Source of the DNA: a virus
Virus record (IMG/VR): IMGVR_UViG_3300029957_000008
Coordinates: 27,977-91,976 of that record
Strand: one strand, 5' to 3'
DNA: 64,000 nucleotides
Program-made: the position numbers and the translations under genes
Notes under the pieces: generated by a model
Databases searched by the model: none
Seen by the model: the letters and a program-made list of their open reading frames with translations, nothing else
Told to the model about the DNA's origin: nothing
In this document: piece after piece, positions 1-64,000 of the stretch
How positions within the stretch are numbered: position 1 is the stretch's first letter
Layout of the letters: every line of letters begins with the position of its first letter

Positions 1-606
1 TAGTGCAGCGGTCTCAAGGAGTGCAAGCAAGCTGACAATGACCAGAGCCAGGTTCTTCTTGATTGCCGACTCAACCACCACAGCTTCTTCCTTCATGTCC
101 ACTTCAATAGCCTTGACCTCGGCAACAACATTTTCAGGAAGCTTGCGGACTACGGCAACCACCTTATTGATTTCCGTCGTGGTCTTATCCATCCAAGAAG
201 CAAGTTCTTCCTGAACCCGCTTACGTTCATTGTTGACTGACGTCTCAAGCTCGGTCAGAACACCTGCAGCCTTAGTCTTGGCGGAATCAAGATTCTTCTG
301 CGCCGTATTGACTTCCTCGACTACGGCGCTAGCTGCCTTGGTAAGGTCTTCAACCGAAGTCTTAACAACGGCCTTGGCCTCAGTAACCGTGGCGGTTTCA
401 ACTTTGGCTGATACGGCCTCTGCAGTCTTGACTTCGGTTACAACAGCTTGGGTTGCTCCCGTCGTGACACTCTCCACCGTAGTCACAACTGGTGCAACTG
501 CGGCTTCTGCACTTTTAACCTCGGTAACAACCACATTTCCCGCCGTTACGGCGGCGTTTTCAACCTGTACTGCAACATTTCCTACGCTTGTATCAACTTC
601 GCTCAT
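1..606 (-). CDS. Ala/Val/Thr/Glu-rich coiled-coil protein with a hydrophobic segment at the window edge (3' partial)
   Basis: ATG at 606 after GAGGAG. My translation MSEVDTSVGNVAVQVENAAV...KKNLALVIVSLLALLETAAL stays open to base 1. Not in the supplied track because it has no stop in the window. Confidence 0.8.
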   Translation of the reverse strand, partial: MSEVDTSVGNVAVQVENAAVTAGNVVVTEVKSAEAAVAPVVTTVESVTTGATQAVVTEVKTAEAVSAKVETATVTEAKAVVKTSVEDLTKAASAVVEEVNTAQKNLDSAKTKAAGVLTELETSVNNERKRVQEELASWMDKTTTEINKVVAVVRKLPENVVAEVKAIEVDMKEEAVVVESAIKKNLALVIVSLLALLETAAL

Positions 607-941
607 GATTTCTTCTTCTCCTCAATGAATTGAATTCGGTAACTGTCACTTAATTCTGGGCACACCAACGGAAACAGGGTGTACGCAATCAAGCCTTTTA
701 TTTCTGCCATTTTACATATACAGAGATCTTTCCTGTTAAGAACCAACTTTCCTAAGATGTATTCTAATTTTCTAACCGCAGCAAGTAGCGTGCGTTCAAG
801 TTCCTTAACTTCTCCCTTCGCTACGTTTACAGAAACGGAATCTACTCGTTCTTTTGGACAAATAACCCAACCCGAGCCAAATCGATTCTGTCTAGGCTTT
901 CCATACCACAAATCCGTAATTTTAGTGTAATATTCTTTCAT
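603..941 (-). CDS. hypothetical protein
   Basis: AGGAG RBS; ATGA overlap with the next gene. Confidence 0.65.
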   Translation of the reverse strand: MKEYYTKITDLWYGKPRQNRFGSGWVICPKERVDSVSVNVAKGEVKELERTLLAAVRKLEYILGKLVLNRKDLCICKMAEIKGLIAYTLFPLVCPELSDSYRIQFIEEKKKS

Positions 942-958
942 GACAATTTCTATTTCTC

Positions 959-1348
959 CTAAAAGGTGTGATCATATTTTTCTAGAAACTTGTAATAGTC
1001 TTTTAATGCCTTCTTGTGCTCTTTCAAGAACTTTATGGAATCCTTTCCCAATTCAATAACTTGTCTTACAATATCCTTAGCCGTCCTCTTAGCGTTTTCT
1101 AGTGCTTGAACTTTGGTAATGATTTCCATGTCTCGACAACTAGGCATCGGGACGACCCCCGGCTCCGCCAGTTTTTGGCGGTGATACAGAGTATAGTCGG
1201 TTGGCGTATTACAGGCTCTTTCTACTGCCCGCTTACGGGCCTTTGCTCCAGCTAGATTCATTTGGGCATTATTAATGGCTTCCTCAACAATTTTGGCCGT
1301 ATCGGCCATTTTTTCTATGGCCAGCTTGTTTTTACTCTTACCATCCAT
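959..1348 (-). CDS. hypothetical coiled-coil protein
   Basis: Follows the groEL stop at 1351; start taken at MDGKSK (1348). Confidence 0.65.
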   Translation of the reverse strand: MDGKSKNKLAIEKMADTAKIVEEAINNAQMNLAGAKARKRAVERACNTPTDYTLYHRQKLAEPGVVPMPSCRDMEIITKVQALENAKRTAKDIVRQVIELGKDSIKFLKEHKKALKDYYKFLEKYDHTF

Positions 1349-1350
1349 TT

Positions 1351-3198
1351 CTACGCCCTCTCGTTTGCTGGGTTCCAACCGGAATCCCTAATAAAGCTAT
1401 TATAGTCCGCCCCTTCGATTTTGTCCACTTCTTTATCACGAGGATAAACAACACACCCACCAAGAGTTCCCAGCAAGGTGGCAATACTAATGCTGTTTTT
1501 CAAAGCTTCCCGGACTGCAGGAAGAGAATCGAGAATGCCGTTTTCGATGGCATTAACTACCTCGTTCTTACTAATATCCCGGACCATTACGTTTTCGAGC
1601 TTGCCGTTCTTCCGGAACGTGAAGTCCTTCGTCAAGGATTCGTAGCTGGTATCCAACCCGGCATTTTCGTACAGGGTGATGATGGGCATCCAAAGGGCCA
1701 GCTTAATAATTTCCGCCTGAACAGGATCGTTGTCATCCAGAGTATTAATAAGCTTTGCAAGCATCCAGCCACCCCCAATCAAAGCGCCGTGTTTAAGGGC
1801 GCCTCGAACCGCGCAAACCGCGTCTTCCGCCCTATCTCTGCGCTCTTTAAGCTCTCCATTGGAACTACCAATAACCTTTAGCTTCGCAATGCCGCCAGTA
1901 AGCTTCGCCACCCGTTCATTGGTAAGGTCTGCCTCAAGCTTGCTTTCCGAGCTGGCTAGTTGCTGTTTAACTACTTCCAATCGCTGCAGGAGTAGTTCTT
2001 CGTCGGCGAAACCAACAACGCTGCTGCGGTACCGGCCACACTCGTAGGTGGTAACCCCTGCAGGAACCCAAATAGGAGTTCCGGCATCATTTTCCTCGAT
2101 TTTGATGTTACCAAAGTCCGTCTTGTAGCTCCCCTCGCCATCATCGGGAACCATCTCGATTGTCTCAAGCGGACGGGTGACTTGGTCTAGGACCGTAGCA
2201 CCTGTGACTGCGGCAAGGTCGTCCAGGAAGTTCTTCTGGCCATTCATCAACGGAGACTGAGGAACAACTAGAGGAAAAACATTGATCTGTTCAGGATTAC
2301 CAGTGATAAAGGCAAACTGAGCAAGGACCGACTCCGAGAAGCCCGTAGCTACGACAACTAGGTTGTGGCTAGTAATCCAGCCATCCTTCCAGCCGTCAGC
2401 TACTTTAACCAAAGCGGGCAGGATATTCTGGAAATCGGTAATTCGACCAAGGTACAACAAAAACAACGGCTTGTCAGCGACAATTCGCTGGGTGGTGTTG
2501 TCGTTAATAAACGTAGGGAAGAACTTCGCACAGCTCTCCTCGTATCCCATAGCAATCGGGAAGCCCTTGATGGACTCGACTTCGTAGGAAGTAGGGCCAG
2601 AGCTTTCGATAATGGTCACATTTCCATCATCGCCACAAATATCAAAGCACTTCATGACGGCATCACCTAGTTCGGTGTCACCGTTGCCTGAAAGAGCGGC
2701 AACTGAATGCAGCAGCTTACGGCCAGTCTCTGTTCCTAGGGAGCAGGTTATGGCCGATTTGTCAATCAAGGGCTCCAGGACGTTCTTGTAGACATTTTGG
2801 ATGGTCTTAATAACCTTGATGGGCGGTACGCCCGGATTCTTCTTGCAGTATTCTAGGGTGTACCTGACAAATGCCTCAGCCAGAATGGTAGCTGTTGTGG
2901 TTCCATCGCCGGCCTCTACAGCGGTCCTTACGGACGCATCTCGGGCCGCTTCTAGGATGTTCTGGTCTACTGCATCGGGGAACCCAAGGGAGCGGAAGAC
3001 TGTAACTCCGTCTTTGGTAACCATCGGAGCCAGATCCATCTCCTGACGTTCAATCAGGACGGGGTGGCCACCAGGGCCGAGTGTGCCTCCAACGATTTTA
3101 GCGATTTTCTCCATCGTGGAGAGAATGTGGTTCTCTAACTTTTCAGAACGTGGTAAAACGGTCTTAAAGGCTGCGTGTGGCTTAACGGTAGATGCCAA
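1351..3198 (-). CDS. groEL: phage GroEL-like chaperonin (Cpn60)
   Basis: Motifs TLGPGG, TKDGVTV, AGDGTTTAT, ERVAKLTGGIA and EDAVCAVRGA; TTG start after AGGAG. Confidence 0.95.
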   Translation of the reverse strand: MASTVKPHAAFKTVLPRSEKLENHILSTMEKIAKIVGGTLGPGGHPVLIERQEMDLAPMVTKDGVTVFRSLGFPDAVDQNILEAARDASVRTAVEAGDGTTTATILAEAFVRYTLEYCKKNPGVPPIKVIKTIQNVYKNVLEPLIDKSAITCSLGTETGRKLLHSVAALSGNGDTELGDAVMKCFDICGDDGNVTIIESSGPTSYEVESIKGFPIAMGYEESCAKFFPTFINDNTTQRIVADKPLFLLYLGRITDFQNILPALVKVADGWKDGWITSHNLVVVATGFSESVLAQFAFITGNPEQINVFPLVVPQSPLMNGQKNFLDDLAAVTGATVLDQVTRPLETIEMVPDDGEGSYKTDFGNIKIEENDAGTPIWVPAGVTTYECGRYRSSVVGFADEELLLQRLEVVKQQLASSESKLEADLTNERVAKLTGGIAKLKVIGSSNGELKERRDRAEDAVCAVRGALKHGALIGGGWMLAKLINTLDDNDPVQAEIIKLALWMPIITLYENAGLDTSYESLTKDFTFRKNGKLENVMVRDISKNEVVNAIENGILDSLPAVREALKNSISIATLLGTLGGCVVYPRDKEVDKIEGADYNSFIRDSGWNPANERA

Positions 3199-3223
3199 AT
3201 TATACTCCTGAGTTGAAGAGGAT

Positions 3224-3252
3224 ATTGTATCACAACTTCACATCCGCGTCAA
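3224..3252 (-). promoter_or_regulatory. sigma70-type promoter for the groEL operon
   Basis: TTGACG-N17-TACAAT with extended -10 (TGA). Confidence 0.75.
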
Positions 3253-3437
3253 CAGGAAGTTATTACTTTTCACCATTTTGGTAGAAAGTTTGACCTTTCC
3301 ACCGTTTCGGTGGAATCCTACTTTCGGAGGTCGGCAGGTGTGATATTGTGAGCTGGTGTCGTCTAAAGTAAGTTACTAATAACTACCGAAATGTAGTTTG
3401 GTGTGGGAGGTATTCTTACCCGGAATTGCACAGGAAA

Positions 3438-3715
3438 GTGAACGGGTATTCACTTTTTGTGCATTTTGTGAACAGGTGTTCACTTTTTATTAGCAAGAAT
3501 TCAAATTCCTTTATGATTTCAAGGAGTTGCTGAAAAGTGAACGCTTGTTCGCACCCTAGTAGTTCTTACTCTTCTCTTTCTTAAGATCCGGATCTCAGAT
3601 CCTAGTTTGTGAATAGGCGTTCACTTTCGTGTGCCCACTTTCAAATTCCTCAATAAACTCACCTAGTTACAGGAAAGTGAATAAGTATTCACCTTAAAAG
3701 TGAATGCCTATTCAC
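3438..3715. repeat. six palindromic GTGAAY-N4-RTTCAC boxes; putative replication origin or operator array
   Basis: Copies start at 3438, 3468, 3537, 3609, 3677 and 3700. Non-coding, AT-rich, with a central AGATC cluster, directly upstream of the wHTH, initiator-like and helicase genes. Confidence 0.8.
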
Positions 3716-3723
3716 TTTTTGAC

Positions 3724-3753
3724 TTGATTTACTACTCGCCTTCCTGTTATAAT
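3724..3753 (+). promoter_or_regulatory. sigma70-type promoter for the replication operon
   Basis: TTGATT-N18-TATAAT with TGn extension, next to the last palindrome. Confidence 0.65.
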
Positions 3754-3765
3754 TCCATTCCTCAA

Positions 3766-4080
3766 ATGAACGAGAAATTAAAATACTTGGATGGGGCCGA
3801 ACTGGCCCCCGTTAAGATAATACCCCTTTTGCTCAGTCTAGGGTTTAAACACACTGAGACACTAGCCATCCTACTCTGTCTATCAGAGTTGGATGAGGCA
3901 AACCACCTACGGGTGTTTATCTCCGAAATAGCCGATAGAATAAAAGTAACGACAAGGGTAGTTTACTATGCTCTCGATAAAGCAAAAGGATTTGGCCTCA
4001 TGAAGGAAGACGGTCGTTATTTTTTGGGGGATTTTATCACGGAGTTGGTTTCTATTCAAAAAACACAGGAGGAAAGATAA
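3766..4080 (+). CDS. winged-HTH DNA-binding protein
   Basis: ISEIADRIKVTTRVVYYALDKAKGFGLM HTH-wing pattern. Start moved to ATG 3766, downstream of the promoter. Confidence 0.7.
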   Translation: MNEKLKYLDGAELAPVKIIPLLLSLGFKHTETLAILLCLSELDEANHLRVFISEIADRIKVTTRVVYYALDKAKGFGLMKEDGRYFLGDFITELVSIQKTQEER

Positions 4081-4082
4081 AT

Positions 4083-5276
4083 ATGGATTTCGATAGGATG
4101 TACGATGAAATTGATGCGCTCTGGCCTAAGACACGACCCTATGTTCAGAGGGTGCAAGAGAGAAACGTAATCGAGAAGTTCGTGAAAGATGAGGACGCCT
4201 TCGCTCGCCTAAAGAGTGCAGTTGAGATCAAGGTCGAAGATTCCCCCAACAAGCTACCCCTACTTTTCTCTTTCATAGAAAAATTCTTTCGAGTTACCAA
4301 TAAACCCGGTGACACTACCCCGGAACCCCAGTCTGCGGTAGAACATAAGTCATCGGTCCAATTACCTATTCAGGACAATCAAGATGTCGAAAACATCTTC
4401 TCGACCATCTTCGAGTGTTGGCCAGACAACCTAGGTATCACAGAACAGCGCAGCAAAGCGCTGGCTGCGTTTTCAGTCGCTTGTAGGACCGAGACACCAG
4501 AGAACATCCAAAAGGCTTGCCAGGCTTATTCTGATGCGTTTAACGCAGGTGGTATGACCTACCCCCAATTCCTTAGGAACTTCCTCTCCGATCCGGACAC
4601 AGTTGAGGAATGGCTGGCCAAGTTTAATAACAAGACCGGGTTTAGCGACTTTGTTATGAAGCAGTTCGAGGCCGCCTATGCTTGGTATCCGGAATTCACA
4701 TCAAAGTCCACCGAAAAAACCAAGAAGGCCAGTTTGGTAATGTGGTACCGTTCTGTTCCCAAGGATGAGCGATTGGACTTCATGCTCTCGTGTAAGTTCT
4801 ATGCTGAGCATAGAAGGAGCATGGCGGCTGACTTTGATCAGCCCATGGACGAGGAAGTGACGTTTACTAAAAGCTTCAATACTTTCGTTGGAGAGTGGAA
4901 GTCTTTGGTGGACAAGCACCAGGCAGCATTTGTCAAGCGAGACTTTATTAGTAAAGACGTCAAGCTCCTGGCTCTGGAGAACGACATAGATCTTACTAAT
5001 CTGTATGGAGGCGGTATGTGGGAAGACTTCTTTTCTGAAAAAGCCTTTCCTTGCTTCCTCCTGCGATGTCCGACCATCAAAGACGCCATCAAGGCCATGC
5101 TGGAGAAGACCCGTGAGTACGTGGCGGATATGGTTGCCGGGGAGAACAAGAGTATCGTGAACAAGGAACTCGCCATCCGCCAGACAGGCGCCATGGACGT
5201 CGAAAAAGTGACTGAAGCAATTTTTAGTAAGATAGTCGAAACCAAGAGTATTGTACTGCCAAGGCCAAGGAGTTAG
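4083..5276 (+). CDS. replication initiator-like protein with repeated helical domains
   Basis: Repeated F/Y-x(2-4)-W/Y-P...K-A...F-x-x-F modules (FECWP...RSKALAAF...YPQFLRNFL; YAWYP...KKASLVMW...SFNTFV), typical of phage initiator C-terminal domains; next to the putative origin. Confidence 0.55.
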   Translation: MDFDRMYDEIDALWPKTRPYVQRVQERNVIEKFVKDEDAFARLKSAVEIKVEDSPNKLPLLFSFIEKFFRVTNKPGDTTPEPQSAVEHKSSVQLPIQDNQDVENIFSTIFECWPDNLGITEQRSKALAAFSVACRTETPENIQKACQAYSDAFNAGGMTYPQFLRNFLSDPDTVEEWLAKFNNKTGFSDFVMKQFEAAYAWYPEFTSKSTEKTKKASLVMWYRSVPKDERLDFMLSCKFYAEHRRSMAADFDQPMDEEVTFTKSFNTFVGEWKSLVDKHQAAFVKRDFISKDVKLLALENDIDLTNLYGGGMWEDFFSEKAFPCFLLRCPTIKDAIKAMLEKTREYVADMVAGENKSIVNKELAIRQTGAMDVEKVTEAIFSKIVETKSIVLPRPRS

Positions 5277-5278
5277 TT

Positions 5279-6811
5279 TTGGAGCTTCGTCAGGTATCTC
5301 CTACAATTATTAGACTCCCTTCGGAAATAATTACAGAATCCCTAAAGGATTCGCTTACTTACGAGGATAAAAAAGTAACCTATGAATGGTTGAAGTGGCA
5401 CAAGATCCAGAAGCAAGACGACCAATGGCTCCTGAATCCTAAGGGGCGTTCCAGGAACTGGTACTTGGCCAAAAACAGCCGTTTTGATCTCGATGAGAAG
5501 ATACGGCTGCTTGATGGCCAAAGGTTTAAGTCCTTGCTGTTTCAGGACACCCACGGGTACTACACGTACTCTGGGCTAGCCACGATGTTAACAAAAGAAA
5601 CAGGCCTGCCAGTAGTCCGTACGTATGAGTTGCCAGCTTGGGGTAGTATTTGTTGGGCGTCTCCTCCAAAATATGAGGCTAGGTGGTACCAATCCAAGTC
5701 AGTAGACCTATTAGCACCGCTGGATGGCTCTAGGAGCCATGGGGCGATTGAAGTAGGTACTGGCCTAGGAAAAACTTTCATTATGGCTTCCATCATTAAG
5801 AGAATTGGGCTACCTACCGTAATCATGGTCCCAACCCTTTCGATCGCCCTTCAGGCACTAAAGGACTTCAAGGCGTGGTTTGGTAATGGCAAGGTCGGCC
5901 AGTTCTTTGGGGGAAAGAAGCAGTCCAATAAGTTCATCGTTGTCGCCGTGTCGAAGTCTTTGAGCAATGTGAAAAAGGGGGATGAACATTACGAGAATCT
6001 GACGACAAAAAAGATCGTGCTAACCGACGAGGCCCACCTAGCCCCCCCACAGTCTCTGTCCAGTGTTCTGTTTGGGTTGTTTTCTAATATTCCATATCGC
6101 TACTTTGTATCTGGTACGGTGCTTAGGAACGATGGTCTAGGGTTGCTCCTTGATGCTATTACTGGAGAGATCGTCTTCAAGATGTCAGTTGAGCAAGGGA
6201 TCAACGAGGGATTTCTATCTCCTCTGAAATTCTTTCAGGTGAGGGTTAAAAGCGACAGTAGTCTTGATACGGACGACGTTATCAAGATGAATCGTGCTCA
6301 CCTGCAGCAAAATAAAAATGTCTACCGCCATGCTGCGGAGCTTATTAACAAGGCGGTGCTGGAGAAGAAAAGACGGGTTTTGGTGCTGGTAGATACGGTT
6401 GACCAATACCAACGGTTGTTGGATGGTGGGCTCACCGCAACGTCGATGTTTGGTCACGGGCCACTTACTAAAGACAATAGAGATTTAGTTCCTGTAGCGC
6501 AGAGGAATTTTCATCCCATGGATTTGGTTGCCGACTTCGATCTTGGAAAATTCCCTGTATTGGTAGCAACAGGCGCCCTGTCCTGCGGGACGGATATTAG
6601 ATCCGCCGATCTTTTAGTGAACATTGTTGGTCTCACATCCGAGATAGAGACCCGACAGGGGGTTGGCCGGGGAACGAGGCTTTTTCCGGGTAAGACGGAC
6701 ACAATCTATATAGATTATGACGTGTACAACTGCGACATCATGCACCGTCATGCAGAAAAAAGGTTTAGGATTTATAATGAGATTTACGGTTCCTGCAAGG
6801 TCCTAGAATGA
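5279..6811 (+). CDS. superfamily 2 DNA helicase (UvsW/XPB-like)
   Basis: Walker A GTGLGKT, DEAH, SGT and motif VI QGVGRGTR. Confidence 0.9.
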   Translation: MELRQVSPTIIRLPSEIITESLKDSLTYEDKKVTYEWLKWHKIQKQDDQWLLNPKGRSRNWYLAKNSRFDLDEKIRLLDGQRFKSLLFQDTHGYYTYSGLATMLTKETGLPVVRTYELPAWGSICWASPPKYEARWYQSKSVDLLAPLDGSRSHGAIEVGTGLGKTFIMASIIKRIGLPTVIMVPTLSIALQALKDFKAWFGNGKVGQFFGGKKQSNKFIVVAVSKSLSNVKKGDEHYENLTTKKIVLTDEAHLAPPQSLSSVLFGLFSNIPYRYFVSGTVLRNDGLGLLLDAITGEIVFKMSVEQGINEGFLSPLKFFQVRVKSDSSLDTDDVIKMNRAHLQQNKNVYRHAAELINKAVLEKKRRVLVLVDTVDQYQRLLDGGLTATSMFGHGPLTKDNRDLVPVAQRNFHPMDLVADFDLGKFPVLVATGALSCGTDIRSADLLVNIVGLTSEIETRQGVGRGTRLFPGKTDTIYIDYDVYNCDIMHRHAEKRFRIYNEIYGSCKVLE

Positions 6812-6846
6812 ATACTTAAAAAGATATGAATGGACCGAGGAATATT

Positions 6847-6875
6847 TTGACGTTTTTAGAAGACCGTGGTAAGAT
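6847..6875 (+). promoter_or_regulatory. sigma70-type promoter (thyX)
   Basis: TTGACG-N17-TAAGAT with TGG extension. Confidence 0.7.
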
Positions 6876-6888
6876 TCGTTAAATCCAA

Positions 6889-7836
6889 ATGCGAGCCCAA
6901 TCCAACGAAACCTACCTAGATAAGCAAATTCCTGTTCTAGATCACGGGTTTGTAATCCTTCAAGATTATATGGGCGACGACGCGGCCATTGCAGCGGCAG
7001 CCCGCTGTAGTATGGCCGGTGAAGGAACTAAACAAGTGTCGGATGACGAGCGACTGATCCGTCGTTTGATGCGGGACAAACACACTTCACCGTTCGAAAT
7101 GTGCGAGTTGAAGTTCCTGTGCCAGATGCCGATCTTTGTTGCTCGGCAGTGGATCAGGCATCGGACGGCCAACGTAAATGAAATGTCTGGCCGCTACGGT
7201 GAGCTTCCTGAGCTGGTGTATGTGCCAAGCTCCGACAGGGTTGCATATCAAAGCCCCGTCAACAAGCAGGGATCTGGAAGGTTTGCGTCGAACGATGTGG
7301 CAAACGAGTTCAGGGAGCAGCTTGGTGACCTTGCGTCGGAGTCTTTTAGTGCGTACCACGAATTTCTTGGGCATGATGTAGAAACGGAGGAAGGTACGTT
7401 TGCTGGATTTTGTTTTACTGAGGAGGCATTTGAAGAAATCAAGGCCAACGGAGGCATCTCCAGGGAGCTTGCTCGAATCAACCTTCCTGTAGCCACCTAT
7501 ACCAAGTGGGTATGGAAGATTGACCTACACAACCTTCTCCACTTCCTGAAGCTTCGTCTGGACTCTCACGCTCAGTATGAGATTCGGGTGTATGCTGAGG
7601 CTATTGCTGAGATTGTTAAGACAATGTTTCCAATTACTTGGCAAGCATTTCAAGACTTTCAACTGGATGCTTTAACGTTTAGTGGACCAGAGGTCGAATG
7701 TGTCCGTCACTGGCGAATGGATCCCGACAGCATTGCCCCAAAGTTTACCAAGGCCGAAGAGGCTGACTTCCGAAAGAAGCTGGAGCGGCTAGGGTTGGAT
7801 CACGAAGCAATCCTGGGATTGGAGTATAAGGGGTAA
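6889..7836 (+). CDS. thyX: FAD-dependent thymidylate synthase
   Basis: HTSPFE, ThyX motif RHRTANVNEMSGRY, ELAR and HAQYEIR. Confidence 0.95.
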   Translation: MRAQSNETYLDKQIPVLDHGFVILQDYMGDDAAIAAAARCSMAGEGTKQVSDDERLIRRLMRDKHTSPFEMCELKFLCQMPIFVARQWIRHRTANVNEMSGRYGELPELVYVPSSDRVAYQSPVNKQGSGRFASNDVANEFREQLGDLASESFSAYHEFLGHDVETEEGTFAGFCFTEEAFEEIKANGGISRELARINLPVATYTKWVWKIDLHNLLHFLKLRLDSHAQYEIRVYAEAIAEIVKTMFPITWQAFQDFQLDALTFSGPEVECVRHWRMDPDSIAPKFTKAEEADFRKKLERLGLDHEAILGLEYKG

Positions 7837-7838
7837 CT

Positions 7839-8108
7839 ATGGCAGAACCAAAAGAGAATTGGGTTAACAAGATTCTGGATCAGAACAAGAGAGCTATACA
7901 AACCTGGCCCGATTACCTATTAAATCTTACAAACGGCAGTCACCAGCCGCACAGGACATTCCTGGAGCAGCATGTCGCACAGATTAATCGGATTCTTGGG
8001 CTTTTAACCTTCGACCAGAGGGTCGAAGTCATCAGCTCACTAGCCTATTGTATTAACTGCGGAGACGATAAACGCGGAAAGCCATGTAATTGCAGGAGAG
8101 ACGAATAA
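7839..8108 (+). CDS. hypothetical protein with C-terminal CxxC...CxC
   Basis: ORF tightly coupled to thyX. Confidence 0.6.
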   Translation: MAEPKENWVNKILDQNKRAIQTWPDYLLNLTNGSHQPHRTFLEQHVAQINRILGLLTFDQRVEVISSLAYCINCGDDKRGKPCNCRRDE

Positions 8109-8123
8109 TAATTATTTTTTAGC

Positions 8124-8152
8124 TTGCACTCCGCGTTATTACATGGTACAAT
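8124..8152 (+). promoter_or_regulatory. sigma70-type promoter for the phage sigma factor
   Basis: TTGCAC-N17-TACAAT with TGG extension. Confidence 0.7.
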
Positions 8153-8169
8153 ACAGTCATAGGTGAAAT

Positions 8170-9246
8170 TTGGTACTAGTTGAAGACGCCAAGCATTTTC
8201 AGTTCTTTGCAGCCCAGGTTAAAGATGCTATTGAGAAATATGGCACGCTTAACGACGAAACTCTTCTGCAACTGCAGAGGGAGAGGGTGGACGGTTTGTC
8301 TGCTCTGGAGGTGGACTTTAAGCAAGAGCTTCTAAAACACCCCCAGGTCAAGGAAGCCTTTGATGTCTTCTACGACTACATCCTGGTCGAGCGCAAGAAC
8401 CTCCTTTCAGCCAGGCCGTTTTTTCGTGAACGTCACGAGATCTTCGGCCTGGGAATAATGGAAAGTATTCGAACAAGAGACTATCTAAGTACCTGTAAGT
8501 ACAACCTAAATTACCACTTCATCTCGATCCTCGTCAAACGGTTTAAGTTCGAACAGAGCAGTAAGCTAACCAAAACCTTTAACAAGATCCTTGGGTTGCG
8601 CCAAGAGCTGGTTCTCATGAACCTCCCCTTGGTTATTAGTAGAGCCAGGATCTTCTTCTCTAAGACTCCTAAGTCCCACCTGTCCTTTATGGACCTTGTC
8701 CAGATAGGAGTTGGTGGCTTGCTGTCCGCAATTGACAAGTACTGCGGCCAGTACGCTAGAGTTTGGCGTGGTGTAGTTATTGGTAGAATTTCAGGTGACT
8801 ACATTGCCCGATACAATGAAACCTTCATCCACTTCTATCCTGACGAAAAACGGGCTCTGTACCGAGCCCACAAGTTCATGGCTAGGAATGTTGAAGGGGA
8901 GTACCAAGAAGAAACTCTCCTAGCCCAAATCAATGGAGACAACCGGAAGGACAAGTCCAAACCCCTACAGACCAAGGATGCTACAGGGGAAGAAGTCAGA
9001 AACCTGCTTCTAGCAGCCAGCATAGTATCATGTGATACTAGACCTCCACTTGATGATGAAGACGTCGGTGAAGAAAATGTCAACAGGCTCTCGGCACCAG
9101 CAGATACCCGGCCAGATGTCCGGCTCGAACGAGCCGAAAGCTTGGCCGTCATGTTCCACTTCGTTGGGACCTTAACCGTCCTCGAACAAAAAATCCTCAA
9201 ACTAAAGGGACTTGATTTTGATCTCAATCATCAGCACGTCTGCTAA
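8170..9246 (+). CDS. phage sigma70-family RNA polymerase sigma factor (probable late sigma)
   Basis: Region 2.1/2.2: LVLMNLPLVISRAR...SFMDLVQIGVGGLLSAIDKY. Ends after the region-4.1-like LTVLEQKILKLK with no 4.2 HTH. Confidence 0.85.
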   Translation: MVLVEDAKHFQFFAAQVKDAIEKYGTLNDETLLQLQRERVDGLSALEVDFKQELLKHPQVKEAFDVFYDYILVERKNLLSARPFFRERHEIFGLGIMESIRTRDYLSTCKYNLNYHFISILVKRFKFEQSSKLTKTFNKILGLRQELVLMNLPLVISRARIFFSKTPKSHLSFMDLVQIGVGGLLSAIDKYCGQYARVWRGVVIGRISGDYIARYNETFIHFYPDEKRALYRAHKFMARNVEGEYQEETLLAQINGDNRKDKSKPLQTKDATGEEVRNLLLAASIVSCDTRPPLDDEDVGEENVNRLSAPADTRPDVRLERAESLAVMFHFVGTLTVLEQKILKLKGLDFDLNHQHVC

Positions 9247-9472
9247 GGGAACTACCGTTACTGGCGTTCAATCTACCTGTCTAGGAGAGAATCCGTCACT
9301 GAATGATTCAGTACTTTTTAGTGACAGGATTGGAAACAAGCTACAGATTGACGCTCACCTGATGTACCTTGGACTGGTCCAGATTGCCAAGCATAGAAAC
9401 GTTAAGATCGTTGATATTATTGAGAAAATCTCTAAAACACTAGAGGAGACTACCAGTGCGGACGCTGAATAG
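9212..9472 (+). CDS. hypothetical protein
   Basis: Fills the gap between the sigma and GroES-like genes. Confidence 0.5.
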   Translation: MILISIISTSAKGTTVTGVQSTCLGENPSLNDSVLFSDRIGNKLQIDAHLMYLGLVQIAKHRNVKIVDIIEKISKTLEETTSADAE

Positions 9473-9812
9473 ACAAATTGCATGTAAGCCCCTTGAGAAC
9501 ACCGCAGTAAAGTCAAAGACAGTTGGCTCGTTGAGAGTGGGTGACTTCGGACATGGTGGAGTTCTTCTTCCACTGACCACGGTTATTGATTTTGAAGGAG
9601 TCATTAATGATCTGTTCCTCTCTATCGATGCCGGAAGTACCGTTTATGTTAAGGCTGACTGTATTCAGCACCCTTGGACCAAGGCGATCTGTACTTGTGG
9701 TGGTGTAGTGGGTGAAGACGGTAAGACCCCAGTTCCATTTATCTTGGTTCCAGGGGAACAAGTTGTTGTGTTGTCCAGCGCTCGCGAAGTAACGCCGAAG
9801 TATCCAGCATGA
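9456..9812 (+). CDS. GroES-like co-chaperonin candidate
   Basis: MRTLNRQIACKP ~ GroES IRPLHDRVIVKR; KSKTVGSLRV ~ mobile loop; IDAGSTVYV ~ VKVGDIVIF; FILVPGEQVVVL ~ C-terminal strand. Confidence 0.55.
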   Translation: MRTLNRQIACKPLENTAVKSKTVGSLRVGDFGHGGVLLPLTTVIDFEGVINDLFLSIDAGSTVYVKADCIQHPWTKAICTCGGVVGEDGKTPVPFILVPGEQVVVLSSAREVTPKYPA

Positions 9813-10798
9813 AAGTCCTTATCGTAGGAGATCCCCACGCCACTCCTCAGGAGCTTGGGGACTGTGAAACCCTTAAGGGGCTGGTGTACAAGTCCATTGA
9901 GGAATACAAGGTAGACACTACTATCATCCTTGGGGACATCTACAACTCCCATTCGGTGGTGAACACTCCTTGCATCCACTTTTGGAAGGAGTTTCTTGCT
10001 GGGCTGCCCAAGTCGATTGTGCTCGTAGGCAATCACGACTGTTTCAGCCCTACGATACAGATGCCCCATGCCTTGATTTGCCACAAGGGCAATCCCGACT
10101 GTACGATTGTGGATAAACCCGTGAAGCTCTTTCCGGGCGTAGCGGCGATGCCATACTATCACGACCCTGTAGAGTTTTTGGCCCAAGCTACGGCCCTTAG
10201 GGCCGAAAGTGGGCCATGTGTGCTGATTTGCCATCAGACATTTGATGGTGCGAAGCTGCAGGAAGGTTTTTATGCTAAGGACGGCGTCAATCCTGTGGCA
10301 GTGCCGTTTGAGAGCATTATTTCTGGGCACATCCACACTCCGATGAAGTTTAGCAAGGTGTTTTACCCAGGAAGTCCAAGGTGGAGGACTCTTTCTGACG
10401 CCAATCAGGAACGATACATCTACGTGGTTGAATTTAGTGAAGCTGGCACTTACAAAGGCATCAAGGCTATTCCCACAACGGGGACATGTAAGAGGATCTA
10501 CCGCTACGTGGACTCCGAGGAAGCTCCGGCCAAGATAGAAGCACCGGCAGAACGGTCGGACGTCAGGGTGGATATCTACGGGCCTCAGGAGTACATCTCA
10601 GGGCGGATGTTGGAATTGAAGGCATCTCACAATGCTAAGTGTCGGTCATTCCCCCTAAGGGCCAAGAAGTCTCAAATTTCTGAGAGTGATGGAATTGCGG
10701 TGTCTTTCAATAAATTCGTTGGTAATTTCGTGCCACCAAATGGCACAGATGTTGCATTGCTTAATAAAGTCGTGGGGGATAGACTGAATGGAATCTGA
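9809..10798 (+). CDS. Mre11/SbcD-like metallophosphoesterase nuclease
   Basis: Motifs GDPH, LGDIY, GNHD, CHQ, SGHIH and YPGSP. Confidence 0.85.
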   Translation: MKVLIVGDPHATPQELGDCETLKGLVYKSIEEYKVDTTIILGDIYNSHSVVNTPCIHFWKEFLAGLPKSIVLVGNHDCFSPTIQMPHALICHKGNPDCTIVDKPVKLFPGVAAMPYYHDPVEFLAQATALRAESGPCVLICHQTFDGAKLQEGFYAKDGVNPVAVPFESIISGHIHTPMKFSKVFYPGSPRWRTLSDANQERYIYVVEFSEAGTYKGIKAIPTTGTCKRIYRYVDSEEAPAKIEAPAERSDVRVDIYGPQEYISGRMLELKASHNAKCRSFPLRAKKSQISESDGIAVSFNKFVGNFVPPNGTDVALLNKVVGDRLNGI

Positions 10799-11240
10799 GA
10801 AACCACACACACCAGAGTGGGTTAACGAACACCCTCTGGAAAGCAAGCTGCTGCAGCTTAGGGACCTTACTAGGCGCTTTGGCACCCTAGACCCGCTACA
10901 GGAGGCTCAATTGCGCCTGTGGCCGTTTGCGGTCGATCCTGAACTCGACAACAACGTGGCGGATATCGATTTTGACACCTACACGGTTTACTACAAGTGG
11001 GTCCGCCCCAAGAAGAAACTCGACAAGAACTACGGCAAGCGACTCCTGGAGCTGGAGGACCAGATTCGATTTCTCCTAGGGGCTAACTGGAAGCTACAAA
11101 TTTTGTGTAACGGCCAGACAATCTTTACTTCAGGTAAAGATGTTGGAAAACCAGAACCCAAGCCAGCAAAAACCGTTAGAAGCAGAAATAGTCAGCGACG
11201 GAAGCCGGCAAGAAATAACCGCGCTAGACGCAAGCGTTAG
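10788..11240 (+). CDS. hypothetical protein with a basic C-terminal tail
   Basis: ORF overlapping both neighbours. Confidence 0.55.
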   Translation: MESEKPHTPEWVNEHPLESKLLQLRDLTRRFGTLDPLQEAQLRLWPFAVDPELDNNVADIDFDTYTVYYKWVRPKKKLDKNYGKRLLELEDQIRFLLGANWKLQILCNGQTIFTSGKDVGKPEPKPAKTVRSRNSQRRKPARNNRARRKR

Positions 11241-11847
11241 TTGGCTCACTGATTCTGAACGCGCAGCACTAGAAGTCTTCAAGAGGAACTTCCGCAAGGG
11301 CGGTCTAGAGAGCTTCCCCCTCGCCCCGCCCACAGCTATCCAGTTTTTTGCTCTGTATCTCCAAGGTAAGACTCTTACCGAAATTGCCGAACTCAATCCT
11401 CAGTACTCATTAGGCACAATCGTCAATTCTGCGGTCTTAGACCGCTGGGATGCAAAGTATCAGGACTACTTAGAGGAGTTGTATTTCAATGCCAAGAACC
11501 GGGTAGTCCAGACTGCAGCAGAGGGAGTAGGCTTTATCTCTGACCTTCTGGCCGTTACCCACATCAAGGACGGCACCAAACTCAAGAAGTACATTCAGAC
11601 CGAAGATCCTGAGTGCTTGAAGGGTAGCAACTTTGAAATAGCTTCCTTGCGCCAGTACAAAGAGGCCGTGGAAGTGCTTATGAAGCTAACCGGCCAAGAC
11701 AACATCAAGAAGATTCAGGTTTCTGATGTAACTGAGCCAAAACAGCAACTAGAGCCGGAAAAGAAGCCAGAACCTGCGAAGCTGCCTTCTTTGGGGGATC
11801 TGGTAGCTACTCGAAGGAACAAGATCCAGCAGGGTAAGGCGGAGTAA
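11140..11847 (+). CDS. terminase small subunit candidate
   Basis: HTH-like LYLQGKTLTEIAELNP...RW; TAATG-coupled to the large terminase; preceded by CAATCTTTA. Confidence 0.5.
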   Translation: MLENQNPSQQKPLEAEIVSDGSRQEITALDASVSWLTDSERAALEVFKRNFRKGGLESFPLAPPTAIQFFALYLQGKTLTEIAELNPQYSLGTIVNSAVLDRWDAKYQDYLEELYFNAKNRVVQTAAEGVGFISDLLAVTHIKDGTKLKKYIQTEDPECLKGSNFEIASLRQYKEAVEVLMKLTGQDNIKKIQVSDVTEPKQQLEPEKKPEPAKLPSLGDLVATRRNKIQQGKAE

Positions 11848-13889
11848 TGCCAATTACCTTTTCCGCTCAGGAAGAGCATCTACGGCGACTACTCTTTAGT
11901 CCTTGTAAGACCAGAGAGGAATGCCACCAGTGGGTTGAGTTCTTTCTAGACCTAGACCTTCCGGGGTGCATTGTTGACGAAGCCTCCAACTGCACACCCC
12001 TAGACATGGTTTGGGAGTGCTATTCCCACCAGGTCCACGGGCCTGAGAATGAGGACGTTTCCAGGATTCTGTACTACTCCTGTCGAGAAGGAGGCAAGTC
12101 CCTTGATGAATCAGTCATTGAGGTAATGCTCCTATTTCACGCAAGAAACAACATCTTCCACCTTGCGGCTATTAGAGAGCAGTCGGCTACCGTCCAGGGG
12201 TATATCAAAAAGTTCCTCAGTCGGCCACTCCTGAGGCCGTTCGTGGGTGGTGACAGTAGGGCTCTTACCGGCTTATTTTTCTATGTTCCTGTGGATGGGG
12301 TAGGGGTTTACCTGTCAGATGCTGAATGGCGAACTTTACCGCCAGAAGAGCAGGAAAAGTATCTGGCGGTAAACAACAACGTCGAAGTCCTTGTGGCAAC
12401 TGTTCAGTCGTGTAACTCAAAGCACGGCATGTTGGTCTTGGACGAGATCGACGTTATGTTGGGGGACGAGTCTAGGGCCGCTTATAGGCAGTCAAAGTTC
12501 ATTCCCTCAGAGTCCTATGCCGCAAATGGCGAACGCAGACTTCCCTTAACGGTGTTGACATCGACCAGGAAGACCGCGTTCGGTTTGGTTCAGGATGAGA
12601 TCAATGAGTCGGCCAGAACCGGATTGGTAATCCGCCACTGGAACATCCTCGACGTCACCCAGGCATGTCCTACCACCAGACATCAACCTGAAAAAGAGAA
12701 GGTAACGATCTACTCTTCGGATGAACTCCTCGCCACCAAAACGACAGAAGAGTACTTGAAGCTTCCTGTAATTGAGCAGTCAAAGTATGAGAAGCACGAG
12801 AATTGTCACAACGGCTGCCTGAATCGCTGCAAACTCTTCTTCGCCTGCAAAGGTCGGCTTGTTGATAAACAGACCTGCACATCCCCGTTTTTGAAGTCGA
12901 TTACGCACGTTCAGAACCAGTTTCGGAACGCGACAGTTGAAATGTCGACGTCCGAGCTGCTTTGTAAACACCCCTCAACGACGGGTTTGGTCTACCCAAG
13001 GTTCGCCCCTGAGAAGCACGTCATCAGGCCGGCAGAAGCCTATAAGAAGATCATGGGTGAGTATCCGCCCAACCTCAACATGACCAAGGCTGAGCTAGTT
13101 TCCTTCGTCAAAACAAGAGACGTCCCTTGGTATGGTGGCATGGACTTCGGTTACTCCCACAACTTCGCCTATGTTCAAGGTTTCAAGGATGTCTCCAAGC
13201 TCTTCGTCACTCACGCCCTAGCAATGCCCGAACTGGAGACGGACCAGAAGCTAGAAGCCATGGCTCCCTACAAGGGCTACTTCCCCGCCATCTATCCCGA
13301 CCCCGAAGATCCAGGAACCATCCGAATCCTTAAAAATAAGGGTTACCGGATGATCAAGTGGACTAAGGGCAGGGGGTCGGTTGTAGGAGGTATTGCCACA
13401 GTGCAAATGAAGCTCACTCCTCCATTGGGCGCCGAACCTGAACTGTACTTCGTCCATGATATCCTAGACGACCCAGGAATGGACATCTTACTAAAGCACC
13501 TTCAGGAGCACCACTGGAAGCTAGATGCAGGCCACAAGCCCACCGATCTAATCTCTGACGACAACAAGGACTTACCAGACGCACTAAGGTACATGGTTAT
13601 GGGAGTCTTCCCCTACAAGGGTAGGACAACCGTCGTCCAGGGCCATGATGGCCCCCAAAGTAGACCAACAGATGTGGATGGCCAGGTCCAGTACAGCGTA
13701 GACAACTGGATGTCTCAAAAGATAGCCGAGATCACAGGCCAGGAGATGCCCCCAACCCCTCAGTCCAGGCAGATTAAAATCCAGTCCTTGGACGGGAAAA
13801 CATTGAGTTTTGACTATAAAGATACTGAGGAACCAGAGCAGGATGATGACCTTCAGACCAGCTCCGGAATCATCTTCGAACTTGGGTAA
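11847..13889 (+). CDS. terL: terminase large subunit
   Basis: Walker A SCREGGKS, Walker B LVLDEID, nuclease motifs GMDFGYSH and DLPDALRY; Cys-rich insert. Confidence 0.9.
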   Translation: MPITFSAQEEHLRRLLFSPCKTREECHQWVEFFLDLDLPGCIVDEASNCTPLDMVWECYSHQVHGPENEDVSRILYYSCREGGKSLDESVIEVMLLFHARNNIFHLAAIREQSATVQGYIKKFLSRPLLRPFVGGDSRALTGLFFYVPVDGVGVYLSDAEWRTLPPEEQEKYLAVNNNVEVLVATVQSCNSKHGMLVLDEIDVMLGDESRAAYRQSKFIPSESYAANGERRLPLTVLTSTRKTAFGLVQDEINESARTGLVIRHWNILDVTQACPTTRHQPEKEKVTIYSSDELLATKTTEEYLKLPVIEQSKYEKHENCHNGCLNRCKLFFACKGRLVDKQTCTSPFLKSITHVQNQFRNATVEMSTSELLCKHPSTTGLVYPRFAPEKHVIRPAEAYKKIMGEYPPNLNMTKAELVSFVKTRDVPWYGGMDFGYSHNFAYVQGFKDVSKLFVTHALAMPELETDQKLEAMAPYKGYFPAIYPDPEDPGTIRILKNKGYRMIKWTKGRGSVVGGIATVQMKLTPPLGAEPELYFVHDILDDPGMDILLKHLQEHHWKLDAGHKPTDLISDDNKDLPDALRYMVMGVFPYKGRTTVVQGHDGPQSRPTDVDGQVQYSVDNWMSQKIAEITGQEMPPTPQSRQIKIQSLDGKTLSFDYKDTEEPEQDDDLQTSSGIIFELG

Positions 13890-13909
13890 CGAGCAATCTT
13901 TTAGGAGAA

Positions 13910-14884
13910 ATGCCTACTCTTAGTGTCTTCAAAAAGATCATTGCCTTTGACGATCAAAACCAGACAGCCGCACCCAAACTGGTAGCTGTTAACTGGACTC
14001 GGGATACCATTGTGGGGATTCCGGTAGAGGCTCCTTCAAACGATAGGTTCGTTTTGCCGTCGTTTGCGTCGAAGAACGTTTTCGACGGCACTGTGGCCCT
14101 TGCCTATGACAACACCACTCAGTTTTCTGTTTCTCTGTCAAACCTGTCCCCCAGCCGCTATAGGCTAGCTTGGGTAGGAGGAGCTGACCCACAGTTCCGC
14201 ACAAGTAGGGCCCTGTCGTTGTCGGGTGGAAGCTTGACGGTGGTTATTCAAGGCAATCAGACTGCTACAGTTACCCACAGTGCTGGATCGGTCTTTGGTA
14301 ACATCCAGGTTGGCGACGATGTTTTCATTCCAGGAGCCACAACGGGTGATACCAGCCTCTTTTCTCCAATGAATGAAGGTCACTGGGTCGTTTTGGCCGC
14401 ATCGGCCACTCAACTGACCCTGGTAAGAGAAACTGGCTCGGTTTTCTCCGGTGTCTCTGAAACAGAGGCCGTAACGGCCAATACCCAGTTCCTGGCGTAC
14501 TCGTCTGATGGTGTTCAGATTGACAATGTGGTTGGCTTTGTCTCTGGGTTTGCAATGAGTCTGCTCCACAACTATGAAATTGTAGAGGTGACGTCAAGCT
14601 TTATTGAGTTCCAATCCTCAGCACCCCTTCCTACGACAGTTTCAGTCGTTCCTGGTGCAGGCAGCTTGGTTGTATATGCTTCCGCGAAACAATACGTTTA
14701 CATTGAGTCAGACCAAGAAGTTTCAATCTCCCTGAACGGCCTTAGTTCGGGCGTAATCGTCCCGTTCCAGGCCGGCAACAGGGACTACCCAGGGCTCTAT
14801 GAGATTACAAGTGTTGTCTACTCATTGACCGTTACTAACAACTCGACCCAACAGGCCTCAGTTCGGGTTATTTCGGCAGAGTAA
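13910..14884 (+). CDS. virion structural protein (beta-rich)
   Basis: Ser/Thr/Val/Gly-rich; lies between terL and portal; AGGAG RBS and late motif. Confidence 0.6.
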   Translation: MPTLSVFKKIIAFDDQNQTAAPKLVAVNWTRDTIVGIPVEAPSNDRFVLPSFASKNVFDGTVALAYDNTTQFSVSLSNLSPSRYRLAWVGGADPQFRTSRALSLSGGSLTVVIQGNQTATVTHSAGSVFGNIQVGDDVFIPGATTGDTSLFSPMNEGHWVVLAASATQLTLVRETGSVFSGVSETEAVTANTQFLAYSSDGVQIDNVVGFVSGFAMSLLHNYEIVEVTSSFIEFQSSAPLPTTVSVVPGAGSLVVYASAKQYVYIESDQEVSISLNGLSSGVIVPFQAGNRDYPGLYEITSVVYSLTVTNNSTQQASVRVISAE

Positions 14885-14887
14885 CTT

Positions 14888-16885
14888 ATGATCAAAAAGA
14901 AAGCTAAGAGCGACGGGGTTGTTTGGGGAGAGACGCCAGAAGAGGCGGCACTTCTAAAGTCCTCCGTTAATGTCAGGACCACAAACAGTCTTACCAAGTC
15001 AATCCTGAACGTTCTAGATGGACCTAATCAGGAAGTTGAGCGGTTAGCTTTCGAAGTAGATCCTACGCGGGTCAATTCGTACGCCAACGTCTACAAGCCT
15101 AAGGCGAGACTACTCCCCGATTCAATCCTGAAGCGAATTGCAATTCAGGACTCCCTTGTTTCGAACATTGTAAGGGCCAGGCAAAATCACGTCTCCATCT
15201 TCGGCCATCCACGGCCGGATCGGTTTAGCTGTGGGTTCGTCATTAGACCAGACACAGGCGTACTTGACTCCCTGAAGGAGCAAGAGAAGCAAGAACTGAA
15301 TGGTAGGATTCAGGTTGCAGTAAAACTTCTGAATACCTGTGGTCATACTGAAGAGGCCAAAGACTATTGTCAAGCTAGCTTTTCGGAATACCTGTCGGTT
15401 TCGGCCAGAGACGCAGTCACTGTTGGCCGTATTGCGACAGAAATTGTGTACAAGACGGACTTAAAGACTGATGAGAAGAAGTTCGTCTACTTTGTGGCTA
15501 CTGATGCCGGTACGATCTACCAGGCAGTTCCTGAGGACAACGCTGCGAAACAGAGCATTCGTGAGCAGGCCTATGACCTGATTGTAAAGGTCACTGGCAA
15601 GAAACAAGTAAGAGAACCTAGAGGGATTCCCCAGCGTTACGACTGGGTGCAGGTTATTGAGGGGACACCCAAGCAGGTCTTCACTTCTGAGGAAATGAAG
15701 TGTCGGAACTTCTACCCGACAAACAACTACGAGTTAGATGGATATCCCGTCACGCCAATTGATACGGTGATGTCAGCCATCACTACGCACATCAACATCA
15801 CGACCCACAACAAGATGTACTTCCAGTCTGGCCGCGCAGCCAGAGGTATGCTTGTCATCAAGTCGGATGATACGAATCCTACTGTAATCCATAACATTAA
15901 GCAGCAGTTCGCCGCGAACATCAATGGAAGTCAGGCAGCTTTCCGAATGCCTATTTTCGGTATCTCCACTGATGCTGATATCAATTGGCAGCCGATGGAT
16001 ACGTCCGGCAGCCGGGACATGGAGTTCCAGTACCTGACTGACTTGAACGCCCGTGAAATTCTCACCGCGTTCATGATGTCTCCCGATGAACTTCCCGGCT
16101 GGTCGTTCTTGAGCCGTGGTACGTCTTCGCAGGCACTCTCGGAGTCCAACAAGGAGTTCCAACTAACAGCCGCTCGCGACGTGGGCATACGCCCCTTATT
16201 GAGCGGGTTTGAAGACTTCATCAACAAGGAAATCTTCCCTCTAATTGATCCTTATCTAGCTAAAATTTGTCGTGTTCAGTTCTTAGGACTAGACGCTGAC
16301 ACACCTGAGAAGGAAATTGTAAACATCCAGCAGAACTCTCAAGTCTGGATGACCTACAACAACATCCTTGAGCGAGTTGAGCAGCCTCTTCTAGACAAAC
16401 GTTGGTGTTCAGAGATTCCGCTCAACCCTGTCTACAAGGGCTACCTAGATAGCTACTTAATGGTCGGTGAGATCATGGAGAAGTTCATGGGTATTGAGGG
16501 AGCGGCCAAGGATCCTCGGTTCCAGTACTTCAGGGATCCTCTCTATTTTCAGTTCCTTCACTTTCAGCAACAACAGCAGCAAATGGCCATGCAACAGCAA
16601 CAGATGCAGCAGCAAGCCCAGCAGCCGCAGCAACAGCCCCAAGATCCAAATGTCCAACAACCTGCTGACCAAAGCAATCAGGGGCCTGAGGACCTAGCTA
16701 GGGGGGTGGACCAAGCCTACGAGCTAATGACCAAGTCTGAGGATAACCTCTCACCTGAGAAGCGTCGGATCCTACATACGCAGAATAAAGCAATGAAATT
16801 TATGATGCAGGGCTTTGAGGACGATGTCAAGGACGCCATCAAGGAAGTCCTGGAAGTTACTAAAAACATAAAACCGAGGAAGTAA
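14888..16885 (+). CDS. portal protein
   Basis: GYPVTPID, YFQSGRAARGML, RDMEF and RDVGIRPLLSGFEDFIN resemble Twort/HK97-type portals; poly-Q near the C-terminus. Confidence 0.9.
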   Translation: MIKKKAKSDGVVWGETPEEAALLKSSVNVRTTNSLTKSILNVLDGPNQEVERLAFEVDPTRVNSYANVYKPKARLLPDSILKRIAIQDSLVSNIVRARQNHVSIFGHPRPDRFSCGFVIRPDTGVLDSLKEQEKQELNGRIQVAVKLLNTCGHTEEAKDYCQASFSEYLSVSARDAVTVGRIATEIVYKTDLKTDEKKFVYFVATDAGTIYQAVPEDNAAKQSIREQAYDLIVKVTGKKQVREPRGIPQRYDWVQVIEGTPKQVFTSEEMKCRNFYPTNNYELDGYPVTPIDTVMSAITTHINITTHNKMYFQSGRAARGMLVIKSDDTNPTVIHNIKQQFAANINGSQAAFRMPIFGISTDADINWQPMDTSGSRDMEFQYLTDLNAREILTAFMMSPDELPGWSFLSRGTSSQALSESNKEFQLTAARDVGIRPLLSGFEDFINKEIFPLIDPYLAKICRVQFLGLDADTPEKEIVNIQQNSQVWMTYNNILERVEQPLLDKRWCSEIPLNPVYKGYLDSYLMVGEIMEKFMGIEGAAKDPRFQYFRDPLYFQFLHFQQQQQQMAMQQQQMQQQAQQPQQQPQDPNVQQPADQSNQGPEDLARGVDQAYELMTKSEDNLSPEKRRILHTQNKAMKFMMQGFEDDVKDAIKEVLEVTKNIKPRK

Positions 16886-17668
16886 TTGAGATACTTCATA
16901 CCAAAAAGCGGCGTGAAAGCCATTGATGCGGCCATTGAGGCTTTGTTCAACCGAATGAAGCTTAGGTTCCTTGGAAAGAACTTCGAACCTAAGCAGATTC
17001 GTTTCAGCGTGAAACCCGATAAGGCGGTGGACTACAGGGAAGACCTGGCACTGCCTAGCATCTTCGACAAGGCTGCCAGAAGCGAGGGGATGAAGCCTAA
17101 CGAGCCCCTTAAGCAGTCGGTCACAGAAATCATAGAGCAATACCTAGATGCTCATCAAGAGTCCGCTAAGGCCAAGATTCGCTCTACCGTGCAAACATTT
17201 TTGAGCGAGGCGGAGGCCGGTACGGAAGGTGGGGTCGAGAAGGTTCTTAAAGAAGAACTTTCGAACGTCATGGAGAAAGTAACGTCTGGCGTACAAAACG
17301 TGGTGGATAACGAAATGGGAAGAGCAAAGAACTTAAGCACCCTAGATGCAATTACGAAAATCAACGCATTCTCCAACATTTCCGATCCAACGGTGGTGTT
17401 CATTGGCCCGAACGATCAACACACCTGTAAGGACTGCCAGAGATTGTTCTACCTAGAAGACGGGATCACGCCAAGAGCGTGGAAAGTCTCAGAACTCAAG
17501 ATGGGGCTTGGAAAACACGGTGACACTTCTCCTTGTGCGGGCGGTCAGCATCCTCACTGTCGTCATTCATATGGCACAATGATGCCAGGTTTTGGTTTTA
17601 CATCGGGCGGCAAGATAACCTATATCGAGCCGGGGTTTGATATTTGGAAATTCCAGCATGGTGGTTGA
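16886..17668 (+). CDS. MuF/SPP1 gp7-like head morphogenesis protein
   Basis: TCKDC...HPHCRH motif; directly after the portal. Confidence 0.75.
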   Translation: MRYFIPKSGVKAIDAAIEALFNRMKLRFLGKNFEPKQIRFSVKPDKAVDYREDLALPSIFDKAARSEGMKPNEPLKQSVTEIIEQYLDAHQESAKAKIRSTVQTFLSEAEAGTEGGVEKVLKEELSNVMEKVTSGVQNVVDNEMGRAKNLSTLDAITKINAFSNISDPTVVFIGPNDQHTCKDCQRLFYLEDGITPRAWKVSELKMGLGKHGDTSPCAGGQHPHCRHSYGTMMPGFGFTSGGKITYIEPGFDIWKFQHGG

Positions 17669-18383
17669 CAATTTGAGTGACACGATAGATAAGACAACAG
17701 GGAAAACATGCGGAGGCTGTAACAGGGTTCTTCCTTTAGACTCATTTGGTAAACATTCGGCCGTCAAAAGCGGAAAAAGATCGCGATGTAAAGAATGTCG
17801 CCACGAAGAGGGTGTTAGATATAGAAAACAGAATCCGAATAATGGCCGAAACTACTACAAGAACAACAGAGAGAAACAAAGGGAATACGGTAGGAGATAT
17901 TATCAAGAAAACCGCGACTACCTTAAGAGTAAAACCAAGGCGTATAGACGAGACAATAAGGAAAAGCGAAACGCCAAAGAAAACGAGCGTTTTGCAACGG
18001 ACTTGCAGTACAGGCTGACTAAGAATATCCGAACCCGCCTGCGTAAATGCGTTAAACGTGGTTTTAAGGCTGGATCCTCAAGTGAGATGGGATGTACCGG
18101 CTTGGAATTTAAAGAATACATAGAGTCTCTGTTTTGGCCGAATATGACTTGGGATAATTACGGCAAGGAGTGGGAGCTTGACCACGTAAGTCCTTTATCA
18201 AAATCCGATCTTTGTAGCAGGGACAGCTTCCTTGCAGCAAATCACTTTACGAATGTCCAACCTTTGTGGAAGGACGATAACGAAAACAAGCTAGATCGTT
18301 TGGATTGGAGTCCTACTGAATCGGTCCACGAATTTCCTGAAAGACTGCGATATCTAATTATTCCCCAAGCAGCTAATGGTTGA
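17637..18383 (+). CDS. HNH-type homing endonuclease with an N-terminal Zn finger
   Basis: CGGC...CKEC; MTWDNYGKEWELDHVSPLS...HFTNVQPLWKDDN. Confidence 0.8.
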   Translation: MIFGNSSMVVDNLSDTIDKTTGKTCGGCNRVLPLDSFGKHSAVKSGKRSRCKECRHEEGVRYRKQNPNNGRNYYKNNREKQREYGRRYYQENRDYLKSKTKAYRRDNKEKRNAKENERFATDLQYRLTKNIRTRLRKCVKRGFKAGSSSEMGCTGLEFKEYIESLFWPNMTWDNYGKEWELDHVSPLSKSDLCSRDSFLAANHFTNVQPLWKDDNENKLDRLDWSPTESVHEFPERLRYLIIPQAANG

Positions 18384-18644
18384 GATCCAGGTTACGGGAC
18401 TGCTAAAGAAAGTTTCATACATGTATTCGTCGTCTCTCCAGCGAAGAGTTTCTTTTAGGCTTGACATATCCACGATAGTCCCTGGAGTGAGATCTTCCGC
18501 ACACTCATCAAGTGCCTGCCACAAGCTTTCTGAGTATCCGAGCGGGATCACCCGGTCTTCAATTTGCTTCGTGACTTTGACACCCTCTATGCTGTTTTCG
18601 AACGTGTACTTTTTCATTGTCATCCTATTTGGATCGAATCCCAC
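18354..18644 (-). CDS. hypothetical protein
   Basis: Last gene of the minus-strand island. Confidence 0.55.
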   Translation of the reverse strand: MGFDPNRMTMKKYTFENSIEGVKVTKQIEDRVIPLGYSESLWQALDECAEDLTPGTIVDMSSLKETLRWRDDEYMYETFFSSPVTWISTISCLGNN

Positions 18645-18994
18645 CCGGTGTTGGTCGAGTAAAACACTGTGTTAATAATCCCACTGGCCATAATGGCCGC
18701 CAAGCATTTTTCGCAAGGCTTGGAGAGTACAACCTCTCCTCTTGGAGAAACTCTAGCTACGTATAGGTTAACTGGTTTCTTGGTAGAAAGCAAGCGGGAC
18801 TTTGATTGAAGTTGTTTGATCGTTGCAATTTCGGCATGGGTGTTCATGCTGGCGTCAGGAGTGCAACTCTTACTAATGTTGGGTTTCTTAGTAAGAATCC
18901 TACCCCCACATTCCGTAACCGCACCGTGCCTAAAATGGGGGTACTTACTTCCCTTGGCGGTTTTAATGGCATATTGCGCTACCCAAGATTTCAT
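18620..18994 (-). CDS. Zn-dependent cytidine/dCMP deaminase-fold protein
   Basis: HGAV, HAE and SKPCEKC motifs. Confidence 0.8.
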   Translation of the reverse strand: MKSWVAQYAIKTAKGSKYPHFRHGAVTECGGRILTKKPNISKSCTPDASMNTHAEIATIKQLQSKSRLLSTKKPVNLYVARVSPRGEVVLSKPCEKCLAAIMASGIINTVFYSTNTGWDSIQIG

Positions 18995-19001
18995 TAGTTA
19001 C

Positions 19002-19030
19002 TTTGTATCGTATATTATATGGTCTGTCAA
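19002..19030 (-). promoter_or_regulatory. sigma70-type promoter, probably leaderless transcript
   Basis: TTGACA-N17-TACAAA; ATG 7 nt downstream with no SD. Confidence 0.6.
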
Positions 19031-19038
19031 CAAAAACG

Positions 19039-19506
19039 TTACTTACCAGTACTTCCAAAACCACCAGCACCCCGTTCGGTACTAGAAAGCTCCTCAACTT
19101 CCAAGATTACCGCCTGAACGACTGGAGTAATAACTAGCTGGGCGATTCGTTCACCCGGCTTCAAGTCGATACAATTATTAATCGTGCTGGCCAGGATTAC
19201 CTTGACTTCACCTCGGTAGTCACAGTCAATCGTACCAGGGCTGTTTAGGACCATTACGCCCATACATGCGAAGCTGCTTCTTGGGCGGATTTGGCCCTCG
19301 TAGCCATCAGGGATTTCAATAGCAAGCCCTGTGGACACCAGGTACGGCTCGTCCTTAATAAGATGTAGGGGGGCGTCGCCACAATAAGCCAAGTCCATGC
19401 CGGCCGCACCGGCCGTTTTGTATTGGGGAATAGTAGCGTTAGGGTTTAGCTTCTTAAAACGGATAGCGGGTTGCTGGGGGGATTTGAATTTGAAGGTAGG
19501 TTTCAT
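19039..19506 (-). CDS. dut: trimeric dUTPase
   Basis: AGMDL, RSS, GTIDCDYRGEV, RIAQL and RGAGGFGSTG. Confidence 0.95.
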   Translation of the reverse strand: MKPTFKFKSPQQPAIRFKKLNPNATIPQYKTAGAAGMDLAYCGDAPLHLIKDEPYLVSTGLAIEIPDGYEGQIRPRSSFACMGVMVLNSPGTIDCDYRGEVKVILASTINNCIDLKPGERIAQLVITPVVQAVILEVEELSSTERGAGGFGSTGK

Positions 19507-19518
19507 TTGTTTCCTGTA

Positions 19519-19740
19519 TTAAACGATAATAAACATCTTGACGATTAAATCTCGTTCTCCTCCTAGGGAGACATTTATTGTGTGTGGGGGAAGGTTTCCA
19601 TCCAATAGAGCCCATACACGGAGATTTCTGATATTCCTGAGTGCCGTAAACTCATTGTAGTCTTGACTTCCTTTGGATGAGAGATATTTGGTCCGTGGAG
19701 GGTCTTTTCTTAGGAGATCTCGGAGCTTTGATCTGATCAG
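19519..19740 (-). CDS. hypothetical 73-aa protein, probable CTG start
   Basis: My translation (M)IRSKLRDLLRKDPPRTKYLSSKG...RDLIVKMFIIV. CTGA overlaps the upstream stop and the ORF fills the gap to the dut RBS. Confidence 0.45.
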   Translation of the reverse strand: MIRSKLRDLLRKDPPRTKYLSSKGSQDYNEFTALRNIRNLRVWALLDGNLPPHTINVSLGGERDLIVKMFIIV

Positions 19741-20192
19741 ATGCTCTGCTGCACGGAAAACTTCTTGGGTGGCCCAGTTTCCGGGAAGCGTCTAGATCGA
19801 GCCACTCTTTTTCTGTCATTTTGTCTCGCCTGAAGGGGTTTATCGTAGCATTTGGAGTTTGGACAGGTTGTTGGTGCACCACCGGAGGGGCCACACCATT
19901 GATATCCACACATAGGGCAGTATAAAGCGCTAGTGACGTTTCTTTTGCCTAGCAGTATCTGGTCGCATGTTAGTTCTGGGCCGCTTCGGTCTTCTCGGTA
20001 CGGAAGGGCGCCTTTCCAATTTTGTGGCAAAGCTTCTATACAGGGAACGATTTCTGCAGTTTTGAGCTTTGCCCGACAAAGTTCCTCTTCTCCTAGCCAT
20101 TTTGCTGCAAACTCAATGTCTTTGAGATCTTTGTTGGTCATGTCGATATCAAGCATGACTTCCATGTCAAGATGGCACAGTACGAGGGTCAC
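19737..20192 (-). CDS. hypothetical protein with a Zn ribbon
   Basis: CPMCGYQW...CPNSKC. Confidence 0.6.
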   Translation of the reverse strand: MTLVLCHLDMEVMLDIDMTNKDLKDIEFAAKWLGEEELCRAKLKTAEIVPCIEALPQNWKGALPYREDRSGPELTCDQILLGKRNVTSALYCPMCGYQWCGPSGGAPTTCPNSKCYDKPLQARQNDRKRVARSRRFPETGPPKKFSVQQSI

Positions 20193-20402
20193 TTATTCCT
20201 CCGGACAAGCCAAGGCTGTGACGGTCTTGATTATGGTTACTCTCCAGAGTTTTTCTCCCGGATATACACAACCTGGGCGCTGGCGATCCCCGATAGCGTC
20301 CTCTTTTGTATCCCACGGATCATATTCTCCAGAGTGAGTAGCGTTGATTAGGGCTTCCTCTTCGTTTTTAGCATACACCCAAACTTTTACGGTTTTGGTC
20401 AC
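20193..20402 (-). CDS. small hypothetical protein
   Basis: GTGA-coupled start (TKTVKVWVYAKNEEEA). Confidence 0.55.
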   Translation of the reverse strand: MTKTVKVWVYAKNEEEALINATHSGEYDPWDTKEDAIGDRQRPGCVYPGEKLWRVTIIKTVTALACPEE

Positions 20403-20569
20403 TTCTTCGTCTCCGTCTTGTATTGGACTTGCCACTTTTGTATGCAGCAATAATCGTCATTTATTTCAATTCGTCGTGCTTCTGCAGCATCTTCAGTGGC
20501 CCAGATACTGTCTAGCATATCGCCTTCGTGCATCTCCTCAAAGACGACTACATACACATACCTGTTCAT
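20399..20569 (-). CDS. small hypothetical protein (56 aa)
   Basis: My translation MNRYVYVVVFEEMHEGDMLDSIWATEDAAEARR...; start/stop overlaps at both ends. Confidence 0.6.
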   Translation of the reverse strand: MNRYVYVVVFEEMHEGDMLDSIWATEDAAEARRIEINDDYCCIQKWQVQYKTETKK

Positions 20570-20742
20570 TCCACACTCGCCAAATCCAAAGCTTCCTGAA
20601 TTGCAGCCGCTTCTGATGGGTCTAGTTCACAGTTGTCTAAAAGGTATTCTAGGTATTCCGGCTCTTCCTCAAGTACATCCTCAAGATTTTCAAATTTAAA
20701 TCGGCCCTTAGTAAATTGGTTATGTTGGTTCAAAAAACTCAT
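20566..20742 (-). CDS. small acidic protein, DUF3820-like (58 aa)
   Basis: My translation MSFLNQHNQFTKGRFKFENLEDVLEEEPEYLEYLLDN...; AAGGAG RBS. Confidence 0.6.
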   Translation of the reverse strand: MSFLNQHNQFTKGRFKFENLEDVLEEEPEYLEYLLDNCELDPSEAAAIQEALDLASVE

Positions 20743-21191
20743 ACTTCTACTCCTTTGTTAATAACTTCAATAGCTCGTTCTACGTGTTCGTCTAAAAGTC
20801 CAAGATCCCAAGTAGTTTCAACTAGATGCGGCCACAAATGGACCATGTCTTCGCAATCGTCCAGGATTACAAACCTGTCGTGGCCGGGGTTCTCGTCCAA
20901 CCACTTCTGGATTTCATAACCTCTAGGACCGCCAAGGCGTGGAGTCTTGTCAATAATAGTAACTTTGCCGCCAGCATCGTTAATAACGTTTTCAATGAAG
21001 TCCAAGTGGAGCATGATTCGCCAGGTAGACGAAATAACAACATCAGCCCCGGTGGCTTCTACGATCTTATTCAGTCGCTCCACCGCTTTGCGATCCACTT
21101 CGTTCATTGTCCACTGGTCGCCAAGAAGATCTACAAACTCTTGGCTGTTCAGAACGCCATCAATGTCTAGGAAGATAATTGGCTTGGTCAT
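20739..21191 (-). CDS. HAD phosphatase (Swiss-army-knife RNA-repair HAD type)
   Basis: FLDIDGVLNS, ISSTWR, RGYEIQKWL and FVILDD. Confidence 0.85.
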   Translation of the reverse strand: MTKPIIFLDIDGVLNSQEFVDLLGDQWTMNEVDRKAVERLNKIVEATGADVVISSTWRIMLHLDFIENVINDAGGKVTIIDKTPRLGGPRGYEIQKWLDENPGHDRFVILDDCEDMVHLWPHLVETTWDLGLLDEHVERAIEVINKGVEV

Positions 21192-21382
21192 TAAAAAACT
21201 CTATTGAGGGAGTCGAGAAACACTTGCCGGGGCCAAGGGACACTCAGTCTGTGGTGCCACTGGTGCTGTTCACAGGCGTCTTTGATGCCGGCAACGGTTT
21301 TATCTATTTGGTCGTAATCAATAACTGTGGTAGCTACTAGTTCGTTTTTTGCGTCATAAACGGTAAGAATGGTTGGTGTCAA
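21191..21382 (-). CDS. small hypothetical protein
   Basis: AGGAGGT RBS with a TTG start. Confidence 0.6.
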   Translation of the reverse strand: MTPTILTVYDAKNELVATTVIDYDQIDKTVAGIKDACEQHQWHHRLSVPWPRQVFLDSLNRVF

Positions 21383-21437
21383 TGAGCGGTACCTCCTGAA
21401 TGTTTGTAATTATCTGTGTTTGTTCTAAGAAAGTCAA

Positions 21438-22010
21438 TTATTTTCTGCAACCAAATTCAGAATCCTGAGTTACTAATGTTTTTAGGTATCGGAATCGTTT
21501 GGTGACAGTGTAGGTGTATCTAGAGATCGTGGGATCGTTAATCCAGTTTCCATACCCCTTGTTGTAAATGGTCAAAGCCTTCAGTAGGTTGCGCTGTTCT
21601 CCTATTAGTTCGGCCAGGTAGGCTATTCCTAGGTAGATGTTGTTCCTAATGTCGTAAAACGGATCCCCCACGATCTTGAACTTCTCCACCAAGTACTTGC
21701 TGGTCCGTTTGGATAGCTGAATCAGTCCCCGACAGCCTTTCTTAGACTTTGCTCTCTTATCGTACCGGCTTTCGACTTCTATAAGGGCTACAACAAATAC
21801 CGGGCTAAGCCCGAACTCCCTACCTACTTCAGTTGCAGCTATTGCCATCTCCTTGGCGTCTGAGGAGTCTAGCTTGGTCTGCAGGACGTAGGAGCGTTTA
21901 GCTATTAGCTCCTGAAGAGGCACCACATCGGCGGATTCCGGTGCTAAGCACCTATTACCGCCGTTCATGCCATTTAGAAACATTAGAAGAGTTAGTATCT
22001 GTAGGTTCAT
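21438..22010 (-). CDS. lytic transglycosylase (SLT domain) with an N-terminal hydrophobic segment
   Basis: VESRYD...AKSKKGCRGLIQL...NIYLGIAYL...YNKG. Confidence 0.9.
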   Translation of the reverse strand: MNLQILTLLMFLNGMNGGNRCLAPESADVVPLQELIAKRSYVLQTKLDSSDAKEMAIAATEVGREFGLSPVFVVALIEVESRYDKRAKSKKGCRGLIQLSKRTSKYLVEKFKIVGDPFYDIRNNIYLGIAYLAELIGEQRNLLKALTIYNKGYGNWINDPTISRYTYTVTKRFRYLKTLVTQDSEFGCRK

Positions 22011-22152
22011 TGCACACCTTGTGGGATAAATAGGTTACTTTAGCGCAAGTGACAAAGTTTTCAAATGACGCGGCCTTTTTGGCGCATAGCGCCATGTTGA
22101 AGGCCGTAGGAAAGGCGAAGAAGGCAAGCAAAAACATTCCAATAGTTTTCAT
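21955..22152 (-). CDS. small membrane or secreted protein
   Basis: MKTIGMFLLAFFAF; ATG 7 nt after TTGACA-N17-TAGCGT (22160-22188). Confidence 0.55.
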   Translation of the reverse strand: MKTIGMFLLAFFAFPTAFNMALCAKKAASFENFVTCAKVTYLSHKVCNEPTDTNSSNVSKWHERR

Positions 22153-22190
22153 GTGAAGAACGCTACTTTCTATTCTCCTTTGTGTCAAGT

Positions 22191-22199
22191 CAATCTTTA
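22191..22199 (+). promoter_or_regulatory. putative late promoter CAATCTTTA (representative copy)
   Basis: Same AATCTT core at 11119, 13894, 28914, 35548, 36831, 42556, 48446, 51565, 52630 and 58128, each just upstream of a morphogenesis gene. Confidence 0.7.
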
Positions 22200-22205
22200 T
22201 TGTAA

Positions 22206-24389
22206 ATGCTGTGCCCCAACATTAAAGATTCCAAGGGAATGCTCATCGATGGAGTTTTTTCATCGGAGGCCATCGACTCTTCAGGAGAAGTTGTAAAACT
22301 TGAAGGTATTGATATCTCCTCTATGGAAGAGGGGCACGGGGTTGCCAATTACGAGCACAAGGGAATAGACGCTGGAGGCTTTGGCCGGGAGATCGTAGGA
22401 AGGATCATCTACGTCCACAAGGTTTTTAAGGCTTCGGACTGCGAAGATGACCGCCAAAGGATGTTTTGGAAGAAAGTCAAGGAGCAGCCCTTTCTCTACG
22501 GTATGGTCCGGCTTTACGATGCTGCGGGCCACACCGGAGCAGAGGCCCTAGCGGCCCAAATCCGGGATGCTGTCTACCACGATGATGAAATTACGGTTAG
22601 GTACTCCGTAGAGGGTACAACCCTTGAGCGGGATGGAAACATCATTAAGACCTCCATCGCTAGGAAGGTTGCTCTAATCATTGGCCCCTGCAATAAGACC
22701 TGTCTATCCGGTGTGGTTAAAGACACCAACGCCCCTAAGGGATACCAAAAAGAGGACATCGAGAAGTCTGAATTATTGTCCGATCCTTCAAGCCGAAGCA
22801 TCGGTGACGCCCCAGAGTACCAGTACAACCCAATCGTGTCGGATTTTACCAAGAACCCGCTTATTGATCTGGTCCAGAGCTTAGAGCTACTAAAGAGCAT
22901 GACGGCGGGTGGTGGAGACGCAGCCCCTTCTACTCTTACTGGCGGCCAAGCTCTACAAAGGGAAGAGCTAGGTGGCGTCTACAAGAACCACATCGTTGAC
23001 GCCATCAAGGACTACAAAGACCCTTGGGACCACGGTAAGTTTCGAAAGTTTCTAAAAGCTCGGTTGGACAAAGCTGACCTTCCTGAGGTTTCTGACTCGT
23101 TCTTGGACTACTTCATGGGGATCGCCAAGGACTACCAGATTAAGAAGCATCAGGACATTAACCAGGAGTACATTACTAATACTTCGCTGGTTGGCCAAGT
23201 CCATCAGTTAGAAGGATATCTGGTTGAGCTGAGGAAGTCCATCAGAGACGAGCTAGAGGGGTACCAAGTTAGCCTTCCTGAGGTTTACGCCGTCAAGATG
23301 AAGGTGGGTAATGATTACCTACCCGCTGGTCGGTTCATGGTGGTTCAAAACGCAGTCCACCACCTAGAAGACTACCATGGGATCCTAGCAGCTATGATTC
23401 CCGAAGGGCCTTTGGGTGTAGACGGCCAGACTGGAATAGAAGCCCTCAAGATGGTCCCCGAGTTCTCGGTTACCGAGCATCAGATTCCTGAGCCGGTAGC
23501 CAATACAGTACCTGGTATTGTTGGGGTGGTTTCCAACAAGCTTCAAGCCCCACAAAGGGCCGCTGTTTTTGAATATATTCGGCCCGGTATGGGGCAGTCC
23601 CATATTGTTGAGTTTAGTGAGCATGGCGCAGCCCTGGATGGTGAAAAGCTGACAGATGATGAGCTGAATCTCATTGTCTCCAATGTTGAAAGCGGTTTGG
23701 CTACTCTCAAGTGGAAGCAGAATAGCAACCAGGACTTGAGTAAGTCTGACATGGGCGTGCATGAGGCTATGGCTGGTTTAAGAGCGGCCGTATCGGCCGG
23801 ACATGTGCATCCTGATGTCGAAAGGGCGTTTACCAAGCACGTCTTTGAGGACCACATGGTTCCTGGGGTGGGTAATAAGTTCGCTTGGAATGAATTTCAA
23901 CGACAGAACAAGCCAGGAGTACTTGGGTCTATTGATCTTAACTCTTTTAAGCACATTAACGATACTCGCGGCCATATTGCCGGCGATAGCGCGATCAAGG
24001 CCGTTGGTGGGGCACTGAAGAGTGCTGCTGAGAAGGTTGGGACAGTAAAGCTGTTTAGGACTGGTGGAGACGAGTTTGCCATTCACAGCCCTACTCAAGA
24101 AGATGCTCATAGGTTTATGAGAGAAGCAAGGTCTCACATGGCTCAAATACCGCCAGTTGGCGGGGTACATAAGCCATCGTTCAGTATCGGCTTGGGCCAG
24201 GACTTTGGGACGGCAGACAAGGCTTTGTATCTAGCCAAGAAGCAAAAGGTCGATCCTGTGACGGGTAAGAACGCCTATCACCCTGCCAGAACTCCTCACT
24301 TGGGGCACTCTTTGCTGCCAGGATCGGAAGGGCCGATCAATATGTCTGAAGCACCTACGGCTTCGACTGGGTCAAAGGTAGCGGCGTAG
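22206..24389 (+). CDS. prohead serine protease fused to a C-terminal GGDEF diguanylate cyclase domain
   Basis: Protease: DSSGEVV, NYEH, YSVEG, ALIIGPCN. GGDEF: DLNSFKHINDTRGHIAGD, FRTGGDEF (24063-24077), ADKALYLAK. Confidence 0.9.
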   Translation: MLCPNIKDSKGMLIDGVFSSEAIDSSGEVVKLEGIDISSMEEGHGVANYEHKGIDAGGFGREIVGRIIYVHKVFKASDCEDDRQRMFWKKVKEQPFLYGMVRLYDAAGHTGAEALAAQIRDAVYHDDEITVRYSVEGTTLERDGNIIKTSIARKVALIIGPCNKTCLSGVVKDTNAPKGYQKEDIEKSELLSDPSSRSIGDAPEYQYNPIVSDFTKNPLIDLVQSLELLKSMTAGGGDAAPSTLTGGQALQREELGGVYKNHIVDAIKDYKDPWDHGKFRKFLKARLDKADLPEVSDSFLDYFMGIAKDYQIKKHQDINQEYITNTSLVGQVHQLEGYLVELRKSIRDELEGYQVSLPEVYAVKMKVGNDYLPAGRFMVVQNAVHHLEDYHGILAAMIPEGPLGVDGQTGIEALKMVPEFSVTEHQIPEPVANTVPGIVGVVSNKLQAPQRAAVFEYIRPGMGQSHIVEFSEHGAALDGEKLTDDELNLIVSNVESGLATLKWKQNSNQDLSKSDMGVHEAMAGLRAAVSAGHVHPDVERAFTKHVFEDHMVPGVGNKFAWNEFQRQNKPGVLGSIDLNSFKHINDTRGHIAGDSAIKAVGGALKSAAEKVGTVKLFRTGGDEFAIHSPTQEDAHRFMREARSHMAQIPPVGGVHKPSFSIGLGQDFGTADKALYLAKKQKVDPVTGKNAYHPARTPHLGHSLLPGSEGPINMSEAPTASTGSKVAA

Positions 24390-24765
24390 TCTTTCGGCAG
24401 CTTTTGCAGGTTCGTTCGCGTTGAGTGAACGATAAGAACATTGGCAGGACCTTGTTGCAGGCGTAGCACTCTCTGAGGCCGCTGTCCGCATTGCATTTGC
24501 TGCATAGGCCGTTGCTGTTCAGTTTTCGGTGTTTGAGGCAGCAGGCGCAGACTGTATCTGGCCACTTTTTGACCATTATGTCCTCTTTCCTGCAGGATTT
24601 ACACTTTGAAGTGACGGGTCTAGCTGTGCCCTCCCGGATGAACTCATGGAAGGCCCTCCTGGGAAGGGCTTTCTTGCATCCAGAGCATCTGTAGGTCTCG
24701 TCAGCGGTCACTATTGGTAAGATTAGTGTTTTATACATTTTTTGTAGCTCACTAATGTCAATCAT
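24355..24765 (-). CDS. multi-Zn-finger protein (three CxxC...CxxC units)
   Basis: Six CxxC motifs; antisense insertion within the head cluster. Confidence 0.55.
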   Translation of the reverse strand: MIDISELQKMYKTLILPIVTADETYRCSGCKKALPRRAFHEFIREGTARPVTSKCKSCRKEDIMVKKWPDTVCACCLKHRKLNSNGLCSKCNADSGLRECYACNKVLPMFLSFTQRERTCKSCRKTTPLPLTQSKP

Positions 24766-24803
24766 TAATAAGAGCAGTTTGCTCGTAACTTTAAGGAGAC
24801 TCC

Positions 24804-25283
24804 ATGGCTACATCGCGAAAAGCACAAGATATTGCACGAGACCTACTCGATACTTTCGGTAAGCAGGTCGCGGCTACTCTGCCCGTTCAAGTTCAGACGG
24901 CAGACAGTTCGGGCAACCCCATTCTAACCCTTTCGGCAGACTCCACCCCGGCGACTGGTGAAAAGGTCGTTGTCATTGTTGTCTCGCCTTATGCGAGCGG
25001 CACGGCGTACGACATCTTTGGTAATGCGGCTCTCAATTACTCGCCCACCAAGATTCAGTTCTGCACTGAAGCGAACTACGCGGCTACCACGGACAACGTT
25101 GCTGACATCCTTACTCCTACCGAGCTTCTCCCCATTATCTCGGAGATTTCGAAGAGGGGTACTCTTGTTGAGTGGCACGTGACCGCGAACGGCACCGTTC
25201 CTTCGGCCGCCGCCATCGCAGCGGGTACTGTTCTCAGCGCAACGTTTGCTCCGCTATACAACGGCGTTCAATCTGCGATCTAA
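24804..25283 (+). CDS. head-associated structural protein (decoration candidate)
   Basis: AAGGAG RBS; Ala/Thr/Val-rich; upstream of scaffold and capsid. Confidence 0.55.
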   Translation: MATSRKAQDIARDLLDTFGKQVAATLPVQVQTADSSGNPILTLSADSTPATGEKVVVIVVSPYASGTAYDIFGNAALNYSPTKIQFCTEANYAATTDNVADILTPTELLPIISEISKRGTLVEWHVTANGTVPSAAAIAAGTVLSATFAPLYNGVQSAI

Positions 25284-25310
25284 TTGGGCACTTGATTTAA
25301 GGAGCCCACA

Positions 25311-26243
25311 ATGGACATGAAAAATCTAACAAAGAAAGGTCTGGAGAAACTCATTGATGATGTTTCTTTGGGTCTTACGGCCGTCTTGGCAAAAGCCGAG
25401 GCGGAAGGCGCTGTTGAAGGACAGACGCTAGCGAAAGCAGACCCAGGGCAGGAAGCTCCTGCGGAAAAGGTCCCTGCTGGTTCGTCTAGCGAAAGTTCCG
25501 ATTCCAGCCCCGCCAAAGAGGAATCTAGTCCTGCAGCCCCGGCCGCAGATGCTAGTCCTGCTGAGGAAACTCCTGGTGAAGTACCTGTTGCAGAAGGGGC
25601 GCCTGCTCCTAGTGCCGAAGGTTCGGAACCAGCAGAAGACACGGGTGGTACGGTTGAGCAGCTTCAGGCTGAATACGCCGCACTTCCTGTCGAGGAACAG
25701 AAGATGCACTTGCTAGCTCTCAAAGCTGCTTTGATGTCGACGTTGGCATCTCAGGGTGGCGAAGGCGATGCCGGTGTTGCTCCTGAAGGTATGCCTGCTC
25801 CAGACGCTTCTGCGGCTCCCGCCGCTCCCGAAGCTGCTGCCCCAGCGCCTGCCCCAGAGCAAACAGAAATGCCTCCGATGGCTAAGTCCGAAGACCGAGC
25901 ACTTGCTCTAGAACTTGAGACCCTTAAGAAGGCCTTGAGTGACAAGGAAGAGATTATTGCAAGCACCAATCAAATGGCGGCTGCTTTCAAGAACTTCCTT
26001 GAGCGAAACAACGGTCGTCGGCTTTCAGTCGCTGCGGCTTCGGTTATGCCGAAGACTCAGACCGACCTAGCCAAGTCAGAAGGTATTGACGTCACCTCTC
26101 TTTCCCCAGTGGAAATCAACCGGAAGCTCACAGAGGTAGCGGCTTCGGGAACCCTCAAGAAATCAGATAAAGACCTCGTCCTTAAGTATGTAGCTGGCAG
26201 GGACAAAAAAGATGTCGGCTCAATCGCACATCTTTTAAAGTAA
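25311..26243 (+). CDS. scaffold/internal head protein
   Basis: Acidic Ala/Pro/Glu-rich with coiled coil; directly before the MCP; many LxK[AS] motifs. Confidence 0.7.
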   Translation: MDMKNLTKKGLEKLIDDVSLGLTAVLAKAEAEGAVEGQTLAKADPGQEAPAEKVPAGSSSESSDSSPAKEESSPAAPAADASPAEETPGEVPVAEGAPAPSAEGSEPAEDTGGTVEQLQAEYAALPVEEQKMHLLALKAALMSTLASQGGEGDAGVAPEGMPAPDASAAPAAPEAAAPAPAPEQTEMPPMAKSEDRALALELETLKKALSDKEEIIASTNQMAAAFKNFLERNNGRRLSVAAASVMPKTQTDLAKSEGIDVTSLSPVEINRKLTEVAASGTLKKSDKDLVLKYVAGRDKKDVGSIAHLLK

Positions 26244-26259
26244 TAAGGAGACCCTTCAC

Positions 26260-27675
26260 ATGAATCCATTGTCGCAAATTCAAGACCTCGTAAAGGCACT
26301 AGAGGCCGGCAACTATGATGCCGCCCCCAGCACACTAGAGCAAGGCTCTGCCCTGCAGATTGAAGACCTCAATCCTGTCATGGTCATGGTCACAGCAGAA
26401 GAAAAACACATTAAGCTCCAGAAGCTGATTCCTGTTGAGTCGTCTAAGTCGACGACTTTTCAGTTCAACCGTCAGCTCTCGGTTGGTATCATGGGTGGCA
26501 GCGCTCAGATGGAAGGTAACGTTGGTCAAGAGGAAACTTCTGACTACGTACGTATCACCATCCCAATGACGTACTACTCGCACATTCGTCGGGTGACTGT
26601 TGCTTCGACCTTGGTTGCCAGCTCTGATGGTAAGAAGTCAGATGAACGGGCGGCTCAGGATGCGGCTAAGAAAGTCTCCTTTGACGTTGAGTTCGACCTC
26701 TTCCGTGGTCTTGAGTGTTTCAGCAACGCCGGTACTTTCGACGGCAACCCGCTGACCACCTCGAACCTTCTCCCCAACATGCATGGCCTTTCGCTCCAGG
26801 TTCGTCAGTCGGACTTCCAGGTGAACAGCCGTGATGCAATGTTCGCCGAGTTCGGTTCGGATCAGACGGTTGTTCTTTCAGCCGGTGGTTCGACTCTAAC
26901 CCAGGGTATCATTGAAGACGGCGCTCTCCGTAGCTCTTTGGGCTTCGGCGAAGCGGACAAGCTCATTGTGGATCCCGTGGTTCTCGCTAACTACAACAAG
27001 ATCACGTTCGGCAAAGAGCGTATCATCCTCGCGGGTAGCCCGCAAGATGCGACTGCCGGTGACCTTCGTCGTCAGTGGGTCTCGGGCGGCACTGTGAACA
27101 TTGAAGCTTCGCAGTTCCTCCGTGGCAAGTTCAAGCCCGCTCCTGTGCGTGCGAACAGCCCCGTGGCTCCTGCTAGCATCACTGTGACCCCGGCTTCGGC
27201 CACCAACCCGACCGGCCTCGCCGCTGGTGTTTATTACTACTTCGCTACCGCTGGTAACGAAGTTGGTGAGTCGGTTGCTTGTACGGCAGTGTCTTCGGGC
27301 AGCGTGACGAAGGACTACAAGGTTACGGTTGTGGTTACCCAGCCCGCGTCTGGCGTCTACCGCTTCTACAACATCTACCGTTCGCCTGTCGGCGGTACGG
27401 CAGCTCAGGCCAAGTTCATTGGTCGCGTTGTTCCGACCCAGGGCTCGTCCACGACTAACTTCGTTGACCTCAACGGCATGAATCCTGCAGCGGTTACTGG
27501 TTACTTCCTTCAGAAGGACGGAGCCAGCATTCGTGAACTGGCTTCTTACAGCCGCCTCAAGCTGGCCGTCTCGGACCTCAGCATGCCGGAAGCTCACTTC
27601 CGCTTCCTGGGCCTAGCGGTTGAGACTCCTCGCAAGTTCGTCCTCATCGACAACTTGAATGGTACCATCAGCTAA
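26260..27675 (+). CDS. major capsid protein (Twort/SPO1-like, with an FN3-like insertion)
   Basis: N-terminal LVKALEAG...GSALQIEDL; YYYFATAGNEVGES and YNIYRS insert; strong RBS; followed by a terminator. Confidence 0.9.
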   Translation: MNPLSQIQDLVKALEAGNYDAAPSTLEQGSALQIEDLNPVMVMVTAEEKHIKLQKLIPVESSKSTTFQFNRQLSVGIMGGSAQMEGNVGQEETSDYVRITIPMTYYSHIRRVTVASTLVASSDGKKSDERAAQDAAKKVSFDVEFDLFRGLECFSNAGTFDGNPLTTSNLLPNMHGLSLQVRQSDFQVNSRDAMFAEFGSDQTVVLSAGGSTLTQGIIEDGALRSSLGFGEADKLIVDPVVLANYNKITFGKERIILAGSPQDATAGDLRRQWVSGGTVNIEASQFLRGKFKPAPVRANSPVAPASITVTPASATNPTGLAAGVYYYFATAGNEVGESVACTAVSSGSVTKDYKVTVVVTQPASGVYRFYNIYRSPVGGTAAQAKFIGRVVPTQGSSTTNFVDLNGMNPAAVTGYFLQKDGASIRELASYSRLKLAVSDLSMPEAHFRFLGLAVETPRKFVLIDNLNGTIS

Positions 27676-27703
27676 TAACTAAAGCTTACATAGCTTAAGA
27701 AAC

Positions 27704-27729
27704 AAGGCCCGCAAGGGCCTTTTTCTTTT
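27704..27729 (+). terminator. rho-independent terminator
   Basis: AAGGCCC-GCAA-GGGCCTT followed by a T tract. Confidence 0.9.
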
Positions 27730-27793
27730 GTTAAACAAGTACTTGACAAGGTCTCTCCTTTTTGTTAAACATTGTTCCTTGGAAAGGGTTTTC

Positions 27794-28036
27794 ATGCAAA
27801 CATTGGGAAAGACAGAAAAAGAGAGGGATTTTCTTGCTGGATATCAGGCTGGTGGCATTAATTACCTGAAGGTGGTCGTTGGGATTTTAGAATCCGCCGC
27901 CTCCGAAGTATACGAAGAGGCCTACCCCAAAGAAGAAGACAGGCAAACATACGGTGTGTTGTGTGGGCTGATTAATGATGTGAAAAAAGAAATAAACTAT
28001 ATTATTGCCGAAAGGATTGTAAGTAGTTCTAAATAG
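27794..28036 (+). CDS. hypothetical protein
   Basis: MQTLGK start downstream of a TTGACA element at about 27743. Confidence 0.55.
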   Translation: MQTLGKTEKERDFLAGYQAGGINYLKVVVGILESAASEVYEEAYPKEEDRQTYGVLCGLINDVKKEINYIIAERIVSSSK

Positions 28037-28050
28037 AGGGCTTTATCTAC

Positions 28051-28078
28051 TTGACGCCATGGGTGGTTGTGATACAAT
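28051..28078 (+). promoter_or_regulatory. sigma70-type promoter, leaderless transcript
   Basis: TTGACG-N16-TACAAT with TGA extension; ATG 6 nt downstream. Confidence 0.7.
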
Positions 28079-28084
28079 AATCCC

Positions 28085-28648
28085 ATGATTCGCGTTCTAA
28101 TTTGTTCAGCTTACGGCAACCAGCCTTCAAATCTGGTTAAGGCCCTTAAATATTCACGATACGCCTTATATAAGGGTTATGCCACCTTTGCTCCACACAT
28201 CGAGTACTCTTCTTGTCTTTCCGATTCCGATGAGGACGAACGGGAGATGGGTATTAATGCCGGACTGGCATTTTTATTAGTGTGTGGGGAGATGTGGGTC
28301 TTTGTGGTTGATGGCGTTCTCTCAACTGGCATGAAGAAAGAGATCAAAACAGCGATTAAGAACAACGTCCTAATCCGTTGGTTTGATGCCTCGAACGACG
28401 AGGATATTAAAGAGCTAATGCACATTCCTTCAGACAGAGTACCCCTCAAGAGAGACTTCGTTACCGACCTAGGAAAGGCTACGGTCAGCAAGTTTTCCGA
28501 GATCGAAGCCTTGCTTAAGAGTGGGGCTAAGTATGGAGACTTGGTAGACAGCATTGACGATCTCCTTGGAACCGCCATGCCAGACAGGGATCTTGAGGCC
28601 GAGCAAATCTACGAAAACACAGTTAAGGATCGAGATGAAGAAATATAA
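28085..28648 (+). CDS. nucleoside deoxyribosyltransferase-like Rossmann protein (DUF4406/DUF7768-like)
   Basis: VLICSAY...FAPH...EREMGI...CGEMWVF...STGMKKEI pattern. Confidence 0.65.
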   Translation: MIRVLICSAYGNQPSNLVKALKYSRYALYKGYATFAPHIEYSSCLSDSDEDEREMGINAGLAFLLVCGEMWVFVVDGVLSTGMKKEIKTAIKNNVLIRWFDASNDEDIKELMHIPSDRVPLKRDFVTDLGKATVSKFSEIEALLKSGAKYGDLVDSIDDLLGTAMPDRDLEAEQIYENTVKDRDEEI

Positions 28649-28907
28649 GTGGAAAGAATCATCCGTAGTCTTGCAGCTTCTGCGGGATGACGCACAGTCA
28701 AAGATCCTGGTGGATGCTCTCCGTCAGAGACAGCTCAAATCGGATGTGACGGTAAAGCTGGACGGGAAAACCTACCGACTCGTTGAAGCGTTCCCGTGTA
28801 GGGCATCCTCCGACAAGATCTGGAAGGAACAGGTTAAATACTGTCTACGGAAATTACGAGATTTCTTGAATCGATTTCTAGGTCGTCCGATTCCCTCACA
28901 TAGCTAA
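28635..28907 (+). CDS. hypothetical protein
   Basis: AAGGA RBS before ATG 28635. Confidence 0.5.
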   Translation: MKKYKWKESSVVLQLLRDDAQSKILVDALRQRQLKSDVTVKLDGKTYRLVEAFPCRASSDKIWKEQVKYCLRKLRDFLNRFLGRPIPSHS

Positions 28908-28926
28908 TCCCAACAATCTTTATTGC

Positions 28927-29352
28927 ATGAAGCTTTCGGCACGTCCTCTCATTGATGTTTCGTCTGTTAACGACTACGGTACGTCCGAACAGTTAGAGAT
29001 GACGGCCGGTGACAGCCCCACTCTTTACCTGCAACTCATTGATTTAGAAAAGAATCTAGCCAAATACGGCTACGAGCCGGCAGGGCTAAGGTATATGCCC
29101 CTGGCGACCACAACGCCTACCTTGGCTGTTACCTTTACCCATATTGACGACGCCAAGCAGTTCACCAGATTTGCCACACAGCCCTTTACTCAGGATCCTT
29201 CGATTTGGGCCTGTCCAATCCTAGCAAGCGATCCAATTGCCGGCACCGTTACAATCAAGTGTGTTTTGACTGAAAACAAAGGCACCTCCCTAGCCCCTAT
29301 TCCGGTTCAGAAGACCTTTACGATGCACGCTGCAGTGCTGGTTGGCGTATAA
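28927..29352 (+). CDS. virion structural protein
   Basis: Late motif ends just upstream; precedes the neck gene. Confidence 0.55.
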   Translation: MKLSARPLIDVSSVNDYGTSEQLEMTAGDSPTLYLQLIDLEKNLAKYGYEPAGLRYMPLATTTPTLAVTFTHIDDAKQFTRFATQPFTQDPSIWACPILASDPIAGTVTIKCVLTENKGTSLAPIPVQKTFTMHAAVLVGV

Positions 29353-30199
29353 TATGGCTGATTTCTCAAATTCCAAGGACGGCTTAGGTCGGGTTCTATC
29401 AGAGAACGCGGTTGCCGTCCAGTGGGAGGACTTAGAACCCCTCCTTTCTCCCCAACAGCTGATCAGGCTCCATCTCTTTGGTCTACCCCTCGTTTCTGGT
29501 GTAAGGAATCCTATCACCAGAAAATTTGACGTAATGACGAGCGATATTCTCAAGGAGCATATTCTCAATGCGATTGCCCTTGCGGAAGAGGAAGCCAGGA
29601 TTGACATCTTCCCTCGTCAGTACAAGGAGAAGCAGGCGTTCGACAGAGTAGCCTATCAGAACTTTGGCTACTTTCAACTGCGCCACCTTCCTGTAGACAG
29701 CATCCAAGACCTCGTAGTTGCTACCTCGTCTGAAGACCAAGTCTATAGAGTCCCCTTGGACTGGATCGACGTGGGATATCTCAGGCAAGGGCAGATGAAC
29801 ATTCTACCCCTAACCCTCAAGATTCAAAACGGTGTTATGTCCCCTCTTTTGGCCGGTCCAGGCGGCAGCGCCTTCCTGGCCATCTTTGGGAACTATCCAT
29901 GGCTGGCTTCTTTCTGGGAGGTTTTCTACACTACCGGCTTCAAGGATGGAACGCTCCCTAAGATCGTCAATCAGTACATCGGCACCATTGCGGCCATGGA
30001 GGTCATCTCGGCCCTGGCCGCAACCTATTCAAGGACAACTTCCAATAGCTTGAATATTGATGGTTTAGGACAGTCGATTTCTGGTCCTGGTCCTGAGCTG
30101 TATAAGACCCGACTGAACGATCTTGAAGTGAAGCGCAAGATGCTCTGTGGCCGCCTCAAGAACCGCCTTGGAGTCGGAATTTTAGTGAATAACGTTTAA
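29342..30199 (+). CDS. head-tail adaptor/neck protein
   Basis: AIALAEEEARIDI, YTTGF and SLNIDGLGQSIS, typical of Twort-like adaptors. Confidence 0.75.
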   Translation: MAYNMADFSNSKDGLGRVLSENAVAVQWEDLEPLLSPQQLIRLHLFGLPLVSGVRNPITRKFDVMTSDILKEHILNAIALAEEEARIDIFPRQYKEKQAFDRVAYQNFGYFQLRHLPVDSIQDLVVATSSEDQVYRVPLDWIDVGYLRQGQMNILPLTLKIQNGVMSPLLAGPGGSAFLAIFGNYPWLASFWEVFYTTGFKDGTLPKIVNQYIGTIAAMEVISALAATYSRTTSNSLNIDGLGQSISGPGPELYKTRLNDLEVKRKMLCGRLKNRLGVGILVNNV

Positions 30200-33100
30200 A
30201 TGGATCAAGACACCAAACCCAAGGAGTTTTCTGTCGTCATCATTTCTGATGGCCAAGGGAAAGTTCTGTTTGGCAAGCGAAACGACAATAAGAAGTGGAC
30301 GTTGGCTGCAGGCGGCCTTAATCCGGGCGAAACGCCCGAAGAAGGAGCCTTAAGAGAAATGTTCGAGGAGACAGGGTTAAGACCGAAGAAGCTGTCCTTT
30401 GTAACGACAAAAAAGACTCCCAACAATACAGTCCACTTCTTCTCATGTCAATGCCCCGGTGAGCCTACTACCGAAAACGATCCCGACAAGGAATGCTCCA
30501 AGCTTCAATGGGTTGATGTTCGTGGTGGAGTCCCTTCCAACATATGGAACAACCTCCATGGTCCAAAGGGCGATGAAAACATCGTAAGACAAGTCTACGA
30601 CCTCAAGAAGTCGGAGCAAGTTTGGCTAGAGGATTGTGGATTCCTAGACCTATCTAAGTCAGAAAACGAGTCAGAGGTTTCGACACTTCTAAGGCACCCA
30701 AATCCCTCTGAACGATCTCTAGCCCTTAAGCTCAACACCGTCACACCTCACGATCTAGCCGTGGCTATCCTAGATCCAGATCCTAAGGTCTGGGGAACGG
30801 CGTTTGACCACAAAGATGCTACCCACGCTCACACAATTCTCTCTTCTAATACTAGGGATGCTGCGGGAAACCCTCTTTGGGAACGACACAACCTGCTACT
30901 AAAAGACCCCAGGTTCAATAAAGAGCATCTTACGCTCATGGCTCATGCCGTCCGCAAAGACTCCTCGTTATCCCCTAAAGACCAAGCTGACAGACTTAAG
31001 GTCTTGGCCCTCAATGGGTACTCGGATCTCAAGAAGTCTTCTGCGTGGGCACATCATCTGTTATACGCAGGTTCCACCCAAGGACAAGATCTTGCCGACT
31101 CAAGTGCCGAACCTGTTCACGAGACCCTAAAGCCTCTCAAACACGAGTATGAATCGGCTCTATCGTCTGAGGACGCTATTGAGCCGCACAACGCTGGTTT
31201 GCATGACATTGGCCAGGTGTCTCATAAGGTGGTCTACAAGGTTGGATCTAACAAGCTCATGGTGAAGCCCTATGCCGAAGAAGAACAGCCTTTGTCTGGT
31301 TGGTCTGAAGGGGCTTCTCAAGCTATCTACCATGCCGCCGGTTTGGGACACCTACATCAAAGGTCCTTTGTGTCCCATCACGGCGGTGGGAAGTACAACA
31401 TTCCGGCTACTGTGATTCATTTGGATGCTGAGGCAACGCCTATCCATAAGGCTCCCTTAGGGACAGTCAGGGAGCAGAATCCGGCTTTGGATGACGAAGC
31501 CAGGAAGATGTCTGTGATGGACTTCCTTACGGCGAACCACGACCGGCACACCAACAACCTCATGGTCCAAAAGAACGGCCATTTGTTGGCCGTGGATAAC
31601 GCCAGTGCGTTTGGAAGCCACCCGTACACATTTCCTTACTACACCAATAAGGGTGTAAGCGTAGTTCTTGGAAAAAATCATGACATGCTGCCTGAAGGGA
31701 AGCAGGCCTATACACGGCTATTAGCCGATTGGTGGCCTGGGATTAGTACGGATGTGAAGTCTGAGCTGAATAAGCGGGTCGCCCAGATTAAGCACCCGGC
31801 TCACAGTCGGAGAATCAAGGAGGCCTTTGACCAAAGGGCTGCTTGGCTAGACCGAAAGTCTCAGGAAGCCAAAGCTGGAAATGTTAGTGGGTTTGATGAC
31901 TTTGCTCCTGCTCCGTTAGAGAAAAGGATGGAGGAAGCCGAGTTTCTTGGCGATCACCCTAAGATGAAAATCGAAGGGTTGCACGAGAATCTTTTGGACA
32001 AGCACCCGGCGTCAATGAACGCCGACGTAGAGCACTTTGAGAAGAACGTCAATACCTCTAAGCACAATGTACGCCCTTTGAAGGAGAAGCTCAAGGGGGC
32101 CGACATGAAGGCTGTTTACGGCCATGCGGATAAGAAGTACTTGGTTAAGCCGTCTGTTTTCAATAATGAAGAGCTGACCCACCTCAATACGCCACTTTCT
32201 GCCTGGTCAGAGCTTACACACCAGGCGATGTACCACGCTGGTGGTATCGGACACCTACACCAGAAGGTTCATGCCACTGTTGCCAAGAATGTGTTTCCTG
32301 ATGCTCATGGGCTCGTAGTCCACATGGAGCCAGGAGCCAAGGAAGTCCGGGAGCTTAATGATAAGGAGAAGACTGCGCTAACCAACCATCCTGACTTCAA
32401 GAAGATCCCCTTTATGGACTTTGTGACTTTTAACAAGGACCGTCACGAAGGAAATCTGATGGTTAAGCCTGACGGTACTCCGCTTGCGATTGACCACAGT
32501 CTTGTTTTTGGGAAAGACGCCGACTCCAAGTTCTCCTTAGAGAACCAAGATCTGCATTATGAAGAGCCGGGGTATGGATTCAGAACGCCTATGCAGACTG
32601 CGTCCAAACCGGATGCTAGCACTTGGGCTTGGTGGGACGCAAACAAAGACAAGATCAAAGAGTCTTTCCACAAGCACGCGGACCTTATTCCTCACAAAGA
32701 GACCCGGAACAGACTAAAAGACTCGTTCAACTACAGAATGGACATGCTGGAAGATGGCGCTACGCCCATGGGCCAGCCAATTAGGGAAGGCCTACATAAG
32801 ACACTTGAAGGTGCTGACTTCCTTCATAAACAGCACGATCAGCCGTCTTTAATCAAGCCCATCAACGTTGCTGGCGTCCATGACAAGCTCAAGGTCTCTA
32901 CTCCTGACGCCATAAAGATTCACAGGCAGAAGTTTGAGCTTGGGTTAAATCAGCACCCAACTGTGGCTAAGCCTGTAATGAGCTACGATCCTTCGGTCAA
33001 GCGAACACTTGCAGGTGAAGAACCTAAGGCTATCTACAAGATGGGCAATGACCACGTAATGGTTAAACCCCAGGCCGCTCCAACATCAAGGCTTTCGGCC

Positions 33101-33979
33101 TGGAACGAAATGACTTCCCAGGCGATGTACCACGCTGGAGGTATTGGGCATCTACACCAGAAGGTTCACGCAACAACTTTGGCCAATCAGGGGGGTAAGA
33201 CTGTTCTTGGCAAGGACCCCCACGCAATCGTGGTGCACATGGCGCCTAACGTCCGACCCGTTTCGGAGGCATTGAAGGACGATCAAGATACCAGCTTAGA
33301 CAGCATGGCCAGCAATCCAGAACACCTACAGTCTCTCAAGAAAATCGGGGTTATGGACTGGTTGACATCGAATCCTGATAGGCATGAGGGGAATATTATG
33401 ATTGCTCCCGATGGGTCTCCCTTGGCTATCGATCACGGTCGAGCTTTTTCAAGCGATAGAGTTCACGCTTTTGGTGGTGAGTATGATCGTGATTTGGAGG
33501 CTCAAGGTCGAATTGCTTTGGCCGGACACCTCAATCACCCCGACATGCCTAAGGCGACCAGTCAAATTATGGAAAGTGTTGGGAAGCAAAAGGCTTGGGA
33601 CGAAGCTGTGAACAAAGACCCTCACAAGCAGTTGGATGGGTTTGACAATTTTAGTGGGTATGGTGGTGGAGACTTTTTCTCCGACGCCACCAAAATGGGC
33701 GGATCCCCAGATGAGGAAACCTGGAACTGGTTTGACGCAAACAAAGATAAAATGCATGAGGCTTTTAGGAAGCACGCTAACATGCTCCCCGACCAAGACG
33801 CCCGAAACAAAATGATGGGGTCGTTTAATGTCAGGATGGAACACCTAAAGCAAGTTCGAGAGAATAGCCGAGGTAAGGATCCTAACAAGTTAGATGTTCA
33901 AAACCACTCACCCGTAGCTTATCGGCCTACGGCCCCAAGCATGGTTGAATCTCATCCAACGGAAAGAAGGGTAGCCTAA
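30200..33979 (+). CDS. polyprotein: NUDIX hydrolase + helical domain + three PI3/PI4K-HipA-like kinase domains
   Basis: Nudix box GGLNPGETPEEGALREMFEETGL. Three VKP...E...DRH[TE][NG]N...[VI]D[HN] units with catalytic loops at 31541, 32438 and 33377. Confidence 0.85.
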   Translation: MDQDTKPKEFSVVIISDGQGKVLFGKRNDNKKWTLAAGGLNPGETPEEGALREMFEETGLRPKKLSFVTTKKTPNNTVHFFSCQCPGEPTTENDPDKECSKLQWVDVRGGVPSNIWNNLHGPKGDENIVRQVYDLKKSEQVWLEDCGFLDLSKSENESEVSTLLRHPNPSERSLALKLNTVTPHDLAVAILDPDPKVWGTAFDHKDATHAHTILSSNTRDAAGNPLWERHNLLLKDPRFNKEHLTLMAHAVRKDSSLSPKDQADRLKVLALNGYSDLKKSSAWAHHLLYAGSTQGQDLADSSAEPVHETLKPLKHEYESALSSEDAIEPHNAGLHDIGQVSHKVVYKVGSNKLMVKPYAEEEQPLSGWSEGASQAIYHAAGLGHLHQRSFVSHHGGGKYNIPATVIHLDAEATPIHKAPLGTVREQNPALDDEARKMSVMDFLTANHDRHTNNLMVQKNGHLLAVDNASAFGSHPYTFPYYTNKGVSVVLGKNHDMLPEGKQAYTRLLADWWPGISTDVKSELNKRVAQIKHPAHSRRIKEAFDQRAAWLDRKSQEAKAGNVSGFDDFAPAPLEKRMEEAEFLGDHPKMKIEGLHENLLDKHPASMNADVEHFEKNVNTSKHNVRPLKEKLKGADMKAVYGHADKKYLVKPSVFNNEELTHLNTPLSAWSELTHQAMYHAGGIGHLHQKVHATVAKNVFPDAHGLVVHMEPGAKEVRELNDKEKTALTNHPDFKKIPFMDFVTFNKDRHEGNLMVKPDGTPLAIDHSLVFGKDADSKFSLENQDLHYEEPGYGFRTPMQTASKPDASTWAWWDANKDKIKESFHKHADLIPHKETRNRLKDSFNYRMDMLEDGATPMGQPIREGLHKTLEGADFLHKQHDQPSLIKPINVAGVHDKLKVSTPDAIKIHRQKFELGLNQHPTVAKPVMSYDPSVKRTLAGEEPKAIYKMGNDHVMVKPQAAPTSRLSAWNEMTSQAMYHAGGIGHLHQKVHATTLANQGGKTVLGKDPHAIVVHMAPNVRPVSEALKDDQDTSLDSMASNPEHLQSLKKIGVMDWLTSNPDRHEGNIMIAPDGSPLAIDHGRAFSSDRVHAFGGEYDRDLEAQGRIALAGHLNHPDMPKATSQIMESVGKQKAWDEAVNKDPHKQLDGFDNFSGYGGGDFFSDATKMGGSPDEETWNWFDANKDKMHEAFRKHANMLPDQDARNKMMGSFNVRMEHLKQVRENSRGKDPNKLDVQNHSPVAYRPTAPSMVESHPTERRVA

Positions 33980-33982
33980 GTG

Positions 33983-34011
33983 TTGACTTTTTGTAACGGT
34001 ATTGATATAGT
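33983..34011 (+). promoter_or_regulatory. sigma70-type promoter
   Basis: TTGACT-N17-TATAGT with TGA extension. Confidence 0.7.
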
Positions 34012-34019
34012 AGGACAAA

Positions 34020-34205
34020 ATGACTATTAAGGTCTATCACGCATCGAATAACTCAACCAAAAGCTACTCCGGGAGCCCTGAACAGGTTCTTGAGCAGTTG
34101 ATGGCTACCTATACGTTCCTCAAGCGCTATCCAACCCATTCCTTGGCTTGCGCGTTGAAGAACCTAGGTCGGCAGCAGAATTACTTCGTTGAGATCGAGG
34201 AATAG
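34020..34205 (+). CDS. small protein paralogous to the N-terminal domain of the downstream kinase
   Basis: KVYH...KSYSGSPEQV...LKNLGRQQN versus TVHN...QVYEGTEQDV...VKDLDRSQN. Confidence 0.65.
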   Translation: MTIKVYHASNNSTKSYSGSPEQVLEQLMATYTFLKRYPTHSLACALKNLGRQQNYFVEIEE

Positions 34206-35527
34206 TGCAAGTCACAGTCCACAACCACTTCAACGACCAGAAGCAGGTCTACGAAGGCACCGAACAGGATGTTCGATTTGAAATCTTTAATGATTTCCCG
34301 TATTTACTATCTAAATACGGTTCGGACGCCAATGTAGATCTTCTAGTTAAGGACCTTGATCGTTCCCAGAACCTTTCTGCCGTGATTTCTTCAATCACCC
34401 TAGCAAAAACCGAGGTAGAGCTACCTCAAACTCCTGAAGCTCAGTTCTTCCCCAAGGACCAGTATCTAGAACTGGTAAGGGAAGCCGCAGAGTTCCTGTC
34501 TGGCATTCCATGTGACAAAGAAATGCTACGCAGGACTCTCCAGGAGAACGATGGCGACGAGAAGGTTGCTTGTCTGGTATCTGTAGGTCTGGAGCCCTCT
34601 GAAGCCAACCTAGCGGCCCTAAGGGCCGTAATGAACGTTAGGTTAGCCAAGTCTGAAGAAGAGCCAATTGTCTTTAGTAAAGTTGAGGCTTTTAGTGATT
34701 CTGGCACAGATTTTGCCGAGATGATTAAAAGGGCCGTTACGGCCCAAACTATTAAGGAAATTCAATTCAAGGCCGGCAAGCATTCCAAGGGAACACTCCT
34801 AGCCAAGGACCCAGAGACCTTCACGCAGTTACTATTAAAGCCAGGAGCTGGCAAGCAAAATCCTGCACTTGGAGAAAGCCAAGTTCAAGCGTCCCAGAGC
34901 GTCCGGGAAGCGGCGTTTTACGCCGTAGCGGACGCATGGGGACTGGCCAAAGACCTGCCAGAGTGCAAGCTGCTGTATATTGACGATCAAGAGTATGCGG
35001 CTATGCAGTTTCTACCCCAGAAGTGGGTTAACGGCAACGATCTAAGGCGACAGGATCCCAATGCAGCCAGAAGATACCTGAGCCCCTACTTGATTCAGGG
35101 AGATGTCCATCGTTGGGCTGTATTAGACTATATTTTGGCCAATCCGGACAGGAACGCTGGAAATATCATGTTCCGGGATGGCCATATCAAGCTGATTGAC
35201 CATGGGTCGGCTTTGGCCGGGATCGACTTCAGTCCAGCTATTGACAACCACGCCTTTGTTCCTTACTACCTAAGAGTTTTTGCTTCTGGCGGTTTTGGCA
35301 AGATGGAGCCAGAGCAACGTCTGAAGGCGCTACCTCGACTGAATTCTGAGGGCGAAAAGAAGCTGGCCGAGTGGATTGGTAGGCTCAACAAGGAAGTCGT
35401 ACAAAAGATTCTAATTCCCTACGGGATCGATCCCACTCCTGAATTGGCTAGGTTGGAACTGTTGAAATTTGCGTGCAGTGTCCAGTCGGCCGATTTGGCT
35501 GTGTTAAGTGTGTGGACGATAGGATAG
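34205..35527 (+). CDS. PI3/PI4K-HipA-like kinase with N-terminal accessory domains
   Basis: GKHSKG, LLKPG, REAAFY, DYILANPDRNAGNIM and LIDHGSAL. Confidence 0.85.
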   Translation: MQVTVHNHFNDQKQVYEGTEQDVRFEIFNDFPYLLSKYGSDANVDLLVKDLDRSQNLSAVISSITLAKTEVELPQTPEAQFFPKDQYLELVREAAEFLSGIPCDKEMLRRTLQENDGDEKVACLVSVGLEPSEANLAALRAVMNVRLAKSEEEPIVFSKVEAFSDSGTDFAEMIKRAVTAQTIKEIQFKAGKHSKGTLLAKDPETFTQLLLKPGAGKQNPALGESQVQASQSVREAAFYAVADAWGLAKDLPECKLLYIDDQEYAAMQFLPQKWVNGNDLRRQDPNAARRYLSPYLIQGDVHRWAVLDYILANPDRNAGNIMFRDGHIKLIDHGSALAGIDFSPAIDNHAFVPYYLRVFASGGFGKMEPEQRLKALPRLNSEGEKKLAEWIGRLNKEVVQKILIPYGIDPTPELARLELLKFACSVQSADLAVLSVWTIG

Positions 35528-35574
35528 CTGCTACAAGTTTTGAATAGTAATCTTAGGTTAGAGGTACAACATCT

Positions 35575-35973
35575 ATGGCACTAGCGAGTTCGGTTCAGTT
35601 TGAACTTAATATGAAGGGTTCTGTCACAGGTCGTGAGTATGTGGGCCTTTTCGAGGCTAAGACCAAGACCTCGGTGATGGACACTCTTGAGGAGAATCGC
35701 GTTTACCGTAGGGTTCTAGGTGAAAACCCCCAGGATGCAGCGGAAGACATTAAGCGGATTGCTGAGGCGTATGCCTATTTACAGATCCGGCTGATTAAGT
35801 TCCCGGACTGGTGGAAGGAAGCTGGTCACGGTTTGGGCCTTGAGGACCTTGAAGTTCTGGCTAAGGTGAACAATACTGCCCGAGAGAAGATCGGCGCAGA
35901 GTACGAAAAGCTCGCTGCAGAGGCCGATGCGGCCAAGAAGGGGCTTAAGGAAGAGGCGGCTAAGTTAGGGTAA
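35575..35973 (+). CDS. tail assembly chaperone
   Basis: AYAYLQIRLIKFPDWW pattern; upstream of the tape measure gene. Confidence 0.6.
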   Translation: MALASSVQFELNMKGSVTGREYVGLFEAKTKTSVMDTLEENRVYRRVLGENPQDAAEDIKRIAEAYAYLQIRLIKFPDWWKEAGHGLGLEDLEVLAKVNNTAREKIGAEYEKLAAEADAAKKGLKEEAAKLG

Positions 35974-35977
35974 TCGT

Positions 35978-36589
35978 GTGGCTACAGAGTGGCCCCAAGC
36001 TCTTAGAATCATAGCATTCAAAGAGGCATTATCTAAAAATCCGTCTGCCGATTTTAGCTTGAGAAAGCTATTTCGGTGGTATTCAGTTAAGTACTGTACT
36101 CCTCTACATGTAGTAGAGACGTTGCCACTGTTTGATATCTTGCGCCATCACTATGAGGATACGGCGGTCGCTATGGTCGACTCGGACGATCAAGAGATGC
36201 AGATGAAACTGCAGGAAGAGCTGCTAAACCTCTGTAAGAGCGAATCGGAGTTAGCCCAAGAGAAGATTGAGAAAGACAGGGAAGAAGTGTCTGAAAGAAA
36301 GATGCTTTCGGATATGGAAAAACACAACAAATCCGGCTCGGAAATGGCGAAGGCCAAAAAGCGCCGGGAGTTAGATGCAAAGATCCAAAGGGACCGCAAG
36401 GTAGCCGAACAAGTAGAAAAGCTCCTTGGAAAGGACGCTTTGGGCTCTAAGGTGGATATCGGCGCTACGCCCACGTATCTTCCACCTGAAGACTTTCAGC
36501 CAGAGCCAGAAGACATCAACATGTCGTTTACCGGCCTAGACGAGATTGGAGATATTGATGGGTTGAGCAGTCTCACGGGATTGAAGTAG
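35978..36589 (+). CDS. second tail chaperone-like protein
   Basis: FRWYSVKYCTP motif; position between the chaperone and the tape measure gene. Confidence 0.5.
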   Translation: MATEWPQALRIIAFKEALSKNPSADFSLRKLFRWYSVKYCTPLHVVETLPLFDILRHHYEDTAVAMVDSDDQEMQMKLQEELLNLCKSESELAQEKIEKDREEVSERKMLSDMEKHNKSGSEMAKAKKRRELDAKIQRDRKVAEQVEKLLGKDALGSKVDIGATPTYLPPEDFQPEPEDINMSFTGLDEIGDIDGLSSLTGLK

Positions 36590-36590
36590 T

Positions 36591-36665
36591 TGGTTCTCCG
36601 GGTGTGGATCGAACACACTTGAGCCGCTTATAAAGCGGCCATTTTAACCATTAAATTACCGGAGA
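36591..36665 (-). tRNA. tRNA-Ile(UAU)
   Basis: Acceptor TCTCCGG/CCGGAGA, anticodon arm GCCGC-TTTATAA-GCGGC, T arm GTGTG-TTCGATC-CACAC, encoded ACCA. Confidence 0.9.
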
Positions 36666-36670
36666 GTATT

Positions 36671-36765
36671 TGGTCGGGATGGAGGATTCGATACCTCAGT
36701 GATGACCATTGCTGAGTCCATCGCCAGCCCCCATGGCTGGTGCATTTAACTTCTGCCACATCCCA
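36671..36765 (-). tRNA. atypical tRNA-Pro(UGG)-like gene with a long variable arm
   Basis: Acceptor TGGGATG/CATCCCG + ACCA; anticodon arm CCAGC-CATGGGG-GCTGG; ~26-nt extra arm; T arm GAGG-TATCGAAT-CCTC. Confidence 0.7.
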
Positions 36766-36772
36766 AGACCGA

Positions 36773-36801
36773 ATAGTACCGCATCCTCGTTTTCCTGTCA
36801 A
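36773..36801 (-). promoter_or_regulatory. sigma70-type promoter for the tRNA pair
   Basis: TTGACA-N17-TACTAT, 7 nt before the first tRNA. Confidence 0.8.
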
Positions 36802-36850
36802 CCAAATTTATTAGTAAGTTCTCCCTCCGACAATCTTTCTAGGGTAGATT

Positions 36851-39598
36851 ATGGCTTCCGAAGACAAAGTAGTCAAGATTAAGATCTCCACCGATGACTC
36901 CTCGGTGTACAAGTTTAAATCCATGATCGAGTCCATGACTGCCAGTGTCCAGAAGCTGGCGTCAACACTGGACAAAGTTACAAGGAGCCTTGAGGGGTTT
37001 AATAAGGCCCAGGGTAAGGGCGGAAAGCCCAATGTAGGGCCTACGACTACACCTGGAGGTAAATCTGGAGGTATTGCCGAGACGATTCTAGGTGGTGGCG
37101 ATGGGTCTGGCGTAAACAACGCTGCAAGGGCTACTGAGAAGGCCCTGCAGTCTACTGGCGAGAACATCAAGCGGTTTGTTGATAAGGCCATCCAAGACAT
37201 CACACGTCTTAACCAAGCCACTAAGGGCGCTGGACAAGGTCCCAGCTATTCTGGCTGGACGTCTTCTACAGGTGCTTATGGTGGTGGAGGTGGGGGTGCA
37301 GGACCAGGGTATTCAGGTTTTGAACGGGAAATTGTTGGGGTTGAGCCGCCTGGAGGCGGATCTAAAAGACATAGGGGTGGTTTTTGGACCGGCAGAAGGT
37401 CTATCTTCAATCCCGGCGAGGTGATGGACGATGAAGCGTCCGCCAGTAAGCTTTGGGGGCCAAGAGGGTTTGCTGGGTATGCTGAGGGTCGTGGTCAGGC
37501 ATTGGGCAGAATGCTTGGTTTGCCTACGGGTGGCCAAAACATGCTTGGCAATGCCGGCAAGGCCATTGGTGGAAGTGTGGGGTTGGTTGGGGGTGTTGCG
37601 TTGGGAGGAGCAGCCCTGTGGAATTACGGAGCTGGAGCCTTTGAGGATGTGCGCCCCGCCCAGATAGCATTTACTCAAAACTCACCGTTCATTAAAAGGC
37701 AGGCCGCTTCTGCTGGTCTAGGACTGTTTCGGGAGCAGTTTGATGCTGCACAGTCCGGAAGTGTTTCAAGAGTGATGGCCTTCAGGAAGGCAATGAGCGA
37801 TCCTGAAGTCATGAAGTCTATCAATAGCACTCAATTAGACAAAGAGCTGTTGATGAATAAATTCAGTCAATCACCTCTAAGTTTAGGATCGGCCTATAAG
37901 AAGGGGAAGGATTGGCTTCAGAATGTTGCTTCTGAAGGCTTCCAGTCGGCGGCCCAAGGACTTTCATTTATGGGTCTGTTTGCACGGGTTCAGAATGCCA
38001 GCCTGACCGAACTTCCTGCAGAGGCAAGGAAGAGCATCCTAGATTTGGGAATGGCTCAGGCTTATGGCGGCTTGACCGAGGATAAGGTCAATAAGCTGAG
38101 ACAAGCTGCTCGATTCGAGGAATTACGCCAAGATCCAAGAACCGCCATGATGGCGGATAGGATTTACGGTGGCGCAGAAGGTCGCCTCAATACGGCCAGG
38201 ATGGCCGGTAGAGGCGTAGGCTTTAATAAAGACGGTGGGTTGAAGTATGAACTTTGGGAGTCTCGACTAAAGAGAGGTGGCTGGTCTCCCGAAAATGAAG
38301 CCGCTGGACACCAGCAATTGTTGCAGATCGGTGCTGGATACAGCAAGGCCGTCGATCCAGTAACGTTGGGCGCTTTAGGTATGGCAGGCTTAACAAGTGC
38401 CGGAAGTATCGCTCAGATGGGCGGTATTCTTGGTGGGTCTGTTGGAGCTGGGAGCCTGAAGTCTGGTCTTTTGGGACAACTTCAAAAAAGTATTGGCTCT
38501 GGCGGGCTAGACGTGGCTGTTGGTAGAGATTTGTTCTCCACTCTGGGAAGCCAAATGATTCAGTCCGGTAGTTGGGGGGCTGGGAACACAGGCGCCTCAG
38601 CTTTGAATATGGCCGCCAGTATGGTCGGTATGGTTGATGCGAATGGTCATTCCACAATAGATGTTGCTCAGCAGCAGCGTATGATGGGTCTGTATTCTCA
38701 AAGCAACGCCACCCTCGGTAGTTTTACGAAGGGTACGGGTGCTCCAATCTACAATGCGATGAGCACCCTGAATGCAATTGCGGCTACGGGTGGCAAATAC
38801 GGCATTGATACAGAAAATCTAAGAGCTATGGATCCCACGCTCCTTTTGGCCATCGCCAATGGAGCCGCCGTTCCCTCTTTTTACGGTGAAGGGATTAATC
38901 AAGAGTCCGCGAAAAAATTCTTAAGGCTTAGCGCCCCGATGGGGTTGTCGACATTCGCTGATAAGAACTTGGTGACGTCTGGTCCAAACAGAGACTTGAT
39001 GAACCGAATTCGGGCGGAAGAGGGTAGAGGCGGAAGCATCGCCTCCATGATTAAGGGTGAGACATCCGGGTGGTCTACCGCCGCTACTAACGTATATACT
39101 ATGAACGTAGCTTCGCGCTACGCCGGAATGATTGCAAGAGGGAATAATATGAGTCCTGAGCAAGCGCTCAGCTCCCTGCTTCCCGTACTGCAGTCAGAGG
39201 GACTTTATACAACACGCCTAAATGGTGGAGGCGTCGGGGTCGCTGGACCGGCCGGGCTGGAGAAGCTCTCTCTTGAAGAGAAAGCAAAGATCCTAAATAA
39301 AGAAGGAAATCACTTTGAGAAGACCGATAGAAAGGGAATTGAAGATGCATTCTCTCAGATGTTGGAATCTCAAGATGCTGACAGGTTGGCCATTAAGGCG
39401 GTGGGGGGATCTGCCGCTGGAGACATTGAGGCTGTATCAAACGGCTTGATTACAGCCATTCAAGCCTACGGTAATTGGTTCAAGGCCCATGGTGGTTCGG
39501 GCTCGGGGGCTCCCATTAAGGCAAGTCCAAAAGGGGGGCAAAAGGGAGGGCGCGAAACCTCTAATGGAATGAAGCGGGTTAACGGTCACTGGGAGTAA
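36851..39598 (+). CDS. tape measure protein candidate
   Basis: 915 aa, Gly/Ala-rich and helical, between the tail chaperones and the baseplate hub. Confidence 0.65.
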   Translation: MASEDKVVKIKISTDDSSVYKFKSMIESMTASVQKLASTLDKVTRSLEGFNKAQGKGGKPNVGPTTTPGGKSGGIAETILGGGDGSGVNNAARATEKALQSTGENIKRFVDKAIQDITRLNQATKGAGQGPSYSGWTSSTGAYGGGGGGAGPGYSGFEREIVGVEPPGGGSKRHRGGFWTGRRSIFNPGEVMDDEASASKLWGPRGFAGYAEGRGQALGRMLGLPTGGQNMLGNAGKAIGGSVGLVGGVALGGAALWNYGAGAFEDVRPAQIAFTQNSPFIKRQAASAGLGLFREQFDAAQSGSVSRVMAFRKAMSDPEVMKSINSTQLDKELLMNKFSQSPLSLGSAYKKGKDWLQNVASEGFQSAAQGLSFMGLFARVQNASLTELPAEARKSILDLGMAQAYGGLTEDKVNKLRQAARFEELRQDPRTAMMADRIYGGAEGRLNTARMAGRGVGFNKDGGLKYELWESRLKRGGWSPENEAAGHQQLLQIGAGYSKAVDPVTLGALGMAGLTSAGSIAQMGGILGGSVGAGSLKSGLLGQLQKSIGSGGLDVAVGRDLFSTLGSQMIQSGSWGAGNTGASALNMAASMVGMVDANGHSTIDVAQQQRMMGLYSQSNATLGSFTKGTGAPIYNAMSTLNAIAATGGKYGIDTENLRAMDPTLLLAIANGAAVPSFYGEGINQESAKKFLRLSAPMGLSTFADKNLVTSGPNRDLMNRIRAEEGRGGSIASMIKGETSGWSTAATNVYTMNVASRYAGMIARGNNMSPEQALSSLLPVLQSEGLYTTRLNGGGVGVAGPAGLEKLSLEEKAKILNKEGNHFEKTDRKGIEDAFSQMLESQDADRLAIKAVGGSAAGDIEAVSNGLITAIQAYGNWFKAHGGSGSGAPIKASPKGGQKGGRETSNGMKRVNGHWE

Positions 39599-41655
39599 TG
39601 GGCGTGTTTGATTTACCCAAAGGGTCATTGACAGCCTTACTACAACAGGAGTCCTTTGGTGGGCCTGAGGCAACAGCAGACCCAGGTGCAGCCAACGATC
39701 CGTCGTCTGTCAAGAAGCCTAATTTTCGCTCCACTAATGCTCCTAGATATGAAGTGGTCCAGGAGTATGAAATAACGGACGAGTGCATCAGCACTTCTCC
39801 GGGCTGGGTAATGGCGGTGATCCGCCTAGCAAAGCCTCTTACCTATTCTAGGAGATTGAATAAGTCCGTAGGAGATCCTTCATCTGGTGCTTTCTTAAGA
39901 CAGAGCCAGCCACTAATCATATTTGATGATTGTACGCAGCTTTCAATTTCAAGACCCACAGGGCAGCCTCTCAAGAACCTCAACGCCACCATCAAAAGCG
40001 CTTCGGTCAACTACCTGTCCGCCAACGCTATTCTTCCGGGTGACTGGATCTTTGCGTGGTGTCATAATGACATAGAGTATACAAAGAAGTTGATTCCAAG
40101 AATCCTCAAAGGAGAGGCCTGCAATAAGTTTGATGACGGTCTGAAGTTCTTTGGTCGGGTTCACAATATCCGTAAACGAGTCTCTGTAAACGAGAAAGTC
40201 AAGACGGCCAGCTATTCCCTTCAGGCAATTGGCTTTAGTGAGCTTGAGACATCGTTCTTTTACGACATCCACTTGGCTACTGCAGCCGCCATGGGCGGGG
40301 CAGAGAACATCGGTTTGTTTATGAGCCAAATCGGTCTTGACTACATTGACTTCATTGGAAAGACCTTGAACTCTGGTGGAACCATAGAAGACAACATGTC
40401 GGAACTTATCCCGGCATTGCTCGATTCGGTTATTGGTAAGGGGAATTCCAGTCAAGGGGACATCGCCCTCTCGCATGCTTATGAGCAAGCTAAATTGGAC
40501 ATCCCGCAAGTCCATCTTACCAATCCCACCCGTGCGGAAGCTCCCTATTCGTATTTGGTTCCTTCTTTTGTAGCGCAGCTTCTAGGTAAAACTCCAGTAG
40601 ACAAGAGCCGCCAGGAGCAAGTGTTCTGTTGTGCAGACCTATTCCATCTCTTGATTGGAGTACAACAATACAACCACCTCGACAAGGATTCTCCCCATAA
40701 GGGTTTTTGGCCCGTTGTAGGTCCAAGGAGTACAGCCAACAGGTCCATCCTTGTAGACCCTATCAAGGGAACGTTTCTGCCTCAGGCTATTGAGGTTATC
40801 AATATCCCCGTTTGGAAGATGATTGCCGAACAATTTCTCAACCAAGCGATCAATCAGGCATACACAGCCTTGAAAGTAGGTCCGGACGGGACCATTACTC
40901 CAACAATAGTTGTGCGTCAGATTCCACTATCCAGTAACCAAGTCAATATCAAGGTTGGGAAGAATGGGAAAATCATAACCGACGCCAAGGTTGCCGGCAT
41001 GGATGTAGCCTTGACGAAGTTTCTTCACTTACCAAGGTGGGTTATCGATCCCGTGATGGTGAGGGAGTTTGATGTTGGTCGCTCTGATGCCACCAAGTTC
41101 AACATGATTAAGATCCTTGGAGATCCCAAGTATTTTCCCCATGGAGCATCCTCGCAACCAGCAGATGAGATGGTTAGAAACCCTCCTGTGTTTGATACGG
41201 TAGACATTGCGAGGTGTGGCATAAAGCCGTACACTCAGACAGTAAACTGCACCCCTGGAGACATTACACGTCCTGACGGTCTGGAAGTTTGGACTCGAAT
41301 GGTGGCTGACTGGTGGATTGGGTCTCAACATACGCTCAATGGAACTGTTCAGTGTGTAGGTATTCAATCGCCAATTGCTGAGGGTGACAATATTGAGTTT
41401 GAAGGGATTGTCTATCACATTGACTCAATTTCCGACTCCTGTGTAATTTCTCCTGATGGGATCAAGCGATTTATGACATCTCTATCTTTAACCCATGGGA
41501 TGCCTGTAATGCAGGACAATGATGCTGAATTCCCAACCTATCCAGGTTTTGCTTCCTTGGAAATGATTACTTCAAACAACTCCAGTGCTCCCGTTGGCGG
41601 AGACGATACTGCCTTGACATCACAAGACCCCGGAATGTCAGAGGATCGAACATAA
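39598..41655 (+). CDS. baseplate hub protein
   Basis: FFGRVHNIR, DIARCGIK, NGTVQCVG...EGDNI...YHIDSIS...TSLSLTHG (gp27/late-control-D-like). Confidence 0.65.
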   Translation: MGVFDLPKGSLTALLQQESFGGPEATADPGAANDPSSVKKPNFRSTNAPRYEVVQEYEITDECISTSPGWVMAVIRLAKPLTYSRRLNKSVGDPSSGAFLRQSQPLIIFDDCTQLSISRPTGQPLKNLNATIKSASVNYLSANAILPGDWIFAWCHNDIEYTKKLIPRILKGEACNKFDDGLKFFGRVHNIRKRVSVNEKVKTASYSLQAIGFSELETSFFYDIHLATAAAMGGAENIGLFMSQIGLDYIDFIGKTLNSGGTIEDNMSELIPALLDSVIGKGNSSQGDIALSHAYEQAKLDIPQVHLTNPTRAEAPYSYLVPSFVAQLLGKTPVDKSRQEQVFCCADLFHLLIGVQQYNHLDKDSPHKGFWPVVGPRSTANRSILVDPIKGTFLPQAIEVINIPVWKMIAEQFLNQAINQAYTALKVGPDGTITPTIVVRQIPLSSNQVNIKVGKNGKIITDAKVAGMDVALTKFLHLPRWVIDPVMVREFDVGRSDATKFNMIKILGDPKYFPHGASSQPADEMVRNPPVFDTVDIARCGIKPYTQTVNCTPGDITRPDGLEVWTRMVADWWIGSQHTLNGTVQCVGIQSPIAEGDNIEFEGIVYHIDSISDSCVISPDGIKRFMTSLSLTHGMPVMQDNDAEFPTYPGFASLEMITSNNSSAPVGGDDTALTSQDPGMSEDRT

Positions 41656-42554
41656 TGCCCGATGTTATTTCATCAATCCTAGATCAGGGTGGTTTTGGAA
41701 GCCCATTTTTCTCAGGGGCATTCAGCAACTACATCCTCAGGCAGGGTGAGGTTATCAAGATAGTCTACCCTACTTCCCAGGAGTCGGTGTCGAAGACTTT
41801 TACTGAGTACAACGTTCTTGTGGCCCACTATGAAAGTGGAATGATAGGCCACAAGATCTACAAGAACTGCAGGCTCATCAATCCCCTTGGTGGTGGCGCG
41901 GATCAGTGCAGTTGGACCCTTAGAGCGTCCACCAAGCCAATCAAGGACTATAAGTCCAGTGATGGCTCCAGAGTTCTCATCCTGTGTGTCGAAGGCTCTT
42001 ACAATAGAGCTGTGATCCTTGGTGGGGCGAGAGATGAACGTTGTGGTGGAGATAGTGAGAAAGACGGCCACCACCTAAACTGGAATTTCAACGGAGTCAA
42101 CTTCAAAGTCAATGACGATGGCTCTTGGGAGATCGTCAACAATGGGAAGAACACAAACCTAGGCTCCCTAGATGGCAGCGTGGACAAGGACGGCATTGGA
42201 ACGACAGTCAAGGTAGAAGCCAATGGTAACTTCAATGTTACGTCGGCTAAGAAGAGCCAGAGTATTACTATTGACAACGCCAACGACACAATCACCATTC
42301 AGGGTGACAGCGATGTCATAGTGGATGGAAAGACAATTCACTTAGGCACCAACGCCGGCCAACAGGCCGTATTGGGGAACCAGTTAGTGGAGATCCTTCA
42401 GGAGCTTATTACCGCGATTACGGCAATGACAAGTTTCACCTTTGGTGTGCCAGGAACCATTACTAGCCCCCCAATAAACGCCCCGCAATTCTTAGCTATC
42501 GCTGCGAAATTACAGATGATTTTGTCCAACCAAACTTTCGTTAAGCAAGGCTAG
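41655..42554 (+). CDS. baseplate spike (gpV/gp5-like)
   Basis: OB-like GSRVLILCVEG...AVILG, then beta-helix repeats and AVLGNQL. Confidence 0.7.
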   Translation: MPDVISSILDQGGFGSPFFSGAFSNYILRQGEVIKIVYPTSQESVSKTFTEYNVLVAHYESGMIGHKIYKNCRLINPLGGGADQCSWTLRASTKPIKDYKSSDGSRVLILCVEGSYNRAVILGGARDERCGGDSEKDGHHLNWNFNGVNFKVNDDGSWEIVNNGKNTNLGSLDGSVDKDGIGTTVKVEANGNFNVTSAKKSQSITIDNANDTITIQGDSDVIVDGKTIHLGTNAGQQAVLGNQLVEILQELITAITAMTSFTFGVPGTITSPPINAPQFLAIAAKLQMILSNQTFVKQG

Positions 42555-42568
42555 CCAATCTTTTTAAT

Positions 42569-45064
42569 ATGGCCACACCGCTGTCCGCATTCCAAACTCC
42601 GACCACTTCGGGCCGGGCTGCGCTTGCCGATTTGCCAGTTGATTCTCAAGGCCTCCTAACCCTTGCTGCAGACAATGCCGCTTTAGAGACCCCAGACGAC
42701 AAGTTCTGGCCATCCCCCACTTTTGACATCGTCAAGTGGAACAAGCTCTACCCCTACCAGCTCATAGTAGTTGACGCCACAAAAGACTCTTCAGGCAACG
42801 TTAAGTATGCTCAGCACGGCAAGGCAGCCTTTACTCTTCCATTTCCTCCAGAGTCCCTAAGACGAACCAAGCCCATCGCCATGAACTTGACGGTGACTCT
42901 TGGTGGTGTGGTCGAAGAGTCCAACGGCGCTCCAATCGAGTACTTGTCCTTGAGCGGCACCACAGGTCACCTCCCCTCAAGATCTACCTCTCCAGACAAT
43001 CAACCTCTCAAGAATCTTGACAACCTTACAGGCGGCTTCATCCAGGGCACAATCAACCAGCTTGCTGGCACCCTAACAGACCTAGCCTCTTTCACCAAGA
43101 CGTTCTTCGCCAACGCCAACAACGTCCACCTAGAGTCCGACTTTACTCCAGACTCAAGACTATCTAAGACTTCAGGCTACTACCAGATTAACCTCCTAAG
43201 GAAGTTCCTAGAGAAGTACATCGCAGCCAAGAAAACGGCCACGGGCCGATCTTTACGGCTGGCATTTGCAATGTGGAAGGATTCTGAAGTACTTTTAGTA
43301 ACCCCTTCAGTTTTCGTCACAACCAAAGACGTCTCCTCGCCAGTAGAGGCAAGGTACTCCATGGAGTTAAAAGCCTGGAAGAGAATTACCCTAGGAGTCA
43401 GTGATTCTTCCTTTCAAGCACCTACACCTATCAGGAACAGCCCGTCAACCCTGGCCCGTGCCATCAACACTCTTTCCAACGCCAGGAAGATAGTCCAGGA
43501 CATTGGCAACATCCCCCAAGCCGTTCTTGGCGATGTGACTCATATCAATGAGGTCTTTCGCCAAAGTATCGGCTTTTGCAAGGACATTGCTGGAACCATC
43601 CAGACCTTTGCGGACTTCCCGTCCAACGTCAAGGAGTCTATTGTCAACAAGGTATATGAGGACGGAAGAGACTTCAAGCAGGCAGGTAGGCAGATATCTA
43701 GCAGCTCCAGCAACCTGAAGAAGAACTGGCTAGATCAGTCCTCGCCTTCTACACCTACCAATAAGAGTGTAATAAAGAGATCCAACAATCCAGTAATCAA
43801 AGGCATCCAGCAAAAGGGCTTTGACGACAAGACTCTAGACACCCTTTTGCCCTACATGAATGCTTCTGACAAGTCCAATATCACGGCCGATACGGCCCGA
43901 TTGAGGGGGTTGGTAAGGGCTGACTTTGAACGACTTAGGGATGACCTAAAGGCCTTCTCTGCACGACTAGCGTTTATCCTGGGTGCTGGCAATGAAACGT
44001 ATCGAGACACCTATGGGCTTGGGGCGATAGCTCCCATCAAAAAAGAGCCCACAGATAGTGACTGGGATCTCCTATACGCCCTGAACGACTCCTTGAGTGT
44101 CCTGGACTCCTTGGCGGCAACTGGTAATGGTGAGCCTTCTGAGCCAGCTCGACTGATGGACAATATGGCCACGTTGGCCAGGGGTTCGGGAATTGCCTTC
44201 AAGGTGCCAGTCAGCAAGTTTGCGGTGCCGTTCCCTTACGGTATTACACTTGAGGCTTTGGCATCTAAATACCTTGGCGACCCGAATAGGGCGCTCGAAA
44301 TCATCACCCTTAATGGGCTCAGAGAGCCCTATGTGGATGAGCTAGGGTTTGACCTGCCATTCCTAGTAAACGGTAGTGAGAACACAGCTATTGTCCAGTA
44401 CACAACGAACCTATATGTAGGTCAGCGTGTGCACGTTGGATCCAACGGGGTTACCCGAACCAACAGGAAGATCTCGGGGCTTACCAAGACTTTGGATGGC
44501 AAGCTGGAAGTAACCCTGGACGGAGACAGGGATCTGAACAGGTACCGGGTTAATGACGGCGCGGTCTTGCACGCCTATCTGCCTGACACCATCAACTCCC
44601 AGCAGCTGGTCTACATTCCGTCTGACCAAGACGCCCTGGACAACGAGTATCTAACCAAGGACATTCCAACGGTCGATACGACCGATCCTATGGTAGTGGC
44701 TGGTGGGGTGGACCTTCTACTTGATTCTCAAAAGAATCTAGTGATCACACCTGAGGGAGATAGTCCATACGCGACTGGACTAACTAACATCATTCAGGGT
44801 GTACAAATAGCTTTTGCCGTCAACCAAGGCAAACTACCTTTACACAAAGGATTTGGTTTGCCTGTAAAGGTCGGGGACAGCGTAGCGGATATCAACGCCA
44901 CTTCCATTGTGAAGGCCGTCCGAGACATGCTCCAGAACGACTCATCGTTTTCTAGCGTGGACATGGTGAAGGTAAGGATCAACGGTAACAGTGCCCGTAT
45001 TGATACTTCGGCCACAGTGGCCGGCACCAGTGCGCCGTTACCTTTGAGTTTTGGGATTGGGTGA
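42569..45064 (+). CDS. baseplate protein with LysM-like and gp25-like C-terminal domains
   Basis: TLEALASKYLGDPNRALEIITLNGL; GLTNIIQ...GKLPLHKGFG. Confidence 0.65.
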   Translation: MATPLSAFQTPTTSGRAALADLPVDSQGLLTLAADNAALETPDDKFWPSPTFDIVKWNKLYPYQLIVVDATKDSSGNVKYAQHGKAAFTLPFPPESLRRTKPIAMNLTVTLGGVVEESNGAPIEYLSLSGTTGHLPSRSTSPDNQPLKNLDNLTGGFIQGTINQLAGTLTDLASFTKTFFANANNVHLESDFTPDSRLSKTSGYYQINLLRKFLEKYIAAKKTATGRSLRLAFAMWKDSEVLLVTPSVFVTTKDVSSPVEARYSMELKAWKRITLGVSDSSFQAPTPIRNSPSTLARAINTLSNARKIVQDIGNIPQAVLGDVTHINEVFRQSIGFCKDIAGTIQTFADFPSNVKESIVNKVYEDGRDFKQAGRQISSSSSNLKKNWLDQSSPSTPTNKSVIKRSNNPVIKGIQQKGFDDKTLDTLLPYMNASDKSNITADTARLRGLVRADFERLRDDLKAFSARLAFILGAGNETYRDTYGLGAIAPIKKEPTDSDWDLLYALNDSLSVLDSLAATGNGEPSEPARLMDNMATLARGSGIAFKVPVSKFAVPFPYGITLEALASKYLGDPNRALEIITLNGLREPYVDELGFDLPFLVNGSENTAIVQYTTNLYVGQRVHVGSNGVTRTNRKISGLTKTLDGKLEVTLDGDRDLNRYRVNDGAVLHAYLPDTINSQQLVYIPSDQDALDNEYLTKDIPTVDTTDPMVVAGGVDLLLDSQKNLVITPEGDSPYATGLTNIIQGVQIAFAVNQGKLPLHKGFGLPVKVGDSVADINATSIVKAVRDMLQNDSSFSSVDMVKVRINGNSARIDTSATVAGTSAPLPLSFGIG

Positions 45065-45466
45065 TTCGCTGTAGGCTAGTGATTCGCTGTAGGCTAGTGA
45101 ATCCCTGGCATCTACTCTGTCTAGAAGATTTTGCAGTCTATCCAAGACGTCATTGATTGGGATGTCATAATCCGGAAGGTCCGTGATTTTCTCCATAAAC
45201 TTCTCAATTCCCGTTCGAAGTTCCTCAGCTTCGGCTCCGTGGATAAAGTCGTGCTTCTTGCAAAGCTTTCCGTTGATTGAGCACGCACTACGTATTTTTG
45301 CCGCATGCTCTCCAAGCTTGCGGACCTTAAACCGCAACTGGTCGATCTCTTCCGCAACCATGTTTAGGAAGAATGCGGGAGTTGTTTCTGCAAGAAGTGT
45401 CCCAAATTCGAATTTTGAGGCAAGGTTTAGTATAGCCTTTTGAAGGGCGCCGTTTTTCTTTGACAT
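45038..45466 (-). CDS. hypothetical protein
   Basis: CKKHDFIHGAEAEELR; last gene of the minus-strand operon. Confidence 0.6.
   Translation of the reverse strand: MSKKNGALQKAILNLASKFEFGTLLAETTPAFFLNMVAEEIDQLRFKVRKLGEHAAKIRSACSINGKLCKKHDFIHGAEAEELRTGIEKFMEKITDLPDYDIPINDVLDRLQNLLDRVDARDSLAYSESLAYSESPNPKTQR
45061..45100. repeat. 18-bp tandem duplication
   Basis: GTGATTCGCTGTAGGCTA x2, encoding SLAYSE x2. Confidence 0.9.
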
Positions 45467-45469
45467 AGT

Positions 45470-45643
45470 TTACCCCTTAATCCATTCGCGTCCGCAGTCT
45501 TTGCAGCGGTAACAGGTCTCTTCCCATACCCAGTCGTGCCACAGGCATTCAATATTGGTTGATTCGCACTTTTCGTTTCGGCATTCCTGTTTTGGTAAGG
45601 AAACGAAAAGCTTGCTTGCGGGTGTCTCAAATGAGCCAAGCAT
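45470..45643 (-). CDS. 57-aa Zn-ribbon protein
   Basis: My translation ...ECRNEKCESTNIECLWHDWVWEETCYRCKDCGREWIKG. Confidence 0.6.
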   Translation of the reverse strand: MLGSFETPASKLFVSLPKQECRNEKCESTNIECLWHDWVWEETCYRCKDCGREWIKG

Positions 45644-45646
45644 TGG

Positions 45647-45745
45647 TTACTTCCTACTAAGCCAGTTTTCGATTCCGTTAAAAAGCATTAGAGCACATAT
45701 TGCCTCAAGTAACCAGTGATTATCTGCCCAAGTCCAAAAGTTCAT
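45647..45745 (-). CDS. 32-aa hydrophobic peptide
   Basis: MNFWTWADNHWLLEAICALMLFNGIENWLSRK; ATGA-coupled. Confidence 0.45.
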   Translation of the reverse strand: MNFWTWADNHWLLEAICALMLFNGIENWLSRK

Positions 45746-45846
45746 AGTTTTTTCCAAATAGGTTCAATGAAGATGCACAGGAATGCACATCCGGTAAGGA
45801 CACCCCAGGTAAAAGCACAGAAATGAGTTGCGAAACTGTGGAACAC
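45742..45846 (-). CDS. 34-aa membrane peptide
   Basis: GTG start after GGAG; hydrophobic; coupled to its neighbours. Confidence 0.4.
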   Translation of the reverse strand: MFHSFATHFCAFTWGVLTGCAFLCIFIEPIWKKL

Positions 45847-45850
45847 TCTT

Positions 45851-46648
45851 TTACTCCATCGGCTCAATATAGGTTTCGCGAGCCAGAACCGTCTCAAAGG
45901 TAATTTCTTTCGTTTCTCCGTCAATGATCATTGCCGTCAACTTATTCCCATAGACCACACCTGTGTCAAGACCATATGTTCTGTTGACGACATGGATATC
46001 CGAGCGGTTTTCATGTCCATAGACGATCTTAATGTCGTCAGTGTAGACTGCAGACCAGTGAACCGACGTCTCAGGGTGGTGCCACTTGCCATCTTTGTAC
46101 CATGAGGCTGCACAGACCCACTTGTCACCTTTCCGTTCCACGAAGCGGTTGCAGACCAAACCCTTAAGCTCCTGCCTCAGGCCCACACCTGGAATCATTC
46201 CAGCGTGCATAAACTGGAAGCCATTCCACTGAATTACAGCGGGAAAGGTCGCAATGTACTCAAGGTCCAGTGAGTCTAGCTGTGCGTAGCTTCTAAGGAA
46301 GTTGTCGCTAACCCGCACTGGGTTCTTGCAGCCAGGATTCTCAAGCCGCTTCTCTTCGTGTTGGCGATACCGAAGCATTTTAAGATCATGGTTGCCCATA
46401 ATAATGTGCGTAGGAGTATCTAAAGAGCACGCGATCATGGCCGATACGGCCATATGCGAATCGGGTCCTCGATCTACAAGGTCTCCAAGCTGGATTACAA
46501 TGTCGTTAGGTGTAGGCTTTACTTTTTCAAGAAGTTCAATAAGCTCCTTGTAACACCCGTGAACGTCACCGATAGCAATAACTCGGTCGGGTGTATCGTT
46601 AAGGGTTTTGAGTAAGGGGTATTTGGAAAATGGTAGGATCGTCGTCAT
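45851..46648 (-). CDS. calcineurin-like phosphoesterase (PrpE/ApaH/lambda-phosphatase family)
   Basis: GDVHGC, GDLVDRGPDS, GNHD, HAG, YGH and LDTGVVYG. Confidence 0.9.
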   Translation of the reverse strand: MTTILPFSKYPLLKTLNDTPDRVIAIGDVHGCYKELIELLEKVKPTPNDIVIQLGDLVDRGPDSHMAVSAMIACSLDTPTHIIMGNHDLKMLRYRQHEEKRLENPGCKNPVRVSDNFLRSYAQLDSLDLEYIATFPAVIQWNGFQFMHAGMIPGVGLRQELKGLVCNRFVERKGDKWVCAASWYKDGKWHHPETSVHWSAVYTDDIKIVYGHENRSDIHVVNRTYGLDTGVVYGNKLTAMIIDGETKEITFETVLARETYIEPME

Positions 46649-47003
46649 GGAAGTTAGGATATTCCTCACTAAAGAAGCCGTCAAGATCGAAGAACGCCTT
46701 GTTATAGACTTGGTTGCACTTTGAATTTCCGTAGTACCGTTCATAACTGCGGATTCGTTCAACAATGGCCTTAACAACCTTCAGGTCTCCTACCCAGTAG
46801 AGGCCACATTGTCCGGGAGGGATGGACCGACCGTATCGCAAAGCTAAGATCTTGGAAATAGCTAGCTCACGCCCCTTCTTTCGAGAGCCGTTGTCGCTCT
46901 TTTGAGCAAGAGCCATTCCTAGGATGTAGTCTCCTTCTTCGGTTTTGGATGACGCAATAGTTAGGCCGATACGGCCGTTGGAATGGAAGTGCAGGATCTT
47001 CGT
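46599..47003 (-). CDS. hypothetical protein, probable ACG start
   Basis: AAGGAG-N7-ACG in frame gives (M)KILHFHSNGRIGLTIASS...GMALAQKSDNGSRKKGRELA. Confidence 0.55.
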   Translation of the reverse strand, partial: TKILHFHSNGRIGLTIASSKTEEGDYILGMALAQKSDNGSRKKGRELAISKILALRYGRSIPPGQCGLYWVGDLKVVKAIVERIRSYERYYGNSKCNQVYNKAFFDLDGFFSEEYPNFHDDDPTIFQIPLTQNP

Positions 47004-47014
47004 GTAATTTCTCC

Positions 47015-47227
47015 TTATGGTGTTGCGCAGTATGTAATTGCCGTTCCGTCATCTAGGACGTCGATTTGCCATCGTCCGTCGTCGCAGTAATAAGTGTTGT
47101 TGTCCCCACACCTGTCAAATCCAGATACCACACCTAGGGTCTCAGAGTCTATTAATTTGCTTTGTTCGGCCGGGTCCACAACCATTGGGTTCTTTCCGGC
47201 CAGGAAGGTCTTTAATGAGCTTTTCAC
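47015..47227 (-). CDS. microprotein paralogue D (KSSLKTFLAGKNP...DVLDDGTAITYC family)
   Basis: GTG start 1 nt after the stop of paralogue C; conserved termini. Confidence 0.8.
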   Translation of the reverse strand: MKSSLKTFLAGKNPMVVDPAEQSKLIDSETLGVVSGFDRCGDNNTYYCDDGRWQIDVLDDGTAITYCATP

Positions 47228-47228
47228 G

Positions 47229-47420
47229 TTAATCAGCACAGTAAGTAATTGCTGTGCCGTCATCAAGGACGTCGACATACCAATCGTCCTCTCCGAGTTC
47301 TTGAGTGCTGTCAGTGTATGGGCTGCCGTTAACAGCCGTTGCTAGGGTAATGGAGTTTCTTAATTTTAAAATATTAAGAGGGTTTTTCCCAGCCAGGAAC
47401 GTCTTCAATGAGCTTTTCAT
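47229..47420 (-). CDS. microprotein paralogue C
   Basis: TAATG-coupled to the kinase gene; conserved termini. Confidence 0.85.
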   Translation of the reverse strand: MKSSLKTFLAGKNPLNILKLRNSITLATAVNGSPYTDSTQELGEDDWYVDVLDDGTAITYCAD

Positions 47421-47938
47421 TATTTCACCACGTAATGTGTAATGTTTTCGGGTAGTTCGGTTTTGATCAGTCTGTTGTACATTTCGATTACCCTGTCTTG
47501 GGGTACTCCATGGATGTTTCTTGCAGCAGCAACAAATGGATTAGTAAGGAGAGTGACAGCAATTACGTCCAAATCCATTTCCTTGGCCCGGTTGATGTAC
47601 TGCTCCATTTCCTTCATTGTAGTGTTCGTGTTGTCTACGATTATATATAGCGGACGTTTGTCTCCGTGTAAAGAGGTAAAATACTCAAAGTTCTCATAGC
47701 AGGCCGCGTGGGCCTGGCCCAATAGGTGCTTGTTAAAAACGTAGTCTCCCGTTTCCTTTTCTACGAAGTAGTGGTCTGCAGACACAACCTCAAAAGGCGC
47801 ATGAGGAGACCCTAGATACTTCTCTAACAGGTCTACAAAATAACTCTTTCCCGCGCCGGGACAACCCCGAAGGAGAATTACGGCGCGGTGTGGGAGCTTG
47901 AACAGGACTTCTTCGGTTGTGGCTAAAATTGTACTCAT
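47420..47938 (-). CDS. P-loop polynucleotide-kinase-like protein (AAA_33/N4BP2-like)
   Basis: LRGCPGAGKS, SADHYF, IVDNTN and RNIHGVP. Confidence 0.85.
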   Translation of the reverse strand: MSTILATTEEVLFKLPHRAVILLRGCPGAGKSYFVDLLEKYLGSPHAPFEVVSADHYFVEKETGDYVFNKHLLGQAHAACYENFEYFTSLHGDKRPLYIIVDNTNTTMKEMEQYINRAKEMDLDVIAVTLLTNPFVAAARNIHGVPQDRVIEMYNRLIKTELPENITHYVVK

Positions 47939-47955
47939 CTAAATTTGAAACTCCT

Positions 47956-48165
47956 CTAGAAAATTAGAGAAACGCTGTAGGTGATAGCGACTCCGTCATC
48001 CAAAACGTCGGTAAACCAAAGACTTCCCGTTTCTCCTACTCCCGCAGCATTTCCCGTACCCCAAAAATCTACCGCTTCGTCTAGGCTCATTGCGTTCTTC
48101 AGTCTGGCCGTCTTTGGGTTGTAGCGGTTCTTGCCCTTGAGAAACGTCTTTAGTGAACTCTTCAT
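47956..48165 (-). CDS. microprotein paralogue B
   Basis: AAGGA RBS; conserved termini. Confidence 0.85.
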   Translation of the reverse strand: MKSSLKTFLKGKNRYNPKTARLKNAMSLDEAVDFWGTGNAAGVGETGSLWFTDVLDDGVAITYSVSLIF

Positions 48166-48180
48166 GTTAGTCCTTTATTG

Positions 48181-48387
48181 TTATTTATCAGGGCAGTAGG
48201 TAATAGCTGTTCCATCGTCTAGAACATCAAGACATTGGACGATTCCATTAGAAAACCACTGATCCTCAGGTTTGCTCCCTTTGAGCTTAAAATATGGCTG
48301 CTCATTGTTTGGAAGCCAGCCTTTTTTGTAGATAGTACGGAGAAATGGATTCTCCCCCGCCAGAAACGTCTTTAGTGAACTTTTCAT
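48181..48387 (-). CDS. microprotein paralogue A
   Basis: AGGAG RBS; first gene after the promoter; conserved termini. Confidence 0.85.
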   Translation of the reverse strand: MKSSLKTFLAGENPFLRTIYKKGWLPNNEQPYFKLKGSKPEDQWFSNGIVQCLDVLDDGTAITYCPDK

Positions 48388-48407
48388 GAACAACTCCTAT
48401 TCCTTGA

Positions 48408-48436
48408 ATATTAACGTAATTCCTACCCGTTGTCAA
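48408..48436 (-). promoter_or_regulatory. sigma70-type promoter for the microprotein/kinase/phosphoesterase operon
   Basis: TTGACA-N17-TAATAT. Confidence 0.75.
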
Positions 48437-48458
48437 CTATCAAGTCAATCTTTATGGT

Positions 48459-50549
48459 ATGCTTCTGTTCCTGATAGCTAATGGTGACGGTTTAACTAAA
48501 AAACTGAACCAAGCCAAAGTTTTTAATAACGTCGAAGAGATCCGTAGAGTATCAGCAAGTATCTCAAAAGGCAACTCCCTTTTCGCTTCTTGGGCTCTAA
48601 GAGCCCTCGGTTCGACCATTGAAGAACAAGGTGACGAGATTTTAGTAGAATTGGATGCAGCACAGCTCTTAGAGCTGGAGAGCATCCGGAAGCAATACGT
48701 TACAGCCACAGAGTGCACGGTTAGTGTAGGTATTGGTAAGAAAGTATCAGAAGCCACTAGGGCACTCCTAGCAGCCAAGCTAAAGGGTGGAAATTGTTCA
48801 GTTTTTTACGATAAGGACGTTGAGAAAGAAATTCAAGAAGCCGAAGCTTCCGCCAAAGAAGACCGTTCAGAAATCGTACACCAGTACCTAGCCAAAGCCC
48901 AGAAAAACAATGCGGGCGGAGAAGGGGCGCACGTTACTAATATGGACGCTACGTCCCTAAATACGGTTATCTCCCCAGCCGCCCCGTTAACTCAGGCAGA
49001 TACCGACGAAGCTCTTAATAACAACGCCATCCCCGCTACTGGAGACGCCCAGGGTGGCCCAGAAGCTCTACAGCCCCAAGTCACCCCTACCCCTCAGATG
49101 GATCTTCCCCAGTTTGAGCAGAAGTTTAGAGAGCACGCAGACCAACATGAAGCCTCGGAAAAGGCAAAAAACCTAAGCGAATCAGAGGGTTACAACCAAA
49201 TTAAGCAGCAAGTAGCCGAAGCTCTATTAAACATTAAGTCTCAAATGGGAGTTATTTCTTCCCTGAGGACCCAAGCTCCAGACACCTACGAAGCCATCAT
49301 GGGCGTTGTTAGGGGCCTGATTATGCTCGGAAGAGAAATCACCAATACGGACGACAGGATCGAGAAGGCTGAGCTGTCAAAAGGCATCGCTTCGCCGATG
49401 GGTAATTTGAGGGGTGTAGGAACCGAAGCCGACATGGCATCTACCATCGGAATCGTTGGCTCAGATGCCCTAGACAAGACTTCCCTAGACCCTACAGACT
49501 TTGACCAAGAGCAGCTAGCCATTGGAATCCAGGTCGAGATCCAGGAACACGGTCTAGACGTAGAGGAAGCCAAGAAGCTGGTCATGGATCACCTGAAAGA
49601 GGATCCCGACTACTACAAGAAGGAAACCTTAGCTAAGACGGAATTTTTTTTTGACAGCGGCAACGAGATAAAGAAGCTGCAGTACGATGGTCCGGCCAAT
49701 ATGGCCGGAAATAATCAAAAGCACCTGTTTGTCAACCCAGTAGATAAGACAAGCTATGTCTATAGGGAGCTTGAATCCCCCCAGCAGGCTTTAGCGGCCG
49801 AATCGGCCAGTAGACTAGCCGAAGCTATCCTGCCCGTCCACTCCAACTATCCCGTCAGAGCACATAACCTAGTGGGCCATGTGGGTATTATGCAGCCAGT
49901 GGTCCAAGGCGCCCATGACTTACAGAACGTAAGCCCTCAAGAGCTAACCGTTACGGAACTAAACGACCTTCTGGGAGAGTTCGTTGTTGACTTTCTCATT
50001 GGTAACGCCTCCACGACCGGAAGAGACCTTTTAAGGACGGTTTCCGGCGATGTGGTTGGAATTGATAAGAAGGACTCCTACAAAGACTTTGATACTGTTG
50101 GGCCATACTACCAGGCGCTTCTAGAGTCCGTAAAGGGCGGAAGTCTGAAAGTGGATGTTGCCGCCCTAAACGGGGTGCTTCAAGTCGTCCAAGGAATCTC
50201 AGAAGACGAGTATCTAGACAATGTAGGTGAGTTTGCCCAGTCAGCCATGCCTCCAGATGGACACATTGAGTTCTGCAAGCAACTGCTAGCGCGCAAGAGG
50301 AACATCTCTTCTCTCTTCATGGACATGTTTAAGAACTCCTTGCAGAAGGGCGAGCGTCCAGAGTTTGGTAAGATGAGAGCCCACATTGACCTACCCGTTG
50401 GCAGCACTGTCTTTGGTAAGGTTAAAGTGAGGCACTGGGACGGTTTAGAAAGTTGGAAGTCAGTCAAGGCCGGCGCAATCCAAGGAATGGATCCTGGTAT
50501 GGCCGGTGAAGGACATCCCGTTTCGGCCAAGAACCCATCGGCTAAATAA
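48459..50549 (+). CDS. polyprotein: mCpol-like cyclase domain + helical domain + DUF5661-like + degenerate kinase domain
   Basis: LIANGDG...EEQGDEILV...TVSVGIG...ALLAAKLKG; FDQEQLAIGIQVEIQEH...MDHLKEDPDYY; VVDFLIGNAS...VVGID. Confidence 0.7.
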   Translation: MLLFLIANGDGLTKKLNQAKVFNNVEEIRRVSASISKGNSLFASWALRALGSTIEEQGDEILVELDAAQLLELESIRKQYVTATECTVSVGIGKKVSEATRALLAAKLKGGNCSVFYDKDVEKEIQEAEASAKEDRSEIVHQYLAKAQKNNAGGEGAHVTNMDATSLNTVISPAAPLTQADTDEALNNNAIPATGDAQGGPEALQPQVTPTPQMDLPQFEQKFREHADQHEASEKAKNLSESEGYNQIKQQVAEALLNIKSQMGVISSLRTQAPDTYEAIMGVVRGLIMLGREITNTDDRIEKAELSKGIASPMGNLRGVGTEADMASTIGIVGSDALDKTSLDPTDFDQEQLAIGIQVEIQEHGLDVEEAKKLVMDHLKEDPDYYKKETLAKTEFFFDSGNEIKKLQYDGPANMAGNNQKHLFVNPVDKTSYVYRELESPQQALAAESASRLAEAILPVHSNYPVRAHNLVGHVGIMQPVVQGAHDLQNVSPQELTVTELNDLLGEFVVDFLIGNASTTGRDLLRTVSGDVVGIDKKDSYKDFDTVGPYYQALLESVKGGSLKVDVAALNGVLQVVQGISEDEYLDNVGEFAQSAMPPDGHIEFCKQLLARKRNISSLFMDMFKNSLQKGERPEFGKMRAHIDLPVGSTVFGKVKVRHWDGLESWKSVKAGAIQGMDPGMAGEGHPVSAKNPSAK

Positions 50550-50752
50550 TGGACATTACAAGCTTAAGAAACGAGAGGTGTTGGCTTTTAACAAAGCGCC
50601 GGTTAGAGTTCCTAAATGAAAAGGAGCAAAGCAGGCTTTTAGATATAGAAAAAGATATGGAAGTCCTGCAGTCTGCGGAAGTTGAAGCTGAGGCTAGTAG
50701 GTACCGAGAGTTGATTGATAGGTGTGAGAAAGTTTTAGCCAAGGCTAAGTAA
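50549..50752 (+). CDS. small coiled-coil protein
   Basis: Translationally coupled ORF. Confidence 0.55.
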   Translation: MDITSLRNERCWLLTKRRLEFLNEKEQSRLLDIEKDMEVLQSAEVEAEASRYRELIDRCEKVLAKAK

Positions 50753-50754
50753 AA

Positions 50755-51567
50755 ATGGGGATGTTCAAGTGTGAAGTCGATCTAAGCGACCTAGCTAACC
50801 TAGGCACTGACGTTCAAGCCAAGGTCAAAGTCCTGGCAGAACAGGCTCAGCACGATCTTGGAGCAGCCACCTTTGTTAGGATTAAGCAAATAGCCCACGA
50901 GAAGCTCCACACCCGATATACCATGTTTACGGATAAATTCTCGATTGATGAGAAAGACGGCGAAGTAATTCTCACTCTAGAAGCTTCTGCAGTCTGGATT
51001 GATGAAGGTCTTAAGCCCAACTACCTGCTGGACGCCTTACTAAAGTCCCCCAAGGCGAAAACAGCAGCTGACGGGTCTACCTATGTAGTTGTGCCGTTCA
51101 TTAACAAGCCTGGCATGGGTCCTACAAATACTACCCCATACAACATGGATCTCCTTGAGGCTGTCAAGGGAGAGATGAAGAAAAACAAGCTCCCTTGGGC
51201 CAAAGCACAGCGCGACGCTCAAGGAAGGCCCTTGTGGGGGAAGGTAGCTGAGCTAAGCAACATTAAGACTCCTTTAAAGACCCATGAAGGCCCTGGAATG
51301 GGCCAAGGTGGGATCGGTGATGAACGACAGAGCAGGAACAAGATTCCCTACCTAAAAGGAGCCGCTGTTTATCAGCATGAAGGGCCTGGAGGAAAGATTC
51401 AGCGGTCGGTAATTACCTACAGGACAGCATCTTCCAACCATCCAGAGAACTTCCAACATCCAGGTCTACCGGCCACCAATATCATTGAGGACGGGTATGA
51501 CTGGGCAATGAATGAGCTGGAAACGAGCATTCTGCCTAAGCTGATACAAAAAGTGCTCAATACCTAA
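50755..51567 (+). CDS. neck/tail-completion-like structural protein
   Basis: YVVVPF, ITYRTASS and FQHPG pattern, as in Twort-like neck proteins. Confidence 0.55.
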   Translation: MGMFKCEVDLSDLANLGTDVQAKVKVLAEQAQHDLGAATFVRIKQIAHEKLHTRYTMFTDKFSIDEKDGEVILTLEASAVWIDEGLKPNYLLDALLKSPKAKTAADGSTYVVVPFINKPGMGPTNTTPYNMDLLEAVKGEMKKNKLPWAKAQRDAQGRPLWGKVAELSNIKTPLKTHEGPGMGQGGIGDERQSRNKIPYLKGAAVYQHEGPGGKIQRSVITYRTASSNHPENFQHPGLPATNIIEDGYDWAMNELETSILPKLIQKVLNT

Positions 51568-51582
51568 TCTTTTAGTGGCCAC

Positions 51583-52599
51583 ATGTCGATTGTGAATCCG
51601 GACCTATTAGTCAAACCCTCAGCTACTGGTTGGTCCATCGTCGAGGGCATCTTTCCCGACGACCTTATCATTAAGTCCACCCTGGAGCAAGGCCTGAAGG
51701 AACTCAGGGCTAACCAGTGGGAACTAAAGCTTGTATTCGCTGCCCTGACTATAGACCCTGTCACCCAAAGCCTATATGGCGAAAAAGAATGCCAAAGGGC
51801 CATTGACTGGTTTAACAACACCCAAATCCCAGTCCTGTGGGACCTTAGGGTGGCTGCGGACAAAATCCCCGCTATTTCATACTCGATACAGTCCTGTGAG
51901 CAAACAGAGGAAACCCTTGCGGATGCTCATTATGATATGCAAGAAGACCGTACGGCTGAATGGGAGGCCGTTACGGCCAAGATGCAGCCGGATTATGTTC
52001 CGGTTACTGGATTAGTGACAATTCCTTCGGAGTCAATTCTAGGACCTATTACCGAAGGAATGCACCTGGTTACCAAGACGGGTCAGAAATACCCGATCCT
52101 GGATGTTTCTTCTCTTACTCAGTTCACCATTGCCAAGAACCAGTTGGTTGACCTGAATGATAGCTATGTAATGACCGGAACACCAAGTCTAGTGTCCGGT
52201 ATTGAAGGCGACAGATTTAAGGAGACACTGAAAATCGGATGTCACGTTGTTGGAGATCCAATTACTTTAACCTACTTGCATTCTATTGTCTTCTATATCT
52301 TGCTAAAGTACAGAAAAACGCTGCTAGAAGCCCGTGGATTTGAAAGGTCTACCATTAGCGCTGGGCCTTACATGAGAGACCCCAGCTTTGGTGATGGTGC
52401 AGGCAACTTTTTTACCCGCTACATCAACCTGATCGGGACAGTGACAATGACCTGGGCGGCAACCCAGACCAAGAGAATTCAGACAGTTGCTACTACGGAG
52501 AACGTTTCTCCTGTGAATGGTAGCTCAACCAATTTTATCAGTGAACCGGGGAACGAAGACCCCGCGTGGTTATCTGCAGACATGAACGGCGCTCTGTAG
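51583..52599 (+). CDS. tail terminator/structural protein
   Basis: IPAISYSI, LEARGF and FTRYINL; upstream of the sheath; late motif. Confidence 0.55.
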   Translation: MSIVNPDLLVKPSATGWSIVEGIFPDDLIIKSTLEQGLKELRANQWELKLVFAALTIDPVTQSLYGEKECQRAIDWFNNTQIPVLWDLRVAADKIPAISYSIQSCEQTEETLADAHYDMQEDRTAEWEAVTAKMQPDYVPVTGLVTIPSESILGPITEGMHLVTKTGQKYPILDVSSLTQFTIAKNQLVDLNDSYVMTGTPSLVSGIEGDRFKETLKIGCHVVGDPITLTYLHSIVFYILLKYRKTLLEARGFERSTISAGPYMRDPSFGDGAGNFFTRYINLIGTVTMTWAATQTKRIQTVATTENVSPVNGSSTNFISEPGNEDPAWLSADMNGAL

Positions 52600-52656
52600 G
52601 CGTATACAGTTTTTGTAGCATTGACCACCAAATCTTTAATAAAGGACGCTAGACAC

Positions 52657-53919
52657 ATGGACAAAATTTCCAAGGAAGATCTCCGTAAGGGCATCTTACA
52701 GCTTCTCAAGAAAACCGAAGCTAATATTATTTCTATGCAGGCCCGTGAGGCCAAGGGCATGGCTAAACTAGAGAAGCGTCTGAAGAAAGACGAAGCTCTT
52801 CCCGATCTCAACAAAGACGATATGGCCCTGGCTCCCCAAGGCCAGCCTGAAGCTCCTGTTCCTCCAATGGACAAGGCTCAAGGCGGGATTTGTCTTAGTT
52901 GCACTGGGGCCAATCTAGAGCCAATTGGCTCGCTTGGTGGCCAGGATCATCACATCTGCAAAGACTGTGGTGAAGTAGGCCAGACCATTCGTGAGCAGAA
53001 CGAAGCTGCAGAAGTTGAAGCGGCTCAGGAAGGCCTTGTTAGGTCTGACGATTTTGCCGCAGGTGGCGCTGGTGCCGTTGGTGGTGGCCCGGATTTGAAT
53101 AAAGCCGCCCTCCCCGAGAAAAAGCTGCCCACAGTCAACACCGTAAAGCAAGCTGTCGGTCTTTCAAACAAGCCAAAGATCCCCTCAGTCAAGAAGCCCT
53201 CTATTCCTATGACTGGCGCTACCGCCCCTAAGAAGGACGCTTTCAACACTGGTGGCAAGAACCCTGTTTCGGACTCTTTCGCCAAGAAGGACGTTCCTAT
53301 GTCGGATGTCGATCTGAATGACGGCAAGGCTCGTCCAGGGACCAAGATGCCTGTTGCAGGTAAGAAAATTGATGCTCCCGGCTCTGGTGGAATGGCCAAA
53401 ACAGAACTCCGCAAGGACTTCAAAGCCATGGACCAAAAGGCTGCTTCAGTAAAAGCCTCCGCTCCAGCTCCCGTTGCCGCAGCTCCGGCTCAGAAACCAG
53501 CTCCCCAATCGCCTTACGGCAAGGGACTCAATATGGCCGCTCCCCCACCGAAGCGCGAATACGACCCCGTTGACCCACAGAACCCCTCAGTCCGTTCAGT
53601 CGCCAACAAGAAGCTAGCTACCATTCAAGGTCCAGCAAAGGCTACTTCAGTTGCTACGATTCGTCAGAAGTTCAACTCCGCTGTCAATGACAAGGTCCAG
53701 CAGACCAAGCGTAACTCCTACCACGACATCAAACGGCACTCACAAGGACTTCCCGCCACTCAACCAGCTCCAGTAGCTAAGTCGGAAGGCCTTATCAAAG
53801 CTGGCATCCCAAAAGCTCCTACAGCCCCTAAGGCTCCTGAATCCAAAATGCCCGCTGCGCCAGCGGCTTTGCCTTCAGTGAAAAACCCTAATGTTACTCC
53901 AACCGGCACCAAGCTCTAA
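52657..53919 (+). CDS. Lys/Pro/Ala-rich, probably disordered internal head protein with a Zn ribbon
   Basis: Start at MDKISK (AAGGA RBS, late motif at 52630); many [LM]xK[ASTD] motifs; CLSC...CKDCG. Confidence 0.6.
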   Translation: MDKISKEDLRKGILQLLKKTEANIISMQAREAKGMAKLEKRLKKDEALPDLNKDDMALAPQGQPEAPVPPMDKAQGGICLSCTGANLEPIGSLGGQDHHICKDCGEVGQTIREQNEAAEVEAAQEGLVRSDDFAAGGAGAVGGGPDLNKAALPEKKLPTVNTVKQAVGLSNKPKIPSVKKPSIPMTGATAPKKDAFNTGGKNPVSDSFAKKDVPMSDVDLNDGKARPGTKMPVAGKKIDAPGSGGMAKTELRKDFKAMDQKAASVKASAPAPVAAAPAQKPAPQSPYGKGLNMAAPPPKREYDPVDPQNPSVRSVANKKLATIQGPAKATSVATIRQKFNSAVNDKVQQTKRNSYHDIKRHSQGLPATQPAPVAKSEGLIKAGIPKAPTAPKAPESKMPAAPAALPSVKNPNVTPTGTKL

Positions 53920-53931
53920 GAGGAAAAAATA

Positions 53932-56445
53932 ATGGCACTTCAATATGTTACTCCAGATGGAACTTTAATTGTACCCGGCGCATACGCCTCGTACAAGGTT
54001 GCCCCTAACAATGCCGGTTTGGCAACTACTGGCGTCCTCATGCTCGTAGGCGAAGCCGATGCAGGTCCTTCCTACGCCGATGAAGGCAATACCCTCTACC
54101 AGAACGCCTTTGGCCCCGATCAGGAAGCTGACATTGTAGCCAAGTACTCGTCCGGCGCCCTGGTTGATGCCTACAATATGGCGGTGGCCGCCCTCAATGA
54201 CTCTAATATCCCCGGCGCATTCAGCCGAGCTATTATGGTCAAGACCAACACTGGCGTCAAGTCAAGTTCCCCCCTCACTTCTCTCTCCGCTGGCGCCTAC
54301 GGCACTCTACAGGCCAAGCTCTCTGGCAAGAACGGCAACCTGATCTCTCAGTCGGTTACCGCTGCTACCACAGAAGTTCTTCCTACTACCGGCCCAATGG
54401 TGCTGGCTTCGCCTTCGGCTTCTACTACTGTTAACTTTCGAGTCAACGGTGGTTCGGCTGTAACAGCTTCGTTTACTACCGGCATGACTCCTGCCGCAAT
54501 GGTTTCCGCGATTGACGCCCTTTCAGGCGTAGCCGCTACGGGCGGTGTCTCAAGAGGCACGGTTATCTCCACTGGTAGCGTGACACTTACTCACGACACC
54601 GGAATGGCCGCCCACATCACAGGAACCTTCCTGCTTGCCCCAACGATTGGCGACACGGTCCTTCTTCCTACGGGCTCGGCTTTCGCTGTAGCCAACGAAG
54701 GTACCTATGTTGTTACTGCGGCTACTACTAGCCGAATCGACATCTACAAGCTCATTGACGCTGCAGCCACCACGACCACAGCGCCGACTACGGAAACTGT
54801 CACCATCGGTGCTTCTACTGATATTAGCGCTTTCTCTCCCTCGGTTATCTCTCTTGAAGCCGGTAACCCCTCCGCAGGTCTTGGCAAGTCTCTAGAAATT
54901 GCTGAAACCTCCACAGGAACAGTTAGCAGCCTCTGCTACGTTGCTCTTGCGGCCAGCCTGATGAACTCTGGGGCTACACCGGCCTCTAAGGCCACTTTCG
55001 TCTCTACGACTGCCAGCCCTCAGCTGATTGTCTCTAGCTCGGAATACAAAGCCTCAATCAACCTGATTCGCCAAGTCGACAACACCAACCAGCCCATTAC
55101 GGTCGGTGGCGATGTCATCCTGTCGATGGGCTACGCAGGTACGACTGCCAGCGCGGTTGTTCTTGGCACCACAATGACAATCACCCTTACTGGCGGATCA
55201 AGTTCGTCCTTATCGCCCATCACTGTCAACCTGAGCAACTACAATACTGTTGCTGACCTTTGTCAATACCTCGGCACCTTGGGTGGCTTTACGGCCGCAC
55301 CGGCCGTGGCGTCTAAGGGCTGGGTTCCTTCCATCAACTTGGATGACGGTACCTACACCTTCGCAACTGACAAGGGCGTGAACACTGGTCGCATCAAGGC
55401 TGACGGTTACTTCGTGGCTTCTGCGGTCATCAACGGTTCTACACTAACGAACATCGTTCCTCCTGGTGTGGCTACCAAGCTTGACGGGCTTCCTGCTGTT
55501 TCGGCTGCCCAGTTCTTCACTGGCGGATCCAGGGGGGCTACCACCCAGGCCGCCATTCAAGGTGCGTTCGACGCTCTTGTGGACGTGCGAGGGAACTTCC
55601 TCGTGCCCCTGTTTAGCAACGATGCCGCCCTGGACATCAGCAACGGTGTAACGGACCCTAGCAGCTCCTACTCGATTGCTTCAACCATTAGCGCGGCTCG
55701 TGCCCACGTTCTACAGTGTTCTACACTGAAGCGGGGCAAACCGCGCCAAGCGTTCCTTTCAGTTTGGGATACGTTCTTGAATGATAAGAACACTGCCAGC
55801 AACGTCAATAGCGCTCGCTGCGTAGTCTTTTTCCAGGGGGTTAAGGACACTGACGCCAACGGCAATTTGAGGTCCTTTAGCCCCTGGGGAATGGCGGTGA
55901 AGGCCGCTGCAGGACAGGCTGCTGGTGGATACCGAGACATGACTGGCAAATTTATTAGCATCAGCGGAGTCATCGATCCCGTTGGTTACAACAACCAGTC
56001 CTTAAGCAATCGTGAAGATGCTCTATTGGCGGGGCTGTGCCCCGTGATCCATGAGGAAGACGGCGGGTACACGTTCGTAAGTGACCAGACGACATATACT
56101 CAAGATTCAAACTTCCTTCTTAATTCCTTCCAAGGGATCTATGGGGCCGATGTCGTTGCGATGACGGCTCAGAAGAGAATGAATTCCGCCTTCAAGGGCG
56201 CTTCTCTTGCTGACGTTTCTGCATCTACGGGTGTTTGGACTCTAGGAAACATTCTAGACGATTTGAAGGCTGCGAAGTATTTGGCTCCCGATGATACTAC
56301 ACCGAAGGGTTACAAGAATCTTGTGGTGAAGATAGTCCAGGGGAATACGATGGTGTGTTCGGCTGAAATCAAGGTGGCTACGGGCATTAAATTTATCGCG
56401 GTCTCCTTTTTGGTAACCGCGATCCAACAATCGGCCCAAGGGTAA
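53932..56445 (+). CDS. contractile tail sheath protein
   Basis: IVPGAY, MLVGEADAGP, AHVLQCS and LLAGLCPV...SDQTTY; 837 aa. Confidence 0.9.
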   Translation: MALQYVTPDGTLIVPGAYASYKVAPNNAGLATTGVLMLVGEADAGPSYADEGNTLYQNAFGPDQEADIVAKYSSGALVDAYNMAVAALNDSNIPGAFSRAIMVKTNTGVKSSSPLTSLSAGAYGTLQAKLSGKNGNLISQSVTAATTEVLPTTGPMVLASPSASTTVNFRVNGGSAVTASFTTGMTPAAMVSAIDALSGVAATGGVSRGTVISTGSVTLTHDTGMAAHITGTFLLAPTIGDTVLLPTGSAFAVANEGTYVVTAATTSRIDIYKLIDAAATTTTAPTTETVTIGASTDISAFSPSVISLEAGNPSAGLGKSLEIAETSTGTVSSLCYVALAASLMNSGATPASKATFVSTTASPQLIVSSSEYKASINLIRQVDNTNQPITVGGDVILSMGYAGTTASAVVLGTTMTITLTGGSSSSLSPITVNLSNYNTVADLCQYLGTLGGFTAAPAVASKGWVPSINLDDGTYTFATDKGVNTGRIKADGYFVASAVINGSTLTNIVPPGVATKLDGLPAVSAAQFFTGGSRGATTQAAIQGAFDALVDVRGNFLVPLFSNDAALDISNGVTDPSSSYSIASTISAARAHVLQCSTLKRGKPRQAFLSVWDTFLNDKNTASNVNSARCVVFFQGVKDTDANGNLRSFSPWGMAVKAAAGQAAGGYRDMTGKFISISGVIDPVGYNNQSLSNREDALLAGLCPVIHEEDGGYTFVSDQTTYTQDSNFLLNSFQGIYGADVVAMTAQKRMNSAFKGASLADVSASTGVWTLGNILDDLKAAKYLAPDDTTPKGYKNLVVKIVQGNTMVCSAEIKVATGIKFIAVSFLVTAIQQSAQG

Positions 56446-56457
56446 TAGGAGAATACG

Positions 56458-56937
56458 ATGGCAACTGGAATTATGAATGGTGCCCGAGCCAAAGTTGGTT
56501 TCTGGGACAGTACGACTTCAAGCATTCGTTTTATTGGCATATATTCGTCAATTAGCTATAACTACAGTTTAGACCAGCAGGGAGCGTTCATACTCGGCCG
56601 CTATTCGGCCGCAAGTATTGATACTGTTGCGGCCGACTTGGTCCACATTTCAGCGTCCGGGTTCCGTGTCGTTAACCACGGCCCGATGGTTGAAGGGCAC
56701 TTTCCAAGACTTGATCAATTAGCGAAAGCTGGCTATCTAAGCCTAGCGGTCATGGATCGTCAAAGCGATACCATCGTTGCCAATATTACCAATGTCCGCC
56801 CGATGAGTTACTCCTCAGGGTTCACCATGAGAACCTTGTCGACCGTGGATATGACCTATGTAGGTATTTTGGTAAGTGACGAGTCAGCTCCTGATAATGA
56901 CGAAGACGCAACCGCAATGCGGCTACCCCAAGACTAA
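56458..56937 (+). CDS. tail tube protein
   Basis: Directly after the sheath; MNGARAKV and ILGRYS; 159 aa. Confidence 0.85.
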   Translation: MATGIMNGARAKVGFWDSTTSSIRFIGIYSSISYNYSLDQQGAFILGRYSAASIDTVAADLVHISASGFRVVNHGPMVEGHFPRLDQLAKAGYLSLAVMDRQSDTIVANITNVRPMSYSSGFTMRTLSTVDMTYVGILVSDESAPDNDEDATAMRLPQD

Positions 56938-56957
56938 TACGGGCTGAACACAATCTT

Positions 56958-56991
56958 AAAAGCGAGACTCTTGATTGGGTCTCGCTTTTTT
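56958..56991 (+). terminator. rho-independent terminator (possibly bidirectional)
   Basis: AAAAGCGAGAC...GTCTCGCTTTTTT. Confidence 0.85.
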
Positions 56992-57003
56992 ATTGGAGTA
57001 ATT

Positions 57004-58137
57004 GTGGAACGGTGCAAAGTCTGCTTTCGGTGTAAGAAAACAAAAAATCTAAGTGCGTTTCCCAAGCGTTTAGAAGGAAGTAGCGATGGCCATCGTGGAA
57101 TTTGTTTTGAGTGTGAGGGCGAACGAAAGACACTAATTTCGGAAGTGTTGGTTAAGCAGGAGACGTCTTCTGAAACAAAGGTTTGTGATAGATGTAATAC
57201 CGAGAAGCTTCTTAGAGATTTCTGTAAGGGCTCTAGATCGAAAGATGGCCGAAGAGGATATTGTAATGAGTGTCGGAATAAGAAGACACCGACTGTTAAA
57301 AGGCCAAGTAAAATAGTCGATCTTGAAGACGGAACCAGAATTTGCAACAAATGCCACATTGCTAAGCCTCTTCTTACTGCATTCAGAAGTTCTCCTTCGT
57401 CAAAGCTTGGAAAAGAGGGACAGTGCCGAGACTGTGTTCAAAAGGCAATGAAAATACATATTGCCAACAAAATGGTCCTTAAAACCGAAGGAACAAAGGT
57501 CTGTTTTAGTTGCAAGAAAGAAAAAGACGTCAACGATTTTGGTAAGTGCAAGACATTTCTTGATGGAAGACAGGTGTATTGCTTAGAGTGCACAAGAAAG
57601 AAGGAGAATGAGTGGAGGACTTCACATCCTGAAGAAATAAAGGCTATTTCTAAAAGGAAGCATCAAAGAAACAAAACGAATGTTCAGGCTAAAATCAAGA
57701 ATTGTCTTAGGCAGGCCGTAAGAAGAAGGATACGGCAGATTCGAGGAGATGATGATAAGGCCGGTTCTGGAGTAGAAGATAAGGCCGGTTCTGGAGTAGA
57801 AGATCTTGGGTGTTCACTAGAATTTTTTCAAACCTATATCGAAAGTCTTTGGCAGCCGGGTATGACCTGGGCTAATTGGTCCCGCTGGGGGTGGCACGTT
57901 GACCACATTCAGCCTGTATCTTCTTTTGATCTTACTATTCGGGAGGACCTTTTGATGGCTTGCCACTACACCAATTTGCGTCCTCTGTGGTGGAATGACA
58001 ACGTCTCAAAGGGATGTAAGCCTCCTGAGGAGTTCACAACCCCCCTCTCTTCTGGCCCAGCACTTCGTCCGGCCGAGCGTCAGCTAGACATTATCCCCGA
58101 CGATCCTCTCCCCGAGCCCCTTCCCGACAATCTTTAA
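57004..58137 (+). CDS. HNH-type homing endonuclease with four Zn fingers
   Basis: Four CxxC...CxxC units; MTWANW...WHVDHIQPVS...CHYTNLRPLW; paralogue of 17637-18383. Confidence 0.8.
   Translation: MERCKVCFRCKKTKNLSAFPKRLEGSSDGHRGICFECEGERKTLISEVLVKQETSSETKVCDRCNTEKLLRDFCKGSRSKDGRRGYCNECRNKKTPTVKRPSKIVDLEDGTRICNKCHIAKPLLTAFRSSPSSKLGKEGQCRDCVQKAMKIHIANKMVLKTEGTKVCFSCKKEKDVNDFGKCKTFLDGRQVYCLECTRKKENEWRTSHPEEIKAISKRKHQRNKTNVQAKIKNCLRQAVRRRIRQIRGDDDKAGSGVEDKAGSGVEDLGCSLEFFQTYIESLWQPGMTWANWSRWGWHVDHIQPVSSFDLTIREDLLMACHYTNLRPLWWNDNVSKGCKPPEEFTTPLSSGPALRPAERQLDIIPDDPLPEPLPDNL
57754..57804. repeat. 24-bp perfect tandem duplication
   Basis: GATAAGGCCGGTTCTGGAGTAGAA x2, encoding DKAGSGVE x2. Confidence 0.9.
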
Positions 58138-58144
58138 GCTGAGC

Positions 58145-61100
58145 ATGTCCCCCAACACCGGCAATCTAGGTCTAGATCTAAGGGGCGCGCTACCGAGGGC
58201 TTCGGTAATAGCCCTTACAGACCGTCCCGGCAATCGCAAGCCCATCAGGGAACTAATTGAAAATCTTTACCTTAAGGTAGAGGACGGCGAGATTGTATGT
58301 AGGCCCGTAGGTCCTGGCGGCCCCGGCTCCGGCCTGACCCCAAGCTTCCTAGTGCCCCCTCCTGACAGTCTTCTGGGATCTATAGGCACTGACGAAACGA
58401 AGTACGCTCAAGAAGGCCACTCCCACCTCCTAAACATCTCCCCCACAGCTCTTCCTCTCCCCAACGGCGTAGCCTCTATTGGCAACGGGTATACATATGC
58501 CGACATATACCACACGCACCCTATTGAACCTGTCACTGTCACAGGTTCCTATTTGTACCCCGCTTTAGTAATCGATCCCAAGGTCCGCCAGTCCTGCAAG
58601 GGGATGGTGCCCAACGGTTCTGGCGTTGGTTTTGGGATGAGTTGGGGGCCTATTGGCGGGGGGATGTGGCAACATTCGGCTGCTGGCCAGCTTCCCATTC
58701 AAACTGCTGGGACTGATGTTACCGAGTTCAAAGCCCAAGATGGCGACAGGCTGTTTGCTTATAGTCCTGCCTATTCCGATTCTGAGCGTCAGTACTACGG
58801 CATCTACGAAGTCCTTGACTGTGGCTTTCACATGGTGCCGACTCCAGGGCATCCCGAAACCCTTATGGGGGTTTCGACTCAAGCAGTAATCCGTCGTGCT
58901 TTAGATTGTAACACTCCTGAGACTTTATGTCATGGAATGGTCGTCCAAATTGAAGGCCCGGTAGGGGTCCAACACAATGGCGACTACTTCACCCTAAGCA
59001 CAGCCGACCCTATAGCGGTCGATACGACCGATCTTACTTTTTCTATTATAACCAGCTATACAGCTGCACGAGATTACCCGCTACTTACTCAAGCTCAGCT
59101 TACCACTACTGACAACCTGTCTCCAACGACTCAGATTGAGACAGCAAGTGCTACCAATACGACAGCTTACCTGCAGTCTTTTGAGACTACCGTAGGAATC
59201 CCTGGAGTCACCCTATTCCCTGCTGGAACTGTTACCTTTACCTTTGAAGGGGCTTGGGTTGATGTTAACTTAGACGGCCTTACGTTCCTGGGGTGTGAGC
59301 TGTGGGTTGATTCGGGTACAACCCTATCCTCTCTCGGCCAACCAACGCTCCAATGGCGTGCTCTGGCCGCAGCACCTAATGGCGACATGTATGCCGCCGT
59401 CAACGGCGGAGACCTATACAAGCAAACAGGTGGAGTAGGCAATTTCGTAGCTTTAGGCCAAACGCCCCGAAACTGGACGGGATTGGCCGTATCGGCCACA
59501 GGCGTCCTATACGGGGCGGTAGCTGGTGGGGATATCTACAAGACTGAAAGCACGACTGCCTTAAATCAGTCGATGTTCCAGTGGTCCGCTTTAGCTGCAG
59601 CACCTAATGGAGATATGTATGCCGCCGTTAACGGCGGTGATGTATATAAGCAAACAGCTGGAGTTGGCAATTTCGTAGCTTTGGGCCAAACGCCTCGACC
59701 CTGGACGGGATTGGCGGTTTCCGCCACAGGCGTCCTATACGGGGCGGTAGCTGGTGGAGATATCTACTATATGGTTGCTGGGACGCTTGTTGCCCTCAGT
59801 CAGCCATCTTTACAGTGGTCGGCTTTAGCTGCAGCTCCTAATGGCGACATGTATGCCGCCGTTGACGGCGGTGATGTTTATCTTCAGGCAGGTGGTAGTG
59901 GAAGTTTCGTAGCCCAGGGGCAGACATCTCGAAGTTGGACGGGATTGGCCGTATCGGCCACAGGCGTCCTTTACTCTGGTGTTGCGGGTGGGACGGTCTA
60001 CCATGGTGGTGGCTCTCTTATTTGTACTGGGGAATCTCAGCCACTAAACGCTATAGAGAAACAAGTTGTCTTTCAGTCTATTGTAGGGACTCCTATAGCT
60101 ATTCCGGTTACGGCAAGGTTAATAGCTAAGCCATATATTCGGACGACGTCCACATTCAACGTAACTTTGAGTGTACGGTATGGGACTCCTTACATTACGA
60201 AGATCGAAGTTCCTTTCTCGATTTCTTCTGGAACAACTATTGACCACAGGAAGCTTACCTTTAGGGATGCTCCCAATCAGCACCCGGCTACTTCGGTATC
60301 TACGGATGTCACGAATTTTAACCACAATTTAAGTGCTGCGGATTCGACTGTCCAGAAGGCTTTAGATACTCTTGACAACCTAATAATACCGCCACCGGCT
60401 ACGGTTCCTACGGCCAGCACGGCCATTCCTTTGGCGGATGCACTTGTTGGCTCTGCAGGATCTAATCCTTACAAGTTCACACAAGAGGGACATATTCACC
60501 CTCTTAATCCGGCACCACCACCACCGTCCTTGGCGTCTTCGACTCTTTACACGGCCAAAGTGGGAGGTACGCTGTTCAAGGGTGACGTATACTGTCCATT
60601 TAAGGGTTCGGAACTTCTTTACCCCTGCTATATTCCCGACCCGACGGTAGCGCTGGTTCAGGCGGACTTCGTGTACCAAGGGGGTTCCGGGTGTCTTTCG
60701 TATTTCTTTCCAGGCTGGAACGAACTGTCTCCGGGTGTGTGGCAAGACAGCGGCGACGCGTACCATTCTTACGGTATATTCGCGAGTCAGTGCGATGGGC
60801 ACGCCCCGGTCGACGGTGAGTTCTTCATTGCGTACACTTTCGATCCGGCACCTGGCGAGATTCCAAAGCAGCAGATTTACCAGGTGGTAGACTGTGGATA
60901 CCACATAGTCGGCGGCTCGACTATTGAGACGAAGGTCACGGTTCAGCGCGCGACCGACTATCAGACGGGAGCCGCGTACGTCGCTAATCTGCATCTCTAC
61001 GTCCGCAACGGCCTTCTGTACGCAGGGAAATGGTTCCACCTGCTGACGTCGCAGCCGATCACGCTGGACACCACGGACATGTACTGGGAGGTTCTATCGA

Positions 61101-62980
61101 GCTACACCCAGATTCCCGCGAAGGAAGAGATCCTGTCGTCCGCGCAGATGGTCGCCGAGGGAGCTTCCAACCGCCTGACTATTGCTCAGCAAGTAGCAAA
61201 CTCAAGTGCCGAGCCAGGCGGGATCCAGATGGGGCCAACGTTCACGAGCCAGCCGCTGGGTGTGACGTCGATTCCTGCGGGTCAATTCACCGCGTGGCTT
61301 CTTCTGCGAAACAATATAGCGGCGACGTCATTCGTCGAGGTCCGATGGTGGATCAAGCACAGCGGCGGTTCGACCGATGCACCGTTTTTGTCGATGACTT
61401 CTGCGGCCATCATCGAGACTTACGATGACATCTACGAAATTCACGGTACACTTGCAACGCCTGTGACAACGGTCTCAACGGACGTTGTCCAAATGGCTGT
61501 CTTCACGCACTCGCCGGTCGATATTAGAGCGGGGCTCCAGGTTACCTGGACATTCCAGGAGCCTTCGCGCTTCTCCCGCTTTCGGGGCACCTGGCAGCCT
61601 GACGGCGTTATTGCTCTCTTCGCTGGCTGGACGGAAATTTCTCCTGGGATCATGCAGAGAAATACCACAGGTCCGCTGTCTTTGGTCCAGTTAGATGGCG
61701 TTCCCGTAAATGAGGACAACCCGACGGGTGTCTCTCGGATGATTGGGCAGACAGTCTTTGCTTACGATGTGTTTATCGACGACGCTAGCAAAAAGCTGAC
61801 AGGACCATGGATCATTGACGACGTTGGCGGCCACATTGAGAACTATGGCACGCCCGATCAAATCTTCGTTCAGACGCACGCCCGCATGCACCGAGTGCCG
61901 GACTATTCGTACTCGGCAGCCTTCGTCCACGGGATGATGTTTCAGTGCGACAACGGCGACACGTACGGAGGTGGATATTTCACTCTTAACAGTTCGTCCG
62001 TGGTTCTAGGAACGACGGCAATGGATTGGTCGTGGACCGCAGGCGCAGCTCCCACAACTGACGATAAATACGAAGCACTCACTGGCCCGCAGCTCACGAG
62101 TGAAGGTGCGCTGACGACAGTTCTTGAGCAGTCTGTAACCACAGCCAGCAGTGGCGGTGGGGCATTTGCTGAGGCCCCGTTTCCTCACGCCTTCGTTACG
62201 CTTGCGGGAACGCCTGGAGTTGCATCGCTTGCGGCCGGGCCTTATACATTCGACGTTGAAGCTGTGCGCGTATTTGGCTCGCCAGATCTTGGGTCGCTGA
62301 CGTTTCTCCGCGTGCGAATCCAAGACGTCGACAACGGTAGCGCTGAAATCCTAGTAGCTGACTCCGATCCTCCGCCCGCCGGGGGGGGCTACGCTCCACT
62401 CCACTTCGTCAAAGAGTTAGCTACCGCGTATGGCTTCGCTCCAGATCGGAGATTTCTGGTCCAATATTATCTGCGCACCAACAGCACCGGGCCGGTCACT
62501 ATGACCATGCGCTACAACAGCGCCACTAGAGGCACAAAGCTAACCGTTCCTTTTGTAATTCCCGTCTCTGGAGCATCTGACGGCGTTCACGATCACTTAT
62601 CTGGAAGAAACACTGTCAACAATCACTACGGTGTAGGAACTTGTACTACAGTCAGTGGTGTTATTCCTACTCCTACTCAAAAGAATATGGTCGTTACCGT
62701 TTCCGGAACAACAACCTTGACTGAGATGGGTACTACAGGGCTTGAGGATGGGGTTGATGTGGATCTAGTGTTCCTTCAAGCTTGCAAAATTCTTAATCAC
62801 GCTACGCCCGCAACGGGGAACGCCTGCTTTATCTTTGATACTATGGTTGATGGAACGCCTAATGACATTGATTGGACGCTGCCGACTCCACGTTCTAATG
62901 GTCGTTTTGGGGTCAAGTTCTACAAGACGGCACTGCCACAATCTCCTTGTTTTCTGCTTATGAAAGGACCGATTATCTAA
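58145..62980 (+). CDS. modular tail fibre/receptor-binding protein
   Basis: 1611 aa; EGHxH motifs, three large internal repeats and a beta-propeller-like insert. Confidence 0.75.
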   Translation: MSPNTGNLGLDLRGALPRASVIALTDRPGNRKPIRELIENLYLKVEDGEIVCRPVGPGGPGSGLTPSFLVPPPDSLLGSIGTDETKYAQEGHSHLLNISPTALPLPNGVASIGNGYTYADIYHTHPIEPVTVTGSYLYPALVIDPKVRQSCKGMVPNGSGVGFGMSWGPIGGGMWQHSAAGQLPIQTAGTDVTEFKAQDGDRLFAYSPAYSDSERQYYGIYEVLDCGFHMVPTPGHPETLMGVSTQAVIRRALDCNTPETLCHGMVVQIEGPVGVQHNGDYFTLSTADPIAVDTTDLTFSIITSYTAARDYPLLTQAQLTTTDNLSPTTQIETASATNTTAYLQSFETTVGIPGVTLFPAGTVTFTFEGAWVDVNLDGLTFLGCELWVDSGTTLSSLGQPTLQWRALAAAPNGDMYAAVNGGDLYKQTGGVGNFVALGQTPRNWTGLAVSATGVLYGAVAGGDIYKTESTTALNQSMFQWSALAAAPNGDMYAAVNGGDVYKQTAGVGNFVALGQTPRPWTGLAVSATGVLYGAVAGGDIYYMVAGTLVALSQPSLQWSALAAAPNGDMYAAVDGGDVYLQAGGSGSFVAQGQTSRSWTGLAVSATGVLYSGVAGGTVYHGGGSLICTGESQPLNAIEKQVVFQSIVGTPIAIPVTARLIAKPYIRTTSTFNVTLSVRYGTPYITKIEVPFSISSGTTIDHRKLTFRDAPNQHPATSVSTDVTNFNHNLSAADSTVQKALDTLDNLIIPPPATVPTASTAIPLADALVGSAGSNPYKFTQEGHIHPLNPAPPPPSLASSTLYTAKVGGTLFKGDVYCPFKGSELLYPCYIPDPTVALVQADFVYQGGSGCLSYFFPGWNELSPGVWQDSGDAYHSYGIFASQCDGHAPVDGEFFIAYTFDPAPGEIPKQQIYQVVDCGYHIVGGSTIETKVTVQRATDYQTGAAYVANLHLYVRNGLLYAGKWFHLLTSQPITLDTTDMYWEVLSSYTQIPAKEEILSSAQMVAEGASNRLTIAQQVANSSAEPGGIQMGPTFTSQPLGVTSIPAGQFTAWLLLRNNIAATSFVEVRWWIKHSGGSTDAPFLSMTSAAIIETYDDIYEIHGTLATPVTTVSTDVVQMAVFTHSPVDIRAGLQVTWTFQEPSRFSRFRGTWQPDGVIALFAGWTEISPGIMQRNTTGPLSLVQLDGVPVNEDNPTGVSRMIGQTVFAYDVFIDDASKKLTGPWIIDDVGGHIENYGTPDQIFVQTHARMHRVPDYSYSAAFVHGMMFQCDNGDTYGGGYFTLNSSSVVLGTTAMDWSWTAGAAPTTDDKYEALTGPQLTSEGALTTVLEQSVTTASSGGGAFAEAPFPHAFVTLAGTPGVASLAAGPYTFDVEAVRVFGSPDLGSLTFLRVRIQDVDNGSAEILVADSDPPPAGGGYAPLHFVKELATAYGFAPDRRFLVQYYLRTNSTGPVTMTMRYNSATRGTKLTVPFVIPVSGASDGVHDHLSGRNTVNNHYGVGTCTTVSGVIPTPTQKNMVVTVSGTTTLTEMGTTGLEDGVDVDLVFLQACKILNHATPATGNACFIFDTMVDGTPNDIDWTLPTPRSNGRFGVKFYKTALPQSPCFLLMKGPII
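59350..60005 (+). repeat. three ~75-80-aa near-identical repeats (six propeller-like blades)
   Basis: W[RS]ALAAAPNGDMYAAV[ND]GGD...WTGLAVSATGVLY x3. Confidence 0.85.
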
Positions 62981-64000
62981 TGAAACGCATTTTAGCATTC
63001 TTTTTTGGGCTTGTGTTGACCCTTTCTATAGCAAGGGTGGGTAATACGGACAGCTTTGTTAGCTCCGCCCACATTTGCTCTAGTACGGGGAAAGTGTGCT
63101 TGAATGAGCTTCCTCCGTTGCTTTCGCCGGGGACTGAGTCGCCGAGGACGAATTTCTACGCGCACTGGGTTGGGACTAGCTACTTCTACGGTCTCAACCC
63201 CGCTGGAGGGGCCACGACGTCTTCAACTGCCATCTCCGTGACGTCGACCCCTGCTGTGGTGATGTCGGCTAGCGCAAACGTATCCAATAATCCCAATCTG
63301 AAAGTGTGGCCGGCGGGTACGTACCGGCTGCATCTTTACGCCAATATGGCCAGTACGCCAGGCAGCGTTTACTTTGTGTTGTACGCTGGGTCCACGGTCC
63401 TCGCAACGAGTTCGACCGTGACTGTGGCGACGGGAAGCCTTGCCACCTATGACATCACTGTGACGGTGGCAACTGACTACGCGCCATCCGTGTCAACGGA
63501 CGCCCTGGGCATCTTTGTCTACGCCAGCTCGGCCAGTACAAACAATCTGACCATCGGGTACGACGGGGCAAATTCCACGTTCCTGAGCGCGCCTTGGGCG
63601 GCATTCAGTGCGAATAACCCACTCGTAGCTGGGACGGCATCGCCGGGGACGTCGCGAGTCCCTGCCATGTCCGACCACAGCCATCCCAAGGAAGGGACAG
63701 CTACGCCAACTGCCAACGGGACCGTGGCCGCCGACAGCGATGGGAAGATCGATCCGGGGTGGCTGCCGCCTGCGACGCCCTACACTCTCCCCGTCGCCAC
63801 GGGCAGCACTCTCGGTGGCGTGAAGTGCGGCTCAGGGATAACGTGCGCGGGTGACGGGACAGCATCGGTGTCGACGACCACCATCGGGGCAGTCCCAAGC
63901 GCCTGTGCCACTACGGATGCTTTGATCAAGCGCGATGGGGCGTGTGCCAACATCGCTTCCGACGGCTTGGGACGCGTTGCAATCGGCGCGACATCTGCAG
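62980..64000 (+). CDS. fibre-like protein with an N-terminal signal-peptide-like segment (3' partial)
   Basis: TAATG-coupled. My translation MKRILAFFFGLVLTLSIARVG...WPAGTYRLHLYA...SDHSHP...YTLPVATGSTLGGVK stays open to the edge. Confidence 0.75.
   Translation, partial: MKRILAFFFGLVLTLSIARVGNTDSFVSSAHICSSTGKVCLNELPPLLSPGTESPRTNFYAHWVGTSYFYGLNPAGGATTSSTAISVTSTPAVVMSASANVSNNPNLKVWPAGTYRLHLYANMASTPGSVYFVLYAGSTVLATSSTVTVATGSLATYDITVTVATDYAPSVSTDALGIFVYASSASTNNLTIGYDGANSTFLSAPWAAFSANNPLVAGTASPGTSRVPAMSDHSHPKEGTATPTANGTVAADSDGKIDPGWLPPATPYTLPVATGSTLGGVKCGSGITCAGDGTASVSTTTIGAVPSACATTDALIKRDGACANIASDGLGRVAIGATSA

Follow-up and report, generated by a model that had tools for sequence, protein, structure and literature searches.

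A capsid-maturation motif at the joints of late multi-enzyme proteins in an uncultured phage related to Myxococcus phage Mx1, and its probable use by the head protease

Whether a phage could build a set of host-directed enzymes as long strings and cut them apart with its own head protease is the question raised by the 92-kb genome of an uncultured phage (IMG/VR), a relative of Myxococcus phage Mx1, in which late proteins are strings of enzymes that include a diguanylate cyclase and a NUDIX hydrolase as well as several kinases. The window, that is the whole stretch of DNA analysed, comprises 64,000 nucleotides. The L-x-K↓S/A motif (the arrow marks the predicted cut) found at the joints of these polyproteins is also the motif at the predicted trimming site of the major capsid protein (MCP) and, since the two match, the head protease would probably cut the long late proteins into separate enzymes, within the capsid. 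With moderate confidence, the locus is read as a head module from an Mx1-like myophage not yet in culture, whose cargo would consist of polyvalent proteins processed by the prohead protease and ejected with the DNA; cleavage, packaging and injection of this cargo are what we infer from sequence. A literature search found no Mx1 proteomic or biochemical data.

The MCP gene (26260..27675, + strand, PHROG major head protein match) carries LVK↓ALEAG at aa 10 (nt 26287-26298, + strand), where 12 residues are predicted to be removed. This L-x-K↓A site is invariant in 59/59 Mx1-like relatives and aligns with K24↓S25 of phi812, the point at which its deposited mature capsid chain begins (439 aa of a 463-aa full chain), a start read from that deposited chain and not from published N-terminal sequencing; SPO1 gp6.1 has LNK↓ALEAG at the aligned position. 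The 665-aa portal protein (14888..16885, + strand, PHROG portal matches), which falls outside the range 22206-53919 where it had been placed earlier, has the motif at LLK↓S 22 and candidate trimming sites at LTK↓S 35 and MTK↓SE 614, the latter two being kept in 7/11 and 7/10 aligned relatives respectively. The scaffold-like acidic protein, 310 aa long (25311..26243, + strand), has seven sites (LAK↓A 26 and 40, MAK↓S 190, LKK↓A 205, MPK↓T 246, LAK↓S 253 and LKK↓SD 282), and the Lys of the final one is invariant among relatives in the C-terminal alignment.

The motif is real and its distribution non-random. In the whole 92-kb genome, [LMI]-x-K-[SAT]-[ED] occurs 3.4 times per 1000 aa in the eight named proteins compared to 0.49 over the remaining ORFs (odds 7, p=7e-7), and the cargo alone reaches 3.06 per 1000 aa against the same 0.49 (p=2e-4). 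Shortened to [LMI]xK[SAT], the motif is found at 7.0 per 1000 aa in the pooled set and 2.9 in the other ORFs of the genome (p=4e-5), and the broader form used in the earlier note gives 9.0 versus 4.8 per 1000 aa (p=4e-4). Control motifs (Arg or Glu placed at P1, and the reversed motif) were flat, both in this genome and in relatives, [LMI]xK[SAT] was not enriched in tail and baseplate ORFs within the window, and L-x-K ranked first among gap-2 residue pairs in an unbiased scan of the candidate proteins (59 vs 30.7). When each protein was compared with shuffles of its own sequence, observed over expected sites were clearly in excess for the protease ORF 22206 (6 vs 1.5, p=0.004), scaffold ORF 25311 (7 vs 1.1, p<0.001) and ORF 52621 (6 vs 1.7, p=0.003) and borderline for ORF 30200 (6 vs 2.9) and ORF 48459 (4 vs 1.7); MCP, portal and ORF 34205 were each not significant alone.

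Because the candidate proteins were picked after the motif had been noticed, what decides in favour of the motif is that the pattern recurs in Mx1 and in 59 relatives. In Mx1, 12 sites are observed for 3.0 expected, located in the portal, the scaffold and the NUDIX giant protein. Over the 59 relatives, genomes that are phylogenetically non-independent, the scaffold group has 121 vs 5.9 sites (20-fold), and the portal, protease and enzyme polyprotein groups are 4.5-8-fold enriched: portal 15 vs 3.4 (4.5-fold), protease 79 vs 16, NUDIX-kinase 17 vs 3.4, kinase 6 vs 1.2 and mCpol 8 vs 1.0. The terminase group is at 6 vs 2.2 (2.8-fold) and the neck gene groups show no comparable excess (0/1.9, 0/0.8 and 2/1.3 observed/expected). 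The cargo enrichment, about 5-fold, is far below the 20-fold of the scaffold. This order, in which the scaffold is well ahead of protease, portal and cargo and these rank above neck, tail and replication proteins, supports the motif as a functional, ordered signal distributed as expected for a prohead-protease site; the earlier suggestion of such a site agrees with this distribution and with the alignment of the MCP site to the phi812 chain start.

The protease polyprotein ORF 22206 (all its modules on the + strand) opens with a prohead serine protease domain (22206..22766, aa 1-187, His51 and Ser134 in YSVEG) that extends to IEK↓S 185, followed by sites LLK↓S 228, LRK↓S 342 and LSK↓S 511. Its aa 5-175 are modelled with pLDDT >90 (AF2), Foldseek matches are to HK97-family/XkdF prohead proteases, hhalign against the SP-10 head maturation protease gives 95.6%, and His and Ser are present in 26/26 aligned rows. 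It is an HK97-fold, SPO1-type prohead serine protease, predicted to cut after Lys in L-x-K↓[S/A/T]-[E/D]. Next, the N-terminal arm of the MCP recurs as a copy (22869..22979, aa 222-258) that opens with LLK↓S 228 and is 54% identical to MCP aa 4-40 (BLASTP, E=3e-6); an HMM of this arm matches about 40 protease orthologues, Mx1 included, and nothing else, the copy being always borne by the protease of relatives. An alpha/beta module (23238..23744, aa 345-513, AF2 domain 357-505) is bordered by LRK↓S 342 on one side and LSK↓S 511 on the other; it is a gene of its own in Mx1 (16721-17173) and several relatives, where seven separate ORFs start at the equivalent of aa 347-355. The last module (23745..24389, aa 514-727) is a GGDEF diguanylate cyclase (Pfam GGDEF 57.9 bits, cutoff 23.8) with an intact RTGGDEF and pLDDT >95 (AF2), whose Mx1 counterpart is a separate 'nucleotide cyclase' gene. 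In the AF2 model of the ORF, pLDDT falls below 50 at 183-188, 229-245 and 507-514.

The 1259-aa polyprotein ORF 30200 (30200..33979, + strand; Pfam, AF2), which lies after a neck-type gene, consists of a NUDIX domain (aa 5-125), a helical repeat (157-271) and kinases 1 (341-~560), 2 (638-855) and 3 (943-~1215), with sites at aa 135, 151, 277, 573 and 865. Pfam scores are 69.7 bits for NUDIX and 94.7 bits for PI3_PI4_kinase in three stretches, fold matches are to PI3K and RppH/MutT, and pLDDT is <50 in the linkers 274-340 and 856-927 and about 60 in that of 130-160 (AF2). Stand-alone NUDIX genes in relatives end at the equivalent of aa 130-136, and one stand-alone kinase ends at 578/864. The 440-aa ORF 34205 (34205..35527, + strand) has two small N-terminal modules followed by a PI3/4K-like kinase (Pfam 32.2 bits; motifs DRNAGN and IDHG), with sites LAK↓TE 66 and LAK↓SE 147, the latter kept in 5/7 aligned relatives; homologous kinases are joined to proteases in relatives and Mx1.

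Every site listed in the earlier note was found in the sequence and its GGDEF, NUDIX, kinase and mCpol calls were all confirmed by Pfam, although LEK↓R, LSK↓G and LQK↓G are off-motif; LEK↓R is the kinase 1-kinase 2 joint of ORF 30200 (aa 573), outside the consensus. Its placement of the sites at domain boundaries holds for most, which fall in low-confidence linkers (AlphaFold pLDDT), and fails for some copies that are buried in folds, IIK↓T 146 within a strand of the protease and IHK↓A 415 within kinase 1. Starts and ends of separately encoded homologues are at a median of 7 aa from a site compared to 42 for the null, and 86% are within 25 aa compared to 37%. Both pLDDT and these points of gene fission and fusion support the location of sites at module boundaries.

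Linkers copied along with shuffled or duplicated modules could also make L-x-K-S recur by descent rather than by cutting, the motif being then a passenger in the enzyme proteins and the true substrates being only MCP, scaffold, portal and protease. Kinases 1-3 are indeed duplicates in tandem, and their linkers are homologous (LEK↓RMEEAEFL and LHK↓TLEGADFL), and the cargo enrichment is modest within the window alone. We nevertheless consider this explanation improbable: the sites border unrelated modules (NUDIX, helical repeat, alpha/beta, GGDEF, DUF5661, mCpol), three separate cargo groups are enriched across the clade, and the motif is retained in relatives where the adjoining linker has diverged enough to break BLAST alignments, while L-x-K with other following residues is not conserved in the relatives' alignments.

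ORF 48459 (48459..50549, + strand; Pfam, mCpol 44.8 bits) encodes, in order, an mCpol-like domain (5-116), LAK↓A 144, IEK↓AE 301, DUF5661 (344-388), LAK↓TE 391, a pseudokinase (~394-633) and a conserved C-terminus, with further sites at 306 (K↓G), 338 and 628 (K↓G). Compared with the orthologue in Mx1, its aa 308-633 are inserted, and ORF ends of relatives map to aa 302 and 395. Motif support among its orthologues is mixed, the linker sites being absent from those of two complete relatives. Its degenerate mCpol motif, its pseudokinase with the catalytic DRH replaced, the conservation of its two terminal parts, N and C, within a block near the neck genes that is syntenic with Mx1, and the position of ORF 30200 are what would be seen if the enzyme-like proteins were head or neck structural or assembly parts (core, inner-body-like or neck-associated), with folds secondary or inactive and processing serving assembly. 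This reading is slightly less probable than that of a passenger motif, given that ORFs 22206, 30200 and 34205 have kept Nudix box, GGDEF and kinase Lys/DRHxxN/Asp motifs intact and that cargo module content varies freely among relatives, unlike that of a structural part. ORF 52621 (52621..53919, + strand), upstream of the tail sheath gene, is a Lys/Pro/Ala-rich protein of 432 aa with a CxxC...CxxC stretch and no match in family searches including Pfam and PHROG. About eight sites had been attributed to it (as ORF 52657); six strict ones are present, and the enrichment does not recur in the syntenic ORFs of relatives (5/1.9, 3/2.3 and 2/1.8 sites), its membership in the cargo set being doubtful.

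The motif, its enrichment, conservation and boundary placement, the protease fold and the fusions are observed; for entry via the arm, cutting, module release, ejection and host action, we infer the following course. Late genes would yield MCP, scaffold, portal, the protease-cyclase polyprotein and the multi-enzyme 'polyvalent' proteins, and the protease polyprotein would enter the procapsid via the MCP-arm copy directly after its protease domain. The protease would then take 12 residues off the MCP, trim the portal, chop the scaffold into small pieces and also cut the enzyme strings at their linkers, freeing the GGDEF cyclase, alpha/beta, NUDIX hydrolase, helical, mCpol-like and pseudokinase modules and four PI3K/PI4K-like kinases. 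Folded and too big to exit the shell, these would remain in the head, be ejected with the DNA and act on host nucleotide and phosphorylation signalling ahead of any phage gene expression. The element CAATCTTT (22191..22198, + strand), 7 nt upstream of the protease start, occurs in eight exact copies, all on the + strand and each 5-21 nt 5' of an ORF start; it is common to cargo and structural genes, also preceding ORF 48459 and ORF 28927, which heads the operon that includes ORF 30200. That host-directed enzymes are expressed late makes most sense if they are packaged for the next infection.

The cut enzymes may instead act in the producing cell, cleavage being a late on/off switch at prohead maturation, or the pieces may be expelled or degraded with the scaffold. 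The motif pattern cannot tell the place of action, a search of the free-standing cargo proteins for a targeting signal was negative, neither an MCP-arm copy nor a scaffold-like C-terminus occurring in them, and the separately encoded alpha/beta and GGDEF genes of Mx1 and others open without leader or motif. Such an outcome is unlikely, though the least so of the alternatives: prohead proteases of this fold work within the procapsid, folded modules of 15-35 kDa would hardly leave a closed shell, and the same modules are covalently joined to the protease in many relatives, whose protease ORFs (302-1639 aa) include PI3_PI4_kinase, GGDEF, ParB_N, DUF6321 and DUF5661, a protease-PI3K/PI4K fusion being also present in BFVD. 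Moreover, the giant ORFs of relatives combine ART-PolyVal, PBECR5, GNAT, kinase, NUDIX and GGDEF, the toolkit of polyvalent proteins predicted to be delivered at invasion (PMC5512222).

The cargo set had been called uncharacterised; however, Iyer et al. described in 2017 multi-enzyme polyvalent proteins, predicted to be packaged in capsids, in which kinase, GGDEF, NUDIX and ART domains occur, with 2-15 unrelated effector domains (also GNAT, PBECR and ParB) in one late protein of phages and conjugative elements (PMC5512222). The relatives here bear the signature domains ART-PolyVal and PBECR5. The processing enzyme proposed there is an in-cis zincin-like MPTase (PMC5512222), whereas here there is no MPTase, the motif of capsid maturation stands at the joints, and one string is headed by the prohead protease itself. 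In T4, the head protease gp21 likewise trims the capsid protein, breaks down the core of the scaffold and processes head proteins that are injected (IPI-III and Alt, the latter a host-modifying enzyme) (PMC5512222, PMC9026906), but it is a gp21-type protease acting at L/I-x-E sites on single-domain proteins with an N-terminal capsid-targeting sequence, while in the phage here the predicted cuts of an HK97-fold protease follow Lys, a targeting peptide at the N-terminus could not be found, and the candidate substrates are multi-enzyme strings, one of them joined to the protease. In phiKZ and SPN3US (gp245, A-x-E), many head proteins, ejected ones included, are also processed at a short motif, with propeptides holding several copies and a self-cleaving protease in SPN3US (PMC10052503); motif and protease lineage differ, and in SPN3US nearly all cuts take off N-terminal propeptides instead of separating enzyme modules, with no cyclase or kinase cargo described. 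The K↓S/A rule is common to head modules of Herelleviridae (SPO1 gp6.1, phi812/K, SP-10), where MCP and protease are homologous, L/V-x-K↓S/A is multiplied in scaffold and protease (8 vs 1.7 and 9 vs 1.2 in SP-10) and the C-terminal part of the protease, that of SP-10 included, bears an MCP N-arm copy; their protease, however, is of about 250 aa without enzyme cargo, and no enzyme polyproteins lie between capsid and sheath genes. The region of HK97 gp4 past the protease domain reportedly directs the protease and fused foreign proteins into the procapsid (Duda, Oh and Hendrix 2013). Compared with this C-terminal encapsidation signal, the candidate signal here is the MCP N-arm copy, with natural enzyme cargo after it.

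A short motif, [LMI]-x-K-[SAT] with a predicted cut after Lys, had been proposed in the earlier note as the common site at which the head protease cuts capsid-packaged signalling polyproteins apart, and all of the sites listed there are present in the window proteins. Compared with shuffles of each protein, the motif is in excess in the protease ORF (ORF 22206; 6 observed vs 1.5), in the scaffold (ORF 25311; 7 vs 1.1) and in ORF 52621, a Lys/Pro/Ala-rich protein encoded before the sheath (6 vs 1.7); borderline excesses were obtained for ORF 30200, which carries a NUDIX domain and three kinases (6 vs 2.9), and for ORF 48459, made of mCpol-like, DUF5661 and pseudokinase parts (4 vs 1.7). The contexts of the sites sharpen the consensus to L-x-K|[S/A/T]-[E/D], and this five-residue form occurs 3.4 times per 1000 aa in the eight named proteins vs 0.49 in the remaining ORFs across the entire 92-kb genome, a 7-fold enrichment (p=7e-7) that is 6-fold for the enzyme parts alone against the same ORFs (p=2e-4); the broad motif of the earlier note gave a 1.9-fold enrichment (p=4e-4). 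The tail and baseplate ORFs of the window (36851, 39598, 41655, 42569, 53932 and 58145) were not enriched. An artefact of composition was rejected on the basis of the shuffles and of control motifs, either reversed or carrying Arg or Glu at P1, none of which was enriched in the named proteins, and an unbiased residue-pair scan returned L-x-K as the top residue pair of the candidate set. This set was picked after the motif had already been seen, and, the choice being post hoc, replication outside the window therefore matters most.

The N-terminal domain of ORF 22206 (22206-24389) is predicted to be an active prohead serine protease of the HK97-fold, SPO1 type. Its aa 5-175 were modelled at pLDDT >90 (AlphaFold2, 45-row alignment), and Foldseek searches of BFVD with this domain returned prohead proteases, Proheadase_HK97, COG3740 and XkdF at E values of 1e-5 to 1e-7, the top match being a protease-kinase fusion of an uncultured phage that bears a PI3K/PI4K domain annotation. 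His51 (in NYEH) and Ser134 (in YSVEG) were found in 26/26 genuine protease rows, and the head maturation protease of SP-10 was matched by hhalign at 95.6% probability (E=1.2e-8), with NYEH paired to NYDH and YSVEG to FSIEG. The PHROG_1028 match was weak (E=3.9e-4), Pfam peptidase models such as Peptidase_S78 gave no match to the protease even at E<=1, and a PDB sequence search with the protease domain gave none.

The N-terminus of the major capsid protein (MCP, 26260-27675), L-x-K|A-L-E-A-G, is almost invariant across the clade and aligns with LNK|ALEAG of SPO1 gp6.1 (PDB 9vel) and VVK|SFQTG of the phi812 capsid protein. The phi812 capsid chain has its full 463 residues in entry 5lii and 439 in entry 9row, where the first residue is the Ser after Lys24; this start, which is that of the depositors' chain rather than an N-terminal sequence from a paper, falls in the alignment column of Lys12|Ala13 of the present MCP. 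Literature searches returned nothing usable on Mx1 virion proteomics, packaged phage kinases or N-terminal data for phi812 and A511. SP-10, another member of the Herelleviridae, displays a like distribution, with 8 sites vs 1.7 in its scaffold, 9 vs 1.2 in its protease, portal sites near both ends and LNK|AL in its MCP. It follows that the motif rule is ancestral to the SPO1-type head module, and it is not in itself new. The motif is very probably the cleavage site of the protease, and cutting after Lys is suggested by the motif statistics together with the residue at which the mature phi812 chain begins in the deposited entry.

The nearest isolate is Myxococcus phage Mx1 (MCP identity 52%), the Herelleviridae SP-10, CP-51 and SPO1 being remoter MCP relatives. 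The gene order of the window agrees with that of Mx1 through helicase, sigma factor, SbcD-like protein, terminase (11847-13889), portal (14888-16885), protease, cyclase, scaffold (an acidic scaffold-like ORF, 25311-26243) and MCP, and further through the NUDIX giant, kinase and sheath (53932-56445), the coordinates being those of PHROG and Pfam matches. The window spans bases 27977-91976 of a 92-kb IMG/VR virus record, which is estimated to be 56% complete; complete Mx1-like genomes measure approximately 160-180 kb. Mx1 has 12 copies of the five-residue motif vs 3.0 expected, with clusters in the portal (2), the scaffold (4) and the NUDIX giant (3). A search of IMG/VR with a single MCP sequence gave no match, and a two-sequence MCP alignment returned 65 loci, 59 of them Mx1-like with MCPs 44-75% identical. 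Observed and expected counts in these relatives were 121/5.9 for the scaffold, 79/16 for the protease group, 15/3.4 for the portal, 17/3.4 for the NUDIX-kinase group, 6/1.2 for the kinase group and 8/1.0 for the mCpol group, compared with 0/1.9, 0/0.8 and 2/1.3 for neck-type genes, 1/4.4 for the MCP body and 6/2.2 for the terminase; kinship inflates these counts, but the ratios, and the way in which they differ from one class of protein to another, stand out clearly. Control motifs were flat across the ORFs of the relatives.

Individual sites are also retained at aligned positions of the relatives. The motif is kept in 59/59 for the MCP site at aa 10, 22/26 for aa 228 of the protease, 6/6 and 8/8 for aa 40 and 282 of the scaffold, 7/11 and 7/10 for aa 35 and 614 of the portal, 4/4 for aa 151 of ORF 30200 and 5/7 for aa 147 of the kinase ORF 34205, while L-x-K followed by other residues is hardly ever retained as the motif. 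Support from orthologues of ORF 48459 is mixed, those of two complete relatives being without linker sites. For ORF 52621, the excess seen in the window was not reproduced in the syntenic ORFs of the relatives, and this protein, for which Pfam at E<=1 gave nothing usable, is therefore not counted as a member. With this exception, the pattern described in the earlier note holds across the clade, in Mx1 and in the 59 relatives.

The positions of the sites were compared with the limits of the modules in structural models. In the protease ORF, segments of pLDDT <50 include aa 183-188 (IEK|S), 229-245 (LLK|S) and 507-514 (LSK|S), and the low-pLDDT segments divide the protein into protease, helical part, alpha/beta domain (357-505) and GGDEF domain (515-715). 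The NUDIX fold of ORF 30200 extends to about aa 125 and is followed by sites 135 and 151, in a region where pLDDT is about 60. Site 277 is at the start of the disordered segment (274-340) that leads to kinase 1, LEK|R 573 is within the weak segment (561-640) ahead of kinase 2, and LHK|T 865 is within the disordered segment (856-927) ahead of kinase 3. As 10-residue block means, pLDDT is <70 at 9/12 strict sites of the two models, and two strict sites, 146 and 415, are clearly within folds.

A boundary test independent of the models was given by the starts and ends of homologues that are encoded as separate genes in relatives. These boundaries, of which seven are distinct, lie at a median of 7 residues from the nearest site vs 42 for random positions, and 86% vs 37% of them are within 25 residues of a site. 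Seven ORFs of relatives begin at the equivalent of aa 347-355 of the protease ORF (site LRK|S 342), and ORF starts and ends map to aa 492-507 (site LSK|S 511), the alpha/beta and cyclase modules being separate genes in Mx1. NUDIX occurs as a stand-alone gene of 130-142 aa in six cases, with the end at the equivalent of aa 130-136 of ORF 30200 (site LKK|S 135), a stand-alone kinase has its ends at aa 578 and 864, and ORFs of relatives end at aa 302 and 395 of ORF 48459, which differs from its Mx1 orthologue by a 325-residue insertion (DUF5661 and pseudokinase) flanked by IEK|A and LQK|G. Pfam searches at E<=1 with single modules gave nothing usable for the protease, its aa 231-344, the alpha/beta domain, the helical repeat, the N-terminus of ORF 34205 or the middle and C-terminal parts of ORF 48459. 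The alpha/beta domain (23238-23744; in relatives, for instance, L042:6859 and L008:6367) has a conserved (V/H)LEDHxG stretch and always precedes the GGDEF module, either fused to it or as its own gene; this uncharacterised domain is possibly a regulatory partner of the cyclase.

The enzyme modules themselves are mostly well preserved in their catalytic motifs. The GGDEF module (Pfam 57.9 bits vs a threshold of 23.8; pLDDT >95) has an intact RTGGDEF and is a predicted diguanylate cyclase, and the NUDIX module (69.7 bits, Pfam) has the complete box G-x5-E-x7-REUxEExGU at aa 37-59, with MutT, RppH and NudC as fold neighbours. The Pfam family PI3_PI4_kinase matched ORF 30200 at 94.7 bits across three stretches, and all three kinases keep the VKP Lys, DRHxxN and (I/V)D(H/N); with the kinase of ORF 34205 (DRNAGN and IDHG), this makes four kinase domains in which the VKP Lys, the loop (DRHxxN or DRNAGN) and the Asp for metal binding are retained. 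Foldseek matched them to p110 and VPS34, with a resemblance to PI3K/VPS34 catalytic domains and to the SCO1664 family. In ORF 48459, the kinase-like part has lost the DRH loop, and the mCpol-like part (Pfam 44.8 vs a threshold of 26.4; NCBIfam 32.3, under the cutoff of 40) reads QGDE vs the catalytic GGDD type, with its first Asp replaced by Asn. PADLOC gave only weak matches.

In the relatives, the protease ORFs range from 302 to 1639 aa and carry, past a copy of the capsid arm, GGDEF, PI3_PI4_kinase, ParB_N, DUF6321, DUF5661 or inteins, and the Mx1 protease (1239 aa) has a kinase-like region at its end. The same modules thus shift between the gene of the protease and those of the companion polyproteins. 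Intein-like (Intein_splicing/Hint) segments were seen in two protease polyproteins, L061:306-4589 and L022:2034-6752, the first at 36.9 bits, above the Pfam cutoff, and the second at 17.3 bits, well under it. Pfam domains in 31 giant ORFs of relatives were PI3_PI4_kinase (16), NUDIX (8), GNAT (5), ART-PolyVal (2), GGDEF (2), mCpol (1) and PBECR5 (1). This is the domain toolkit of the polyvalent proteins of Iyer et al. 2017, which are predicted to be packaged and delivered (PMC5512222), and, as in these, unrelated effector domains are joined in one polypeptide in a phage with TerL and portal; the window combines NUDIX with three kinases, protease with GGDEF, and mCpol with DUF5661 and pseudokinase. 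ART-PolyVal, PBECR, GNAT and ParB are found in the homologous giant ORFs of relatives and not in the window's own proteins. The in-cis zincin-like metallopeptidase (MPTase) proposed as processing enzyme by Iyer et al. (PMC5512222) is, however, not found as a domain in any cargo ORF of the window. The T4-type internal proteins differ in another way, as neither their N-terminal capsid-targeting sequence ending in L/I-x-E nor a gp21-type protease was found here: ORF 30200 opens straight with the NUDIX fold, P1 is Lys with Glu at P1 not enriched, and the protease has the HK97 fold.

Regarding entry into the head, aa 222-258 of the protease ORF (22869-22979) are 54% identical to aa 4-40 of the MCP (26269-26379), cleavage motif included. 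With an HMM of this arm copy, some 40 protease orthologues, that of Mx1 among them, proved to have it past the protease domain, and no other protein, cargo included, gave a match; the 247-aa protease of SP-10 also carries it. The C-terminal region of the HK97 protease is its targeting region, and by analogy the MCP-arm copy is a candidate encapsidation signal of the protease, of which, to our knowledge, there is no prior description. A scaffold-like C-terminal peptide was sought in the cargo proteins and the search returned only further scaffolds, so that in both searches the free-standing cargo proteins displayed no recognisable targeting signal, and the separately encoded modules are mostly without N-terminal leaders.

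Cargo and structural genes have an upstream element in common. The element CAATCTTT is present in 8 exact copies in the window vs 3.1 expected, all on the + strand (11119, 13894, 22191, 28914, 36831, 42556, 48446 and 58128), each 5-21 nt upstream of the start of a structural-module ORF and mostly without a Shine-Dalgarno sequence. Since copies precede the gene of the protease, ORF 48459 and the operon that includes ORF 30200, co-expression of the cargo genes with the structural genes is suggested; the element is a candidate for a late promoter or for a start signal of the short-leader type.

Taken together, the best reading of these sequences and models is a processing of polyvalent enzyme cargo that would be coded by the prohead protease, on the basis of a Herelleviridae-type K|S/A protease, with the T4 internal proteins and Alt, the ejection proteins of phiKZ and SPN3US (PMC10052503) and the polyvalent proteins as kin systems. 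On a bolder reading, any enzyme module that lies behind the MCP-arm copy, or in a companion polyprotein, with L-x-K|S/A on its flanks would be packaged into the capsid, freed by the maturation protease and then injected, and each virion would thus supply a ready-made set of NUDIX hydrolase, diguanylate cyclase and kinases by which second-messenger and phosphorylation signalling of the host would be reset within seconds of infection. Processing of the enzymes in the head is judged reasonably probable, whereas their injection and activity are given slightly less than an even chance, and a modular capsid-loading system of Mx1-like phages in which each virion delivers an enzyme set that resets host signalling is proposed more tentatively still; the effect of the enzymes on the host is speculation. 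Myxococcus cells turn spherical after adsorption of Mx1 (PMC6070905), and enzyme delivery might be behind this rounding, which is only a lead. Since one member of the clade, Mx1, can be cultivated on Myxococcus xanthus, the prediction is directly testable. If confirmed, it would represent a natural, protease-coded loading and release of many enzymes in a phage head that is readable from sequence, provide a concrete processing mechanism for polyvalent proteins, bring kinases of the protein/lipid type and a c-di-GMP synthase into the small group of phage enzymes that are delivered by virions, and suggest a simple design rule, a capsid-arm copy with L-x-K|S linkers, for packaging foreign proteins.

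Other features of the window were noted. The portal ORF stops at TAA and ORF 16886-17668 (260 aa, with a weak PHROG match to the C-terminal part of portals) begins at the next base in the same frame; both genes are present in Mx1, in differing frames. As ORFs 29342 and 30200 adjoin in the same way, stop-codon recoding was considered and rejected, since all three stop codons are in use (TAA 24, TAG 8, TGA 6); Mx1 annotates separate genes. The structural module contains two HNH/endonuclease VII-like genes, likely homing endonucleases, of which the first follows the portal pair (17637-18383) and the second the tail tube region (56971-58137). Five large ORFs in 36851-45064 and 58145-62980 (915, 685, 299, 831 and 1611 aa) are almost devoid of family matches, a baseplate-like C-terminus of ORF 42569 being the sole one, and have no excess of the motif; they probably belong to the tail or baseplate and represent insertions with respect to the gene order of Mx1. 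Directly past the MCP, a DUF7768 protein (28085-28648; 86 bits) has 3 motif copies vs 0.55 expected; its relatives number only 4, too few for a meaning to be given to this count. Finally, a GroEL-like chaperonin gene (1351-3198, - strand; PHROG_5725, E=3.5e-79) is located upstream of the replication and packaging block.

Follow-up and report, generated by a model that had tools for sequence, protein, structure and literature searches.

A head-maturation protease fused to a GGDEF domain in an Mx1-like phage: a possible cargo-bearing polyprotein

The head module of an uncultured phage contains an ORF, P0001, in which two unrelated enzymatic domains, a protease and a GGDEF domain, lie within one chain. 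We tentatively propose that P0001 is a head-maturation protease made as a cargo-bearing polyprotein, and consider it an appreciable possibility that its GGDEF domain is prohead-loaded cargo released by the protease. Judged from sequence comparisons, the cyclase would probably be packaged in the head, released by cleavage and delivered to the next host. The window (the whole stretch analysed, 64,000 nucleotides, positions 27,977 to 91,976 of IMG/VR record IMGVR_UViG_3300029957_000008) comes from a 92-kb phage fragment, a single metagenomic contig that is ~56% complete, and the source phage is an uncultured, Mx1-like, ~165-kb relative of Myxococcus phage Mx1. Along the P0001 chain the protease is followed by a copy of the capsid arm, a helical spacer, the MID domain and the GGDEF domain (Table 1). 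This is the short form of the protein, without the ~500-aa insert of 1,200-aa relatives, which was absent from both the window and the 92-kb record. A literature search returned no paper linking GGDEF to a prohead protease.

Table 1 Features of P0001 and of its head-module neighbours, in window coordinates. A slash marks a putative cleavage point.
Feature	Position	Strand	Details
P0001 ORF	22206..24389	+	727 aa, ATG start, uninterrupted, in head module
Capsid-maturation protease domain, gp21/assemblin fold	22206..22730	+	aa 1-175, structure model
Candidate catalytic His51	22356-22358	+	invariant in 71 sequences
Candidate catalytic Ser134	22605-22607	+	invariant in 71 sequences
Disordered linker 1	22731..22961	+	aa 176-252; pLDDT <50 over aa 181-217, 219-252
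Putative cleavage site after K187	22764-22766	+	K187 at least 90% conserved
Putative cleavage site after K230	22893-22895	+	K230 invariant
MCP N-terminal-arm copy (LLK/SMTAGGGDAAPSTLTGGQALQREEL)	22869..22979	+	aa 222-258
Helical spacer	22962..23261	+	aa 253-352; conserved motif sites K289, K314, K344
MID domain	23262..23714	+	aa 353-503; beta-rich, conserved xHLEDYH motif
Disordered linker 2	23715..23756	+	aa 504-517; pLDDT <50 over aa 506-515
Putative cleavage site DLSK513/SD	K513 at 23742-23744	+	K513 at least 90% conserved; motif in 24/35 homologues
GGDEF diguanylate-cyclase domain with N-terminal stalk helices	23757..24350	+	aa 518-715
GGDEF signature	24063-24077	+	residues 620-624
Portal protein	14888..16885	+	MTKSE motif near C-terminus
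Putative scaffolding protein	25311..26243	+	310 aa, Ala/Pro/Glu-rich; directly upstream of MCP
Major capsid protein (MCP)	26260..27675	+	phrog_752 E 5e-39
Nudix and three PI3/PI4-kinase-like domains	30200..33979	+	LKKSE and LSKSE after Nudix domain

Among 48,161 chains, the model of the N-terminal domain (pLDDT 93.4) was matched best by T4 gp21 (5jbl; Z 9.9, rmsd 2.9, 126 aa) and VZV protease (1vzv; Z 8.9); 8j3s scored Z 6.6 and the next unrelated fold Z 5.0. The best Foldseek rows were nearly all herpesvirus proteases or gp21, all of them above E 1e-3, and the NYEH and YSVEG motifs of P0001 are similar to LNH85 and VS140SRG of gp21. A Pfam search of P0001 returned no protease family, and the head maturation protease family phrog_1028 matched weakly and over aa 8-52 only (E 3.9e-4). 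Since aligning the protease profile globally to T4 gp21 with hhalign gave no match, and the local alignment spanned only 23 columns (aa 97-120 against gp21 110-132, E 0.039), the homology to gp21 rests on structure. The gene lies between those for the portal and the MCP, and this position, together with the gp21/assemblin serine-protease fold and the invariant His51 and Ser134, bears out the label of prohead protease given in the initial annotation.

The C-terminal domain was matched by Pfam GGDEF (PF00990) over aa 560-679 with 57.9 bits against a curated cut-off of 23.8 (E 1.3e-15; 59.5 bits in a six-frame search), by 43 solved diguanylate cyclases in phmmer and by Foldseek at E 4e-8. Its AF2 model, with pLDDT >90 over aa 550-710, superimposes on SiaD, SadC, DgcB, WspR and PleD with Z 16.8-18.4 and rmsd 2.0-3.0 (SiaD: Z 18.4, rmsd 2.4, 156 aa), and ~30 further cyclases follow at Z >14. 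The translation contains IDLNSFKHINDTRGHIAGD (aa 576-594), GTVKLFRTGGDEF (aa 612-624) and ADKALYLAKK (aa 670-679); the signature is intact (R618-T-G620-G-D-E-F624), and D577, N585, D594 and K678 are all present, aligned by phmmer with WspR and PA0575 and at least 90% conserved across 35 homologues. We take their counterparts in PleD to be the metal-binding D327, the guanine-binding N335 and D344, and the phosphate/transition-state K442. Where WspR carries its RxxD I-site (RSSD), P0001 has KVGT (aa 610-613), and RxxD occurs there in none of the 35 full-length homologues. These results uphold the earlier description of a domain that keeps the RTGGDEF and ADKALYLAK hallmarks and the guanine-binding Asp (D594, with N585 canonical as well) and that has no inhibitory RxxD site; the proposed HMM search likewise placed it above the PF00990 cut-off. 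On sequence and model, the domain is apparently a complete c-di-GMP synthase. It shares with the bacterial cyclases PleD, WspR, SiaD and DgcB their fold, catalytic residues and preceding stalk helix, which lines up with the helices through which SiaD, DgcB and WspR dimerise. Unlike them it has neither a sensory nor a receiver domain, and the RxxD I-site is missing. DLN stands where DxD usually follows the metal-binding Asp, and additional strands at the C-terminus bear a conserved HSL-PG-EG tail.

The MID domain always precedes the cyclase, and in Mx1 and others it forms a gene of its own of ~150 aa. Searches of Pfam, PHROGs and the ESM Atlas gave no match to it, nor did a sequence-profile search of the PDB (best E 0.14), and in a whole-model VIA search the matches were taken up by GGDEF structures.

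The segments between the folded domains carry a recurrent sequence, Leu-x-Lys/Ser/Ala-Glu/Asp (LxK/[SA][ED], with the cut after Lys), which on comparative grounds is likely to be a cleavage motif. Across the 35 homologues it is conserved at six linker positions (in linker 1, at K187 in 26 and at K230 in 30 of them); of 189 occurrences, only 14 fall within the three folded domains. In split relatives the gene boundary falls at the K513 site, and the linker motif is kept in 17 of 21 MID-GGDEF proteins. Stand-alone cyclases have a 12-25-aa leader ending in LxK/xD at 6 of 9 loci, and also in Mx1, a pattern that is by analogy that of a T4-type targeting peptide. The putative scaffold contains five LxK/[SA][ED] sites against 0.34 expected, a number reached in 0 of 20,000 shuffles, and the MCP N-terminus, MNPLSQIQDLVK/ALEAGNYDAAPSTL, bears both the motif (K12) and the arm. 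The copy of that arm in P0001 is 54% identical to MCP aa 4-40 over 37 aa (pairwise E 1e-8), and an HMM of the arm block matches the MCP N-terminus in nearly all MCP-containing related loci. The helical spacer is likely a scaffold-like propeptide, and the Nudix/kinase protein encoded downstream is a possible fellow cargo. The proposal in the initial annotation that the cyclase is packaged in every head and acts on the host is still conjecture. Comparative evidence of this kind raises the likelihood that P0001 is loaded into the prohead and cleaved.

The scheme predicted here follows the same motif-and-cargo logic as T4 gp21 with IPI-III and Alt, and as SPN3US/phiKZ gp245/gp175 with their ejection proteins. 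The putative P0001 motif ends in Lys, whereas T4 cleaves after Glu and the sites of T4 and SPN3US both end in this residue. The SPN3US motif is AxE/ (PMC10052503), and the two phages provide a precedent in which propeptides send cargo to the prohead, a short motif directs cleavage of the cargo as well as of the capsid protein and scaffold, and enzymes leave the virion together with the DNA (PMC9026906, PMC10052503). P0001 differs from both in that protease and cargo form one covalent chain, that the putative cargo is a second-messenger synthase and that its processing is a prediction. In polyvalent proteins, unrelated enzymatic domains are combined in one late phage polypeptide that is predicted to be packaged and delivered, with GGDEF domains and assemblin-like peptidases among the rare components; the paper describing them does not cover a copy of the capsid N-arm, a MID domain or the Mx1-like family (PMC5512222). 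P0001 is a variant of this theme and of that of the T4 internal proteins.

On the cargo reading, P0001 would enter the prohead core via its protease domain, its capsid-arm mimic, or both. The protease would then cut after Lys in LxK/[SA][ED], processing the MCP (after K12) and shredding the scaffold at the same kind of site, and would cut P0001 itself in its disordered linkers, at K187, K230, K289, K344 and K513. The spacer would be degraded and three folded pieces freed, namely the protease, MID (~19 kDa) and GGDEF (aa 514-727, ~23 kDa), the last of which, having no internal site and being presumably too large to exit the shell, would be kept in the head and ejected with the DNA. GGDEF domains need dimerisation, and we infer that the released fragment dimerises; in the new host it would do so via its stalk helices and make c-di-GMP from GTP, free of product inhibition for lack of an RxxD site, so that host functions under c-di-GMP control (motility, pili, exopolysaccharide) would shift within the first minutes of infection. 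T4 gp21 is broken down once heads have matured, and cargo borne on the protease could therefore be degraded too. Also against the cargo reading, some related domains have lost the GG[DE]EF signature or carry Asn for the guanine-binding Asp, as detailed below, and neither PilZ (c-di-GMP receptor) nor EAL (phosphodiesterase) domains were found in the 92-kb record, which is only 56% complete.

Relatives of P0001 vary in how these parts are joined. We found 35 full-length homologues from independent samples, 38-74% identical and of the same architecture as P0001. Among 60 scorable IMG/VR loci, 17 were fused, 21 had a MID-GGDEF gene, 9 a separate GGDEF gene (most of them with a separate MID too) and 13 none; the protease tree requires at least six changes for the fused state. 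In the 30 split loci and in Mx1, the MID and GGDEF gene or genes lie just downstream of the protease, and across the IMG/VR loci the cyclase gene is always between the protease and capsid genes. No cyclase stands beside the protease in 13 of the 60 related phages, an observation that counts against the cargo reading. The initial annotation had suggested surveying related proteases for alternative C-terminal cargo, and such domains do exist: PI3/PI4-kinase-like domains, which in the window belong to the Nudix protein, are in relatives fused instead to the same protease domain.

The only cultured relative is Mx1 (OR576727.2), and myxobacteria are its host group. Its head module has the same order of terminase, portal, protease, MID, cyclase, two small genes and capsid, and the LxK motif occurs at matching places in the scaffold (four sites in the homologue), the portal, the capsid N-terminus and the cyclase leader. 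The parts that form one chain in P0001 are three separate adjacent genes in Mx1: WNM70322.1 (1239 aa, 'putative prohead protease', 37% identical to P0001), WNM70323.1 (150 aa, hypothetical; MID, 30%) and WNM70324.1 (243 aa, 'nucleotide cyclase', 38%). In Mx1 the protease has ~900 further aa, with a weak PI3/PI4-kinase-like match among them, an insert that P0001 is without. A function has been published for none of these three Mx1 genes (PMC10720576). Phage-encoded GGDEF domains that are about 30-33% identical also occur as small proteins in Yuavirus Pseudomonas phages and in Bordetella phages FP1, CN1 and MW2. At the one such locus inspected, that of PaSz-4, the ~156-aa GGDEF protein is encoded among early/DNA-metabolism genes rather than in the head module; its gene adjoins those for an exonuclease and an antirestriction protein, with no protease, MID or leader motif.

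We think it unlikely that the cyclase acts in the phage-producing cell rather than in the next host, with the fusion protein, or its pool before assembly, raising c-di-GMP late in infection. There it could stop motility, alter receptors or exopolysaccharide and exclude superinfecting phage, and fusion to the protease would ensure only late, stoichiometric expression. The intact active site of P0001 and the position of the cyclase gene within the late structural operon fit such a role, for which linkage to the protease would not be required, since the cyclase is a separate gene in most relatives. Left unexplained, however, are the leader of the stand-alone cyclases, which ends in a capsid-maturation motif, the way in which the motif flanks the folded domains rather than entering them, and the constant place of the gene inside the protease-scaffold-capsid block. 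Promoter and terminator scans around the P0001 gene gave no excess over shuffled expectation, a nested start at M515 has no obvious ribosome-binding site, and a tRNA was the sole match in an Rfam search.

In a second reading, GGDEF and MID are mainly structural or regulatory in the prohead core and cyclic dinucleotide synthesis is incidental or absent. The pair might belong to the core or scaffold, or might act as a dimerisation module that depends on nucleotides and times activation of the assemblin-type protease, as herpesvirus proteases are activated by dimerisation. The GG[DE]EF signature is lost in ~10 of 46 related cyclase domains (about one fifth), including the nearest homologue, P0002 (74% identity, GGDK), and these domains are still conserved, full-length and in place; non-catalytic N579, H655, G662, G664 and the HSL tail are invariant. 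Because of this loss the conserved role cannot be catalysis alone, and catalysis is, as far as these sequences indicate, not universally needed among relatives. Against a purely structural role, 15 of the 16 fused forms have an intact active site, and 36 of 46 domains overall (D594N allowed) retain the GG[DE]EF signature along with the metal-binding and substrate residues, a retention that would be unexpected without selection for catalysis; 13 of the 60 related phages make their heads with no such module. We regard this reading, too, as doubtful.

A different product, or consumption of nucleotides, could serve to disturb cyclic-nucleotide immunity (CBASS, type III CRISPR, Panoptes-like), which we hold to be improbable. 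The fold is common to the palm domains of Cas10 and mCpol (mCpol Z 11.7), a further ten related domains, a subclade of ten loci, have Asn for the guanine-binding Asp (D594N) at the base-specifying position, and Myxococcus reportedly deploys CBASS and type III-B CRISPR against phage (PMC11506125). In P0001, however, guanine-binding N585 and D594 are both canonical, and true diguanylate cyclases are by far the closest structures (Z 17-18 vs 11-13 for other cyclases).

That the fusion is an artefact of assembly or gene calling, a chimera having been named at the outset as one way in which the claim could fall, can be set aside, given the same architecture in 35 full-length homologues and 16 fused ORFs among the IMG/VR loci, dozens of independent contigs in all, and the uninterrupted P0001. 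A GTDB genome scan gives no host clue, since it returned two loci only, one of them in a Saccharibacteria bin and probably mis-binned.

Few enzymes are known to be injected with phage DNA, among them T4 Alt and N4 RNA polymerase, and we know of no packaged second-messenger synthase shown so far; if the cargo reading of P0001 is true, its cyclase would be the first known as virion cargo. More speculatively, Mx1-like phages might deliver a feedback-insensitive cyclase from the capsid, raising host c-di-GMP at DNA entry before phage expression, with the capsid-arm mimic and LxK/ sites serving as a general swappable rack for kinases, Nudix and other effectors. The arm copy and LxK/ sites would then amount to a legible 'address label' by which foreign proteins could be directed into a large capsid, and this putative label is found again on kinases and Nudix enzymes. 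Since Mx1 and Myxococcus xanthus are cultivable, the hypothesis is directly testable. The social behaviour of myxobacteria is based on c-di-GMP, and if the proposal is true, a virus would reset this global bacterial signal, and with it motility, pili, matrix and development, within seconds of the onset of infection.

P0001, in which a protease, a beta-rich domain (MID) and a GGDEF domain lie in a single chain, is encoded by one uninterrupted reading frame of 727 amino acids within the phage head module (see table). Its source, a linear IMG/VR record of 91,976 bp, is ~56% complete by CheckV, implying a genome of ~165 kb. The sole cultured relative, Myxococcus phage Mx1 (OR576727.2; 169.6 kb), has the same head-module gene order. 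Directly after the portal ORF, and separated from it by one TAA in a shared frame, lies an ORF of 260 aa whose match is to the C-terminal portion (positions 543-703 of 717) of phrog_2662, a longer portal family; in Mx1 these are also two genes, but in different frames, and the second ORF probably represents a distinct, conserved gene, not a product of readthrough. Behind P0001, a 414-bp gap is occupied by an antisense 136-aa ORF that shares the final 35 nt of P0001. This ORF has at least six CxxC pairs and a zinc-ribbon-like look, found no match in a Pfam search, and corresponds to an unannotated gap of equal size and position in Mx1.

Features of the head module and its surroundings, with the domains of P0001 taken from the full-length model (nucleotide positions in the window unless marked aa)
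Feature	Position	Strand	Remarks
Large terminase	11847-13889		Head module
Portal	14888-16885		Head module, upstream of P0001
260-aa ORF	16886-17668		Portal-family C-terminal part
Endonuclease VII-like gene	17637-18383	+	phrog_1035, E 1.8e-19; directly after portal region
SLT lytic transglycosylase	21438-22010	-	Pfam E 1.6e-17; divergent from protease gene
P0001	22206-24389	+	Between portal and 159-aa ORF
P0001 protease	aa 1-175
P0001 disordered linker	aa 181-252
P0001 helices	aa 252-350
P0001 MID	aa 359-503		Beta-rich
P0001 second disordered linker	aa 506-515
P0001 GGDEF	aa 518-715
136-aa ORF	24355-24765	-	CxxC-rich
159-aa ORF			Head module, between P0001 and 310-aa ORF
310-aa ORF	25311-26243		Ala/Pro/Glu-rich putative scaffold, just before major capsid protein
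Major capsid protein	26260-27675		Head module
DUF7768 / nucleoside 2-deoxyribosyltransferase-like gene	28085-28648	+	After capsid gene
1259-aa protein	30200-33979		Nudix domain, three PI3/PI4-kinase-like stretches
440-aa protein	34205-35527		One PI3/PI4-kinase-like stretch
tRNA gene	36594-36665	-	Rfam 59.9 bits

The initial annotation had called the N-terminal domain a prohead protease, and its fold, invariant residues and gene position bear this out. When the domain was modelled by itself from an alignment of 71 homologues (pLDDT 93.4) and compared with 48,161 chains, its closest structural neighbours were T4 gp21 (Z 9.9) and the VZV protease (Z 8.9), followed by the HCMV and KSHV proteases, with unrelated folds beginning at Z 5. 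His51 and Ser134 are invariant (71/71), within motifs akin to those at His85 and Ser140 of T4 gp21. Because matches at the sequence level are weak (phrog_1028, E 3.9e-4; local hhalign, E 0.039), the assignment to this family is based on these three lines of evidence.

By all available tests the C-terminal domain is a GGDEF domain. It scores above the curated cut-off for Pfam PF00990 (E 1.3e-15), matches 43 solved diguanylate cyclases by sequence, is modelled by AF2 with pLDDT >90 across aa 550-710, and superimposes on SiaD, SadC, DgcB, WspR and PleD at Z 16.8-18.4. The metal-, guanine- and phosphate-binding residues are complete (D577, N585, D594, R618, G620-G-D-E-F624 and K678), and the position of the inhibitory RxxD site reads KVGT; the catalytic hallmarks, guanine-binding Asp and missing inhibitory site are thus all as first noticed from sequence. 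Furthermore, helices 518-547 superpose on the dimerising stalk or coiled-coil helix of SiaD, DgcB and WspR, and the domain may dimerise to synthesise c-di-GMP.

We have next to no doubt that the protease-GGDEF fusion is real; it represents one arrangement of a module that is conserved. A search for related proteins returned 35 full-length homologues (38-74% identity) and ~25 longer ones of ~1,200 aa that carry an additional ~500-aa insert, which P0001, a short form, lacks; in many further proteins the same protease domain is attached to a PI3/PI4-kinase-like domain or to nothing recognisable. Sorting 80 IMG/VR loci with domain HMMs left 60 scorable, of which 17 encode the all-in-one fusion, 21 a protease and, after it, a separate gene for MID-GGDEF, and nine a GGDEF gene of its own, most of these nine with MID likewise on its own, the arrangement of Mx1; in 13 the cyclase is absent. 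Since the fused state requires at least six changes on the protease-domain tree, where well-supported sister pairs are in unlike states, fusion and fission have been recurrent. The separate Mx1 pieces share 37% (protease), 30% (MID) and 38% (cyclase) identity with P0001. A search for MID relatives beyond this Mx1-like phage group detected none.

Six positions in the 35-homologue alignment carry a putative cleavage motif, scored as [LIVM]-x-K-[SATGN]-[ED] with the cut proposed after Lys: K187, K230, K289, K314, K344 and K513. All six lie in disordered linkers or the helical spacer; of 189 occurrences, the three folded domains together contain just 14. Although the flanking linkers differ in length and sequence between homologues, K230 never varies, and conservation is 90% or more at K187 and K513. 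In the putative scaffold the motif occurs five times against 0.34 expected (0/20,000 shuffles reached five), while the mean for other large proteins is 0.08 per 100 aa; the Mx1 scaffold has four sites at corresponding places, and in Mx1 the portal, the N-terminus of the capsid protein and the leader of the cyclase have the motif as well. P0001 aa 222-258 match aa 4-40 of the major capsid protein (54% identity, E 1e-8), and where related loci contain a capsid gene, an HMM of this block nearly always matches the N-terminus of the capsid protein; the capsid N-arm is thus duplicated inside the protease protein, together with the Lys before it.

In split relatives, the genes are divided where P0001 has its predicted cut sites. 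The motif lies between the domains in 17/21 MID-GGDEF proteins, and a 12-25-aa leader ending in LxK/xD (slash, proposed cut) precedes the cyclase in 6/9 stand-alone-cyclase loci and in Mx1. A linker motif that persists as an N-terminal leader after gene fission would look like a protease-removed targeting peptide, for which T4 CTS peptides and SPN3US propeptides provide precedents (PMC9026906, PMC10052503). LxK/SE motifs lie shortly after the N-terminal part of the 1259-aa protein (at aa 135 and 151) and of the 440-aa protein (at aa 66 and 147). Many relatives, Mx1 among them, have the kinase-like domain joined to the protease instead, and both proteins may be further head cargo.

Taken together, these data make it fairly likely that P0001 is incorporated into the prohead and processed there. 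That the cyclase acts in the phage-producing cell seems unlikely to us. A mainly structural or regulatory role for the cyclase and MID is equally doubtful. Among 46 aligned cyclase domains, 26 keep all key residues, as do 15 of 16 fused forms, while in ~10 the signature is gone (GGDR, GGDC, GGDN, SGDK, KGND and others); the nearest of the 35 full-length homologues (74% identity) has GGDK. Catalysis is therefore predicted to be maintained usually, not always, and the domain probably has an additional non-catalytic role in the head. The remaining ten differ solely by Asn for the guanine-binding Asp (GxxxGN; L026, L038, L039, L041, L043, L044, L045, L061, L070 and L077); they form a subclade of separate MID-GGDEF genes with an otherwise intact signature, which may have altered nucleotide specificity. 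For P0001, which keeps the Asp, a different nucleotide product directed at immunity is improbable.

The idea of packaged cargo has precedents: in 2017, Iyer et al. (PMC5512222) predicted the packaging of 'polyvalent proteins' by phages and counted GGDEF and assemblin-like peptidases among the domains that occur rarely in them. In T4 and phiKZ-like phages, the loading of ejected proteins depends on the protease (PMC9026906, PMC10052503). In the literature searched we found no description of an N-terminal maturation protease itself bearing cargo, of the capsid-arm copy, of MID-GGDEF as a fixed head-cluster part of a widespread Mx1-like phage group, or of a Lys-type cleavage code, and the Mx1 genome announcement gives these genes automatic names only. 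The best-supported reading, which we put forward tentatively as a whole, is that P0001 would be loaded into the prohead as a polyprotein, whose protease would cleave P0001 itself, the scaffold and the capsid protein, all at LxK sites. The MID protein and a diguanylate cyclase of ~23 kDa, insensitive to feedback, would then remain in the capsid and be delivered together with the DNA.

Follow-up and report, generated by a model that had tools for sequence, protein, structure and literature searches.

The analyzed window is a 64,000-nt stretch of an IMG/VR virus record. It comes from a large uncultured phage whose closest cultured relative is Myxococcus phage Mx1 (OR576727.2), with a capsid protein 52% identical. 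We infer the host from this capsid identity and one binned contig only. Within the window, a single open reading frame encodes a protein of 1259 amino acids (Table 1). Its ATG directly abuts the stop codon of the upstream frame (29342-30199), with no gap, as the initial annotation had described. That upstream frame, labeled a neck gene in the initial annotation, has a single match, PHROG 772, “tail fiber protein” (1.4e-15). The 1259-aa gene had also been placed in a late or structural cluster, and this is borne out by the surrounding terminase, portal, protease, capsid, baseplate, and sheath genes. It lies between the major capsid gene and the baseplate and sheath genes, a position that is identical in Mx1, L003, L008, and a sister contig (G001).

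Table 1. Coordinates of the genes, domains, and candidate cleavage sites discussed in the text (aa, amino acids).
Feature	Position (nt)	Strand	Evidence or remark
Prohead protease, fusion with a different enzyme domain	22206..24389	+	Protease part 42% identical to Mx1-type protease
Scaffold-like protein, 310 aa	25311..26243	+	5 L-x-K-[AST] sites
Major capsid protein	26260..27675	+	52% identical to Mx1 capsid protein
Polyvalent protein P0001, whole gene, 1259 aa	30200..33979	+	Open reading frame list, translation
NUDIX hydrolase domain, aa 1-130	30200..30589	+	Complete Nudix box; Pfam PF00293, 3e-19
Linker bearing a conserved pair of L-x-K-S sites, DLKKSE (aa 134) and DLSKSE (aa 150)	30596..30664	+	Conserved in 8 orthologues
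Helical domain, conserved, aa 156-275	30665..31024	+	Invariant columns in 30 homologues; AF2 pLDDT >90
DLKKSS site	31025..31042	+	K279 of L-x-K invariant in 30 homologues
Kinase module K1, “first” type, aa 302-574	31103..31921	+	VKP K355, WSE, DRHTNN aa 448, VDN
Inter-kinase linker motif PLEKRMEEAEFL, aa 573-584	31916..31951	+	Conserved in orthologues
Kinase module K2, “middle,” aa 590-855	31967..32764	+	VKP K649, WSE, DRHEGN aa 747, IDH
Inter-kinase linker motif GLHKTLEGADFLHK, aa 864-877	32789..32830	+	Top PSSM match of the window, 29.3 bits
Kinase module K3, “last” type, aa 890-1230	32867..33889	+	VKP K955, WNE, DRHEGN aa 1060, IDH
Next gene, 440 aa, N-terminal region and kinase module (aa 197-440)	34205..35527	+	DRNAGN, IDH

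The initial annotation had described one gene combining a NUDIX domain with three kinases of the PI3K/HipA superfamily. Both the Pfam domains and the intact catalytic motifs agree with this description. PI3_PI4_kinase (PF00454, gathering threshold 27.1 bits) is matched in three stretches (1e-26, 94.7 bits), and NUDIX (PF00293, threshold 21.1 bits) is matched at aa 10-107 (69.7 bits). The same Pfam search found no MuF, portal, PBECR, or ART-PolyVal domain in the protein. Orthologues are 54 to 68% identical and have an identical architecture.

The Nudix box, G-x5-E-x7-R-E-U-x-E-E-x-G-U, can be read directly in GGLNPGETPEEGALREMFEETGL (aa 38-60) and is kept in the orthologues. From its sequence, the domain is predicted to be catalytically intact. 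Sequence matches of the domain in the PDB include RppH (5e-8). Assignment as an RppH-type RNA pyrophosphohydrolase is not supported by the NCBIfam equivalog models: the best score is 44.5 bits versus a cut-off of 241, and the half containing the Nudix box alone aligns. The domain would strip a nucleotide-derived signal or the end group of RNA 5′ ends. Downstream lies a helical domain that has no match in Pfam or NCBIfam and that stands before the first-type kinase throughout the family.

Each of the three kinase modules carries the VKP lysine, W[SN]E, DRHxxN, and VDN or IDH motifs that had been reported for them (Table 1). K3 has a long insert after IDH. The gene immediately downstream encodes a further, fourth member of this kinase family (PI3_PI4_kinase, 1.3e-7, 32.2 bits), which was absent from the initial annotation; LAKT and LAKSEEE sites occur in the N-terminal region of its product. 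This deeply divergent module, the Mx1 “kinase” gene, and the neighboring genes in L003 and L008 make up one clade (SH-aLRT 100). The ATP-binding Lys, the D-R-x-x-x-N loop, and the metal-binding Asp are invariant across all four modules. Across 42 distant family members, the D, R, and N are likewise invariant, and conservation of the K, E, and second D is 90% or higher. These residues indicate that K1, K2, and K3 are catalytically intact paralogous kinases of the PI3K/PI4K-HipA-CtkA superfamily.

Structure prediction, which had been proposed as a check on the kinase assignment, returned kinases for both modules that were modeled. K1 (AF2, pLDDT 90) and K2 (pLDDT 79, pTM 0.82) are predicted to adopt the two-lobed PI-kinase fold with the C-lobe helices kept. 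The best PDB match of each is human PI4KIIalpha (K1 with 4pla: Z 17.4, 249 aa, 3.9 Å; K2: Z 17.2, 250 aa, 3.5 Å), which covers both lobes at a sequence identity of 12 to 14% (4pla/4hnd). CtkA follows (Z 15.1 for K1 and 13.8 for K2), then HipT (7wcf; Z 12.8 with K2, and 12.8 to 13.4 over both modules) and HipA (Z about 11 to 13). PI4KIIalpha exceeds the best protein kinase by 2 to 3.5 Z units. In these models, the closest solved fold of the kinase modules is thus that of a type II PI 4-kinase. Among the HipA profiles of Pfam, neither HipA_C nor HipA_2 matches the 1259-aa protein at E ≤ 1, one homologue matches HipA_2 (31.1 bits versus 27), and the Mx1 kinase scores 21.8 bits against HipA_C (threshold 30.5). 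HipA/HipT and CtkA are Ser/Thr protein kinases of the same structural superfamily that act on cellular targets. Unlike HipA/HipT, the 1259-aa protein has no antitoxin partner, and it has a signature of its own, Q-x-x-Y-H-A-x-G-x-G-H-L-H-Q.

The kinase family is large. A profile search recovered 2188 cluster representatives (E ≤ 1e-3), and there are 70 long homologues of the 1259-aa protein. Family proteins have one to five kinase modules, and in 164 of 190 the end of the last module is no more than 60 residues from the C terminus. Homologues sharing the core of helical domain and kinase bear ART-PolyVal (P0018 and Mx1) or PBECR5 (P0036 and P0051), and GNAT fusions occur as well; in the family, these domains or NUDIX precede the kinase modules. 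Structural matches in BFVD are portal, MuF, and ART fusion proteins. Among GTDB species genomes, the sole locus is a 163.5-kb phage-like contig; 300 other genomes of the same phylum yielded only weak matches to the catalytic-loop region, in 17 of them. On this distribution, the family is almost wholly phage-borne. Our literature search found no paper describing it. Polyvalent proteins are a known kind, but the kinase family within them is without a characterized member.

Mx1 has the same gene order as the window: capsid genes, a gene of ~285 aa, a NUDIX polyvalent protein, and a stand-alone kinase. The succession of polyvalent protein and kinase gene also occurs in L003, L008, and G001. The Mx1 “kinase” (WNM70334, 619 aa) belongs to the clade of the fourth module of the window. 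Its “NUDIX hydrolase” (WNM70333, 1479 aa) consists of GNAT, ART-PolyVal, and NUDIX domains, with no detectable kinase module. A kinase-like module is instead found at the C terminus of the Mx1 “putative prohead protease” (WNM70322, 1239 aa), and a related module is likewise fused to the prohead protease in G001. The phage studied here differs from Mx1 in carrying its three kinases on the NUDIX protein, whereas its protease bears a different enzyme domain.

The domains of the 1259-aa protein are separated by linkers with candidate cleavage sites. The motif L-x-K-[AST], which was partly defined post hoc, occurs four times in the protein versus 1.7 expected, a count that is not significant by itself (p 0.09). 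The DLKKSS site lies in a coil between two helices in the AF2 model, and the GLHKTLEGADFLHK linker has pLDDT <50 in the K2 model. L003 has an equivalent site after its NUDIX domain; in Mx1, L003, and G001, sites fall between Pfam domains. Of 68 linkers examined in other members of the family, 46 contain the linker motif class (1.5 expected). L-x-K-[AST] is also enriched in head proteins. The scaffold-like protein has five sites against an expectation of 0.75; three of the five are conserved across four phages, and sites are conserved in the same number of phages at the N terminus of the capsid protein (DLVKALEAGNY) and after the protease domain. One good PSSM match to the linker motif occurs in the tail sheath. 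Because the motif is common to domain borders, the scaffold-like protein, the capsid protein, and the protease, its distribution suggests that the linkers are cut by the prohead protease.

We propose that this Mx1-like myovirus uses the gene to make a polyvalent effector polyprotein, an explanation that, taken as a whole, we hold to be somewhat better than an even bet. The polyprotein would be incorporated into the prohead, where the protease would cut the L-x-K-[AST] linkers to release separate NUDIX, helical, K1, K2, and K3 pieces. These would then enter the next host together with the ejected DNA, and the kinases would phosphorylate host targets ahead of any phage gene expression. Three or four old paralogues would each have different targets. 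Loading into the capsid, cutting, and injection are probable; the evidence for packaging is indirect and consists of the fusions of protease and kinase and of the portal and MuF fusions of the same fold. An extended form of the proposal is possible, although we would not bet on it: a capsid “signaling kit” in which the NUDIX domain and three type II PI4K-like kinases released by L-x-K cuts, the fourth kinase, and a cyclase/kinase borne by the protease are co-injected and rewrite host phosphorylation and nucleotide signaling before expression begins. In that form, at least one paralogue might be a lipid kinase.

Prohead protease–processed ejection proteins are known from T4, where they are the internal proteins. 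Head-internal proteins of giant phages (the SPN3US gp245 substrates) likewise share a short cleavage motif with capsid, scaffold, and portal proteins, are trimmed in the prohead, and are ejected (PMC10052503). The pattern of motif distribution is the same here. However, SPN3US-type motifs end in glutamate, whereas here L-x-K is followed by A, S, or T, and SPN3US-type cleavage removes propeptides, whereas here it would part whole enzyme domains. According to Iyer et al. 2017 (PMC5512222), each polyvalent protein of a phage or conjugative element combines between 2 and 15 different domains, including several enzymatic effectors. The 1259-aa protein resembles these: it is long, multidomain, and phage-encoded among head genes, with several enzymatic effectors, its homologues carry ART-PolyVal, PBECR5, and GNAT, and virion loading and injection are predicted. 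Polyvalent proteins and head-packaged Nudix domains are precedents (PMC5512222, PMC9503650). The kinase treated in PMC5512222 is different, being of the Ser/Thr/Tyr type, with its whole C-terminal subdomain lost, and found in Verrucomicrobia and Bacteroidetes prophages. The modules of the window keep both lobes, are matched by PI3_PI4_kinase, and align over ~250 residues with PI4KIIalpha. PI3K goes unmentioned in that paper, and neither tandem arrays of two to five such kinases nor linkers resembling prohead protease sites were found in its passages that were searched.

Two rival readings concern the substrate of the kinases and the age of their duplication. By analogy with CtkA and HipA/HipT, proteins are the most likely targets, but this is only the likelier guess, since a lipid kinase heads the structural matches. 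The modules might instead be lipid or small-molecule kinases that act on a host membrane lipid or metabolite (e.g., inositol or another hydroxyl lipid) during entry or takeover. PI4KIIalpha is the top match of both modeled modules, Pfam assigns the modules to PI3_PI4_kinase, and the DRHxxN loop and IDH/VDN motif presumably resemble those of type II PI4Ks. Yet all other close structural neighbors are protein kinases (CtkA, HipT/HipA, Fam20, CotH, and actin-fragmin kinase), and, to our knowledge, phosphoinositides are absent from most bacteria. Furthermore, the stretch that follows IDH, where PI kinases have their lipid specificity determined, varies in the window modules and is modeled there with low confidence, and three or four old paralogues are easier to reconcile with several protein targets than with a single lipid. 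We regard a lipid or small-molecule substrate as rather unlikely, and it concerns the substrate alone, being compatible with capsid delivery. The initial annotation had seen near-identical DNA in K2 and K3, the product of a fairly recent internal duplication that amplified one kinase into near-redundant copies now diversifying their targets. K2 does join the K3-type clade (SH-aLRT 87), and QAMYHAGGIGHLHQ belongs to a stretch of 19 identical residues common to both. The DNA is, however, 81% identical over 83 nt, 7 of the 19 codons differ synonymously, and the stretch is the signature of the family as a whole, with conservation of 90% or higher among the 42 distant members. Over whole modules, amino acid identity is 37% (BLASTP) or 44.6% (MAFFT, 258 columns) and nucleotide identity is 53%, with the same codon at 54 of 115 identical residues. 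The module tree groups modules by position rather than by protein, and K3 shares a clade with other proteins' last modules (SH-aLRT 99). The tree and the scrambled synonymous sites make the duplication old: by these comparisons, that of K2 predates orthologues now 55% identical, and first and last modules had already parted before any of the polyvalent family arose. This refutes the proposed timing, and we give recent amplification next to no credence.

Packaging itself could also be questioned. The protein might be made late and act in the cell that makes it. There the kinases could, for instance, set the timing of assembly or lysis through phosphorylation of phage or host proteins, with the NUDIX domain cleaning up the nucleotide pool. 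Its gene belongs to a late-type cluster and directly adjoins the preceding gene, packaging is proven by nothing in the sequence, and the protein is without MuF and portal domains. We nonetheless consider this improbable, given the kinase-like modules on the prohead proteases of Mx1 and G001, the same-fold domains borne by portal and MuF proteins of other phages as fusions, and the linker motif shared with the capsid N terminus, the scaffold-like protein, and the protease. Relatives also carry ART-PolyVal and PBECR5, which were defined from virion-associated polyvalent proteins (PMC5512222).

For a polyprotein delivered from the capsid, T7 kinase offers a functional comparison. That a phage kinase could disarm host functions is an idea with precedent in this enzyme, which is documented to do so: it phosphorylates many host proteins early and weakens many defenses at once (PMC13645617). 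The analogy is functional only: T7 gp0.7 is an early-expressed, single-domain kinase of an unrelated family that is not carried in the capsid (PMC13645617). Kinship was rejected, as the kinases of the window are unrelated to it in sequence and structurally closest to type II PI 4-kinase. T7 kinase needs to be expressed first, whereas a capsid-carried kinase set would be active from the very start of infection. These predictions are directly testable because the cultured phage Mx1 carries the family. If the L-x-K cleavage code is real, capsid cargo would be readable from sequence across this phage clade.

The polyprotein gene is a single unbroken open reading frame (ORF) whose ATG immediately follows the stop codon of the preceding ORF. 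The initial annotation described its product as a NUDIX domain followed by three kinase modules with their catalytic motifs kept. Pfam searches and a motif reading of the ORF find this description correct, since the Nudix box is complete and four catalytic elements are present in each kinase module. The NUDIX domain spans aa 10 to 107 (3e-19). PI3_PI4_kinase is matched in three segments (1e-26), scoring 94.7 bits where the cut-off is 27.1, and is overlapped by weaker matches to Fam20C and ABC1. In each of the first, middle, and last modules (K1, K2, and K3), the VKP lysine that binds ATP is kept (aa 355, 649, and 955), as are a glutamate in W-S/N-E, the DRHxxN catalytic loop (aa 448, 747, and 1060), and VDN/IDH for metal binding. 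However, the annotation overlooked the next gene, whose product has at its C terminus a fourth kinase module of this family (DRNAGN and IDH). For the NUDIX domain, the top-scoring models are those of RppH, yet the scores are far below the RppH cut-offs, and membership was thus rejected.

Features around the polyprotein gene and in related phages
Feature	Position	Strand	Description
Large terminase	11847-13889
Portal	14888-16885
Prohead protease fusion	22206-24389
Stretch just past protease domain	22881-22962		LELLKSMTAGGGDAAPSTLTGGQALQ
Scaffold-like protein	25311-26243		310 aa; directly upstream of capsid gene
Major capsid protein	26260-27675
Stretch at capsid protein N terminus	26287-26365		DLVKALEAGNYDAAPSTLEQGSALQ
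Terminator-like hairpin	27704-27721	both	strong; immediately 3' of capsid gene
DUF7768 protein	28085-28648		187 aa; nucleoside 2-deoxyribosyltransferase-like
ORF before polyprotein gene	29342-30199
Polyprotein gene	30200-33979	+	1259 residues
Promoter-like site	33983-34011		TTGACT-17-TATAGT, upstream TG
Small ORF	34020-34205		61 aa
Next gene	34205-35527		440 aa; C-terminal fourth kinase module
Baseplate	42569-45064
Tail sheath	53932-56445
Mx1 'prohead protease' WNM70322	L015 8003-11722		1239-aa fusion; C-terminal PI3/PI4K-like kinase module
G001 'prohead protease'	L023 1924-5766		1280-aa fusion; C-terminal PI3/PI4K-like kinase module
L003 NUDIX and kinase genes	L003 9998-18472		1949-aa NUDIX...kinase protein, then two separate kinase genes

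A promoter-like site separates the polyprotein gene from the next genes, and a terminator-like hairpin follows the capsid gene, as is typical where this gene is highly expressed. Around the polyprotein gene, promoter-like and terminator-like sites are not commoner than in shuffled sequence (12 versus 8.4 and 10 versus 10.0, respectively). Compared with the next kinase gene, the 61-aa ORF gives no BLASTP alignment at E ≤ 100 and, by eye, only a loose pattern match, so that its being a copy of that gene's N-terminal part is not supported.

Sequence comparison indicates that the duplication behind the kinase modules is old. By BLASTP, K1 and K2 are 32% identical, K1 and K3 38%, and K2 and K3 37%. 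The near-identical DNA from which a fairly recent duplication of K2 and K3 had been proposed amounts to 81% identity over 83 nt, and a shared set of 19 identical residues differs by synonymous codons at 7. Aligned over their full length, K2 and K3 share 53% of their nucleotides, and the same codon is used at only 54 of 115 identical residues. The shared motif Q-A-x-Y-H-A-x-G-I-G-H-L-H-Q reflects constraint rather than recency, because most of its positions are at least 90% conserved among 42 distant family members. A tree was built from 76 modules of 43 proteins, and in it grouping follows position in the protein, not protein of origin. All 24 first modules form one clade (SH-aLRT 98), and K3 clusters with modules that come last in other proteins (SH-aLRT 99). 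K2 clusters with orthologous middle modules (SH-aLRT 100) before joining the K3-type group (SH-aLRT 87), while the fourth module and the kinase gene of Myxococcus phage Mx1 form a deep clade (SH-aLRT 100). Given the DNA comparison, tree, and codon usage, we reject both a recent origin of K2 and K3 by duplication and gene conversion between the two.

AlphaFold models were made with family alignments for K2 (aa 600-880; pLDDT 79, pTM 0.82) and for the helical domain plus K1 (aa 140-575; pLDDT 90, pTM 0.70). The best match is human PI4KIIalpha for K2 (Z 17.2, 250 residues, 3.5 Å) and for K1 (Z 17.4, 249 residues, 3.9 Å), with Foldseek in agreement. Helicobacter pylori CtkA ranks second (Z 13.8 for K2 and 15.1 for K1), Legionella HipT (PDB 7wcf) scores 12.8 and 13.4, respectively, and Fam20, CotH, actin-fragmin kinase, and HipA are further neighbors at Z 11-13. 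Both lobes are present in the modeled modules. In contrast, the polyvalent-protein kinase of Iyer et al. is described as having no C-lobe (PMC5512222). The present family is therefore a different one, and membership was rejected.

A search of a large protein collection yielded 70 long homologs of the polyprotein. Six are orthologs (54-68% identical) with the same architecture. In the others, a helical domain is joined to a first-type and a last-type kinase as a constant core behind a variable front end: ART-PolyVal in P0018, PBECR5 and GNAT in P0036 and P0051, and LRV repeats in P0070. For the polyvalent proteins of Iyer et al. (PMC5512222), both ART-PolyVal and PBECR5 serve as signature domains. 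Of the 195 proteins retrieved, 119 contain a single kinase module, 48 two, 22 three, and one five; the largest array seen is the five tandem modules of P0081 (1687 aa). In 164 of 190 proteins, no more than 60 residues lie between the end of the last module and the C terminus. An exhaustive profile search returned 2188 cluster representatives at E ≤ 1e-3, of about 200 to 3184 aa; at E ≤ 1e-30, the number was 107.

Against 50,697 phage records, the polyprotein gene had no blastn match, the whole polyprotein matched only Mx1 by tblastn, in its NUDIX part, and K2 alone matched nothing. Relatives were few in IMG/VR, where scans gave 5 loci with the protein query and 7 with the module alignment. Among GTDB species genomes, a scan of limited sensitivity, with one peptide pattern as query, found a single locus, the 163.5-kb contig G001, binned with a Myxococcales metagenome-assembled genome (MAG). 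In 300 other genomes of the same phylum, 17 had weak matches, all limited to the catalytic-loop region. Based on these results, the kinase family proper looks phage-borne. Individual members have been automatically annotated as NUDIX hydrolase, kinase, or PI3K/PI4K domain proteins; we found no paper on this family in phages, its tandem arrays, the prohead protease fusion, or the linker motif. Polyvalent effectors delivered from the head are themselves an already known kind of protein.

The window comes from an IMG/VR virus record of 92 kb with an estimated completeness of 56%, and the polyprotein gene sits within its head gene cluster. The closest cultured phage is Mx1, a 169.6-kb myovirus (PMC10720576), with which it shares 52% identity in the major capsid protein. 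The window's layout recurs in Mx1, whose capsid genes are followed by a gene of roughly 285 aa, a 1479-aa 'NUDIX hydrolase' (WNM70333; GNAT, ART-PolyVal, and NUDIX domains), and a 619-aa 'kinase' (WNM70334) with a PI3_PI4_kinase match. This order recurs in two IMG/VR relatives (L003 and L008) and in G001. In the 171.7-kb L003, the two separate kinases are about 440 aa each and come from different clades; thus, the number and placement of kinase paralogs vary among sister phages.

Indirect evidence suggests that the capsid carries the kinases. The prohead proteases of Mx1 and G001 have related kinase-like modules of their own. Their initial ~300 residues are 42% identical to the window protease, while their C-terminal modules are more divergent (family HMM E 1.5e-7 and 6e-11) and retain the catalytic loop and metal-binding Asp (DRNDGNYML...HIDNA and DRHQGNFML...LIDHG). 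Prohead proteases act within the prohead. When predicted viral proteins are compared by structure, the top matches are large fusion proteins with portal, head morphogenesis (MuF), ADP-ribosyltransferase, or Nudix annotations. Packaging in the head has already been argued, from comparative work, for Nudix and ART domains that are encoded in late clusters or fused to MuF or portal (PMC9503650). The prohead protease fusion of G001 is followed by a separate GGDEF protein of 487 aa.

The ortholog alignment has a conserved L-x-K-[ST/R] site at each domain border of the polyprotein: DLKKSE and DLSKSE after NUDIX, DLKKSS before K1 (lysine invariant in 30 homologs), PLEKRMEEAEFL between K1 and K2, and GLHKTLEGADFLH between K2 and K3. 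In both AlphaFold models, these sites fall in coil or in segments of low confidence. In 68 inter-kinase linkers, all from non-orthologous family members, L-x-K-[ASTK]-[LMVI] occurs in 46 against 1.5 expected by shuffling (maximum 7 in 1000 shuffles), the motif having been chosen partly after inspection. Conserved in all four Mx1-like phages are L-x-K-[AST] sites at three places in the scaffold-like protein, one at the capsid protein N terminus (DLVKALEAGNY), and one in the protease fusion, beyond its protease domain; two neighboring proteins have no conserved site. Counts exceed those in shuffled sequence for the scaffold-like protein (5 versus 0.75), the protease fusion (4 versus 0.68), and the DUF7768 protein (3 versus 0.29), while that of the polyprotein (4 versus 1.7) is by itself not significant. 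In the Mx1 polyvalent protein, all five L-x-K sites fall outside Pfam domains (1.5 expected, P = 0.012). One strong match is in the tail sheath. This distribution is the pattern of known trimming by prohead proteases, in which a single short motif is cut in capsid, scaffold, and ejection proteins alike (PMC10052503). L-x-K is a possible processing code.

The 310-aa protein, which has no family match, is probably the scaffold, and the DUF7768 protein in the head cluster may be further capsid cargo. A stretch just past the protease domain closely resembles one at the capsid protein N terminus, and Mx1 has an equivalent pairing (KAMEAGNFNAAPSTL in the protease, LRKAMEAGNFNAKPSTL in the capsid protein); this common stretch may be a cleavage or docking element.

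We propose that the polyprotein would be loaded into the prohead and cut at L-x-K sites into NUDIX (about 15 kDa), the helical domain (about 14 kDa), K1 and K2 (about 33 kDa each), and K3 (about 44 kDa). The pieces would be ejected together with the phage DNA, and the kinases would phosphorylate host targets. With PI4KIIalpha as top structural match, a lipid or small-molecule substrate is conceivable; the kinases more likely act on proteins, since every bacterial structural neighbor is a protein kinase. The T7 kinase, from an unrelated family, provides a precedent for phage kinases weakening host defenses (PMC13645617). A CBASS/CRISPR island that stops phage Mx4 does not stop Mx1, whose large genome is suspected by the study's authors to hold extra countermeasures (PMC11506125); this escape is compatible with capsid-borne kinases and is not evidence for them. 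That three or four kinase paralogs have long been kept together argues for their having different targets.
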